Below are positions 1 through 64,000 of a stretch of 64,000 nt of DNA, in pieces (positions within the stretch are counted from its first letter, which is position 1; each line of letters begins with the position of its first letter). The translations under genes were made by a program, and so were the position numbers. The stretch is taken from positions 21,824,001 to 21,888,000 of the forward strand of contig NC_134469.1 in NCBI RefSeq assembly GCF_964194025.1, given 5' to 3'. The notes under the pieces were generated by a model. It did no database searches, was not told the origin of the DNA, and saw only the letters and a program-made list of their open reading frames with translations. The DNA is from Convolutriloba macropyga (taxonomy: Eukaryota).

Positions 1-57
1 TCTCTGTTACTAGAAACTACTTTTCTCATGTTTTTTTTTGAAATATTGTCTGCTAAC

Positions 58-378
58 CTCAGAGCACGTAAATTGCCGAATGCTTCCGGGAGACGACTGA
101 GATAATTCATGTTAATGTCTAGCAGAAACAAAGAGCTCAACTTCGTGATAGAGTCTGGGAGAGATCCCAGACTGTTGGCAGCCACATCTAGGTACTTGAG
201 ACCAAACATAGTCCCAATATCCACAGGAAGCGAGGTCAGTTCGTTATAACTGAGGTCGATGTCTGTTAGGGTCTTGATACTGCAGAGAGAGTCAGGCAGT
301 TTCTGGAGTTTATTGTCCTGAAGGTACAGCTCTTCTAAGTTGGCCAGCAGCTCAAACGATTCCGGCAGACTTGTCAGG
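58..378 (-). CDS. Internal exon of a leucine-rich repeat protein (23-aa LRRs); gene continues beyond the window start
   Basis: Manual translation LTSLPESFELLANLEELYLQDNKLQKLPDSLCSIKTLTDIDLSYNELTSLPVDIGTMFGLKYLDVAANSLGSLPDSITKLSSLFLLDINMNYLSRLPEAFGNLRAL. Bounded by the acceptor cattttAG (380-379) and the donor GTTAGC (57-52); phase 2/2. Absent from the ORF track. Confidence 0.93.
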
Positions 379-767
379 CTAAAATGTCCAATAATTTGTC
401 ATCATGGTTTATTGCATAATTGTCATCATGAAAAATTCAATATGCAAGATCAAAACATCACAGCGTGATTATAGGAAATGCGGTTCATGGTGTTATTGCT
501 CTCGCATTTTTAAACACTTTATTGGCATTTAAAATTTAAGATCAACGTTCAAAGCGGGCCTAAAACGATTCAAAAGATTTCAATATTGATTACTCAGCAC
601 ATCAATAAACATATTAATAACACCTCTTTGGATCCGGCAAAAGAGCGCGATCAAAACTTCCCTTCACACCGTAATACCTCACCTTTGGGTTAAAAAAATC
701 ATTGCTGAAAGTAGAAAAACTATCAAATTGTTGACATAGATTTTCCAGTAATTAACAAGTCGACAAT

Positions 768-3404
768 TTGGTAACAAGTCGACAAGAAATGAGCAAACTT
801 GCCTCTTCGAAACATTATGCATCAAATGAAATCATTGAAAGAGTCGTATATACCTCCATAGATAGAGCGATTGAGATGTTTCATTATCCAGGATATATCA
901 TACGACTACAAAAAAAAAAATAACGAGAAAAACAGGCAAAAAGATAAATTTTGCACAAAAAAATTGCACAAAAACGCTGTCCCCGCCAATTAGACATTAG
1001 GCTGTTTCTAAAAACATTAAACTTTGATTGCGTTTTTTTCAAAAGACCAGAGGACCGCCCATCATTGTGATACTGTGAAAAGAAAAAACCTACAAAAATG
1101 CGCGAACATGCAAAAATCAAAGATTTTTTGAAAACTGGTTGTACCAAGAACAAATACCAGTTGACGAAAACGAAACCCTAATGAAGAGAAAAATGTAGTT
1201 CAATAGACAAGGGATGTAACTTGCCTATAGATATGCTGAGCTACAAGTTAATAGAAATAAGATTGGCAAATCTCAGAGATCCATTGTCTTTTTTAAAAAA
1301 AATCACATATTTTCAGAATTAAAAGCCAACAGAAGCTTTCGACTAAAAGAGTGGACAGATTAATTTACAAAGTCGCCGAAAACTATTTGCGCCTGTTACT
1401 ATTGAGACTAAGTCATAAAAACATAAGAAAAAATCAAAGACGAGCTGAACAAAAAAATTTCACAAACAACTTTACGAAACCAGAGTGTGTTCAAGCCATT
1501 ATTTCTTTAAAAATTAACCCTGACAAAAACAAATATTCATTTGCGTCTCCTTTAAACATCATAAAGTCTTTGTAAAACGTCTATTTCAAAAATGCAGCGA
1601 AAAGAACAAAAATTGAAAAGTATCTAAATTTCACAAAATTCTTCTGAAACAAATGTCTAAGCCCTGAAGAAATCAGTGAAATCGTTTGACCGACAAAAAA
1701 ATTATTGTTGAGTTCAACAAAACATTTAAGAGATTTCTCAATTATGAGGCTGAGTTACGAAAATGACGCAACATTGTAAAAAACGAAGAAAAACGCAAAC
1801 CAGAGCAAAAAGAGTCAAAAACCCCTTCTCTATATGGATATCAATTAATAAGTTCATTTTCGTATCTATAGTTGGCCAACAAGACCTTTAGTTATTCAAT
1901 ATTTGGCGTACGGCAACAAAATTAACAAAAACATGGCAGAAATAAAAAAACTACCAAATTATGCAAGAGAACGGTGTCGCAGCCATTAAATCCATATTAT
2001 GAAAACAATAAATACGTTCAGTTAAAAGTGTGAACAGCTTTTTTCAGATAGATTGTTCAGAAATGTGAGAATTTACCAAAGGAAAACAAGAATGGGCAAT
2101 TAATAAAAAAATTTTGTATGAAAACTCGTAGTACCAAAAACAAGAAACCGTTCTTTCTAAAAAATCAATCCGCCGCAAAATTAGCGTGTATTCTATAAAA
2201 AATGTCAACCCGTATTTACTTAGAAAAAGCTTAAAAATGACAGAAATATTAGGAATAAAATTGACAAGTTCAAAAAATCACTGAAATTTCCTTAAAACAA
2301 ATACGTTCAATGACATATGAGATATTAGGTAACAACCGAATGCATAGTACAGTTTCACTTACACCTCTTGAAGAAGCCATTTGGATCTTTGAATGGTTAG
2401 ACTCAGTAATCAGACTGCCAAAAGAATAACAATTGAAGGCAAAACACAAGAATACAGTTAAAGTTTGTTAAATTTTTCTTCAAAGGCAGAAAAACCGTTA
2501 GGTTCTCCAAAAAAACTATATCAACATTATATCTACTTAAATGGGAGCTCTCGTTAATGGAGCCGAGAATAAAAAACTTTGTCAGTGATTAACATTAAAA
2601 AAACAAAAGCAAAATATTTTGAAAAAAGGCAGCACCAAAATAAAAATTAAAAAATTTGATTTTAAGAATCCATAATATCAAACCTATCCCTGATTTTGCG
2701 GCACGCCAAACAAACCGCCAAAGTGTTCTAAAAAATTAAGAATTAGACCAATTGTTGAGTGAAAAACTTCAAATATTCAAAAAAAACTGATGCATTATGT
2801 ATAATTATCGAGTTAAATATGTAAAACTGGCAAAATTTTAATTCCAGAAGACTTTTATAGGGAGCCGAGTTGCAACTAGCTCTTTTTTGGAGTTTAAAGA
2901 GATCGTGTTCGGGGTTTCTAAATCTCCAATTTTGGCAAACGTAAACAAAGTGAACCAAAAAGCATATTTTGTGCAATTTTTGATGAAAAAATTCTGAAGC
3001 TTGAAAATTTTAACAAAATTTTTAGCCAAAGAAACTCCAATACAAAAATTCAGCACCACTCATCTATCTCTTACTGTAACAATAACACTCTACCGTTAAA
3101 AATTTTAACTTATTTTAAATAATATTAGCAAAATTGTGCCAAATTTTAGCAAAGCTTACTGAAAATGTGAATAAAACTCGAAAATTCACTAACTTTAAAC
3201 CTCAATAACTCCCTGTAAAAAACGAAATTCAAAAAAATCTTTTAGAATCCATATTCCCATATTTTAGCATCGACGTGCTTTTTAGTGGTACCACTCACAA
3301 CGCTCTACGATGAATATATCGATCGGCCAAAATTGAGTGAACAAGAAAAAAAACCAATTGAGTATATAGTTCCTCCCTCCCCACTAAAGTTGGAGTCGGA
3401 ACAA
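768..3404. mobile_element. Non-autonomous DNA-transposon-like repeat, copy 1 (left end not found)
   Basis: Colinear blocks shared with 20977-22590: TTGGTAACAAGTCGACA, GATAGAGCGATTGAGAT, GTAATCAGACTGC..GAATAACAATTGAAGGCAAAACACAAG. Same right-end motif GTCGGAACAA. Confidence 0.7.
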
Positions 3405-4869
3405 TAAATAAAAGGCTAAAATGGAACAAAAACAGGCTTTCAAAATCTGGCCTTTCAATCAAAGTAAAATCTGGCCTTTCAATCAAAACGCAATTCTTTT
3501 ATAATTACTCACCGGCACTAATTATTTTTGTGTGCGGTCAAAACAGTTCCGAACAAAACAGACCTAAATGCAGAATAGTCAACGAAGGAACAGTTCCGAT
3601 CAAAAAAGTACAAATGCAAATTCAAAGTGTTCCAAAACAATTAATTAATAGTGCCTCAAAGCATAAACTATCCCCCAAATTCAGCTATAAATTTATCAAT
3701 GTATTAAAAGTGTGTATTAAATGAAACAACTCTCACATTTGGAGTTAAGGTCTAATTCCAGAAGACATTGAGAAAACAATCTATTCGGCATTGAAGGGCA
3801 GCGAACATTACCGACAAAACACGCCATATAAAATCTGCGGCAAAAATGACAATAATCCGACACAGTGGCTAAAATCCATCCAAAGATATGTACCAAGAAA
3901 CGCGACACAACAATTCATTCCTAAATAGGACCAGTTAAATCAAAGCATTTCAGACAGCTAAAAAATAGCCCAAAGTAGCCAAAATTCATGTATTAAAATT
4001 AAGGCTTCGATGATCAGAAAAGAATTAGCGTCTTTACGACCTCTACAACCTCTACGCCAATCGATTTTGAATAATTTGCTTTCAACAGCACTATCATAAG
4101 TTTCTCCAAATCTACGCAATTCACGCTTCTGTTGACGGCGTAATCTGCCCCTCTTTTATGCCATTTTTCCTGTCAAAAAACTATCAAAGACTTCTGAGTT
4201 CAATTTTGGACACAGCAATAAAACAAGATACAATCGATTTCATAATTGAGCTTGGGAAAGCACTCCTTTCATGAAATAATAATAATCAAATTCAATTGCA
4301 CCTCCAAAAAATCAGTTTAACCGTGAACCAACTTTCACATTATTTATTAGGACAATCACATCGCACAATCTAAAATATCTCTAATGCAAAACAGTCAAAA
4401 AGAGAAAATTTCTCAGCGAAAGAGTAAAAAAATTAAAGCATGTGCAAATGGATTATATTCACGAAGAGCGTCAATTAAAACATTACATCTTCAAATCAGC
4501 TAAGTGATTGAAAAACTGATTCTTAGAGAAAATGACGTGTTTTATTATTGATGAGCGTTAAAACGAAAGTACAGGCCTATAATATCAGCAAATACTTTTT
4601 TGGAAGTCAGCCAAACCGTTAAAAACCAGAATAACTTGTTTTTGAAGGCTTTAGCTATATTTGGCACCCCAACTTATCGATGACGCACATTTTAGTCGTT
4701 GTTGTAAAACAAAATTTAATGCTTAAGTCACGCTAGACGATAAACTAAGTCAAATAATTCTAACTATAATAAAGATATTATTTATCGGATCCAGCAGACA
4801 TTAAGAAGAGTGAACTCAGCTCATTATCAAATAGCAGACCAGCAAAGCTCAAAAAACATGCAACACAAA

Positions 4870-5092
4870 AATTGAAGCTAAAAACATAGCCGGCGGATTG
4901 CCGTAAAATGGCTAACGATGACTCCACTAAACAGGGACTCAAGTGAACAAAATTCAATGTCCGAGTCAAGCTAGACAATGAACGAGAGAAATCTGCTAAT
5001 TATCAACTAACAGCAGCAAATATAAAAAACGCAATGCAGCTGAAAACATAGTCAGCGGGTCGCCGTAAAATAGCCACCGTTGACTCCACTTA
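4870..5092. repeat. Diverged direct repeat, period ~163 bp
   Basis: AAAACATAGCCGGCGGATTGCCGTAAAATGGC..TGACTCCACT at ~4880 and AAAACATAGTCAGCGGGTCGCCGTAAAATAGC..TGACTCCACT at ~5043. Confidence 0.7.
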
Positions 5093-5599
5093 AAGATGTT
5101 GGGATTAAAAAAGAAAAAAAATGAATAATTGAGGACAGCAATATTTTTTTTCTAGGTGTCATAAGACGTTCTATTTTTTTTCTGCAGTTCAGCCTCTAAA
5201 CCGGACAATCAGTACAATACCAATAACAGATATCAATATACTCTAAGAAACTTTAATATCATAATGCACTAAGTCTGCGCAAACTTTATGCAAATATTTC
5301 CGGTGTTTTACTAGTTCAACTCGGTTCTTTAGCTTCACTTTTTAACCTTTGAAACAGTGAGCAAACTCAGAAGTGAAACGTGCAAGTTGTGACTTATCTA
5401 AAACGAAAAACGTGATCGGAAGGTAAAACCATTTATAAAAAGGAGAGCGCCAAAAATAGCATTTGAGAGGTAGAGTTATTAGTGCTATTAGTGCTATCAA
5501 TAGCGAGCCACACGCCAAAATGCAGACTTTCAGATAGTAGGAATAGCCCAGCAGGATAATCTGCCCCAAATGAACAATGCAATGTCTCTCAAGGGATTT

Positions 5600-8500
5600 C
5601 AAACTGCTTTCAAATATCCCGTAGTGTCACGAAGTAAAATCATTCAGGGTCAAAGCGTCATTAAATATTATCATCTTTGTAACATTTCCGGCAAAATATT
5701 TGGTGAAGCAACATGATCACTAGAATTGTGCAGACAGTCTACAGAATTCACTCTACGGTTGACGGCGTAAATTTTCTTCTCGTATAGTTGTTTCCTTTTT
5801 ACATTCTCCAAATTTAGCCAGACAGATGATTTTAAATAAGCAAGCTATTTTTCTACAGAACACGTTCCCTTCAGAAAAACTTTGATCTGCTAAACAATCA
5901 TTTAGAAACTTTAAAATCTACACCTATAGCCCTTTGCCTGACAGAAACTTGGCTTAAGAACCAGTACGAAACGTCACAATTCTCGCTGAAAGAATACCAA
6001 AAATTATACAGTTGTGAGAGAAGGAAAAGAGGGCGTGGCGTAGGAATTTTGTAGAGAACGATTTGAATTTTATTGAAGTGAAAAGATGCGATCACAACGA
6101 TCTGAAGGCTCTAACAATAAAGATCAAAGCAGATAAGCATCATTATCTGATTATTACTTGTATATATATTCCACCTAGAAAACATCATATTGTGAATTTG
6201 CAAAGGCTAGAAAATTATTTAGATACCTTAACAATTGAGACTGAAGATAAGCATATACTATGCGGAGACTTCAACATTAAATTTTTGGTTAATAAGGCAA
6301 ACTTCCGGAAAATAGTCACTTTGCTGGTAGGAAATAACCTCTCTATAGTTGAAAGCATTGAACCAACTCGGGAAAACTCGAGCACGAAATCAACAAAGGA
6401 TGAGTTTTTTTTCAAACACCTTGTCTTCTGTCCACACTACTGATTCAGGCATTTCAGACCATCATGCAGTAACATTAACACTTGAACAATCTCTGGAAAA
6501 CTCGTCCAACTGGCACGAAAAGTTTACAAGAAAATGGGCCAAATTAGAGGACCGTAAATTTGTCGAAGACCTCAACAATTTCTTGATGGACAAATTGAAA
6601 GTAATTACCTGTAATGGTTTTGAATGGTCCCCCGATAAGGCTTTTGAAAAAACTGCATGAAATTTTTATTAATACCCTAGATGAAAGTCTGCAAATATTA
6701 GATTCAACGAAAACTGGAGTACAAAAAACATGGATAGATAACCAGGTGAAAAGTGCAGCGGCAAAAAAAAATTCTGAGAAAATTGTGTCTACAAAACCCA
6801 GATAATAATGTTCTGCAAAATGATCACAAGGCTCAATGCAAATTTGTCAGAAATCTAATCAAACAAAAACTAAGACATTTTTACCAAAATAAGATCGAAA
6901 AAGAAGCAGCCAATAGCAAAAGAAGTTTCTTCAATCTCTTCAAAAAAAACATCGGGCGAAACGCTACCGCCTCACCACAATAGTAAAAAATATAGAAACC
7001 TTTAACACTTTTTTCGCAAACATTGAAGTAGAGCTAGCAAAAACGTTTGATACAAAGCAGAGATATGAAATCGAAACTAACACAAATACCATGTTCTGTT
7101 TCCCAATAACCGGTTCCCAAATCATTGACACACTGCGAGTGCTTCCATCAAAGTTTAGTTTAGACTGCCACAACAAACTACCTTTTTTCTCAAAAAAGTT
7201 TCTCGGTAAGTTAGTCCACTACTTGAAACATTATATAATGAGTGTCTGAAGCACGGCTTATTCCCACAGTGCCTGAAAATAGCCAAAATTGTGCCTTTTT
7301 TCAAAAGCGGTGATCGCACCGAACCCGCAAATTACAGACGAATCTCACTTCTTCCAGCAATTGGCAAACTGTTTGAAAAATTATCATATGAAAGAATTTA
7401 TACGTTTTTGAGCAAAAACAAAATATTTTCAAATAATCAATTTGGTTTTCGAAGCAAATTATGTACCGTTGACGCCATAGCTTCATTAACTGAAGAAATC
7501 AGCGCAAACTGGTATAAATCAAAAAGCTTAACTAAATGCACTTTTATTGATCTAAAAAAGGCTTTTGATACAGCGAACCAGGAGCTACTGCTGAAAAAGT
7601 GTGAACACTACGGACTCCGAGGAACGGTACTGAAAATGTTTGAATCCTATCTGAAAGACCAACTCCAATTTATTAAAATAGGAAAAGTTGAATCTGAAAA
7701 GAAAGGCGTTGAATGTGGAGTCCCACAAGGATCAATTCTCGGTCCATTCTCAATTCTCAATTCATTATCTATCTAAACGACGTTCCAACTCTTCAAAAGA
7801 AAGCCAAACTATACTTTATGCTGACGATACAGTTGTTTCTAATAAAGTTAGTATTGAGACTGTAGGAAAAAATCACGATGCCGCAGTTGCGAGCTGGTTT
7901 TATAATAACAAATTAACAAATAACACAACACAAACAAAACACATGGTGTTTGGAAAAGGACGCAAATTAGAGCAGCACAAAACGCCAATTGATCGAGCAG
8001 AAATAGAACAAGCCAAATCTTTTAGATATCTAGGATTATTATTAGACGACCAGTTGAAATTCAAAGATCATATTAACTACGTCAAAGAAAAGCAATTTGG
8101 TTTTCGAAGCAAATTAAGTACCGTTGACGCCATAGCTTCATTAACTGAAGAAATCAGAGCAAACTGGTATAAATCAAAAAGCTTAACTAAATGCACTTTT
8201 ATTGATCTAAAAAAGGCTTTTGATACAGCGAACCATGAGCTACTGCTGAAAAAGTGTGAACACTACGGACTCCGAGGAACGGTACTGAAAATGCTTGAAT
8301 CCTATCTGAAAGACCAACTCCAATTTATTAAAATAGGAAAAGTTGAATCTGAAAAGAAAGGCGTTGAATGTGGAGTCCCACAAGGATCAATTCTCGGTCC
8401 ATTCTCAATTCTCAAATCATTATCTATCTAAACGACGTTCCAACTCTTCAAAAGAAAGCCAAACTATACTTTATGCTGACGATACAGTTGTTTCTAATAA

Positions 8501-10930
8501 AGTTAGTATTGAGACTGTAGGAAAAAATCACGATGCCGCAGTTGCGAGCTGGTTTTATAATAACAAATTAACAAATAACACAACACAAACAAAACACATG
8601 GTGTTTGGAAAAGGACGCAAATTAGAGCAGCACAGAACGCCAATTGATCGAGCAGAAATAGAACAAGCCAAATCTTTTAGATATCTAGGATTATTATTAG
8701 ACGACCAGTTGAAATTCAAAGATCATATTAACTACGTCAAAGAAAAGCAATTTGGTTTTCGAAGCAAATTAAGTACCGTTGACGCCATAGCTTCATTAAC
8801 TGAAGAAATCAGAGCAAACTGGTATAAATCAAAAAGCTTAACTAAATGCACTTTTATTGATCTAAAAAAGGCTTTTGATACAGCGAACCATGAGCTACTG
8901 CTGAAAAAGTGTGAACACTACGGACTCCGAGGAACGGTACTGAAAATGCTTGAATCTTATCTGAAAGACCAACTCCAATTTATTAAAATAGGAAAAGTTG
9001 AATCTGAAAAGAAAGGCGTTGAATGTGGAGTCCCACAAGGATCAATTCTCAGTCCATTCTCAATTCTCAATTCATTATCTATCTAAACGACGTTCCAACT
9101 CTTCAAAAGAAAGCCAAACTATACTTTATGCTGACGATACAGTTGTTTCTAATAAAGTTAGTATTGAGACTGTAGGAAAAAATCACGATGCCGCAGTTGC
9201 GAGCTGGTTTTATAATAACAAATTAACAAATAACACAACACAAACAAAACACATGGTGTTCGGAAAAGGACGCAAATTAGAGCAGCACAGAACGCCAATT
9301 GATCGAGCAGAAATTGAACAAGCCAAATCTTTTAGATATCTAGGATTATTATTAGACGACCAGTTGAAATTCAAAGATCATATTAACTACGTCAAAGAAA
9401 AGCAATTTGGTTTTCGAAAATTAAGTACCGTTGACGCCATAGCTTCATTAACTGAAGAAATCAGAGCAAACTGGTATAAATCAAAAAGCTTAACTAAATG
9501 CACTTTTATTGATCTAAAAAAGGCTTTTGATACAGCGAACCATGAGCTACTGCTGAAAAAGTGTGAACACTACGGACTCCGAGGAACGGTACTGAAAATT
9601 CTTGAATCCTATCTGAAAGACCAACTCCAATTTCTTAAAATAGGAAAAGTTGAATCTGAAAAGAAAGGCGTTGAATGTGGAGTCCCACAAGGATCAATTC
9701 TCGGTCCATTCTCAATTCTCAATTCATTATCTATCTAAACGACGTTCCAACTCTTCAAAAGAAAGCCAAACTATACTTTATGCTGACGATACAGTTGTTT
9801 CTAATAAAGTTAGTATTGAGACTGTAGGAAAAAATCACGATGCCGCAGTTGCGAGCTGGTTTTATAATAACAAATTAACAAATAACACAACACAAACAAA
9901 ACACATGGTGTTTGGAAAAGGACGCAAATTAGAGCAGCACAGAACGCCAATTGATCGAGCAGAAATTTAACAAGCCAAATCTTTTAGATATCTAGGATTA
10001 TTATTAGACGACCAGTTGAAATTCAAAGATCATATTAAATTCAAAGATCATATTAACTACGTCAAAGAAAAGCTTTTAAATTTTGTTCATTTTTCAACGA
10101 TTACACCTTAATTTTACAAGAACACAGCTTCTACGAATTTTTAAAAAAATGTCAAACCAATAATACAATACGGAATGAAAACCAATTAACCAATGAAAAC
10201 CAATTAACCAATGAAAACCAATTTTTTAAAACCAATTAACATGTTTATTAAAACAATTTAAGAAATAATTTTCTGGAAACGTAAATACGAGTCAATTGAG
10301 CAACTACGAGTTCAAAATTTGATAAGCAACGCCTGAGAGTTACATGCTTTTGAAATATTCAAATTACTTGTAAAACTAATAAAAACCAAACGCTAAGTGA
10401 AGTTTCTTTAACCATAATAGCGGACTTGAACCTTAATGAGATCACGAAGAGAAATCGTGGACTGTATGTAAAAATTAGCAGACAAAGATTTGATAGTAAT
10501 TACTTGAAATGTAGAGGTCTTGGGATGCTAAAAATGGCATTGAATTATAACAACTATTTTATGGAAGATGTTAGAACAATGAAAGAAGCAAACAAAAGAA
10601 TACTGCCATGCATTTTTGAATCTTTATATAATTGGTAATCAGGACTTGCTAGACAGACTCTTTCATGCTCATCAGAGCAAAATTTTTTGATTGCTACATA
10701 CACAGTTTCTTCAATAGTTAACCTCTACTAGATAGAATAACTTTTCATTTTTTCAATATTTCAACTAAAATTGCACAACTCTTCCGTGAGGCGCCTGAAA
10801 ACAAACCAGATATGTTTAATGGCGACCATGTAGTGTCGCAAATTGTAATCGATTGTATTTGTGCAACGTATGTATTTTCTTGCTACTATTTTGTGATAAC
10901 GGCACTACGAACAATTTATTAATATTATTA
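5600..10930 (+). mobile_element. Decayed LINE (APE endonuclease + RT, CR1/L2-like group) in the 11-kb LRR intron, antisense to the host gene
   Basis: EN motifs CLTETW, CIYIPP, LCGDFN, SDHHAV. RT motifs YRRISLL, QFGFR, FIDLKKAFDT, GVPQGSILGP, YADD, FRYLG. Many stops and frameshifts; TTA-like tail near 10915-10930. Both borders are approximate. Confidence 0.92.
7438..10072 (+). repeat. Four head-to-tail 655-bp copies of the LINE RT core
   Basis: Units start at CAATTTGGTTTTCG at 7438, 8093, 8748 and 9403. Near-identical ORFs recur in the track; unit 4 has a 3-bp deletion and an 18-bp duplication. Confidence 0.97.
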
Positions 10931-11505
10931 TGCTCTTTTTCCTGACAAAAACAGGAGTTCATTTCCGGAAACAACAACAAAACGAGTCGTAATTGATCTC
11001 AAAGTTAACGATAATGTGAAATTCTCAGAGCATGCCAGAATAATGGTTTTCACGACTGTCTTACCAGTCAATGACGCAATTACTGCATCCAAAAATTACA
11101 AAACTACATCATTTGTCCAGAGGATTGTGAACTAATTTTCAATTAATTATATGACAACTATATCATCGAATACAATTCTAGTGTTCACACGAAGACCTTC
11201 ATTTGGACCTTCATTTTGGAGCTCTAGAATTGTGGTGAATAAATAAAGGCTTTCCAAGATAAATAAACTCAGTGGATGACTGGAACACAAATCAGAAAAC
11301 ATTCATTGCTTCCAAATTTGATCGAGCAATTCAGCAGACAAATGCAGCGACAAAAATCGAGAAATCCCCGCTGATCAGCAAGGTAAAAAAAAATTCTCAG
11401 AGCTGACAGTCCTTATACGATAGCTTCGATATGTCTTAAAGAGCAGGTGCAGTCGTTTTAGCATAGTGCAACAAGGCTGATGATTAGCAGTCAACTCAAA
11501 CTCAC

Positions 11506-11691
11506 TTGTTTTCAGCTAAGTTGAGCACTCGCAAGCATGCATGTCCCAAAACGAACACTTTAGAGGGCATTTGTGACAGGTTTTTCCCACTCATGTCCAT
11601 ATGATCCATACAAGTGAAGCCATCGGCCAGTACCTCTCGACAAACAACTGATTGACTGCGAGAGTGGTGATTGGGGTACTGTTTGTGAGAT
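11506..11691 (-). CDS. Exon of the same LRR gene (first LRR units)
   Basis: Encodes ...MDMSGKNLSQMPSKVFVLGHACLRVLNLAEN-. The donor AA|GTGAGT joins in phase 2 to exon 378-58, giving the continuous repeat LNLAENNLTSLP. Acceptor tctctttctgggatacAG. Confidence 0.85.
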
Positions 11692-14446
11692 CTGTATCCC
11701 AGAAAGAGAGACGGGCATTCGTAACAGCACTTGTAACACATCTCGTGCCTTAAACAAACTTTCACTCTTTCAAACTTACCTTGAAATACAGGTAAATAAC
11801 TATTTAACGAGCGCTTTCATATCAAAATGTGCTTGTCCAATGTTTCTTCCGCTATCTATTTTTTATGCACTCTAATTTTTTAACTTCTTGCAAACATTAA
11901 TTGGTTTCCGTTCGGTGCTAACTTAGTAGTCCTAATTATATAACAAGCCGACAAATTGCGGGAAAATAACCGCCGTTGTCATGCTTGACGCACATCTGGA
12001 TTGAAACAGAAAGAGAAAGAAATTGGCCAATTTTTTTTCTAAGAGTCAAAAAGTACTAATTTGGCGTGCAGTTTCAGTTAGATTCTAAAACTAGACTTCA
12101 GTCGGCTTCTAAACTGAAAGCTATTAAGCTTAATTCCAATGTCAACTATCATTCACTCTAATGAACTTCGATAACCTAATGCACTGTGTCTTAATGATCT
12201 GGCTTTATCGGTTTATCCCGTTACTTTTGATTCTGCTCTTTTCACATTGACCATATTCACTACATTGCATAATTCAATGAGCTAGAGATTTCAAAATCCA
12301 TTCAGTTGATACAGTGAGTGAAGTAAGTCACGAGACAATCGTGACTTATGTAGAACAGAACGAAAAACGTGATCAAAAGGCAAAGCAAGTTAAAAACAGC
12401 CGGAAGAATTCCGGAAACGACTCGAAGTCGTATCCGCTGGAAGAATTGAGCTTTTAAAATAGCTAATATCTCCTTGCAGAATGAATTAATGAGGAAAAAA
12501 CAACAGTCATAAGTCAAAGAACAAAAGGAAATTCGCCAGAAAAAAAATCACAAGAAACATTGAGAAAATTTGATTTTTCATGTAGTACAACTACACATAA
12601 AAACGGAATTAGTTGTTTCACACAAACTAGTTATCCAAAAAAAATATCAGCCCGGCCTTAATGAGATCACAAACATCTCTTTTTTGAACAAAAGAAGAGA
12701 AAAAATTGTGCAAAATTTCTTAAATTTTTCGTCAAATTACATAGAAAGAGACAACTTTTTGGCAGAAGAAACTTGCATGCTTTGTAATAAACAGAGCCTA
12801 CACGCATGACTCATTAACTCAATTACCAATATAATCAATAAACCGATACACTAGGCTAAAAATCGCATTAAGACTAAAAATCGGCAAAATAGTTGAAATA
12901 CCTTCAAGAAATATCATAAAGACAAAAGAAAGAAGATAATTCGACGACAAAAATCGTTGAAAATCAACACTGAGACGAAAACAATATTCTTAAAAAGTTA
13001 TTATCAGTAGAATTGTTTAAACGGCACTTCAAGCAAATTCTCAGTGTTGCCCTATGTCGAATGAAATCATTTGCAAACGAAAAAAAATACGAAGACAAAA
13101 ATCATTTTCTTTTAAACAACTGATAAAAGCAGAGCTGATTAGATTATAGTTTTCAGGAAAATGAAAGAGGTATAGATACTAGAGGAAGGACAAAAAAGAC
13201 AGAAACAAAAACATGAAAAAAACAAAAAAAAACGACTAGCCTCTAAATTATATAGCTATTCTCCTGCATAGTACTGAATGTAGAAAACGTTTCAAACAAT
13301 GAAAAATATTGCAATAAATTTGTTTAAAAACTTTTCAAAATTGCACTAATGAAAATTTTGCGGACTCTTAATTAATGAACGCCAATAAATCCTTAAATTA
13401 TTAGTAGAAGAAAATTAGGATCCCTGACAGTTCAGAGAGACTATTTCTAGTAGTTAAATACAAAAACAAACACGAGAAAAATTGACAAAAAACTGCCGAA
13501 ATCGGGCAATCATGTGTACATTTCAATGAAACAAAAATACCTGACGTTAAAAAGAGGCATTCAATGCATGAAATATCAAAAGTAAATTGCCATATGCACT
13601 GACTTTTGAAGTAAGAATCCGCTCGAAGATCCAAGAAAGACTAAATTAATTTGAAAACTCCAAAAAATTAAAAGAGGGACGTATGTTCTCATTTAGAAAT
13701 TAAAATATATTATGATTCTCTCAAAAACACTGTGATTTCAATTTCGGAGGTTCACATATCAATACAGCTTCTATTAAAAATTATTACCACAAAAAATTAA
13801 ATTAAAGGCGAAAAGACTGGGGTAGTTGGACAAAAAGACGGCTAAAAATAGTTATCTATATGCAGCATTCTGCCAAAAGTCATGCTTTGATCAAGGGGCA
13901 TGATCAAATACAATCCATCAACTAGAAAAATAAATAGTTCACACGCCAATTTTACTCCTTCGTTTTTAAGTCAAAACGCCGTCTGAAAGAATAGTACTTC
14001 CGGTAAAAAAAACCCAAGAAAACCAATACTCCTCTTCGAGTCGTAGAAAAAGGAGAGCACCTAAATATACGGAATGGCAAAAGTAAGTCAGCACCCTCAT
14101 ATTATAACCCTAAGGTTAGGTATTTACATTCTTACATATGGTAAATTAATCAGTATTTCCATTAATGTAATAATCATAAAATTGTGGCTGTTCGTTCTCA
14201 TAGGTAAAAATAGGGTTTGAAGGCTCCTATTTGTCTATTAACAGGTACTTTCTTGTGCTGATTGAGCAAAAACTCTGCTAAAACATTTTTAAAGCAAGTT
14301 TTACTGTTAAAATTTCTGGAATATTAGAACAATGCTCCAAGTATGAAAATTCTCGTGTACTAACTATATTAGACGCTATACATTTCTGGATAATTTTTGA
14401 AATTTCCTGAATTAGCTTTTATCCAAATAATTATGCTCATACTCAC

Positions 14447-14682
14447 ATACAGCTTTCCTCCCTGGAATATTGGTAACATTTTGTGCACAGATCATCTTCC
14501 CACCCAGAGACAGCACCCTGTTGTGACCTTCTAAAATGCATGAGTCGCGTGGACTTGACACTCCCAAATGCACTCGGATAGGCGACCCTCTTCACATAGT
14601 TGCGTCTCAGCAGTCCATTTCCATACCGATTCGCATCATCTCCACCTCTCATCAGCAGTGAGCTCCTCTGGACTCTCGCTTT
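14447..14682 (-). CDS. Probable exon 2 of the LRR gene
   Basis: GC-richer open frame KARVQRSSLLMRGG...REESC. Acceptor ctgactgtAG (phase 0); strong donor AT|GTGAGT (phase 2, matching the next exon). Confidence 0.65.
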
Positions 14683-14947
14683 CTACAGTCAGATGAGTGC
14701 GTTCAGTAAAATTCAGTTTTGCTTGAATCAGACACATCTCTTTGAAAAAATAGTCCAGATTTTAGCATTTGTTTGAATTACGCTAGTTAAGAACAAACAG
14801 ATTTACCAGCAGTTCCTGCTAGATTAAAACAAAAACTAACGGTACTCGAATTGAGTTGAGAAAAGATAATAGCTAACATTCTTTAGATTTATCTTTTTTA
14901 AAAAAAATCATTAAGAAAATTTTAAAAAAATCATTAAGAGTACCCAC

Positions 14948-15307
14948 TCCTAAATGTCGCAAACAATTTCTGTCTTTCCTCAGAAGCATCTCCAGATCTG
15001 GGACGTCACAACCATCATAATAGCGTTGTCCTCTTCTACACGAATATCGGCCTCCTCCTGAAGATTGCCACATGTTTGGACTCCCACTTGGGTTCCATTC
15101 GTCCGTAAATGCATAGAGCAGAAAAATAATAACTGCACTTATAATAAGGATAGTGAAGAAAGTGGGTGCAAACTCGTACCTCGAAACATCGTCTTTCCTC
15201 AACAATGTTGCTTTAAAATCATCAGCAAGGTGGTAACTGTAAATATTAAAATGATATCCAGCGTAATATGAGAACAAAATGGAAGGACATACATCACTAA
15301 TATCCAT
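14948..15307 (-). CDS. Probable first coding exon of the LRR gene, with a transmembrane helix
   Basis: ATG at 15307 (MDISD...), hydrophobic stretch FFTILIISAVIIFLLYAF, donor GGA|GTGGGT in phase 0 matching the 14682 acceptor. The ORF tail past the donor runs into AT-rich intron-like sequence. Confidence 0.55.
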
Positions 15308-16049
15308 TGAATCTGTAATATACACTCTATGAAGAGGGAGGCGCTACTGGACACCAAACAATGAGGCTCGGTAATGTGCATTTGCACATAATGTTCCGAC
15401 CCCGCTCATCCAAATTTTTTACTTAATGGTCAACCAAATGAAATAGGATATTTCCAAAAATTCACATGCTGGTCATTGGGCGTTTGAATAAAGAAAAATT
15501 GCTAAAAACTAAGCCACCAAATGAAATAAGCAATGCCACATTAGAACCCATGAGACCTGCAATTAAAGAGACTAAGCTTTCAACAAGGAGGCTCAGTAAT
15601 GAGGAGGAGACTCTCATCCTCGTTTTTGGCTTAATTGTCTAACAAATCAGGAAGGGATAGAAAACTTCCAAAAATTCAAGTATTTCTCAAAAACAACGAG
15701 TGTATGAATCAAAACTCCGTCAAAATCATTCAATGGAATTTTAAAAAATGCCGCTTTAGAGGGCCGTGGAGATTTGTCATTACTAAGAATATGAGTCAAC
15801 ACGAACAACAAAATCAAATAACAAAAACATTAATAACTTCCAAAACACGATGTCTATTTGTAGAACAACTTAATAACATAGTCTAAATAGCTTCGGATAA
15901 AACCTAAACTAAAAAAATAACCAGTTCATTGTTCATCACTAGATATGGAACCAATCCTTAATGGGACTTGAAAACAAAAAAAAAACAAAAGGCTAACTTA
16001 AAAAATACGCTCTAAATTTCTTTAAATTGGTTTCAAAGTAATGAAAACC

Positions 16050-17700
16050 ATTAGATATGAACTGAAATCATTAAATACGTTTGTAATACGAGCATATATA
16101 ACTCAATTAGATAAGACATTGGGACCTGTCATTATTAAGATTTTTTCATTCGAGTACAAAAAAAACACAAAAAAGAAAATTTGCACTAAGAATAAGAAAA
16201 GTTTGGTTGCTCGTTTCCTGAATGTCAATAAAGTAATATGTGACCACTCATTAATGACACTAACAGGTAGACAATAAAAGAGCAGAGTTAAAAACAACCT
16301 TTATTTTTTTCGCAAACAACCTTATCAAATTTTTTTTTTCGCAGAAACCAGTGTCGAAGCCGTCAAAACTATTTAAAAAAACTCACTCTACAGATTAGAT
16401 AAGTTAAATTTCGCCTCCCTTCTATGCCGGCAACGTGATATGTGACCTGTAATTAACAAGATTAGTTAGTTAAAAATTACTTTTTTTGAACAATTACTTT
16501 CAAAGTTATTCAAACAATCAGCAATAAATTCAAATTATTAAACAGGTTCACTCATTCCTCAAAAAGAAGCATATGAGACTTATTATAAATAAGAAAAAGT
16601 CATACCTTAACGCAAATAACGTCAAATAAAGACAAAAACTTAAAAAAATTGAAAAATCGGTGTCATACACGTTATAACCATAATCAATTAGCTGAAAGCA
16701 TTAGATATGTTCAACTGCGCTTTTTTGACGCCAATAATGTGATATGAGACTTGTATTAAACGAAAAAGGTAATAAATGAAAATAGACGAAAAAGAGCAGA
16801 GAATGCAAAGTCAAAGAATAGTTAAAGTTTTTGAAAACAATAATTTTTGAAGTCATGAAACCATCAGCTCTCAATTCAAATGTTAAAACAGGTTCCTTCA
16901 TTCCTACAACGGAAACCATTGAGAATCATCGTTAATCAGAATACGTTAAACTCGAACAGACCTCAAAATCCAAAAATAAGGTATTTTTTTGGCAAAAACC
17001 AGCGTCGAAGCCGTTAAACACATAACCTACTAAAAATTCACTTTATTTAATTGCACTTTCCTTCAATGCCAAAAAAGTGTTAACAGACGGGTTATAAATA
17101 TAACTGGTTAACAGAAAGACAAAAAAGATGCAAAGCAAAAAAGAACTTCTTTTAAAACAATTATTTTCAAAGTCATGAAAAAGTATAAGATAAATTGGAA
17201 ATATTTGAACGTGGTTTTTATACCCGCAATGAAGCCGGTGAGACCTGCTACTAAGCAGAATTTATCATACGTTCAAAAAACTTCAAAAACAGACAAAAAA
17301 CAACTTTTGCGAAACCCGTTGTGAAGCTATTAAAACCATTATCAGTGCACTACCAGTTATCAACAAATGCAACTCTTTTTGATGCTAAAACGTGATATGT
17401 TACCTATGATTAATAAGACTAGGTGACAAATAGACAAACAACAACAGCTGAAAAAAACTTTTAAAAAATTCTTTTAAACTTGAAAAAATTATATCTAAAG
17501 TCATGAAAACAATCAGCTAAAAACAAATATCAGTAAATAGGCTCGTGTGCTTTTCCATGACATGCCACTGAAAGCTCTGATAATTTAGAAATTTACATAC
17601 AATCACAACAAAAGTGCAATTAAAGACAAAATGAACAACATTCCATTAAATTCTTCTAAAAATAATCCATTAAACTCTGAACCGTAAAACTATAACCCAT
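16050..17700. repeat. Old degenerate tandem array, period ~320-345 bp
   Basis: An AAAGTCATGAAAAC-like motif at ~16502, 16848, 17168, 17497 and an AAACCAGTGTCGAAGCC-like motif at ~16345, 16654, 16996, 17312. Confidence 0.65.
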
Positions 17701-18146
17701 TCCTTAAAAAATTATATATTTAATTGTGCCTAAAGTTTAAACACCAATGACTTGATAAGTGAGCTATCAACAACTTGAGCATGTGGCAAAACCAGAAAAA
17801 ATCTGAGAAATGGGCAATGTCCGAAAATTTTTTCGCCAAACTAGTAGCATCAACGCGAGAAGACAATTTCTTCAAACATAAATCCGTAATAGAGATTCAA
17901 CTTTAAGTAGAAGATTCATTCCTTCTGCAATGAAACTAAGCTAGAAGTTGACCACGGGAAAAATAGCGGCAAAGATCTATAATCAATTGTTTAATTTGAA
18001 AACAAATTATTTTAAAAGTCAAATCGAAAATAAGCTTTTGACTAAAGAAGTAAAAACTTTAGTTCCAATTGGACCTATCAATAGTGACCCTTGAAGTTAA
18101 ATGTTCTGTTCTGTATTCAACATAAAAAAGACAATAATTTTTTAAA

Positions 18147-19235
18147 AAGAGCCACTGATTACAATCCGGATTACTTTTGGACTTTATAATTTAACGATTA
18201 GACCAAATCTAGCCCTGCTATTACTGTTAATTTGCAAAGAACATGAAGTGGTTCCCAGTTAAATGATATAGACAATTAGTCAAAAGATTTCACTTAGAGA
18301 AAAATTATGCTGTTTGTATAATTTGAGTTATATTAGCTAAAAAACGGCAAAAGTTCAAACCAAGAAAACTTTCAAAAAAAGTTGTGAAGTAAATTAGCCC
18401 TCTCCTGAGCTGAGGCCAATTGTGGCTGAATCTTTAGGTGCTCACTTTGGGCAAATTTAAGCAAAGTTGAACAATGAAGCACATTTCTTGCAATTTTTGA
18501 TGCTAAAAAGCTGTTTTTTTTTTAAATATTTAGCAAAAATTTGAGCCAAAAATTTAGACGAAAACTTCATCAACACTCTACTACCTTTAGAAAACAAACC
18601 AAAGACACTTTTTCAAATATTTTAAACAAATTTTAGCAAAACTGCCAAAACTATACGGAAAAATTCAGGAAATTGTGAATAAAAACAACGGAAATCCGTC
18701 TATTATTCACAAAACTTTAAAGCTCCTTAACTCTCTGAAAAAAGATAATTTCTTTTCAATTCCACATTCTATGTTAAAATTATTTAATAAAAGACAGCCA
18801 CTGATTACAATCCGGATTATTTTTGGACTTTAGAATTTAAGAAATAGACCAAAGCTAGCCCTGCTATTACTGTTAATTTGTTAAGAACATGAAGAGGTTC
18901 CCAGTGTAAATGATATAGATAATTTTTCAAAAGAGTTTAGTTAGAGGAAAATCATGCTGTTTGTATAATTTAATTTATATTAGCAAAAAAATGGCAAAAA
19001 TTCAAACCCAGAAACCTTTCAAAAAAAAGTTGAGAAATAAACTAGCCCTCTCCTGAGCTGAGGCCAATTGTGGCTGCATTTTTTAGGTGTTCAATTTCGG
19101 CAAATTTAAGCAAAGTCGAATAAAGAAGCATATTTCATGCAATTTTTGATGCAAAAAGGCTGATTATTTGAAATACTTAGAAAAAATTTGAGCCAAAAAT
19201 TAGACTAAAAATTTTATCAACACTCTACTATCTTT
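18147..19235. repeat. Tandem duplication, period ~646 bp
   Basis: AGCCACTGATTACAATCCGGATTA at 18150 and 18796; TAGCCCTCTCCTGAGCTGAGGCCAATTGTGGCTG present in both copies. Confidence 0.9.
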
Positions 19236-20619
19236 TCATATCGATCGGCCAAAATTGACTGAACAAAATAAATCCCATTTGAGTATATAATTCCTCCCCC
19301 CCCCGCCTAAAATGGGTCGGAACAATTAAAAAAAATAATAGTCAGATCCACATGTAAATCCTTAGGACACCAATGAGCCAGGTCATTAACAAGATTAAGT
19401 CAAGATTACAACATAGCAACAACAGGCAAAAAACAAAGAAAATTCCAACAATTTACCAAAAAACTCAAGTGTTCAAGCCATTACAACCATAAGCTGTTCA
19501 CTTGAAAGATTATATATATTCACTTAGGCCTCACAGTACCACAAAAATTGATCAATATCAAATACCTGCAACTTTTAATGAAAACTGTGGTGTCAAAGTC
19601 ATGAGGTGTCAAACTGGTGTCAAAACCAATACAGTTATTATTGTTTCACGGGAAAATGGACGGAACTCGTCATTAATCAGACTGAACTACAAGTTAGCAA
19701 AAGGGAGAACGAGAAGTGGCGGAATTCACAAATATACTGATAATTTTGAAAACAAATAATTTCAAAAACCAAAGCTATCAACTGAGAGCATTAAATAGTT
19801 TGATCCATACCTCCATAGGAAGTAAATACAACCTTCCATTCTTCAGAATATGTCCTACAATTAGAAAAAGACCCGAAATATTGGCAGAAAAATCAATTAA
19901 AATTTGCACGAAAAATGTCAGAGCCATCAAAATATTAATCTATTCACAGAAAATAAAACTAATGTTAAATTGGTCTCTTGCCACCAGTCATAAAAGGGAC
20001 AACATGACAAGACACCAAAATATGGACAAATATTCAAATAACAAATTTTTATGAAAACTAGTGGCGTCAAAGTCATGAACCATTAGAAAAAGCATAAAAC
20101 CCTGATAGATTATTTTTTCTTTCAACAGAAAGAACGAGAGACCTGTGACTATTGAGATTAAGCCAAATCTTGACTGTTAAACTAAAAAGGCGGTATAGTT
20201 CAAAAAATTACTGATATTTTTCAAAAACAAATATATTAATGTATATTAATATAAGTCATAAGAGCTATCAAGTATCGGCTAAAATCAGTAGATAGGTTCA
20301 AATTTCAAATCTTACTCTTTTTGATGCCAATTGGACCATTGGTTAGTGGTAAAAATTGACAAGATGACAAAAAGAACGACCAAAGCAGTCAGAACAAGCA
20401 CTCTAAAACTTACGAAAACACTTGGTCGAAACCACTCGTTGCGCCTGGGTTGAAGGTTACTATAACCTGTAATAATTAAACCTAGAAATGAAATCTCACT
20501 GTCTGCAATTGACATAAAACAAAGAACGAAAAGATATAAAAAGCCACCCCAATACAATCCGAATCATTTTTGGTTGCAAAATTACATGGGACCAAAACTA
20601 GCCTTGCTACAAACAACTA

Positions 20620-22610
20620 GGCTCGGTAATGCGCGTTCACAAAGTTCCGACCCCGCTTATCTACATTTTTCACTTAATTTTCTACCAAATCATGAAGAGA
20701 TTACAAAATTAATATATTGTTCAACAAAATACAAAATGAATAAAAACAATCTAACTTAGAGGGCCGATGAGACCTCTGACCACCGTAATATGACTACCAC
20801 AAAAGACAACGATGAAAATAAAAGAATTACAAATATTAACTACGACCAAAACCCAATGTCAATTTTTCGAAAACCATCAATAACCAAATCAAAATCGCAT
20901 CAGAAAAAACTTATAATTAAGGAGATTAACCAGTACTTCATTAGAAAAAATATGGGACTTTTCCTCAGTGCGACTTGGTAACAAGTCGACACGAAATGAG
21001 CAAAAGGGCAAAGTTTAATAAAACGTTGCTTTTTTTAAAAAAAAATAAGAATTTCAAACTGATTAAAAACATTATGCATAAAATGAAATCATTGAAAGAT
21101 TTTTTTATACCTCCAAAGATAGAGCGATTGAGATCTTTCATTATCCAGGATATGTCATATCCCTAAAGACAGCAGTCAAAACGTTTAAACAAAAGAAAAA
21201 ATTTTTCAGTTCTCCCAAAAACGAGACCTTTCATTAACGCAGCTAAATAGCGAAAACGATACACAATTCTAAATTACCAAAAAAGGCGAAAATCAGAACA
21301 AAGAGGGATACCTTTGAAGAAAACAAAGGTGAAGAAAACTTCTACTTTTGAAAAATATTTATTCGAAAGTCAATAAAGCCATTAGCTATATACTGATATC
21401 AGTTATTTAGTTCATAAATAAATCTATAGTTGGCCATTGAGACCTTTTATTACCCAATATTTGGCATACGGCAACATAAATTAACAAATACAGGGCAGAA
21501 ATAAAAAACTACCGAATTTTGCAAGAGAACGGTGTCGAATCCCATAAAACCATGAGCTACGAAAACAATAAATATATTGATTTACGAATTTTGAAAAGCT
21601 TTTCTCAGTTAGATCACTAAATTATGTGATAATTCACAAAGAAACAACAAGAACTGCAAAATGTGCAACTATGCACCAATAAAAAGCCGATTAGTTTGTA
21701 TCTTTTAAGAAAGAAAGTTTGACCTGTGATTTTTGAGAATATGCTAAAAGTTGACAGAAATAAGATAAAAAATGACGAGTTCAAAAATCTCTCAAATTCT
21801 CTTAAAACAAATATATTCAATGTCATAATAGACATTAGATAACAACTGAAAGCTTTGTAGAATTTCACCTACACCTTTTGAAGAAGTCAGTTGGATCTTT
21901 GATGGGTTCGATCTAGTAATCAGACTGCAAAAAGAATAACAATTGAAGGCAAAACACAAGAATTCAGATAAAGATTACTAAAACTCTTCTTGAAAGAAAT
22001 AAAAACCATTGGGTTCTCTAAAATCAGACTATATCTACATTTGGCCACATTTTTACTTAAATGGAGGCTTTCATTAATGGAACCGTGAATTGAAAATTTT
22101 GCCAGTAATCAACAATAAAAAAAACAAAATGCTAAATATTAGAGCCAAATAGATTGTAAGAATCCATGCTGATATAAATATATCTATGATTTTAACGAGC
22201 CTCCAAAAAACCACCCAAGTGTTTCAAAAAATCTGCAATCAAACAATTCAGCAACGCTCTTTTATCTCTAACGGTTACAATAACCCTCTACCGTTGAAAA
22301 AATTTCATATATTTTATAATATTTAAGCAAAATTGAACCAAATTTTAGCAAAAATTATCAAAAATGTGAATCAAAACTGTCGAATCAAAAATTTAAACCT
22401 CGATAACTCCCTGTAAAAAACTAAAATCAAAAAATCTTTCTTATTCCATATTCTCGGATGTACATGCTTTTTAATGATACCACTAACAAATATCTACGAT
22501 GGATATATCTATCGGACAAAATTGACTGAAAAAAAATCCATTTGATTATATAGTTCCTCTCTCCCCATTAAAGTGGGGGTCGGAACAAAATGTGCACAAA
22601 TAACGGACAT
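20620..22610. mobile_element. Non-autonomous TIR element, copy 3
   Basis: Left end GGCTCGGTAATGCG..GTTCCGACCCC; right end GGGGTCGGAACAAAATGTGCA. Interior is homologous to 768-3404. Confidence 0.68.
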
Positions 22611-22899
22611 CAGTCCGGCAAAATTTTCAAAAACAATGAAAACTCGATATTCTACTCTTGACGTGCTTTCTAATGATATCATTCCCAACTTACAGCGATT
22701 GTCCAAAATTGACTGAACAAAACCAGTTAAGCATATAATTTCTGCTTTTCCGCCAACATGTGCTTACTAAAAATTTTTAGTATTGTATTTAATTAGTATT
22801 GTAATTAATTATTGGTAATTATTCATTTCGAAGCCCGAGTACTATTTGCCGTGAACGAAAACTCCTAATAGCACAGTAGAACCATCACTTACACTAACA

Positions 22900-24037
22900 T
22901 TATAAACACAAACTGAAATTTCGCCCCTATACCGTTCCGAATATCGATGAAGCTGGCCTGCAAACATCAGTAACAGTTGAATGCAAAAATGAATTTAAAA
23001 ATGAATTCCTCTAAAGTCAATAGGATTTCTGCATTTAAATTAAATTCTGTTAAAATACCGGAGTCAGAAAGCTGCAAGTATCTTGGAGTTAGTTTGGATT
23101 TTTAAAAAAAACGAAATTCATAGAGCACATTGAGGAAGCGAAGAAAAAGTTAGCAATTCAGTGCAGAAGTGTCAAAATTAAGGAATTATGTTCAAAAAAA
23201 CTGTCTTACTCCAATACTCCAATTTTATTCTTCAAATATCAAACCAATCATGCAATATGGTGTGTTGATATATGGATGTGTGACCTTCAACCTTTAGTTC
23301 TATTGCAAAAAACAATCAGACTCATTTTGTTCCGGAAATACAGAAATTGTTTCTCAATTTTTGAGAAATGCAAGGTCTTCTCTGCTCACAAAATGCATTT
23401 TTACGAACCTCTTAAATTTGTATTAAAATAAGTAAACAAAATGCACATAGATACATATCTTAATGAGTTATTTTCTTTTGAATCCCGATCAAACAATTCA
23501 AAAAGATCTTTAAAATGGTTGTTGAAAATACCAAAGTGTACACGAAAGATCGAAAGGAATTCAGAGGTGCCAAATTACTTAACATTTTATCGAAAACATT
23601 GTGTTACCATCAAACTGTTATTGTTCATTTGTCAGTCTGGTGCACAAGATCAGAGACAACTACATTTTATCGAATTATGAATGAACAAAAAATTCTTCTC
23701 CTAATTGCTACTTTGTGCATTTGAAAGACATTCCAGAACGATTAAATTTGCTGTTGTCAAGTTCTGCTAAAGGGGCAAAAAATTTGTCAAAATTTGAAAA
23801 TTCCATCAACTAAACTGATTATCTTTCACCAGAGAAATTTTTTTTTGAATATTCATATCCAAATGTAAAAAATTAAAGGGCAGTGCTCAGTGATCCAGTC
23901 GGATTCGAAAACTGTCCTCTCTGAGTGTACAATAGTTTTATGTGTAATGGCGCTTTTTGATCTTAAACTGGAATTTTTGTCATGTGTTATATGATGTTTA
24001 TTTATACTCAGATGAATTAATTCTCTCTCTCTCTCTC
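22900..24037 (+). mobile_element. 5'-truncated decayed LINE 3' end with a (TC)n tail
   Basis: CKYLGVSLD at ~23073 and QYGVLIYG at ~23253 are RT thumb/C-terminal motifs. Terminal (TC)n run at 24022-24037. Confidence 0.7.
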
Positions 24038-24593
24038 AATTGAAAGAATTTCGGAGTCCAATGTTAGTGATAATCCGCGTTACTGAATTCTGGAACTGTT
24101 AAAACATTTCTGAAATTTAGTAAGAGATAATCGCTGGAAAATATGAAAAAAACACGTTCGACAGACACCTAAAACGACTGAACCATCTGTCATGTGAAAA
24201 TATCATTTTCTGAATTTACAATTCATGCAAACTTAATCAGCTGAAGATATAGAGAAATTACTAATATATGATATGACTGAAAATTCATTTGGAATACGAA
24301 ACATGCGATACTAATGAATGGAAATTGAGAATTACTTTGGCCACTGGGCAATTTGTTGCTATGATAGAATTAGAAATAAACTTTCAAATTCTGCGCTTTC
24401 TGAAGCTATTGATAAATGTTTGGGATAAACAAAACCATTGTCAAAATAACAGAAAGCCACTCAATTTGAAAACCTGACAACATATATAGCACTTATTTAA
24501 TCAACTATAGAAATAATCTAAAAGCAATTTATGCGTTGATATGAAAAAATATGACACAAGTTTGGAAAATCAGAGCTCGTCTAATCGAGACGA

Positions 24594-25664
24594 TTACAAA
24601 AGTTTGACAAAATTAGAGTGGAACAAAGCAGCACGTAATTCAGGTTCCAATGACCGCGAATGAGGTCCAATGTACATTTGAAGTTTTGTTTTGGCAGTAC
24701 CGTAATAATATACATACGAATGAGGATTATCATCGTAACAGAAGCCTACAACACTAACACTTTTGCATAAATTTAGCGCCATTTGGATAGCGACGAAGCC
24801 TGTCGTCGCTCTGGAATTTTTGTTACCACTACCCGGTACCCTGGATATATTATACAGAGACTCTGTAATTTCTGGGTTGATAATGAGTACATTTTCAGGT
24901 CTTATAGGCAACGACAGGGGACTCGAGCGCCAGAAATGGAATACTTCATTGATACTAGAATCGACTAATTTTGCAGCCCATAGAATATCATCTGATTTGT
25001 AAGGTACTACAACTACAATCCCAGCACCAAGATATGATTCTGTATCAGCGGGTGCTGATTCCGGGTACACAACCCGAATGTCAGTTTTGGACCCTACTAT
25101 TGTCTCATACCCTTCGATAGGCGCCATATTCATACGAATTACAATTGGAAAACTATCGATAATTTTACCCAACCTCGCCCCTCTCAAACAGGCCCCCGCT
25201 CCCACCACTATACATTCTTGGCACTTGGCTTTAGCTAATACCCTGTTACTCCATGGATTGTGTAATGTCTCCATTGTCTTTCGCAAAACTTTAGCAGGAA
25301 CCTTGATTCTGCTTTCAAGCATCAAGTAGTCGTCGTGTGAACTATTCCACAAATTTGATAAAGTCGAATTGGTCAAAAATGGCTCAGCCTTGACCACATA
25401 GTCAATACTTTTGGTTTTTTCTAATTGGCCTTCAGTCACAGTATTGCACGTTGAAGATTGCATCGAGAGCACAAATGGTCTGGACTTTGGCAAGGTAGAA
25501 TTGGTTACAAGAGGAATCCTAATGACATTTCCCTTGTAGTTAAGATGCCAAAGAGGTAAACATACCATAACAAAAAGAACAATGATAAATAAAGTAGCAG
25601 GTAATTGAGAAGGTTTCGTCATCCCCACCGCAGTAGCTGAGGTTCCAGGGACAGAAGATGTCAT
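24594..25664 (-). CDS. Intronless sialyltransferase (GT29), ST3Gal-like, type II membrane protein
   Basis: N-terminal TM (LFIIVLFVMVCLPLW); sialylmotif L CIVVGAGACL...IDSFPIVIRMNMAP...VGSKT; YPESA; motif S ATTGFVAIQMALNLCKSVSVVGF; motif III YYY; motif VS HSRSLE. The first ATG is at 25664; the track start at 25673 is TTG. Confidence 0.93.
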   Translation of the reverse strand: MTSSVPGTSATAVGMTKPSQLPATLFIIVLFVMVCLPLWHLNYKGNVIRIPLVTNSTLPKSRPFVLSMQSSTCNTVTEGQLEKTKSIDYVVKAEPFLTNSTLSNLWNSSHDDYLMLESRIKVPAKVLRKTMETLHNPWSNRVLAKAKCQECIVVGAGACLRGARLGKIIDSFPIVIRMNMAPIEGYETIVGSKTDIRVVYPESAPADTESYLGAGIVVVVPYKSDDILWAAKLVDSSINEVFHFWRSSPLSLPIRPENVLIINPEITESLYNISRVPGSGNKNSRATTGFVAIQMALNLCKSVSVVGFCYDDNPHSYVYYYGTAKTKLQMYIGPHSRSLEPELRAALFHSNFVKLL

Positions 25665-26289
25665 TATGTACAAAATATACAGTCGACCCCTACCGAGACA
25701 AGTTGCAAATTTACATATAGATTAAATTTGGTTTTAAGAATGAATTTAAAGCTAACAGTAATCAAAAATGGAATTGAAAGCAAAGATTATAAATAATAAA
25801 TTGGAAGATAGAAACATCTGATGTTAGTTAGATATTTGTAAGCTAGAAAAGATGACAGAGATATTTGTTAATTGGAAAGGATGACAGCAACCGATAGACA
25901 ATAACGAGAAGCAGCCCAAGCCATACCCTTCACCCAGGGTGATTGCATGATAAACTGAAATACATTCAAGTGTTCAACACAGATACTACTCTCAAATTCA
26001 AACAGTTGCAACATAGGTTAGAACTAATTTCTTTACACCTGATAGAATATGACCATCTCATATTGAAATTTTAACAAATACCTTTATTTGCAATGATTAC
26101 TCCCATCTCTTATTAGGTTATAGAAAATCTTAAAACTGCAAAAACACGCATTAGTTTGATCTCACAGGCTAACCACAACTTTGTCACGAGGAAGAAGAAA
26201 CATATCCCATAATTCCCTCTAAACGCCGAAATCAGTTATAGTGTAATAACCACCAGCTGGTACGTAGGCTACAGGAACTGCGAATTAAT

Positions 26290-26416
26290 TAAAGCTGCAA
26301 CGGATAGCATGATAGGTTACAGTTTTGCAGATCGTAGGTTCGACGCCTCCAGGAATTTAAATTTCCGTGCCAGCCCATCTTTTCCGACAGGAGCCCGACA
26401 AAGATAACAATAATAG
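26290..26416 (+). mobile_element. Possible tRNA-derived SINE or tRNA pseudogene
   Basis: A-box-like GCAACGGATAGC and B-box-like GTAGGTTCGACGCC at tRNA-like spacing, then a short AAT-type tail. No clean cloverleaf. Confidence 0.35.
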
Positions 26417-27069
26417 TGGCATCCTACTGACGAAACGCGGCTTGATTTATGATCAGTTTATCTAAATAAATTCAATGGTTTCAGCTTCATCAAATTTCAG
26501 CTTCGATGTCTTGCAATAGCACCAAATTCTAACTAGCACCGAGAACCCCAACCAGATATAAAAAGCAGTCAAATTTATTATTTTTGACATAGATGCAAAC
26601 CAAGAAGGCTCGCGTTTCTCCTGTCTGTGCACAGAACGTTCTGATTACCGAAATTAGTGAAAAGTGAGATTGCTTTAAGCAATTCATTGTACTAGCAAAC
26701 CAATTGAATATCAAATAGATGTAATGGTTTTGGTATCATAACTCTCTAAACATAATCAATTACAGAAAATATAGTTCAGCAAAAGTACAGCAAAAATTTC
26801 AAGAACGCCAGCCATTTTAAGAAAAGATTTTTGCGTTTGGTTTTCTGGTCGAGGCATAAATTGCTTCATGAGCTTAAAATAAACCACAGCATAATGTTGG
26901 AGCAGCAATTCCTAGACCACAGTTAGTGTGACCAGGCGGGCAGATCCGCAAATTATATTCACCAAAAGTAACATAACCGAATAACGTCGGGCGAAATGTT
27001 CTCAAACGACCGGCGAGCGGTTGGCTTCGTCAGTAGCTAGCCACGGTTTAGTGAGGCTATCTTTAGATT

Positions 27070-27417
27070 AATTGAAGGGGCGTAAGGTGAACGGAGGGGG
27101 GTTCACCGCAGCGTGGGTGCAAGAGTGGGGGGGGGGGGGGGCTGATAAGGGGCGGTGTGTGGGAGGGGGATCAATTTTGAAGAACTGCCCTTCAAACCTT
27201 AAGCATAAATCACCAAAACAATTTTGTTAATCGCATACTTGAAGACTAGTGGGCTGAACGCCTCTAAGAGAACATTATGCAAACTGGGCGCCACTTCTTT
27301 ATACCGTTTCTGAAGACGAAAGTCAGATGGGTCAGACGAAAAACCGGCCAAGCGAAAAATTGCATAATAGACAAACCGGATGAATATATTTATTACAAAT
27401 TGATTTTGAGAGCAATT
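27070..27417. mobile_element. G-rich MITE-like repeat, copy A
   Basis: G-tracts followed by ~170 bp homologous to 28750-28921; ends in AGAGCAATTA. Confidence 0.6.
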
Positions 27418-27548
27418 AGAAATGATATCCTAAAAGTGCCTGTTAGGTTATTTATGATAAAAAAGCATTTCTACTATAACTCATCGTTCATCAGGATCAG
27501 AGATTACGCCACATAACAGCAGCTGAAGTGCGGCATCAACAAAGAGCG

Positions 27549-27637
27549 AGAGAGAGAGAGAGAGAGATAAAACGTGAACAAGAAAGAGAATGAAAGAGAC
27601 TTAAACCGACAGAGATAGAGAGAGAGAGAAAGAGAGA
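27549..27637. repeat. (AG)n microsatellites
   Basis: AG runs at ~27549-27566 and ~27611-27637. Confidence 0.85.
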
Positions 27638-28559
27638 TTTTCCATAATGCGATTCGACTCCGCAGCTTCTAGTTTTCTAGCCTTGTTAGTAAACAAATCA
27701 TAGAAAAAAAAACTGAAGAAAAAATTAAAAACAAAAGTTTTCAGATTGCAGTAAAATAAGTTCAAAACCATTTGTTGTCTCAAAAATTCTGACAAGTAAC
27801 CTATCTCCAAGACCTAAAAAATTTTGTTGGCCATTAATGATTGTGAAAATCAAAAAAGGACAAAAAATATTAAAAACTTTTAGAAACAATTGCAAATTTC
27901 AACAAACTGTTGCAAAATATCAAGATATTATTATCTTAAGATTCATTTCATTGTCACAAGAGACTATCCAGTATACCTGTTTCAAGCCTGAAATAGTTTC
28001 ACTGGCTCAAAGATCCATACACTTGGATTATACAAACCCAAAAAAGTGACTAAAAATTTCAACAATTTCTGAATAAAAAATCTGAATGAAGACTATAAAT
28101 GTCAAAAAATTGAAATGGAAAAAATTGTGAAAAAACGCTAAAGATGTTAAAATATTGCAAGACATTCCATTACTTCTAGAAACTATAGTAAACTATTTTC
28201 AAACCCTGGAGGAAGTTCCTTAGCTCTTGAGGCCCAAAAAACGACAATAATTCAAAAAACTTGCGAAAAAGCAAGTTTTCTAAATAAAATCCTAAAATTT
28301 GTGACATTAAAATGTTGAAACTACTCCATGGCCAATAAAAATTTGTCAGTAACTTATTATCAAAGCCTTTAGCAGGTTCGCTATCATTAAACTCCTTATT
28401 AAACCCCCACTAGAAACAATGCAGTGACCTTTTATTAAAACCTAGAGGAGGTTCCTTGACACCTAGGGCTAATAAAAATCAAAAATGTCAAAAACTTTAA
28501 AAGCTTTAAAAAAATTGCAAAATAGTATAAGTTTGCGTAATTTTAACGAGAGGTTGTTT

Positions 28560-28921
28560 GTCAGTAGTAACGAGGGTGAGTGCACCGAGGGCTGATGGGT
28601 GCGAGGTGTACAGTGGGGTGAGGGTAACAGCGCGGCGGGGGGGGGCAATTGTGGGGGGGGGGGGGGGGTCAACAGTGGAGGGGTCTTCAACCTCTAACAA
28701 CCGCTCTTCACACCATAAGTATAAGTCTCCAAAACAGTTTGAGCTGAAATAGAGCTGAGAGGCTCTAAGAGCACTTAATGCCCGCTGGGCGCTACCTGTT
28801 TATCCCGTTTTTGAGGACGAAAAGTCAAAAGCTTCAGACAAAAAAATGGTCAAGCAAAAAATCGCATAAAAAAGACCGACAGGACTAATATAATTGCTAC
28901 AAACTTCGTTTGAGAGCAATT
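28560..28921. mobile_element. G-rich MITE-like repeat, copy B
   Basis: G-tracts, then CTCTAAGAG..CTGGGCGC..GACGAAA..CAAGC..GCATAA..AGAGCAATTA as in copy A. Confidence 0.6.
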
Positions 28922-29003
28922 AAACATACCATAAGAGAGTCTTAAGTTAAGGGAACGTGTGATGAAGTAGATAAGCGAACAAACAAACCACTGGCGTCGA
29001 ATG

Positions 29004-29323
29004 AATTGCTCTCGTAGCGCTTGTAGCTTAAATATGTTTTATGGGTTAAAAACTCGACTCAAACCACTGAGCTCCGGGGTAGCAGTTTGATATCTTAACC
29101 ACTAGGCAGCTGCAATTACTTTGATTTTATTTCTCACAATCATTTTCTACAACGAACTTTATGTCAGGAGAGCAAATTAGATCACTCAAAAATGAAGTGT
29201 GAAAAAGTCACTCAAGAAGTCAAAGAATGTTCTCGAACAAAAGCTCAAAAACGGTCAAGCAAAAAATTTGCATAAGACCAACACGTTTACAATAATTGCT
29301 TCAAATTTTGTTCCAGAGCAATT
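29004..29323. mobile_element. ~320-bp MITE-like element with TIR AATTGCTCT/AGAGCAATT
   Basis: Left end AATTGCTCT is the inverse of the right end AGAGCAATT; the right arm is homologous to copies A and B. Confidence 0.55.
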
Positions 29324-29349
29324 AAAAACTAAATTGCAGAGTTTTCAGA

Positions 29350-29900
29350 TCCGCGCTCAAGACATCCACCTAAATAAGGTTCACGAGAACGATATTGAAG
29401 CAGGAAGTGATAGAACCGCCACCGTAAGTTCTGAGGAACACGCTGCCACGCATCCGTGAACCAGATTCTGCCATATGCGAAGCTCATTCCTGAGTCATAT
29501 CGCCATCATTGAGAATATCTGTCCCAAACGCGGCCCACATAAACATGGGAAAGAACAAAAGGCAGTTAAGAGGCTGATATATTGCCAATCTTCCAACACG
29601 GCCAGACTGCACAGAAAAACCTGCCCACTCCATTGCACCTTTTCATCAAAAACGGACGATGTCCCTCCTGGTCAACATAACCAGGAGACCACCAATCACT
29701 CATCACGATGTCGATGCAGAAAAGTCGCCGCAAGACAGTCACTTGAGGAAAATCACTCAAAATAGCATCACCATTACTACTCAAGTTAAAACTGTGCCCA
29801 GCTGACCAGTGCAGAACGACCAACCGAAAATGCCGCTTAGAATACCAGCCGAAAGTAGCATGTAGAGCAAAACTACAACAACAAAAACTATATTTCAGTT
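29350..29900 (-). pseudogene. Heavily decayed Tc1/mariner-type DDE transposase
   Basis: Relic motifs in the expected order: WSAGHSFNLSSNG (cf. WSDExKFNLxGxDG), GAMEWAGFS (cf. GxVMVWGxFS), TQE*ASHMA (cf. QQDNAxxHxA), FLRTYG/VAVLSLPAS..VNLI* (cf. VLxWPxxSPDLNPIE). Confidence 0.6.
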
Positions 29901-30937
29901 CTGAGTCCTGAAAACGAAGAGACCAAGAGTACAAAATGTAAAGCAAAAGCCAAATAAAAAACTTGCTTTTTTGGTGAAAACTATCAAATTGGCCCACTCG
30001 TTTTGAAAACTTCATTAATTAACTTTTATCAGTCACAAAAATGAAGATGACGTTTAGTATTATAGCAAACATAGTTCGTTGCAACAAGTTTTAAGATCTT
30101 TTGCCAGTTTAAAGCAAAAAAGAAATTGAATGGTTTTCCGATCGCCGCATAAATTGGCTCATGTGGGCTTTAAATGGGCGTCATTGATGTGATTATATTC
30201 CTTGTCGAGGGAAAGTCATCTACGAGCAGATGTCAAGTGCAGCTTGAAACTGTGGCTTACCAATAATTAAACGCTATTGTTTTTTGATTCTAATGTATGA
30301 GAGAATTCCAACGATTAAAAAAAGTTAAGAGCAAAAAACTGTTTTCCGATTTCAGGAAATTCCATACGAAGTATTTCCTCTTTAAGATCATTTAATTTAT
30401 GCGTTCTTAAAGTCTTGTAAAAATCAAGTTACCTGTCTGGTGCATTATAGTGATCAGACAGACACACGATAAAAATTTGGTGTAAATAATTTTGTTCGCA
30501 TTTTTGATTTGCCCTTCGCCCAGTTCTTTAGCTAGAGCACTCATGAAACCAATTATTAAACTGTCAATTTTGAGTTACTAATACTACTTAAGTTTAACCC
30601 AACCTATCAACCTAACAAAATTTCAAGAATTCTTTATCTGACACAATCTCCTTGATAAACAGTATGAATGCCTTTCCTCTTCTTATTCCCATTTGGTACG
30701 CTTATTAACTGCACACGCAATTCATTGGCAAAAACAAATAATTTCATAGAGTAAATTGAACTGAAGGAACCCAGCATTTATGAGATTGGAGTTACATATC
30801 ATAACTAAATAGAAATGCTGAAACAAGACTTGAAACAAGAATAGTAAACATCTAACAAAACAACAACTATCGAGATTCAATCCTAAAACGGCAAAGTCGA
30901 ACTGATCAATGTTTGAATAACAATTTCAACTAGTTCT

Positions 30938-32989
30938 TTAATCTAAACACACTAAGTCATCATCTGAATCTTCTTGAGGATTTGCAGCGATTTTTTGGAC
31001 ATCTGCATCAGGTGACACAAGTTCTGTCTGATCAATTTTTAGCTTTTTCGCCTCTGGCTCTAGTCCTGAATTTCCACCATGGCTTTCGTTTAGCTTTCCA
31101 TCCGAATTATCGTCGTCATCGTCAAGATTTACCAGCTCCGGCCTGTTTCTAGCTGCTTCTGTTTCAACTCCATTGGCTTTAGATTCCTCACTTTTTGAGA
31201 TTCCATTGTCCACTACTGATCCATTTTGTTCATCTGTTTCCATTTTCTGACCGTTATCGTTTCCTGTTGTCCCATTAGTGGTAGCACCATCAGAACTCGA
31301 AGGTGCCTCGATGGCGTCAAGTCCCATGACCTGGAAGTTCTGTTCATCAGCCAAACTACGATCTTCCTCTGATACCTTTTCGCAATGCTGGACTATAATC
31401 ACTACCGCAAAGTTTTGGAAAAAGTCATCTGCTTTGAGCCTGGTGCCATCTTGGACTTTGAACGACTCCAATGATCTCTCGAGGTTGCCCTCGTTATCTT
31501 CCGGATCACTGGACACCAAGATGGTTCCTTTACCGTCATCGAGTTCAACGTCTGGCTCCACCATGCTTAGGGTCTTTTTCAAAACTTTTTCAAGTAGCGA
31601 CTTGATGAGAAATGTTGAGCAGTTAACTCGTAGAACAACTTCTGGTTTTGAGCTGCACACGTAGCAATTTGGGTTAGGTGAATGGAGCTTCGAAGCGACA
31701 AACAGGGTTCCGTACCTTCCACTTGGTTGCTTCTTCAGAAAAACTTGCTTGCACGATTCAAACTTACCCATAATTGCTTTCTTTGCCTCCGTGACCATAA
31801 GGCCAGCGACTATTGCGTTGGTAGTGGCAATTGCAGGGATGATGTTGCCAGCCATTGACTTCACATCAAATCTAGATTTCCCTACAATGCTGAAAATGTT
31901 GCACCGGATGTTTGCCGCAGCAGCAGTGAAATCCATTACCAAATCATCGTCTTTGTCCCAAGTGAGGTATCCCTCATCCGAAGCCTTCTTTTTTGTTTTC
32001 AACTCATTGATGCTTGACCCAAGAACTTTGACCCAGTTTTCCATATTCCACATTTCATTATCAACTAAACCCTGCGGCTTTTCCCATAATTCCCCGGGAT
32101 CACTAAACTCCAGTGGCTTGGGAGGTGTTCGCTTAAGCCACAAATTCTTCATGGTCAACAGATATTGCACATCTTTGACAAACAATTTTGTGATCAACTC
32201 TAACGGATCGTAATCAACAGACGTAGCCCAATCTCGAGTGGAAATTTTGTTCTCATTGCCGTAATCTTTCATCAACTCAGTATTTGAAGTATCTTGATTT
32301 TCTTTAGCTTCTTGGTCATTGCTATCTGGCGACACCTCGTTGTCTTCGTCGGGTGCAGTTTCCCCAAACAGCTGGTTAAACAATTGTTTCGCCCACACAA
32401 TGCAATGAATAGGTTCACTAGGGGTATTTCTTACAGTACATGTAGGATATGTCTTCTCTTTGGCCGGTTTAGCCACACATTCGTAGCATTCTGACTGGCC
32501 TTTTTTGATGACGTATGTCTGTCCAAAGAATCCAGAAGTTCCACTTTCGATCAGAGCAACATCAGCCGCTAGGCACAATCTGTTCACGTGATTCCGTGCA
32601 GCTCTGTTGTCCAATGCGTTGATGACAATTGCAAATTGTTTGAAAAAAGAAACGTTGTACTTATCACTGATTATGCTTTCGTGGTATGTAGTAATATCAC
32701 AGTTAGGGTTAAACTTCAAAGCAGACTCTTTGGCAATGACACATTTTGGCTGACCAACATGTTGGCGCTGGAATAGAAATTGTCGATTCAAATTGCTGAC
32801 TTCAATCGTGTCCAAATCAAACATGTGAATTTTCGTGAAGCCAGATAGAACTAAATTTTTGAGAACCTCACAACCTACGCCACCCGCACCGACCAGCAGC
32901 ACGGAACACGCTGAAATCTTTTCAGCTTCATTTTCAATTGCAATCCTGCGCTCTTTCAGCTGCGCAATCATGGATGCTTTGTCAAACAT
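30938..32989 (-). CDS. UBA2: SUMO-activating enzyme subunit 2, intronless, 683 aa
   Basis: GAGGVG nucleotide-binding loop, DLDTIEVSNLNRQFLF, Zn pairs CYEC/CYVC, catalytic PTCTVRNTPSEPIHCIVWAK, AGNIIPAIATTNA, ubiquitin-fold domain with LKADDF, acidic tail ending DDDLVCLD. Confidence 0.97.
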   Translation of the reverse strand: MFDKASMIAQLKERRIAIENEAEKISACSVLLVGAGGVGCEVLKNLVLSGFTKIHMFDLDTIEVSNLNRQFLFQRQHVGQPKCVIAKESALKFNPNCDITTYHESIISDKYNVSFFKQFAIVINALDNRAARNHVNRLCLAADVALIESGTSGFFGQTYVIKKGQSECYECVAKPAKEKTYPTCTVRNTPSEPIHCIVWAKQLFNQLFGETAPDEDNEVSPDSNDQEAKENQDTSNTELMKDYGNENKISTRDWATSVDYDPLELITKLFVKDVQYLLTMKNLWLKRTPPKPLEFSDPGELWEKPQGLVDNEMWNMENWVKVLGSSINELKTKKKASDEGYLTWDKDDDLVMDFTAAAANIRCNIFSIVGKSRFDVKSMAGNIIPAIATTNAIVAGLMVTEAKKAIMGKFESCKQVFLKKQPSGRYGTLFVASKLHSPNPNCYVCSSKPEVVLRVNCSTFLIKSLLEKVLKKTLSMVEPDVELDDGKGTILVSSDPEDNEGNLERSLESFKVQDGTRLKADDFFQNFAVVIIVQHCEKVSEEDRSLADEQNFQVMGLDAIEAPSSSDGATTNGTTGNDNGQKMETDEQNGSVVDNGISKSEESKANGVETEAARNRPELVNLDDDDDNSDGKLNESHGGNSGLEPEAKKLKIDQTELVSPDADVQKIAANPQEDSDDDLVCLD

Positions 32990-33086
32990 ATCTGAAACAC
33001 CAATAGGTATTTAATGTATTGTCAAATGAACCTTTTAAAGTCGGAATTTGATAATATAATCTACTTCTCAAGTAATCAGAATCCGA

Positions 33087-33319
33087 TTAAGCTTTTCGAA
33101 GATTTTGGAAGCCAACAATCTTTTTGAGAATCGGACCACAATCATTTTTGAAAAAGATCGAAGTACGAGTGCCCAAATTATTGGACCATTTGACCCAACA
33201 TTTATTTGTAAAAGGTAAAAATTCCTGGATTGCTTTGTGAAAATCCAACTTCCCGTTCATGACAAAAATTAGGTACGATTCCATCATGTCTAACATCACA
33301 TGCTCATAGTAAGTAAAGA
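33087..33319 (-). CDS. Candidate terminal exon of an unidentified upstream gene
   Basis: Open frame FTYYEHVMLDMMESYLIF...QNLRKA* preceded by a pyrimidine-rich tract and gaatAG. No family recognised. Confidence 0.3.
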
Positions 33320-34149
33320 CTATTCATCGATACATACAAGGGGAAAAATAAGAAAAAGCTGTCATTCTTACATATATAACTCATTCTTACATATGTAACG
33401 ATTATAACTCAATCAGAAACAAGGATATCCAATTCAAAAAGTATTATAAAAAATTAATAGTTATTATCAAACAGCCTGCATCAATTGTCTCAAAACTTGA
33501 AACAACAAAAAGCCTCAGACGGAAAAAGCCTCAGACACCCAAGTTCTTAATTAACACATGCCTAAGGAAAAATAGCTCTGACTGAAACATGACTAAGTTT
33601 GAATGACAAAGTTGACCTTTTCGACATAGAGTTGCGATATGAGTTCCAGGGGACATCATGTTTGATGTGATAAATTTTTGAAGCTATAGGCGTACATCTA
33701 TCCGATATGGATTGCACTTTATTCTTTGTCTAAAATCCACCTGATATTGAATAGCGATTTTTGCTGTAGCCACTACAGCAAAAGTTGTTGAGCACAACCA
33801 AAATAAAAAACGTAATGAATGCTGCAGGCTCTAACATCCATCTGTTTAATGATAATCACAAGGCTGGTGATTGAAAATTGATTTCATATTCCTATGCTTT
33901 GGACATTTTTACCAAGATAATTACCAAAGAACATAAACGAATAAAATTTCCATTGATCAAATAATCAGTAGCTTTTTTATTTCCAATTAAGTAAATGAAT
34001 CAGTATTAAATGATCATTACTTAATTTAAGTTGACAAATTTAATTAAGCGGTACACTTCAGGGAAAAAGTTTGAAAAGCCTCAAAAAAATTACGCCCTCA
34101 ATAGTTCCCTGACTAGTTGTACACTTCATCGATGTTTCCGACTGGCAGT

Positions 34150-35400
34150 GACGGAGAATTGGGACGAAAAATCTTATCATAAATTAATGCACAGATTGTC
34201 TTATTTTTCGCATAGGCAAAACAACTGAATATGTACCATTGAGGAATGTCTCTAGAAAATGGATTCCAATAGGAATTAAAAGGAAAATAGTAAAAAAAGA
34301 CAAATCAAGAATCTTTAATGAAGTCAAAGGAAAATTTGTAGCAAGCAGAACGATGTATCCAACACAATTGAACGCGGAAAATCTGAATGACATTTTTTAT
34401 TGGTAACACGTTATTTTTTGTAATTGGAATTTCAAAAAGATTCCTTTCCAAAAATTAATTCTGCTAAAAAATGTCTGATAAACGTAAGTTGTATATAATT
34501 TGATCCAATCATTGCGCCGTACTTAGGCGATCCGCTTAGCAAATTTCAAAACCCAAATCTTTATCAGGTTCAAACATGAGCTGTTTTTCTGATTCTTTCA
34601 AGGTTTCTAATTCCTTTGCATAAGGATGGTGGCATACAAAATTCAATATGTTGATAATTCAATCATTATCTGAGATTTCTGAAAAGGTTTTGTACGAACG
34701 GATGTCAACTTTTTCAGTTTCTTCAAAATGTCCAACCAAAATTGATACAACCGAAATTGATTTGGTTTACAATACAAGCAAGCATTCATCTGATGCTATA
34801 CATGAATTAGTTAGTAACTTGCGATCCTCAATTGAAAGGAAATCTGGCTTTTAAAACAATTTTCTGGATTTGCTTAACGATTTTGACATTTAGCTGATCA
34901 TCACTGAGTCATATATTAGCTTTAATAAAGTTAAAGTTCAGGGTCCAAATTTAGCGTATCTAGAAAGCTATTTAAAAAGGCCATTTTAATCCTTGGATAA
35001 AATGTCATTAGCTTGGCTAAAACATATGAGAGCATGGAGTACAGCGGGGCTCAGTGCTTAGTCTTTTTTCCGATACAGAAATATGAAAATAAATACATCA
35101 CTGATACCAATTGAAATGATTTCGAACTTGTTATTTCTGTATTTGAGCATCTCACAGAAGTTAAACAAGATTTGAAAGGATGGAGTAAAATAACATAGCG
35201 TTTGCAGCAATATGAACTTATGGATGAGAACAATCTTAATTTTTCTCCCTTCCAGCTACGTATTTTCTTTTGTGAGCATTAGTTAAGCTTGGAAAACTTT
35301 CATTTTTAAAGGTGAAAGTAAAATATATCCAAAATTAATTAAATCCTTGTACTTACACTCAGACTCTTCTCGATGAAACTCGACTATTTTACAGAATCTA
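34150..35400 (+). mobile_element. Ancient LINE RT relic
   Basis: SLSEISEKVLYERM, FLDLLNDFD and GVQRGSVL in RT order, with many stops. Confidence 0.65.
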
Positions 35401-35546
35401 AGAATAAATTATACCAAATAAAAATTATAAAATCTATGAAAAAAACCAAGTCGACCATAATTAAGAAGCTGACACAATAAACAATTTTAGTTCCAGCGTT
35501 CTCAAAACTATAATTCTTATAATTGTGTATCTTGTAGGAAAATCAA

Positions 35547-36386
35547 TGTCACGCCCCTATTTCGTCCCTCATAGTTACGTGATGATTTTCCTTTAAATAT
35601 CTATAAATAAGTGCTATAATTTAGTTCATATTCAAATAGATCTCAAGGCCATATATAGCTAGTATTTCCATCTAGGCCTGTAACCCCTAATTTGTTTGTT
35701 TATTAAAAACCACCGCAGATTGACAGTTTACTGATAAACATATCAAGTGCCTAAAAGCCTCAATATTTACCTTTTTGAGTTCCCTTATTGGTAAATAACT
35801 TCATGAGAAACTATGTACTTGGTGAAGTAATTAATCTGATAAAGTAGGTGCTAATACGGAAATTGTATATGTACTTAACAAACATCAAGAGACGTACAAA
35901 AGCCGGAAATTGCCCAACTTGTAGATCAGTAAATATTTACAAAGGACCAATACAACTCACGGTACAGCCCTGCGGACCTACGATCACGAGAAAACCGGAG
36001 AACAACCTAGCAACCAGTCGACAATAAAAACTCAACAAAAATCTTGAAACTTCTTATCCTGTCTCTAAAAACTTCGCTATAATTTCTGAATATATAATTA
36101 AAGATTGAACTGGAAAATCTTTATAAAATTCTAAGTTAAAACAGGCTTTCTTAGAGCTTAATAACAACCAGATAAAGCACTAAAAAACAAGGCAATTAGT
36201 AGGTATATCACGCATCCGAACCGCTCAATAAAAGGCTATTAGCTAAATTTATTCAAAATATATCTACTAAAAATCGCACTGTGAAACATCTAATTAAGTC
36301 CTTGTAAAATGACAATTATTCACATTTACTGCTAATATTAACCTCAGAAACACCATGAGGAACACGCTAGAAATGAGTGCGTAACA
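35547..36386 (+). repeat. 5' LTR
   Basis: TGTCACGCCCCTA...GTAACA, a direct repeat of 39217-40064. Confidence 0.95.
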
Positions 36387-36399
36387 TGGTGACAGGAGT
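36387..36399 (+). promoter_or_regulatory. Primer-binding site, probably tRNA-Leu
   Basis: TGGTGACAGGAGT immediately follows the LTR. From memory it is one mismatch from the complement of a tRNA-Leu(CAG) 3' end (TGGTGTCAGGAGT). Confidence 0.65.
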
Positions 36400-37603
36400 T
36401 ACTAACTGATTCCCAGTTTAACGGACCGAAATTCCGATTAATTCTTTGATAAATTCGACAATTTCTTCGTTCATTTGATTCTTTTCTTTATTTCTTCCAC
36501 TTCATTACCTCAAGAATCTTCAGCTAGCATCCAGCACTCCATTTTCCGAGCAAGAGGATAATGCAGAAAGCAGTAACAAAGGAAAGAATGGGTGGAAACT
36601 GTTTGTCTTTGTGGACTAAATGCAACAAAAATTCAAAAGTGTCTGAGAGAATAACAACTGGAACAAACTCAACCACAGCCGCTACAACGGACAAAATCAT
36701 CACAGGGTATTTGCAAACGAGGATATTGTAAATGAATTTGTAAAATTACTTTCTGGTGCTTCATTTATGTCAATTTATAAAGAACATATCTTCCCTGCTA
36801 TTAACATCCATAACAAACCTCAATCAGATAGAGATCTTAACGTTGATAACATCATAACTGACTATCAAATAACATCAGAAAAAGCTAAATTACTGAAACC
36901 ATAGCCTAAACATCAAGTAAAAGAGGGCAAAACCAAAAAATTACACAGAAAAATGAAACAATTATATTTAATTCCCCATCCAGCTCCGGAGGTTAATGGA
37001 TCAAAGTGACTTCGGTCAATAGGCTGTTGCCTATCTGAGTGCAGCTTCCACAAGGCCTGTGCGGTCGTGGTCCCCACGAATTTTTCTAGACTAAATGGCA
37101 CTCTTTAATGGTGAGACTTCGGCGGCCCATACGGCTTCAACGATAACAGTCTGACGATTCGACCGGAGCTTTAGGCATAGGTTTTTAAGTAGCCCATCTT
37201 TATCATTTTCTGAGCAAATGGTTTCAGTAGTTTCTTTTTCTGATCTATTGTGCTACTCATTACACTTCTTTTTTCACTATTAACCAATTAATTGTGCTAT
37301 TTAATACTTTAGAACGAAATAAGACTGATTGAACGATAAGCGTATAATCTAAACGGGTAAAAAGCAAAATGTTGCACGCGCAAATCAACATGACACCCTT
37401 TCTGGATCAGAAACGGACAATTTTAACAGTTAATAACAGGAGCAATCGGAGTCGCAGCAATCGCAGGTGCGCAACAAGCGAATTTTCTGCAATTACACTT
37501 AAAAGGAGACGCTTTAAGATACTATCTAACCCTACCAGCGGCCACCAGACTAGTTTTTGCAGAAAGAATAACAGCTCTGAGAAATAGATTCACAAAAGAC
37601 GAC

Positions 37604-38308
37604 TTGAGAGAAATCAGAATAATAACGTTAGAGAACCAAAAGTTTAATTCGAAGACGGATATAGTGAAAAATTTCTTAGTAAAGTTAAGAACAGAAGCAA
37701 ACAAAGCATATCCACCACCTGAAATAGAAGTAGCACCAGCAGGCGGAGGTGATGCCGAAGCCCGTAGATTTGAAAGACAGCAGCAAGAGATTCTGCCCTT
37801 GAAACGTCGGAAAACGAAAAATGAACAAAATAAGCGCTTTTTTATTAAGTCTATGCCAAATTGGCTTAAGCCTAAGCTGTTAGAAAGGCCAGACACAGAT
37901 ACAATCGATCAATTATGTACCTTAGCTAGCCATCAGATTGCAATAAGAGAGATGTGTAACATAGAAGAGTACTTTGACGACGGGTTTAATGAAATAACTG
38001 AGTCCAACACTGATAAAATGTTAAAAGCAATAACTGTTATTTCATATAATCAAAAAGAACTTGAACAGAAACTTGAGCAGAGGGTAGCAGCTAAAAATGA
38101 GCCATCAGAACAAGGCCCAGTAAACATTTTCACACCACATTACCCTCAACAAACCTACAGACAAAGTTATAGTACAAATTTCCGTCCTCAAAATCAAAAT
38201 TATCAGCCAAATTACCGTCAATATCGGCCTAAATATTGTCAATTTCAGACAAACTATCGGCCTCAGCAACAGTGCGCCCCCCATTCTAATAATTACCGAG
38301 AGTTTTGA
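37604..38308 (+). pseudogene. Disrupted gag-like ORF
   Basis: 234-aa frame in the gag position: helical FLVKLRTEANKAYP...FIKSMPNWLKPKLLE, a coiled coil, then Q/N/Y/R/P-rich repeats. The 5' part is broken by stops and frameshifts. Confidence 0.7.
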
Positions 38309-39216
38309 CCACAATTTAACGCTCCTAGACAATTTCATTATAATGAACAGCCACAAACTCGGAATTATTGGACCGAACCTTCAGATAGCCCCCCATTTGT
38401 TCACCCAGCTTATGTTAATAGACCTCTGGCAAACTTCATGAAGCTAAATGGAACAAATGTACCGCTCAAATCAGTAGTTTCCGTGCCAAAACATCTTAAA
38501 GCAGTAGTGGCAAACCTCATAAAACAATTAAAGAAGCCTCCAACTGTTATCTCACCAGAAGACATGGGAACCATCAAACGACAACATCGACGAAACTCAA
38601 TGCCAGCAACATCCACAATGTCACTTAGTAAAATTGAAACCCGCGAGGAAAGTATACTTTAAGTTCTTGAAAGTCTGAAATAGTTCGAAAAGTATTATCC
38701 CATTAAGTCTCACTCTTTCCATTAAGATCTATTAAACAATGCTTTAAAATTGAAAACCAGTGCTTTCAACCATTCATTCAAACAAGTAAACCTATGCTAC
38801 ATTATTCTAGTTTAGAACCTCCATTTCATTAACATTTAACATTAACTCAGATTATCAGTGTTAATTCTATTCTTTTCTCCTCTCCTCCTTGTGTTCTAAC
38901 TCTTCTGAATCAGCCCATCTTAATCTCTTTAACGTTCTTTAACAGCCTTAATTCCAATCTTATCTTAACTTTATTCATTTTAACCTTTCTCTTAATTTGT
39001 CTTAACCTAACACTTTATTTCCTACAATTTCTTTCACTGTCTTTAACTTTAATGCTTTCGTTCAAAACACTTTTCTAAGAAAACATAAATTGGGTGGCAC
39101 CAACAAAAACATGTTTATACTCTTATATTCGTGCAGATTATATGGTTTTATAGAAAAATTGTAAAACCCAGTTCCTTCTCAAAATTTTCACGGAAAATTT
39201 TAATAAAGTCCGGTAG

Positions 39217-40064
39217 TGTCACGCCCCTACTTCGTCCCTCATAGTTACGTGATGATTTTCCTTTAAATATTCATATGAAGTGCTTTAATTTAGTTCATAT
39301 TCAAATAGATCTCAAGGCCATATATAGCCAGTATTTCCATCTAGGCCTGTAACCCATAATTTGTTTACGTTTATTTAAAACAACCGCAGATTGACAGTTT
39401 ACTGGTAAACATATCAAGTGCCTAAAAGCCTCAATATTTACCTTTTTGAGTTCCCTTATTGGTAAATAACTTCATGAGAAACTATGTACTTGGTGAAGTA
39501 ATTATTCTGATAAAGTAGGTGCTGATACGGAAATTGTATATGTACTTAACAAACATCAGGAGACGTACAAAAGCCGGAAATTGCCCAACTTGTAGATCAG
39601 TAAATATTTACGGAGGACCAATACAACTCAAGGTACAGCCCTGCGGAACTACGATCACGAGAACACCAGAGAACCAACCTATTAATCAGTCGACAATAAA
39701 AATTCAACAATAATCTTGAAACTTTTTATTCTGTCTCTAAAAACTTTGCTATAATTTCTGATTATATAATTAAAGATTGAACTGGAAAATCTTTATAAAA
39801 TTCTAAGTTAAAACAGGCTTCCTTAGAGCTTAATAACAACCAGATAAAGCACTAAAATACAAGGCAGTTAGTAGGCATATCACGCATCCGAATCGCTCAA
39901 AAAAAGGCTATTACTAGCTAAATTTATTCAGAATATATCTACTAAAAATCGCACTGGGAAACATCTTAATAAGTCCTTGTAAAATGACAATTATTCACAT
40001 TATTTAGTGCTAATATTAACCTCAGAAACATCATGAGGAACACGCTAAAAATCAGTGTGTAACA
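39217..40064 (+). repeat. 3' LTR
   Basis: TGTCACGCCCCTA...TGTAACA followed by the TSD. Confidence 0.95.
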
Positions 40065-42331
40065 ATCAAGATAATGGGACATCATTGACGGGACACTATT
40101 GCTTCTTACATGACGTACATTACGTTGTCAAGTATTGTGGAGACGAGTGACAAAAATTAAACGACGGAAAACGTGGAAATAAGTTATTTATATACTACAA
40201 AAAGGCTTACAACTTGTTCCTAACATCCAAAAACTTAACTGCCAAAAATTTAATAAAAAATAATTGAGACCAAATTATTCTTTTGAACAGTGCTATGGGT
40301 AATTGCAAAACCAAGTAGTATCGAGAGGGACATTTTTGAAATTAATCAGCAATAAGTCTTTCTTTCAATTCAATGATTAAATAATGCATCCGTAGGAAAG
40401 GATGAAGTCGAATTAAGTTACAGATACTGTGGAACTTAGAAACTCATGGTGTGGATATTAGTTAATAACTATTAATCATTACGGAATATTGTCCCAAGTT
40501 TTCACGCCTGCCCCAAAAACACATCGTGAAAAGTGAGTACACAGATATCCAATTTTGTTAATTTCAAAGTTAATTTCAACTAAATTCGTTAAGTGCAACT
40601 AGTTTCCACACACGCTTAAACTCTTAAAACCATGGTCGAGAACATAAATGACAAAGCGAGCATATTTACTATATTTTTTAATATAGGTCACGCAATGTAA
40701 TTTATCAAAGCAAGTAGAATTGATTGCAAATCAAAAACTGAACTCACAGAACTCAATAAAAGCGCTGATTCTTTTCTCGGCCCATTTAACACTTGCCCTT
40801 TACGGATTAATATCACAGTAAATCACAAGCTGTCTCGATGTAAAAAGAAATCCATTAAGAGTACAATTTTACGGATGAATCCGAGCTTCACGGTGCATTT
40901 GGACGGTGCTGAGAAAATAATTCATACCGTCCGATTAAAAGGACGTCAAATGTAAATCTTTAAGCTAGAATCACCTCATCCCATATTTATCTCCACTTAA
41001 CTGATTTTCCTAGATCAGAAAAAATAAAGCGGGTAGAAAAAAGAACAGCTCTCCTTCTGTTCACCCCGATTCGTTTATCCCCGCATATCTTAACACCATA
41101 TCATTTCATCACACTATCCTTGCACCCCAAAAATTAGTAGCAGGTATTACAAGCATGTTTTCTTATAATTAAGCGGATAATTTAATCCTACGTTGGGTTG
41201 TGAGTCTATAAAAATCGTTCCACTAGCCACTGAGGCATGACCATGCCCGCGAGACATGACCCAATGTTTATAGTACCAATGTTAATGTGCCAATAATATA
41301 AAGGATTAAAATCAGGATGAAATGATAGGAGAGTGAAAAAGTGGAACTGAACAGATAGGAGGTTCATTTTATAGCTTTTTAAAATTACTAATCTTAAAAA
41401 CTTAGCTTTAGCTCTTTCATTTCATTAATTGATGTTAGCATTTTGGTGACGCTTAAAATACATTGAGCTGAAGATCAGAAATAGTTAAGATTTTCTTTAC
41501 AACGGATTTAGCTCATACATGGAAGTCTTCATTTTTTTTAAAAAAAAAATGAAACGTAGTTTTCCATTCATTTCAAATGTTTGCATAATCGTGCCTTCAT
41601 TCCTTTTACCCCAATTTATTTATGCAATCATGCTTCTCTACCACAATTTTTCTCCGCCTCATTTAAGAACTCTTTGATTTCTCAAGCTTTCCGCGTACTT
41701 TTTGGTATTCCTTCGAAAAAGGTAAATGTACTTAACATTTGTATTAACCTAACATGTACTTAACCTAACGAAAAAGGTAAATGTACTCAATATTTCCTAT
41801 CTAGTTTCTGCAAATTAAGTTTGCTTTCAACGATTTTGGTTCAAGTTAATCAGCTTTTTTCAGGCACCTGTTTTTCAGCAATAAAGAATGTCATGTTTCC
41901 AATTCTGGGTGCTGTCAAATTTCTGTACACAAGAATCCATTTCGCATCGCTTTCTTTTAAATTTTTCGAAAAGGAATTTTCTGCATAAAGATTTTGTCGT
42001 TTTTAATTTGTGTTTCTAATAACTCCCCGTCATAATCAATTGTTCACAGTCCAGCCCATATAAGGCACTGATAAAAGAGAATTGAGAAGTCAACTATATT
42101 CATCTACCGAATACAGACAAAAAAGAACTACAAATGAAACGGATTCGCTGTTTTGGACGTCCAGTTACAAATTGTGTTATATTACAGTTTACCATGTACA
42201 AAAAGATGGGCGGTCCAAAACAGAATAGATCCAATTAATCATATCTAACATTTCTCAGCGCAACTTCATGAAACTTACAAAATATTGCACATTTTTTTGG
42301 TATTCTCTCGTACCTCAAATAGCACATCAAC

Positions 42332-44998
42332 CTACTTGGCAAATGCAGTCTGTAAAATTTCTGCTTCTTCTGTCTTGTGTCTCGTACCAATAGCCGTGGC
42401 AGGTACTGCTCTCTCCGACCTTCCAATGTAATCAAGGTTTACTCCAACTAAATTTCGAAATCGAGGTTCCACGAATGTCCAGGCACCAGAATTTCTGTGT
42501 TCTTCTTGGCACCAAACAAATTGTTCACAATTGGAATATTTGGAAATAATTGATTGCAATTCTGAGGTAGGGAATGGAACTAATTGTTCAATTCGTACAA
42601 TGGCCACGTTTTTCAATTTCTTTGTTTCTCTTTCCGCTTCCAACGAGTAAAATAACTTGCCACATACAAAAATTACCTTTGTAACGCTGGATGCCTCAAC
42701 TTTTAGATTTCCGTCGTCAAGTACTGGTTTGAAATGTGTTCCAGATGCCAGCTCACTTAAATTGGACTTAGCTTCAGGCAGTCTAATTAGCTTTTTAGGA
42801 CTAGCAACAATTAATGGTTTTCTGAAATTTCTCGCTTGCTGACGACGGAGCAAATGAAAATACTGCGCTGGAGTAGTGGGATTGACAATAAACATATTGA
42901 CTCGGTCGGAATCTATCGACGTTTCTGAACTATCTGTGAGCTGGAGAAATCTTTCCAGTCTGCAAGATGAATGCTCAGGTCCCATTCCATCAAGGCCATG
43001 AGGCAATAGCAAAACGATACCAGACTGCATACCCCATTTACTTTCCCCGGATGCTATAAAGGCGTCTATTATAATCTGCGCGCCGTTAAAAAAGTCGCCA
43101 AACTGAGCCTCCCAGACCACCAACGTTTTCGGGGAGTCAATAGATACACCGTAATCAAAGCCAAGGACTGCCTCCTCAGAAAGTATGGAGTTCGCCACAT
43201 GTAAGATCCCGCTATCGGGGGCCTCTTTTCTAATCTCGTTTAACGGTTCAATAATTTCGTTCGTTGATTGGTCCACAAGCTGGCAATGACGATGGCTAAA
43301 AGTTCCTCGTCCCACGTCTTCTCCACTGAGTCTGACGTCATGGCCTTGTATCATCAGCGATCCAAAAGCTAGCGCCTCTGCTGTAGCCCAGTCGATTCCA
43401 TCTTCTTGATTCATCATATTTATTCTTGTGCTCAAAGTTTTCACCAGCTTGGAATGCGTGTTAAAATGTTCGGGAACGGACACGGATTTAATGCCAATGT
43501 ATTTCAACGTTTGCAGCTCAAACCCAGTATCCCAAGTTGATAACTGATCCGGTGCAAAATTGCACGACTGCCACTTGTTTTGAAAAGATTCTAAAACAGG
43601 TTGGAATTTATCAACTGATTTGTATTGCTCATTCAGGTAATTTTTGAAATCTTTACATCTTTCGGTCAGCTGCATAATATATTCTGCAGGTAGTTCAGCC
43701 GAAATTTTATCAAAATATATATTTGGAGGTGATTTTTTTGAATTGATTACTTCATACATTAAGGGTTGCGTTATGGTAGCATCATCCATTTCATTGTGAC
43801 CCCATTTCCTGTAGCAGACAAGATTACAGACAATGTCTTTGCCAAAGAGTGCCCGGTACTTCAAGCACAAAATTGCCGCTTTGTAAGCTTCTTCGGGTGA
43901 GTCGCCATTAACGTGCACAATTGGACAATTAATCATTTTTGCCAAATCGCTCGCATGGCGATGGGAGAAACCTCGCTGCATTGTAAACGCCACTTGGTTG
44001 TTAGTGATCAAATGGACCGATCCTCCTACGTCGTAGCCTGGCACATAAGCCATGTTGAAGCATTCAGCAACAACCCCTTGACCAGCAAAAGCTCCATCAC
44101 CGTGAATTAGAACACTCAAAGAGCCTGGGAAATCATTTTTGTCTTTATTTTTGGAATTCACACGCATATTCTGTTTGGACCAGACCTTTCCTTGAACGAC
44201 AGGATTAACAGCTTCAAGATGCGATGGATTCGGCAATAATGTCACACTGACCCCATTTTCAAAATCTACACTTGTCCTTATATGGCTCAAAACATCATCA
44301 TCCATTACATGCATTGAGTTTTCAGGCACTCCCGATAACCCTTTCATTTTTCTGAAGAGCAGTGCGGGTGGACAGTTAAGCAGAGTCGTTAAAAGATTGT
44401 TCCTACCTCTATGGGCTATTCCAACAACTATCGCATTACTTTCGTGTTCAGATGCATTTGCGAACAAGGAATCACAGAAGGCCAACATGCTCTCTGCTCC
44501 TTCACCGCCATATCGTTTGACAGTTGGAAACTTTGCAGCCGTAAATCGGTCAAACTCTTCACCATTCATTATTACTTCAGCTATTCTTGACTTTGTTTCG
44601 CTGTTTAAGGTGGTGAGCTTTAGTTTCTCAAATTCATTAAACAACCAATTCCTTTCAAAACTATTTTCGAGGTGTCCTGCTTCTAAGGAAGAGTTTTGCG
44701 TGTATACTTCAATTACTGCAGAGGACACAGTGTCACTCGACAAAGAAGCAAATGGACTGGATACACTTTCCTCAGTTTCGTTCTCAATCACTGAAGTAGA
44801 TAACCGTAAAGGATCAAGATGAGCTTCCAGATAACCCTTATTTCGGTAAAAACGCAAAAGGTCGTCATTGGTAGTCTTTTCTTGATGCTTAGAATGCGCA
44901 TCCGTACGCTGATTACACTTTCCCGTATTGATTGAAAGGAACCTACACGATGAACTTCTGGCAGGGAGATGCCTAACAATTTTAAGTCGAACACGCAT
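42332..44998 (-). CDS. DHTKD1: 2-oxoadipate dehydrogenase E1 (mitochondrial), intronless
   Basis: Arg-rich presequence; DHTKD1-type KRYGGEGAES and EAQFGDFFNGAQ rather than OGDH-type RFGLEGCE; NPSHLEAVNP; TPP motif HGDGAFAGQG; WGHNE; PEHSSCRLERFLQ. ATG at 44998. Confidence 0.95.
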   Translation of the reverse strand: MRVRLKIVRHLPARSSSCRFLSINTGKCNQRTDAHSKHQEKTTNDDLLRFYRNKGYLEAHLDPLRLSTSVIENETEESVSSPFASLSSDTVSSAVIEVYTQNSSLEAGHLENSFERNWLFNEFEKLKLTTLNSETKSRIAEVIMNGEEFDRFTAAKFPTVKRYGGEGAESMLAFCDSLFANASEHESNAIVVGIAHRGRNNLLTTLLNCPPALLFRKMKGLSGVPENSMHVMDDDVLSHIRTSVDFENGVSVTLLPNPSHLEAVNPVVQGKVWSKQNMRVNSKNKDKNDFPGSLSVLIHGDGAFAGQGVVAECFNMAYVPGYDVGGSVHLITNNQVAFTMQRGFSHRHASDLAKMINCPIVHVNGDSPEEAYKAAILCLKYRALFGKDIVCNLVCYRKWGHNEMDDATITQPLMYEVINSKKSPPNIYFDKISAELPAEYIMQLTERCKDFKNYLNEQYKSVDKFQPVLESFQNKWQSCNFAPDQLSTWDTGFELQTLKYIGIKSVSVPEHFNTHSKLVKTLSTRINMMNQEDGIDWATAEALAFGSLMIQGHDVRLSGEDVGRGTFSHRHCQLVDQSTNEIIEPLNEIRKEAPDSGILHVANSILSEEAVLGFDYGVSIDSPKTLVVWEAQFGDFFNGAQIIIDAFIASGESKWGMQSGIVLLLPHGLDGMGPEHSSCRLERFLQLTDSSETSIDSDRVNMFIVNPTTPAQYFHLLRRQQARNFRKPLIVASPKKLIRLPEAKSNLSELASGTHFKPVLDDGNLKVEASSVTKVIFVCGKLFYSLEAERETKKLKNVAIVRIEQLVPFPTSELQSIISKYSNCEQFVWCQEEHRNSGAWTFVEPRFRNLVGVNLDYIGRSERAVPATAIGTRHKTEEAEILQTAFAK

Positions 44999-45214
44999 CA
45001 CAATACGAGGCTGCTTAATCTGCTAGCTAGATCATACTTGCTTTACACGTATAAAATGTATCCTTGTTCTTCATCTTTTCAGTTCTCAAGCATCTGAAAT
45101 TTGAAGAAACTTATGTTAATTTTGAAAAAACAACACATAACTCCAAATTGTAAAAAGTAAATGTGTACGATTTATACGATTGCACAGTCTATACGATTTC
45201 CGATCTTGAAGCGC

Positions 45215-45898
45215 AAACTGCCAACTTAGAACAACCAAAGCGTGGAAAGCCTTCTACATACTCAAACGAAATGTTTCGAGCAGAACCTCAATGGAAACGA
45301 AACTGAACGCTTACATAGGATACGTAGTGCCCGTACTCACTTACGCCTCCCAAGTCTGGTACCCTTCGAAGACTGACATGAAATCAATCGAGAAGATCCA
45401 GCAAAAGGCAACAAAGTGGATATGCGGTGGAAACGACGAATACCATCAAAGACTCGAAACGCTGAAAATACTCCCACTCTCCATGTACATGGAAATGCAC
45501 GATGTTCTCTATCTCCTCTCAATCCTAGAAGGCAATTACTACGTCCCCGAAGACAAACTGCCAAAGCGAAAAGAAAACGAAACAAGACAAAAGCAAGAAT
45601 TTGAACTCCCCAAACACCGACTACATAAATCAGACGAAAATTTTTTCTTCAGAGCCACAAAGCTATTCAACATCATCAGTAGGACAACGGAGAAGCCAAT
45701 GACGAAGAAACTTCTGACAGAGATGTACCAAAACTATTTCCACAGAAGCTACAACGAACTCGACAGCTGCACCTGGAGACTTCTATGCAACTGTGGAATC
45801 TGCAATCCAATGAAAAAACTCGTGCCAAACGAAAACTGAAGGGTTCCACACCCGAGGGCTCCGACCCTAAAGACTCTCCTACTACTACTACTACTACT
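45215..45898 (+). mobile_element. Young 5'-truncated LINE with an intact C-terminal ORF and a (CTA)n tail
   Basis: 182-aa open frame YVVPVLTYASQVW..IEKIQQKATKWI..YHQRLETLKILPL; short GC-rich 3' UTR; (CTA)6 at ~45879-45897. Confidence 0.9.
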
Positions 45899-46219
45899 TT
45901 CCCACTATAACCCACACAGCTTAGTGGTAATATAACGTATAAACACCATAATGGTTGGCTATAATTTCATGATGGCTCTATAATGGAATGCCCCTTATTT
46001 TCTATGAGAAAACATATACACATAAAAAAGGGCGTATGATCCGTCCAATGGAGAAAAGTGCGCCCCACAATTTTTACTTAAAGCAAGATCCTAGGCTCTT
46101 TAAACTACACTAATAAGGGTGTCAACCTCAGTTACTCGTATAGAACCAAGGCAGCCTCTGAGCGCTGCGCAGGAATGCGAAACTTATCTGAAGAAGACTA
46201 ATTTAGCACTGTAAACGAT

Positions 46220-47700
46220 AAAAGTATAAAGCTATCAATGCTCAAGTGTAAAAACCCATCTGTCGTAAAAAGGTTTGGAAAAGCAAGGCCGTCGAGTGCG
46301 AAAAATGTGAGAAAGTATCACATAAAATGCCAAAACAATAGTAAAGAGCAATACAAAAAATGGGGGTTCTTGTTTGGAAATGCTTTGAATGAGAAAACTC
46401 ACCAACTGATTAACAACCTAGAAAATGAAAACTGTTTGCAAGATGTCGATGACATAATTTGCAGTAAAAAACGACCCTAGTAACTTGCTTCAACTAGGAA
46501 ACAATTTGCATAAAAAATTGGAATTCACAACGAAAAAATGGATGAAAAACATGAACAAGCATTCCTGGATATGGCAGTCTACGTTGATGAACAAAGAATG
46601 TAAATGGTACCAGAAGCCAACACAGTGGAATAATTCTAAATTTCCGTAGCTGCGCTCCCCTCCAACAAAAAAAAATATTGTAGAGGGTACTATCCATAGG
46701 CTTTTTCGATCTACAAGCAACTGGCATTAATTTGATGAAGCCCTAAAAATTAATGTAATATGGCGAAAAATCAATATCCTGAGGAAAAAATCAATATTGG
46801 TCCTCAGTCATTGTTAATCCAAAAAATGGAAAAATATTAGGTGACTATAATAAGACCACAAGAAAAGCAGCGGAAGGCAAATCCAACCGTAAGCTTATGC
46901 AGAAGAACATTTGCACCTTTTTATAACAGCACAGAGGCCAATTAAGCATAAGATTCAGGGAAAAGCTGCAAAAAAACGCATCTTACAGTGATCTACACAA
47001 CACGGAAACTAAAAACCTGTCGCCCATCATTAAAGTCTAGTCTTGCCTTGCATCTAAAATCGCACGTGGTAAAAGAGATAAAATGTAGTGGATGCAATTC
47101 CACCTATTTCGGGTAAACATGCTGACATATAACCACTCGGATGGCAGAGCATCAAAAAAAAGAATCACCAGTAGGTCAGCATGTAAGCAAAAAAGGTGTG
47201 GCACATCACGTGTGTTTGATTGACTTATCACAGATCAGTGCGAAGTGCCATAAAAACTCATGACTCTCGATGCGTTACCATTATCAAAAAAAAGAAGCCA
47301 TTGCTGAACACGCGCGATGACTGCAATAGCCAAGAGTTGACATTGAAATACTAGTCAACAGTTGTTATGTTGCTCAATTTGAAAATCACATTTAAGCGAG
47401 TAAAAAAACTGAATAGTCCCAAAACGCAAATAAATGGGTAGAAAGTTACTGAGAATAGCAAAAATCTAAATTCAACGATCTTGAATAAAAGACCCAAAAT
47501 CAAACAGGAATAAGAAATTTCAGAAGATTTCGTTTGTACCAATGAACAATATTCCGACAACCTATTCTATGACTGTTTTAAAAATTATTAGAAATTAAAT
47601 CACTGTAATTGTAAGTAGAATAAATTTAGGTTGCATTTTATTGATGATGCTAGATAAAACGAGAACTTTTTTATTTTAAATGAAATAACTTTACATTAAT
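46220..47700 (+). mobile_element. Decayed Penelope-like element (RT C-terminal half + GIY-YIG endonuclease)
   Basis: DVDDII, FLDMAV, WYQKPT, ILNFRSCAP, NIVEGTIHRLF, TTRKLKTC, then VVKEIKCSGCNSTYFG*T, RMAEH, LNTRD. Confidence 0.85.
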
Positions 47701-50700
47701 TTTCATAATTGACTTAGCTTTTTAGTAACTGTACAAGAGATACCTAAAAAAAAATACAACAATTTCAGAGAAAATTGTGCAAACACCACAGTGATTTTTT
47801 TATTAACTACACCAGGCGAAACTCACGCCACAAAAATGTTAAATTTTTCACGCTATAGAGAAAATGATCTACTTGATTTTTGAAAATCCTAATTCAAATT
47901 TTGAAACCTCTGATTAGACTTCGCAGTGAAACAAGTTTTCTTGGATGTAATTTTTCACATTTCCTTGGATTTAAGTAGTTGGCTGATTCCCAAAATCTTG
48001 TTTTGCTTTTTAATGTCTTATATGTGAATTTAATTTTTACGTCGTTTTAATTAATCGTTTTTTCTTGCCTAGAGAGAAAGTTGTCTAGACAGAAATTTAT
48101 AATGTGGCCAAGTACACTTTTTTGGTAAGTTCGTTGAAGATCCTATCAAAAACTTTGCACTTAGAAAAATCTCTTTCGTATTGAATCATTTTTTTCACCT
48201 TTTATGTTTTCCGAGTTCCAAAATTGAGAATAGATCAATCGTTTGATATATACATTAACTGTTGTTTTTACTTTTAGTCGTAGGGTCGATCATTTGAACT
48301 GCGAGTGCCAAATTCTTTTAAGACCCTTGGTCAACTGCTTTTCTAGAGAATTAATCATTCGAAATTATCAGTGCTGAATATTTCAGATTACAACAAATAA
48401 AGGGTCTTTTCCATTATAGCCCCCGCTCGCATATTAGTGGCCAAATAGCCTATTGCCCCCAAATCATAGTAAACAAACTGAAAAAGGAAGGGCCATTTTT
48501 TGTGGAGGTTATTTTGGGAAAGACTTTTGGTACAAATGAATAACGTAAAACTGGAGGGCCTGATGCTGGGAGATGAAATTCAGATGTTTCTATAGTTTTT
48601 TTCTGGCTGCCATTGTTAGGGTTGTTTCACATGACTCCGAAAATTACTATCAAATGGCAGTTCTAAGATTAAATATTCACATATTGTGTATGCTATCAAC
48701 AATGACACGAGAGTCGAAATTGAAAGTACGGCGTCCTGTTGTTGTTGTAGCTGTCGCACAGAGCTGAATTTTGCTGGTAATTTATATCAGGATACAGGCG
48801 TTTATCGCCGTTCGTAATTGACACCCTTGTTACATTGGTATTGTAATATTGATAAGTATATACAGTAGTAATGGGTGACTGCCTATCGACAATTTGCGTG
48901 TGGTGCGATGACTTTTCTGCATCTACGCCATGTTGAATGACATGCGGTCCCCGGGTTATGGGGACCAGGAAGGGCATCGTTAGATCAAAGGCAACGGGCA
49001 AGGAAAGCGTATTGTTCTGTGCAATGCGGTAGGACTGATGGTTTAGGACTGATATAGTACGGAATGAAGTACGGCGTATTCAAATGAAGCCTCGAAGACA
49101 AAATTTAATCAGCTATCTTATATAAGAAGAGTGAGTTTTGATATGAGCCACATATGAAGAAGTCAACGATGTTTAATTTGATGAAGCCCTAAAAATTAAT
49201 GTAATATGGCGAAAAATCAATATCCTGAGGAAAAAATCAAAATTGGTCCTCAGGCATTTTTAATCCAAAATTTGGAAAAATTTTAGGCGACTATAATAAG
49301 ACCACAAAAAAGTAGCGGTAGGCAAGTCCAACCGTAAGCTTATGCAGAAGGACAGTTGCACCTTTCTATAACAGCACAGAGGCCAATTAAGCATAAGATT
49401 TAGGGAAAAGCTGCAAAAAACGCATCGTACAGTGATCTACACAACACGGAAACTAAAAACCTGTCGCCCATCATTAAAGTCTAGTTTTGCCTTGCATCTG
49501 AAATCGCACGTGGTAAAAAAGATAAAATGTAGTGGATGCAATTCCACCTATTTCGGGTAAACATGCTGACATATAACCACTCGGATGGCAGAGCATCAAA
49601 AAAAAGAATCACCAGTAGGTCAGCATGTAAGCAAAAAGGTGTGGCACATCACGTGTGTTTGATTGACTTATCACAGATCAGTGCGAAGTGCCATAAAAAC
49701 TCATGACTCTCGATGCGTTACCATTATCAAAAAAAAGAAGCCATTGCTGAACACGCGCGATGACTGCAATGCCAAGAGTTGACATTGAAATACTAGTCAA
49801 CAGTTGTTATGTTGCTCAATTTGAAAATCACATATAAGCGAGTAAAAAAAACTGAATAGTCCCAAAACGCAAATAAATGGGTAGAAAGTTACTGAGAATA
49901 GCAAAAATCTAAATTCAACGATCTTGAATAAAAGACCCAAAATCAAACAGGAATAAGAAATTTCAGAAGATTTCGTTTGTACCAATGAACAATATTCCGA
50001 CAACCTATTCTATGACTGTTTTAAAAATTATTAGAAATTAAATCACTGTAATTGTAAGTAGAATAAATTTAAGTTGCATTTTATTGATGATGCTAGATAA
50101 AACTAAAACATTTTTATTTTAAATGAAATAACTTTACATTAATTTTCATAATTGACTTAGCTTTTTAGTAACTGTACAAGAGATACATCAAAAAATAAAT
50201 ACAACAATTTCAGAGAAAATTGTGCAAACTCCACAGTGATTTTTTTATTAACTACACCAGGCGAAACTCACGCCACAAATATGTTAAATTTTTCACACTA
50301 TAGAGAAAATGATCTACTTGATTTTTGAAAACCCTAATTCAAATTTTGAAACCTCTGATTAGACTTCGCAGTGAAACAAGTTTTCTTGTCTGTAATTTTT
50401 CACGCTTCCTTGGATTTAAGTAGTTGACTGATTCCCAAAATCTTGTTTTGCTTTTTAATGTCTTATATGTGAATTTAATTTTTACGTCGTTTTAATTATT
50501 CGTTTTTTCTTGCCTAGAGAGAAAGTTGTCTAGACAGAAATTTGTAATGTGGCCAAGTACACTTTTTTGGTAAGTTCGTTGAAGATGCTATCAAAAACTT
50601 TGCACTTAGAAAAATTTCTTTCGTATTGAATCATATTTTTCACCTTTTATGTTTTCCGAGTTCCAAAATTGAGAATAGATCAATCGTTTGATATATACAT

Positions 50701-53700
50701 TAACTGTTGTTTTTACTTTTAGTCGTAGGGTCGATCATTTGAACTGCGAGTGCCAAATTCTTTTAAGATCCTTGGTCAACTGCTTTTCTAGAGAACTAAT
50801 CATAAATTTTAATGTTCGAAATTATCAGTGCTGAATATTTCAGATTACAACAAATAAAGGGTCTTTTCCATTATAGCCCCCGCTCGCATATTAGTGGCCA
50901 AATAGCCTATTGCCCCCAAATCATAGTAAACAAACCGAAAAAGGAAGGGCCATTTTTTGTGGAGGTTATTTTGGGAAAGACTTTTGGTACAAATGAATAA
51001 CGTAAAACTGGAAGGCCTGATGCTGGGAGATGAAATCCAGATGTTTCTATAGTTTTTTTCTGGCTGCCATTGTTAGGGTTGTTTAACATGACTCCGAAAA
51101 TTACTATCAAATGGCAGTTCTAAGATTAAATATTCACATATTGAGTATGCTATCAACAATGACACGAGAGTCGAAATTGAAAGTACGGCGTCCTGTTGTC
51201 GTTGTAGCTGTCGCACAGAGCTGAATTTTGCTGGTAATTTATATCAGGATACAGGCGTTTATTGCGTTCGTAATTGACACCCTTGTTACATTGGTATTGT
51301 AATATTGATAAGTATATACAGTAGTAGTGGGTGACTGCCTATCCACAATTTGCGTGTGGTGCGGTGACTTTTCTGCATCTACGCCATGTTGAATGACATG
51401 CGGTCCCCGGGTTATGGGGACCAGGAAGGGCATCGTTAGATCAAAGGAAACGGGCAAGGAAAGCGTATTGTTCTGTGCAATGCGGTAGGACTGATGGTTT
51501 AGGACTGATATAGTACGGAATGAAGTACGGCGTATTCAAATAAAGCCTCGAAGACAAAATTTAATCAGCTATCTTATATAAGAAGAGTGAGTTTTGATAT
51601 GAGCCACATATGAAGAAGTCAACGATGTTTAATTTGATGAAGCCCTAAAAATTAATGTAATATGGCGAAAAATCAATATCCTGAGGAAAAAATCAAAATT
51701 GGTCCTCAGGCATTTTTAATCCAAAATTTGGAAAAATTTTAGGCGACTATAATAAGACCACAAAAAAGTAGCGGTAGGCAAGTCCAACCGTAAGCTTATG
51801 CAGAAGGACAGTTGCACCTTTCTATAACAGCACAGAGGCCAATTAAGCATAAGATTTAGGGAAAAGCTGCAAAAAACGCATCGTACAGTGATCTACACAA
51901 CACGGAAACTAAAAACCTGTCGACCATCATTAAATTCTAGTTTTGCCTTGCATCTAAAATCGCACGTGGTAAAAGAGATAAAATGTAGTGGATGCAATTC
52001 CACTTATTTTGGGTAAACATGCTGACATATAACCACTCGGATGGCAGAGCATCAAAGAAAATAATCACCAGTAGTTCAGCATGTAAGCTAAAATGTGTGG
52101 CACATCACGTGTGTTTGATTGACTTATCACAGATCAGTGCGAAGTGCCATAAAAACTCATGACTCTCGATGCGTTACCATTATCAAAAAGGAAGCCATTG
52201 CTGAACACGCGCGATGACTGCAATAGCCAAGAGTTGACATTGAAATACTAGTCAACAGTTGTTATGTTGCTCAATTTGAAAATCACATTTAAGCGAGTAA
52301 AAAAATTGAATAGTCCCAAAACGCAAATGAATAGATAGAAAGTTACTGAGAATAGCAAAAATATAAATTCAACGATCTTGAATTAAAAACTTAAAATCAA
52401 ACAGGAATACGAAATATCAGAAAACGTCTTTTGTACCAATAAACAATATTCCGACAACCTATTCTATGACTATTTAAAAAATTATTAGAAATTAAATCAC
52501 TGTAATTGTAAGTAGAATAAATTTAAGTTGCATTTTATTGATGATGCTAGATAAAACGAAAACTTTTTTATTTTAAATGAAATAACTTTATATTAATTTT
52601 CATAATTGACTTAGCTTTTTAGTAACTTAGCTTTTTGTACAAATTTTTCGAAATTAGTTTTGCACAGAATATATATCTGAACAACTTTTGTAAGCCAGTG
52701 TATATCAAATATTTTGTCACCGTCTAAGCGAAAATTGGAAGAAAACATTCTGCCAAAAAGGATATCAGATGATGAATGAAGACAAAATCATAAATGATAT
52801 TTTAATAAAAATTTTCAGCTCCTTTAACAAGGTAGCCCAGTAAAAGTGATTGAATCTTCAAATTGATTAATTACGACTGTTAACAGCCTGCATGTAAACT
52901 GCCAAAATATCAATTATCCTAAAAGGCGTTTAAATTTGCTGAAAGTTGCTCAGGTGGAAAGTTTTAACTTTCTATTCCTAAAAGAAATGAGCCTCGATAG
53001 GCAAAGTGCAGACTCAGAAACTTTTACTTGTCAGTCACATATTACTAATTTACGCTGCACATAAAATAAAGCTAAACTGTTGGAGTTTAAATAGTAGGAT
53101 CTGCGAAGTCAGATCTAGTCTTTGATTTACCGAAACACAATTACCTATTTCGGGTTGCCTTTGCAGGTGTGCAATAAAACAAAGCTTTGTTTTTTATTAT
53201 TGTGTACATTTTCCACACTCCTCCAAGGTCTTTGTCAGCTATCACATTTTGCTGGGGTCGATGACATTTTAGATCACAAATTGTAATACATTCTGCCTAA
53301 ATCGTGGAATGAATCCTAATTCCGTGTTGTACGTTATAGAAAATGTTAGCATGCCCATGGCAGGAAGGGCTGTTTAAGCGGTTCAGGATACTCAAAGAAA
53401 CACTCGCGCTACCTGTGATGACAAAAAGTAGTGTTCCTTTTTCAAATGGTGACGAAAAGGCAAACGATTTCAACAGTTTTTCCTGTTCGCTTTTTAGTGC
53501 TTAAACAAAAAAAAATCAGGCCAGCCTTAAATTTTTGTTTAAAAATTAAAATTAATTACGTTTGAATTTTTGAAAATTGAGAGAATCCTGAGAAAGTTTG
53601 ATTAATGGCGTCTGAAGAAATACCATCTCTCCTGCAGCGTGATAGATGTCAATTGTCAGCTGGAGTGGTTGCGGCGATTATCAAATTTATGTCACAGTTT

Positions 53701-56700
53701 TATGTTCTCTACCACAAATTTGACAACAATATACCAATTGTTAGGTTGTTTTGATATCAGGAAATGTTCTGGATCAGTTCGAACTCTTTCCTCCTTAAAA
53801 AACAATGAAGCGTGATTCTTGTTGAGGATATCGTTTTCCTGGAGCCTAAAAACAAAAAGAAATTTTGAGCAAGTTCGACGCCTTGGAAAACTCAAAAACA
53901 CTTCTAACAACAAAACATGCCTTTATGGACCAATCCTGATAACAAAAATTGTACAAATTTTTTGAAATTAGTTTTGCACAGAGCATATATCTGAACAACT
54001 TTTGCAAGCCAGTGTATATCAAATATTTTGACACCGTCTAAGCGAGAATTGGAAGGAAAAATTCTGCCAAAAGGATATCAGATGATGAATGAAGACAAAA
54101 TCACAAATGATATTTTAATAAAAATTTTCAGCTCCTTTAACAAGGTAGCCCAGTAAAAAAGATTGAATCTTCAAATTGATTAATTACGACTGTTAATAGC
54201 CTGCATGTAAACTGCCAAAATATCAATTATCCTAAAAGGCGTTTAAATTTGCTGAAAGTTGCTCAGGTGGAAAGTTTTAACTTTCTATTCCTAAAAGAAA
54301 TGAGCCTCGATAGGCAAAGTGCAGACTCAGAAACTTTTACTTGTAAGTCACATATTACTAATTTAACCGGCACATAAAATTGACTAATTGACTAATTTTC
54401 ATAATTGACTTAGCTTTTTAGTAACTGTACAAGAGATACATCAAAAAATAAATACAACAATTTCAGAGAAAATTGTGCAAACTCCACAGTGATTTTTTTA
54501 TTAACTACACCAGGCGAAACTCACGCCACAAATATGTTAAATTTTTCACACTATAGAGAAAATGATCTACTTGATTTTTGAAAACCCTAATTCAAATTTT
54601 GAAACCTCTGATTAGACTTCGCAGTGAAACAAGTTTTCTTGTCTGTAATTTTTCACGCTTCCTTGGATTTAAGTAGTTGACTGATTCCCAAAATCTTGTT
54701 TTGCTTTTTAATGTCTTATATGTGAATTTAATTTTTACGTCGTTTTAATTATTCGTTTTTTCTTGCCTAGAGAGAAAGTTGTCTAGACAGAAATTTGTAA
54801 TGTGGCCAAGTACACTTTTTTGGTAAGTTCGTTGAAGATGCTATCAAAAACTTTGCACTTAGAAAAATCTCTTTCGTATTGAATCATTTTTTTCACCTTT
54901 TATGTTTTCCGAGTTCCAAAATTGAGAATAGATCAATCGTTTGATATATACATTAACTGTTGTTTTTACTTTTAGTCGTAGGGTCGATCATTTGAACTGC
55001 GAGTGCCAAATTCTTTAAAGATTCTTGGTCAACTGCTTTTCTAGAGAACTAATCATAAATTTTAAGGTTCGAAATTATCAGTGCTGAATATTTCAGATTA
55101 CAACAAATAAAGGGTCTTTTCCATTATAGCCCCCGCTCGCATATTAGTGGCCAAATAGCCTATTGCCCCCAAATCATAGTAAACAAACCGAAAAAGGAAG
55201 GGCCATTTTTTGTGGAGGTTATTTTGGGAAAGACTTTTGGTACAAATGAATAACGTAAAACTGGAAGGCCTGATGCTGGGAGATGAAATCCAGATGTTTC
55301 TATAGTTTTTTTCTGGCTGCCATTGTTAGGGTTGTTTAACATGACTCCGAAAATTACTATCAAATGGCAGTTCTAAGATTAAATATTCACATATTGAGTA
55401 TGCTATCAACAATGACACGAGAGTCGAAATTGAAAGTACGGCGTCCTGTTGTCGTTGTAGCTGTCGCACAGAGCTGAATTTTGCTGGTAATTTATATCAG
55501 GATACAGGCGTTTATTGCCGGTCGTAATTGACACCCTTGTTACATTGGTATTGTAATATTGATAAGTATATACAGTAGTAGTGGGTGACTGCCTATCCAC
55601 AATTTGCGTGTGGTGCGGTGACCTTTCTGCATCTACGCCATGTTGAATGACATGCGGTCCCCGGGTTATGGGGACCTGGAAGGGCATCGTTAGATCAAAG
55701 GAAACGGGAAAGGAAAGCGTATTGTTCTGTGCAATGCGGTAGGACTGATGGTTTAGGACTGATATAGTACGGAATGAAGTACGGCGTATTCAAATGAAGC
55801 CTCGAAGACAAAATTTAATCAGCTATCTTATATAAGAAGAGTGAGTTTTGATATGAGCCACATATGAAGAAGTCAACAATGTTTAATTTGATGAAGTCCT
55901 AAAAATTAATGTAATATGGCGAAAAATCAATATCCTGAGGAAAAAATCAAATTTGGTCCTCACGCATTTTTAATCCAAAATTTGGAAAAATATTAGGCGA
56001 CTATAATAAGACCACAAAAAAGTAGCGGTAGGCAAGTCCAACCGTAAGCTTATGCAGAAGGACAGTTGCACCTTTCTATAACAGCACAGAGGCCAATTAA
56101 GCATAAGATTTAGGAAAAAGCTGCAAAAAACGCATCGTACAGTGATCTACACAACACGGAAACTAAAAACCTGTCGACCATCATTAAATTCTAGTTTTGC
56201 CTTGCATCTAAAATCGCACGTGGTAAAAGAGATAAAATGTAGTGGATGCAATTCCACTTATTTTGGGTAAACATGCTGACATATAACCACTCGGATGGCA
56301 GAGCATCAAAGAAAATAATCACCAGTAGTTCAGCATGTAAGCTAAAATGTGTGGCACATCACGTGTGTTTGATTGACTTATCACAGATCAGTGCGAAGTG
56401 CCATAAAAACTCATGACTCTCGATGCGTTACCATTATCAAAAAGGAAGCCATTGCTGAACACGCGCGATGACTGCAATAGCCAAGAGTTGACATTGAAAT
56501 ACTAGTCAACAGTTGTTATGTTGCTCAATTTGAAAATCACATTTAAGCGAGTAAAAAAATTGAATAGTCCCAAAACGCAAATGAATAGATAGAAAGTTAC
56601 TGAGAATAGCAAAAATATAAATTCAACGATCTTGAATAAAAAACTTAAAATCAAACAGGAATACGAAATATCAGAAAACGTCTTTTGTACCAATAAACAA

Positions 56701-59350
56701 TATTCCGACAACCTATTCTATGACTATTTAAAAAATTATTAGAAATTAAATCACTGTAATTGTAAGTAGAATAAATTTAAGTTGCATTTTATTGATGATG
56801 CTAGATAAAACGAAAACTTTTTTATTTTAAATGAAATAACTTTATATTAATTTTCATAATTGACTTAGCTTTTTAGTAACTTAGCTTTTTGTACAAATTT
56901 TTCGAAATTAGTTTTGCACAGAATATATATCTGAACAACTTTTGTAAGCCAGTGTATATCAAATATTTTGACACCGTCTAAGCAAGAATTGGAAGGAAAA
57001 ATTCTGCCAAAAGGATATCAGATGATGAATGAAGACAAAATCACAAATGATATTTTAATAAAAATTTTCAGCTCCTTTAACAAGGTAGCCCAGTAAAAAA
57101 GATTGAATCTTCAAATTGATTAATTACGACTGTTAATAGCCTGCATGTAAACTGCCAAAATATCAATTATCCTAAAAGGCGTTTAAATTTGCTGAAAGTT
57201 GCTCAGGTGGAAAGTTTTAACTTTCTATTCCTAAAAGAAATGAGCCTCGATAGGCAAAGTGCAGACTCAGAAACATTTACTTGTAAGTCACATATTACTA
57301 ATTTAACCGGCACATAAAATAAAGCTAAACTGTTGGAGTTTAAATAGTAGGATCTGCGAAGTCAGATCTAGTCTTTGATTTACCGAAACACAATTACCTA
57401 TTTCGGGTTGCCTTTGCAGGTGTCCAATAAAACAAAGCTTTGTTTTTTATTATTGTGTACATTTTCCACACTCCTCCAAGGTCTTTGTCAGCTATCACAT
57501 TTTGCTGGGGTCGATGACATTTTAGATCACAAATTGTAATACTTTCTGCCTAAATCGTGGAATGAATCCTAATTCCGTGTTGTACGTTATAGAAAATGTT
57601 AACATGCCCATGGCAGGAAGGGCTGTTTAAGCGGTTCAGGATACTCAAAGAAACACTCGCGCTACCTGTGATGACAAAAAGTAGTGTTCCTTTTTCAAAT
57701 AGTGACGAAAAGGCAAACGATTTCAACAGTTTTTCCTGTTCGCTTTTTAGTGCTTAAACAAAAAAAAAATCAGGCCAGCCTTAAATTTTTGTTAAAAATT
57801 AAAATTAATTACGTTTGAATTTTTGAAAATTGAGAGAATCCTGAGAAAGTTTGATTAATGGCGTCTGAAGAAATACCATCTCTCCTGCAGCGTGATAGAT
57901 GTCAATTGTCAGCTGGAGTGGTTGCGGCGATTATCAAATTTGTGTCACAGTTTTATGTTCTCTACCACAAATTTGACAACAATATACCAATTGTTAGGTT
58001 GTTTTGATATCAGGAAATGTTCTGGATCAGTTCGAACTCTTTCCTCCTTAAAAAACAATGAAGCGTGATTCTTGTTGAGGATATCGTTTTCCTGGAGCCT
58101 AAAAACAAAAAGAAATTTTGAGCAAGTTCGACGCCTTGGAAAACTCAAAAACACTTCTAACAACAAAACATGCCTTTATGGACCAATCCTGATAACAAAA
58201 ATTGTACAAATTTTTTGAAATTAGTTTTGCACAGAGCATATATCTGAACAACTTTTGTAAGCCAGTGTATATCAAATATTTTGACACCGTCTAAGCAAGA
58301 ATTGGAAGGAAAAATTCTGCCAAAAGGATATCAGATGATGAATGAAGACAAAATCACAAATGATATTTTAATAAAAATTTTCAGCTCCTTTAACAAGGTA
58401 GCCCAGTAAAAAAGATTGAATCTTCAAATTGATTAATTACGACTGTTAATAGCCTGCATGTAAACTGCCAAAATATCAATTATCCTAAAAGGCGTTTAAA
58501 TTTGCTGAAAGTTGCTCAGGTGGAAAGTTTTAACTTTCTATTCCTAAAAGAAATGAGCCTCGATAGGCAAAGTGCAGACTCAGAAACATTTACTTGTAAG
58601 TCACATATTACTAATTTAACCGGCACATAAAATAAAGCTAAATTGTTGGAGTTTAATTAGCGGGATCTGCAAAGTCAGATCTAGTCTTTGATTTACCGAA
58701 ACAAATTTACCTATTTCGGGTTGCCTTTGCAGGTGTCCAATAAAACAAAGCTTTGTTTTTTATTATTGTGTACATTTTGCACTCTCCTCCAAGTTCTTTG
58801 TCAGCTATCACATTTTGCTGGGTTCGATGACATTTTAGATCACAAATTGTAATACACTTTGCCTAAATCGTGGAATGAATCCTAATTCCGTTTTGTACGT
58901 CATAGAAAATGTTAACATGCCCATGGCAGGAAGGGCTGTTTAGGCGATTCAGGATACTCAAAGAAACACTCGCGCTACCTGTAATGACAAAAATTAGTGT
59001 TCTTTTTTCAAATGGTGACGAAAAGGCAAACGTTTTCAACCATTTTTCCAGTTCCCTTTTTAGTTCTTATACAAAAAAAAAGATCAGGCCAGCCTTAAAT
59101 TTTTGTTAAAAATTAAAATTAATTACGTTTGAAATTTTGAAAACTGAGAGAATCTGAGAAAGTTTGAATAATGGCGTCTGACCAAGTACCATCTCTCCTT
59201 CAGCGTGATAGATGTCAAATGTCAGCTGGAGTGGTTGCGGCGATTATCAAACTTATGTCACAGTTTTATGTTCTCTACAACAAATTTGACAACAATATAC
59301 CAATTGATAGGTTGTTTTGATATCAGGAAATGTTCTGGATCAGTTCGAAC
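46727..59350. repeat. Composite higher-order tandem repeat (periods ~2.45, ~1.31 and ~4.25 kb)
   Basis: Penelope tail starts TTAATTTGATGAAG at 46727, 49173, 51629, 55883. LINE-derived unit starts TGTACAAATTTT at 52636, 53950, 56890, 58203. Identical track ORFs lie 4253 bp apart. Confidence 0.95.
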
Positions 59351-62300
59351 TCCTAGATAAGTGGAAAAATTTTTCTGTGATTATTATGAAGATAAACACC
59401 AAATTGTCTTTTTCGGATTTTTTTTCACAGACTTCGGTTCTGCCGTCATGTGTTAAAAAAGGAATGTCCCTGGATCTCTACTGTTAACCTTTGACGTGAA
59501 TGACATTATTGAGTGTTTGCAAAACTGTCGCGTTTACTTGCTTGCCGGCATTTGAAAGCTGCTATTTGTTGATTGTTTCGATGTTCTGCAATGTGACTTC
59601 AAAGATCTTTAAGAACAGCCACGCGATAAATTTTAAATGTTACCATTGCTCTATAGTGCTAGGAGGAGAAGATTTTTCTCTCTCAAGAGATTATGGATAT
59701 TGGAAAGTTAGTTAGTTACTGAAGACATTAGCTAGACAAAAAAGGATTGATTGTTAAAAGCCTGCATGTAAACTGCCAAAATATCAATTATCTTAAATGG
59801 CGTTTAAATTTGCTGAAAGTTGCACAGGTGGAAAATATTATTTTTCTATTCCTAAAAGAATTGGGCCTCGACAAGCAAAGTTCAGACTCAGAAACTTTTA
59901 CTGGTGGATCACATACTGCTAATTTACGCTGGACATAAAAAGGAGTAATTGGTGGAGTTTTTTAGCCGGATCTTGTGCAAAATACAATCTTGTCTTTGAT
60001 TTACAAAAACACAGTTAACCTTTTTCGGTTGCTTTTGCGGTTGTCCATGGATATAAAGCTTTGTTCTTTATTTTTGTGTACATCTACCACATTCAATGAA
60101 GTTCTTAGCTATCAGATTTTGCTGGGTTTTTTGGCATTTTGGAATATAAATTCTAATACATTTTGCCTAAACCGTGGATTGAACCCTAATTCCGTGTTTT
60201 CTGTTATAGACAATGTTAACATGTCCATGACACGAAGGGCTGTTTCAGCTGTTCAAGATACTCAAAGAATAACTCGCAGTACCTGTGATAACAAAAAGTA
60301 GTATTACTTTTCAACTGACGATGAAAAAGCAAACGCTTTCAACGATTTTGTCTGTTCTATTTTTAGGTATTTAATTTAAAAAAATCAGGACAGCATTAAA
60401 TTTTTGTTAAAAGATAATAAAAATTACGTTTGAAAATTTGAAAATGGAGAAAACCTTGAGATATTTTGACAAATCTTTAATGGGGCTAGACCATTTACCA
60501 TCTCTCCTGCTGCCTGATAAATGCCAAATGTTAGCTGGAGTGGTTGCGGCCTTTATTCAAACTTATGTCATAGTTTGATGTTCTCTACAACAATTTTGAC
60601 AAAAATATAACAATTTTTAGCGTTTTTTGAATCTTCTGAATCTTTTGGATCCAGACAATCTTCTGGATCTTCACACAATCTTCTAGATTCGTTCCGATTC
60701 ATAGATAGCTGAAAAAAATTCTTTAATTATTATGAAGATCAACACCAAAATGTCATTTTAGGATTTTTTTTCGCAGACTTCGGTTCTGCCATCATGTGTT
60801 AAAAAAAGGGGTGTCCTCTACTTTTAACCTTTGACGTGAATGACTTTGTTGAAGGTTTGCAAAATTGTCGTGTTTACTTGCTTGCCGACATTCGAAAGCT
60901 GCTTATTGTTGTTTGTTTCGATGTTGTGCAATAAGACATCAAAGATCTTTATGAATGGTCACGCGATCGACTCTAATTATTGCCACTCTTCTTTAATGCT
61001 AAAAGAAGGAGAAATTTTTCTCATTCAAGAGGTTATGGATATGGGAAAAGTAGTTACTGAAGACATTATGCGGACAACATATGTGAAAAAACTAGCCAAA
61101 TAATAAAAAATAATATTTTGTAAGGAAGCAATCTGTTTCAATTTTTTGTTAACCGCGAGAATTGTTAAATGCGTTGTGTCAAAAAATGATTGCATCCATC
61201 AGTTTTTAGTGCTCCCCAGCTTGTTGTGTTACAGTTGCTATTTTGAAAGAGATTGAAATGTTACTGCGCATAATTTTGAGTTCGGTTTCTAGGTCTGAAA
61301 ATTATTTTTAGACAATTTCAAAAAGTTCAAAAAAATATGTATCCAACCTGCTATCATTTTGTGGATGTTTCTGATATGATTTTATCACTTATTGTAAAAA
61401 TGTGATTGAAATTTTTATTGCCAACGGTGGAATGAATCCTAATATCAAATTGTACGTTTAAGACAATGTTAACATGACCATGGCGGGAATGGCTGTTTAT
61501 GCAATTCAGAGCACTCAAGGAAACAATCCTGCTTCCGCTTGTGATGAGAAACTATGGTGTTACGTCTTCAACTGACAATTTTTTCGGTCATCCTGATAGT
61601 GATATTTAGGTTAAAGCCAAATAAATACACTTACTGAGGATTTGCAAAACCATTTCGAACAAGCAGTCTACAAAAAAGTGACAGTTGTTTCTTTAGTCGA
61701 ACTATCCATGCCGGCAGCCACCTAACTTTTATCAACGTCATTGAGTTTAACTCAACATTTTGTTAAACTTTTGGTTAACTTTTTTTAAAACAATATAAGA
61801 AGCCTTGTGCTTGGTGAGCATAACATTTTCATGGAGTCTCAAAACAAACAGAAATATTATGCAATATCGGCGCTGTGGAAAACTCGAAATCATTTCTAAC
61901 AACAAAGGACGTCGTCATAGATTAATCCCGATAACGATAAACTGTATAAGTTTCAATGAAATTAGTTTTGCAAAGAGCATATATCTTAAAGGCTTTTGTA
62001 TGCCAGTGTACATCAATTAGTTTGAATCTGTCTGGTCGAGAAATGGAAAAATAATTCTGCCAAAAAGATATCAGATGATGAACGAAGGCAAGACCATGAA
62101 TAATTTTTGAATCAGAAATTTTAGTTCGTTTTCCAATGTAATACAATACAATTGAATGAATCTTCAAATTGGCTATGTACGACTGTTAATTTTCTGCAAG
62201 TAAATTTCCAATTTATCAATTATCCTAAAAGGCGCATAACTTTGCTGAAAATTGTACGCGTGCAAAATATTAGCTTTCTACTTCTTAAAAAAACGGGCCT

Positions 62301-63620
62301 CGATAGGCAACTTGCAGACTCACAAACTTTTACTGGTGAATAACATATTGCTAATTTACGCTGGACATAAAAGAAGGCTAAATCGTTGGAGTTTTAGTAG
62401 CAGAACTTTCTGCAAAGTCAATTCTATTGATTGACTTACCAAAACACAGTTCCCGTATTTGGGTTGCTATTGCAATTGTCCGAGTTGTACATTTCGCCAC
62501 TCTCCTCAAAGTTCGTCGTCAGTTATCACATTTTGCTGGGATAGATAAAAAACTGTATTACTTTTTGCCTAAACCATTGAATAAATCCTACTTTCGTGTT
62601 GTACTTTATAGACAATGTTAACATGACTATGCATTAGCACGAAAAATAAATTTATGTCATAGTTTGCTGTTCTCCATAACAATTTTGATAGAAATATGCC
62701 AAGGATTAATGTGTTTTGATATCAGGAAACATTCTTGATGCATTCCGAATCAGATTACTGAAATTACTTTTCTGAGGATATGTTGAAGATCAACACCAAA
62801 TTGTCTTTTTAGGGTTTTTTCCGCATACTTTGCATACATCTTGTGTCACAAGAGGATTTTTCTGTGGATCTCTACTGTTAACCTTTGACGTGAGTGATTT
62901 TAATGGGCGTTTGCAAAACTGCCGTGTTTACTTGCTTGCCGACATTCGAAAACTGCTATTTGTTGATTGTTTCGATGTTCTGCAATGTGACATCAAAGAC
63001 CTTTATGAATGGTCAGGTGATCAACTTTAAATGTTATCTTTCTTCTATAGTGCTGGCAGGAGAAGAAGTTCTTCCAACTCAAGAGATTATGGATCTGGGA
63101 AAGTTAGTTACCGAAGACATTAGCTGAACAACAAATGTAAAAAGCACCTGTCAGAAAAATGAAATGAAGCAAACCGTTTCAACTTTTTGTTAACGGCGAG
63201 AATATTTTGTATCAAAAAACGATTGCATCTATCTCATGTTACTGCTCCCCCGCTTGTCGTGTTACAGTTGCTATTTTGAAAGAGACAGAAATGTTACAGC
63301 GCAAAACTTTGAATGGGTTGTTAGGTCTGAGAAATATTTTAGAAACTTTCAAAATGATCAAAACGAATATGTATCCAACCTGCTATCTTTGAGTGGATGT
63401 TTCTCATATTCTTTTATTTTAGATTTAACTTTGAACAGCAAAGAGTGGGATTTAGCTTAAAGCCAACAGAAAAAAACCAGTTCCTTAGGATTTGACAAAA
63501 CCGTTTGAACAAGCAGTCCACAGAAAAACTATCTTTCCTTAGTCTAACTATCCAAGCTAAGGTAATTACTTAACCTCTGTCAACGCATTGAGTTTAAGTC
63601 AAATTTCAACACGTTTGCTT
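52636..63620 (+). mobile_element. Head-to-tail cluster of internally deleted, decayed LINE derivatives
   Basis: Each copy keeps some or all relic motifs in order: ORF1-tail RRLGK..PVYI, EN start LHVNCQNI, linker DEKANxFNxF, RT LLLTFDV(N/S)D, LLADIRKL, MDLGKLV.EDIS. More diverged copies at ~59750-61750 and ~61860-63600. Confidence 0.65.
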
Positions 63621-64000
63621 CAAATTTGTTTTCTTTTTTTTATAGCCAAAATTTTCTATTTCACTCATTATCGGCCATGTACATATTTTCTTGAATTTTG
63701 CTCTGTGGAGTACAGGAAGACAGCGTGACAACAGTATTAACGGCATTACAAAGATCACTTACAAATAAATTTAGAGTGGTCCCAAAACGGTCCCTAGGGG
63801 GTACACCTTTCACTACAACTTGTAACCAATCGGAGTGAACTCAAAATAAGTTTAAAAGTTGAATTCTGTTAGAAATTTTTTAAAATTTGTTTCTCTGCAT
63901 AAATATAAAAGCCAATTGTTCTATTAAGTATATTCTATTGGTATATTCTGAGATATGGAGTCAAACGCTTTGGGCGACACAAAAGAATAAGGCTTATTGG

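Follow-up and report, generated by a model that had tools for sequence, protein, structure and literature searches.

In nematodes such as C. elegans, the 22-nt SL1 leader is encoded by 5S-linked genes and its UUUCAG acceptor lies near the AUG. Dinoflagellates carry leader-bearing retrocopies, and relict DinoSL sequences are found upstream of their genes. Metazoan operons resolved by trans-splicing have been described in nematodes, tunicates and chaetognaths, the criterion for an operon being a distance of no more than 250 bp between genes (PMC12460157). The closest described system is that of Symsagittifera roscoffensis, which is grouped with Convolutriloba macropyga among the photosymbiotic acoels and in which 30.2% of genes were shown by RNA-seq to be trans-spliced, with the same spliced leader (SL) that we describe below (Martinez et al. 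2022, PMC9911081). Acoel SL trans-splicing has been described before and is not new here. The S. roscoffensis paper reports no operons, and its supplement contains no list of trans-spliced genes (PMC9911081). For C. macropyga, a literature search found no paper mentioning trans-splicing; whereas the S. roscoffensis study was based on RNA-seq (PMC9911081), C. macropyga is known here from DNA alone.

At the genome level, C. macropyga has a complete, working SL trans-splicing system. Its 31-nt leader is identical over the full 31 nt to the published S. roscoffensis SL, and the SL RNA is of the same structural type, its splice donor lying within stem-loop 1 (PMC9911081). The RNA folds into two stem-loops flanking a U-rich, Sm-like single strand (UUUUAUUUG), with the leader followed by a GTAAGT donor (minimum free energy -34.4 kcal/mol, z = -4.8). 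SL+GTAAGT units form tandem arrays on contig 9, and the tandem arrays of SL RNA genes have 5S rRNA genes in alternating positions. This interleaving with 5S arrays is reminiscent of nematode SL1, as is the presence of a UUUCAG-type acceptor a few nt before the start; the leader sequence, in contrast, is unrelated and longer (31 vs. 22 nt), and no second, operon-specific leader was seen in C. macropyga.

The genome contains 1,654 exact copies of the leader 31-mer, many of which stand at the head of retroposed transcripts (referred to here as fossils). At least 29 of the 1,654 copies have distinct downstream sequences, and in 18 of these 29 an ATG occurs within 15 nt of the leader (62% vs. 23% expected, p = 1e-5). 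A leader shared by many unrelated transcripts is in this way seen indirectly, via its genomic copies. The C. macropyga genome resembles those of dinoflagellates in containing many leader-headed DNA copies, some of them with stacked leaders, and differs from them in that the copies are mostly transposon families. Two repeat families provide before/after pairs: in one, SL-TTTCAG-AGATG... is matched by a copy in which SL is followed directly by AGATG..., and in the other, SL-CTTCAG-AGTTGAATG is matched by SL followed directly by AGTTGAATG. These pairs therefore identify YTTCAG, 2-6 nt before an ATG, as an SL acceptor that is used.

The window (the whole stretch of 64,000 nt that was analyzed) carries four host genes, all of them encoded by the minus strand and beginning with the ATGs given in the original prediction (Table 1). 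The gene identities assigned there were also borne out, with Pfam confirming UBA2, DHTKD1 and the sialyltransferase, and RefSeq supporting the start codons at 44998, 25664 and 15307. The DHTKD1 and sialyltransferase ORFs are identical to NCBI proteins of 888 and 356 aa, respectively, with the same RefSeq starts. UBA2 is present in one copy genome-wide, as is the sialyltransferase 5′ region. The LRR gene, LOC142335189, has 8 coding exons and extends about 17.3 kb past the left end of the window; its RefSeq protein begins at ATG 15307. No relatives were found for its coding exon 1, which has only a mid-range coding score. We had initially suspected the ORF at 15307 of being spurious and the true start of lying near 11609, preceded by a strong acceptor at 11697. 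This idea was dropped because XP_075239688.1 starts at ATG 15307 and joins exon 1 to the LRR exons. Rfam found nothing in the window. The chromosome carrying the DHTKD1, UBA2, GT29 sialyltransferase and LRR genes is C. macropyga chromosome 2.

Table 1. Genes, acceptor-like motifs and repeats of the window, in order of position.
Feature	Position	Strand	Remarks
LINE	6018..10100	+	Inside an LRR gene intron; ORFs endonuclease- and reverse transcriptase-like by eye
LRR gene LOC142335189, coding exon 1	14948..15307	-	RefSeq XP_075239688.1 (606 aa), mapped exon by exon
LRR TTACAG	15313..15318	-	ATTCA spacer, 5 nt before ATG 15307
High-copy short repeat (MITE- or SINE-like)	15352..15566		3,620 first-look candidates; many copies share an identical end position
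GT29 sialyltransferase	24594..25664	-	Single ORF of 356 aa; Pfam Glyco_transf_29
Sialyltransferase TAG (cggTAG)	25690..25692	-	25 nt before ATG 25664; weak pyrimidine tract
Sialyltransferase TTTCAG	25955..25960	-	~290 nt before ATG
UBA2/SAE2 (SUMO-activating enzyme subunit 2)	30938..32989	-	Uninterrupted ORF of 683 aa; Pfam ThiF, UAE_UbL, UBA_E1_SCCH
UBA2 TTTCAG	32992..32997	-	AT spacer, 2 nt before ATG 32989
LTR-type element	35609..40001	+	~720-bp direct repeats, 94-97% alike; in the DHTKD1-UBA2 spacer
DHTKD1-like 2-oxoadipate dehydrogenase E1	42332..44998	-	Uninterrupted ORF of 888 aa; Pfam E1_dh, Transket_pyr, OxoGdeHyase_C
DHTKD1 alternative AG (AAGCAG)	45011..45016	-	12 nt before ATG; putative acceptor
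DHTKD1 TTTCAG	45094..45099	-	95 nt before ATG 44998
Young high-copy repeat, 695 bp	45204..45898	+	99-100% identical to dozens among the matches listed; 3,159 first-look candidates

The original prediction had noted an acceptor-like AG upstream of each of the four ATGs, and all four motifs are indeed present on the minus strand exactly where it placed them. The LRR TTACAG is preceded, 15-25 nt upstream, by a CCTCCCTCTTC pyrimidine tract. An ATG directly after the DHTKD1 TTTCAG opens a 4-codon upstream reading frame that is followed by a second one; the alternative AAGCAG of this gene has a poor pyrimidine tract and no upstream ATG after it. The motif alone cannot distinguish a 5′-UTR intron from leader addition, because cis and trans acceptors look alike.

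In a test against chance, the four motif contexts were scored at all 1,060 minus-strand ATGs. The UBA2 context, a TTTCAG ending within 5 nt of the ATG, occurs at 0.6% of random ATGs and is significant. The corresponding values were 17% for the LRR context (YAG within 5 nt), 8.9% for DHTKD1 (TTTCAG within 100 nt) and 53% for the sialyltransferase (YAG within 25 nt), and the density of TTTCAG on the minus strand is about 1 per kb. UBA2 alone therefore stands out from random ATGs, the LRR, DHTKD1 and sialyltransferase motifs being within chance expectation. The suggestion that SL trans-splicing might operate here is thus upheld for the genome, by its leader, SL RNA genes and leader-bearing retrocopies, and not for three of the four sites named, which do no better than chance.

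The TTTCAG found 2 nt before the conserved ATG of UBA2 is the best candidate of the four and, judging by its sequence context, is quite probably an SL acceptor. Its geometry is the same as that of the fossil-proven acceptors, and Met1 of UBA2 aligns with the starts of three other acoel orthologues. The second haplotype retains an intact TTTCAG, although the 100 nt upstream contain 7 SNPs and its AG-to-ATG spacer is 1 nt longer through an insertion; this indel between haplotypes shows that the spacer is untranslated. Contigs from four DNA runs, all from one study, span the acceptor unbroken, with no loose end at 32991, the position at which the 3′ end of the leader would be joined to AT-ATGTTTGAC. 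In the S. roscoffensis UBA2 orthologue, the residues ...SFQKS-M upstream of and including the start are compatible with a TTYCAR 6 nt before the ATG. Two further acoel assemblies also have UBA2 as a single ORF. The RefSeq UBA2 protein starts at Met7, not at the conserved Met1, which is in line with a transcript model beginning at the acceptor and lacking any well-supported cis exon upstream of it. Alternatively, the Met7 start could reflect use of the AAAG 5 nt ahead of Met7 as a splice site, or a local transcription start.

The explanation we favor, and which we consider probable, is that the locus consists of four separate genes in an animal with a working SL system, with the leader probably added at UBA2. 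The 31-nt leader, donated by small SL RNAs, is spliced onto an AG a few bases before the start codons of many mRNAs, and the four genes would share a strand by happenstance, with spacers of 5-9 kb, partly transposon-derived, between them. The leader itself, the genes for the SL RNA, the kind of acceptor used and the models of the four genes are all observed; addition of the leader to any of the four mRNAs is inferred. The TTACAG of the LRR gene, 5 nt ahead of the start codon, may also be an SL acceptor, a suggestion that we make tentatively. The motifs named for DHTKD1 and the sialyltransferase are each unlikely to act as SL acceptors, and the two genes might receive the leader at another AG. 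The proposal that every one of the four AGs named serves as a genuine SL acceptor, each for a separately transcribed gene, is very unlikely to be correct in full. It can draw on the presence and wide use of the SL system, on the short leader-to-ATG distance in most fossils and on the pyrimidine tract at the LRR site. However, use of the TTTCAG of DHTKD1 would put 95 nt and two upstream reading frames between leader and ATG, an arrangement that 62% of fossil junctions do not share, and the GGTAG of the sialyltransferase combines a poor tract with a 53% chance expectation.

Ordinary cis 5′ ends, that is, nearby promoters belonging to each gene, with or without a 5′-UTR intron ending at the AG and with no leader on any of them, are rather improbable as an explanation for all four genes. 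In keeping with such an arrangement, about 70% of S. roscoffensis genes are not trans-spliced (PMC9911081), three of the four motifs do not exceed chance expectation and a genome search found no leader-headed retrocopies of the four genes. The RefSeq Met7 start of UBA2 could also reflect transcription starting within the first codons. Against cis 5′ ends, the conserved ATG of UBA2 has TTTCAG only 2 nt ahead of it, a context that arises by chance at 0.6% of ATGs and that matches the fossil-proven acceptors, and a well-supported cis intron at this position should have yielded a RefSeq model with Met1. Furthermore, one repeat ends about 38 nt ahead of the acceptor-like AG of the LRR gene and another 105 nt ahead of the TTTCAG of DHTKD1, leaving little room for a proximal promoter.

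Within the window, no match to at least 22 of the 31 nt of the leader was found on either strand, and none with 3 mismatches or fewer; the intronless genes are therefore without a recognizable relic of retroposition. The lack of a leader relic upstream of the four genes is a second difference from the dinoflagellates. The 5′ region of DHTKD1 has only an 84-bp repeat in common with the rest of the genome, and the LRR 5′ flank matches only its upstream high-copy repeat.

An operon-like arrangement had also been suggested for the four genes. Like metazoan operons, the locus combines co-oriented, unrelated genes, most of them housekeeping genes, with a host capable of trans-splicing; the gaps between the genes, in contrast, are 20-40 times larger than the limit applied to such operons (PMC12460157). 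The distance from stop codon to next acceptor is 9.3 kb, 5.2 kb and 9.3 kb, and taking the nearest poly(A) signals into account shortens the gaps by just 0.1-0.5 kb. With gaps of 5-9 kb rather than 250 bp or less, the operon reading is unsupported, and the spacing differs also from the 100-400 bp of nematodes. The four genes are unrelated, and each is most likely its own unit.

One could imagine that an ancient operon was stretched by transposon insertions to more than 30 kb, with the strand asymmetry of its spacers as a trace, but we consider this very improbable. UBA2, the sialyltransferase and the LRR gene, possibly joined by DHTKD1, would then be transcribed as one long precursor, to be cut into single mRNAs by leader addition and polyadenylation, a scheme to which we give hardly any credence. 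Its appeal lies in the co-orientation of the genes, in the repeats found very near two of the acceptors and in an excess of T over A on the sense strand, which stays intron-like in magnitude across both the 16-23 kb and the 26-30 kb spacers and weakens past 48 kb. Four genes would, however, be co-oriented by chance in 1 case in 8, and the skew stems in part from retroelements with an A-rich + strand. Recognized transposons, moreover, account for only part of the gaps, with about 4.9 kb or more remaining after subtraction of the sole recognized LTR element, and the flanks of UBA2 are single-copy at k=31. The locus is otherwise ordinary, and there is no case for an acoel operon in this stretch.

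These observations have a practical bearing on gene annotation in C. macropyga. Start codons located 2-6 nt behind a YTTCAG are easily missed by RNA-seq-based gene models, of which the RefSeq Met7 of UBA2, as opposed to its conserved Met1, is an example. A leader identical to that of S. roscoffensis provides a ready tool for locating true 5′ ends.

The repeat map of the window is partial, having been built from a small library of sampled loci. The transposon end described just upstream of the LRR gene corresponds to the end of a high-copy repeat at about 15352. Where a LINE had been described upstream of DHTKD1, there is a 695-bp high-copy repeat at 45204-45898; we read it as the 3′ piece of a 5′-truncated LINE, its ORF resembling a reverse transcriptase tail, and the LINE identity is without a Pfam match. 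The LTR-type element (4.4 kb) contains an ORF at 37427-38659 that is gag-like by eye, also with no Pfam match. The A-skew reported for the + strand is real at 0-30 kb, and exists partly because the LINE at 6.0-10.1 kb has an A-rich sense strand. Tandem Repeats Finder reported nothing in the window at a score of 200 or more. This result does not extend to units of 655 bp, because they exceed its period limit; self-matches reveal an internal tandem multiplication of such a 655-bp unit within this same LINE.

Spliced-leader (SL) trans-splicing has been published for the acoel Symsagittifera roscoffensis, in which 30.2% of genes are trans-spliced (PMC9911081). The S. roscoffensis leader has an exact match in the C. 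macropyga genome, with 1,654 exact 31-mer copies and, for a 32-mer query, 2,612 sites at up to 3 mismatches; none was found in the window, either by the 32-mer search at this threshold or by a looser match search. Contig 9 carries tandem arrays (unit length 1.06-1.8 kb) in which GTAAGT directly follows the leader, and in the fold of the 106-nt SL RNA a stem-loop in which the donor site is paired precedes a U-rich single strand and a second hairpin (-34.4 kcal/mol, z = -4.8; 0 of 200 shuffles as stable). The SL RNA itself was without a matching Rfam family. Every array unit carries a 5S rRNA gene, a classical linkage of SL RNA genes in nematodes. The leader match, the SL RNA arrays with their fold and the 5S rRNA linkage together show that the same SL machinery as in S. 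roscoffensis is present in C. macropyga. The arrays lie around 23.1-23.8 Mb and 62.0 Mb, and in them SL RNA genes and 5S rRNA genes take turns; in one fetched locus (L020) the two kinds are on opposite strands. A literature search for Convolutriloba and trans-splicing found no relevant paper, and splicing is unmentioned in the C. macropyga genome note (assembly txConMacr16.3; PMC13650328).

Leader copies dispersed in the genome derive from leader-headed transcripts copied into DNA, most of them belonging to repeat families, and the splice junctions that they preserve were treated as fossils. An ATG lies within 15 nt of the leader in 18 of 29 distinct junctions, against an expected 23% (binomial p = 1e-5), and in 16 of 26 with one family collapsed (p = 4e-5); seven junctions start with TTTCAG, TTTAAG or TTCCAG. 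Two repeat families provide before/after pairs. In one, most copies read leader-CTTCAG-AGTTGAATG and one copy has the leader joined directly to AGTTGAATG; in the other, leader-TTTCAG-AGATGAGCC is found alongside a direct junction of leader and AGATGAGCC. These pairs show that YTTCAG 2-6 nt upstream of an ATG is a used acceptor, a site of leader addition in C. macropyga. In whole repeat families, the host leader forms the constant 5′ end (fetched loci L075-L080, L069-L074 and L037). Since two leaders are stacked in some copies (L074, L037) and others have been re-spliced at a YTTCAG directly behind the first leader, these elements seem to have spread as leader-spliced RNAs.

The four acceptor-like contexts named in the original prediction all match the sequence. 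With every minus-strand ATG of the window (n = 1,060) as the null, the UBA2 site alone is beyond chance, and its TTTCAG has precisely the geometry of the fossil-record acceptors. The proposed SL trans-splicing is real as a mechanism in C. macropyga, and leader addition is probable at the UBA2 TTTCAG and possible at the LRR TTACAG; at the named DHTKD1 and sialyltransferase motifs the proposal is unsupported. Leader addition at the DHTKD1 TTTCAG would leave two upstream ORFs in the 5′ region; an alternative acceptor, AAGCAG 12 nt 5′ of the ATG, has a poor pyrimidine tract. No leader-headed retrocopies of any of the four genes were found in the genome.

Window features (window positions; motifs as read from the sequence) and 5S rRNA genes of the SL arrays (positions in fetched loci), with the share of random window ATGs having the same acceptor context
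Feature	Position	Strand	Description	Random ATGs
UBA2 motif	ATG 32989	minus	gtgTTTCAG, spacer at, then ATG	0.6% (TTTCAG ending ≤5 nt upstream)
LRR motif	ATG 15307	minus	tatTACAG, spacer attca, then ATG	17% (YAG ≤5 nt)
DHTKD1 motif	end 45094	minus	aaaTTTCAG, 95 nt 5′ of ATG 44998	8.9% (TTTCAG ≤100 nt)
Sialyltransferase motif 1	end 25690	minus	cggTAG, 25 nt 5′ of ATG 25664	53% (YAG ≤25 nt)
Sialyltransferase motif 2	25960-25955	minus	TTTCAG	
UBA2	30938-32989	minus	one unbroken ORF, 683 aa; Pfam-confirmed	
DHTKD1	42332-44998	minus	one unbroken ORF, 888 aa; Pfam-confirmed	
Sialyltransferase	24594-25664	minus	one unbroken ORF, 356 aa; Pfam-confirmed	
5S rRNA gene	L020:1027-1145			
5S rRNA gene	L020:2660-2778			
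5S rRNA gene	L019:1883-2001			

Identical proteins for the window genes are present in NCBI under C. macropyga. UBA2, DHTKD1 and the sialyltransferase gene are intronless; the UBA2 ORF called on contigs from S. roscoffensis and two further acoel assemblies (P0011-P0013) is also unbroken, and the intron loss is therefore old. In the DHTKD1 presequence coding region (44848-44960), stretches of 84 and 51 bp match at least 3 other genomic places, with copies on contigs 5, 10 and 12 at 84-89% identity, where the pieces are about 150 nt apart.

In the UBA2 start region (32971-32989), Met1 aligns with the starts of three other acoel orthologues, among them the RefSeq protein from S. roscoffensis, and is the conserved start; position 7 is Met in C. 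macropyga and Ile or Val in those three. The C. macropyga RefSeq protein (677 aa) starts at Met7. Such a start is expected if the model was built from RNA and, with leader-bearing reads clipped, ends at the acceptor or slightly inside it; this argues against any well-supported upstream exon being cis-spliced to the UBA2 AG. Local transcription initiation, or use of the AAAG 5 nt upstream of Met7 as a splice site, would also explain it. The Met7 start is probably an artefact of annotation, caused by a start codon that lies only 2 nt behind a trans-splice site. Contigs from four sequencing runs of one study, all of them DNA, cross the UBA2 acceptor. In the second haplotype (one DNA run), the TTTCAG is intact amid 7 substitutions in the 100 nt upstream (33000-33085), and the spacer from acceptor AG to ATG carries a 1-nt insertion (32989/32990) and is therefore untranslated; the ORF call there reads MFQIM. 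The coding region shows no haplotype differences in the same run. In the longest UBA2 ORF call of S. roscoffensis, the sequence leading up to the start is ...KFQIE...SFQKS-M, a peptide that would fit TTYCAR hexamers lying 6 and 36 nt 5′ of the ATG.

For the LRR gene, the predicted start at 15307 is the annotated one, because RefSeq XP_075239688.1 (606 aa; 8 coding exons, reaching from 15307 to a point about 17.3 kb past the window's left edge) begins with the 144-aa ORF found there and continues into the LRR exons. This start had been doubted in favour of one at 11.7 kb, where a strong acceptor lies upstream of the first recognisable LRR exon; that candidate was dropped. The 144-aa ORF has a mid-range coding score and no relatives in two very large protein searches. 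Exons 1 (14948-15307) and 2, the first 200 residues, likewise have no relatives among 5.8 and 1.8 billion proteins, and are either lineage-specific or part of a chimeric gene model. A LINE in an LRR intron contains a 655-bp unit in about 4 tandem repeats (7438-10100; 93-98% protein identity) that holds part of a reverse-transcriptase-like region.

The four genes are an operon by no usual measure, contrary to the operon-like system that had been proposed. Measured from each stop codon to the candidate acceptor that follows, the genes are 9.3 kb (DHTKD1-UBA2), 5.2 kb (UBA2-sialyltransferase) and 9.3 kb (sialyltransferase-LRR) apart, whereas a recent metazoan study required less than 250 bp between genes (PMC12460157). 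All host genes do lie on one strand, an arrangement with a chance of 1 in 8. The closest poly(A) signals are 0.1-0.5 kb 3′ of the stops. A 4.4-kb LTR-type element occupies part of the DHTKD1-UBA2 gap, the remaining spacers hold scattered dispersed repeats, and the UBA2 flanks are single-copy by k-mer depth. The A-skew of the plus strand is real, and is partly due to A-rich retroelement sense strands in plus orientation, such as the LRR-intron LINE (6.0-10.1 kb) and a LINE-like repeat piece (45.2-45.9 kb). Beyond this explanation, the skew also extends along the spacers (16-23 kb and 26-30 kb), which leaves a small probability for read-through transcription. Just beyond the gene cluster, a 770-bp repeat (46727-47500 and 49173-49943, 2.4 kb apart, 97% identity) and a minus-strand ORF of 98-127 aa recurring three times (48699-49079, 51242-51535, 55409-55789) resemble a repeat complex, nested or tandem, and it is here that the strand skew ends.
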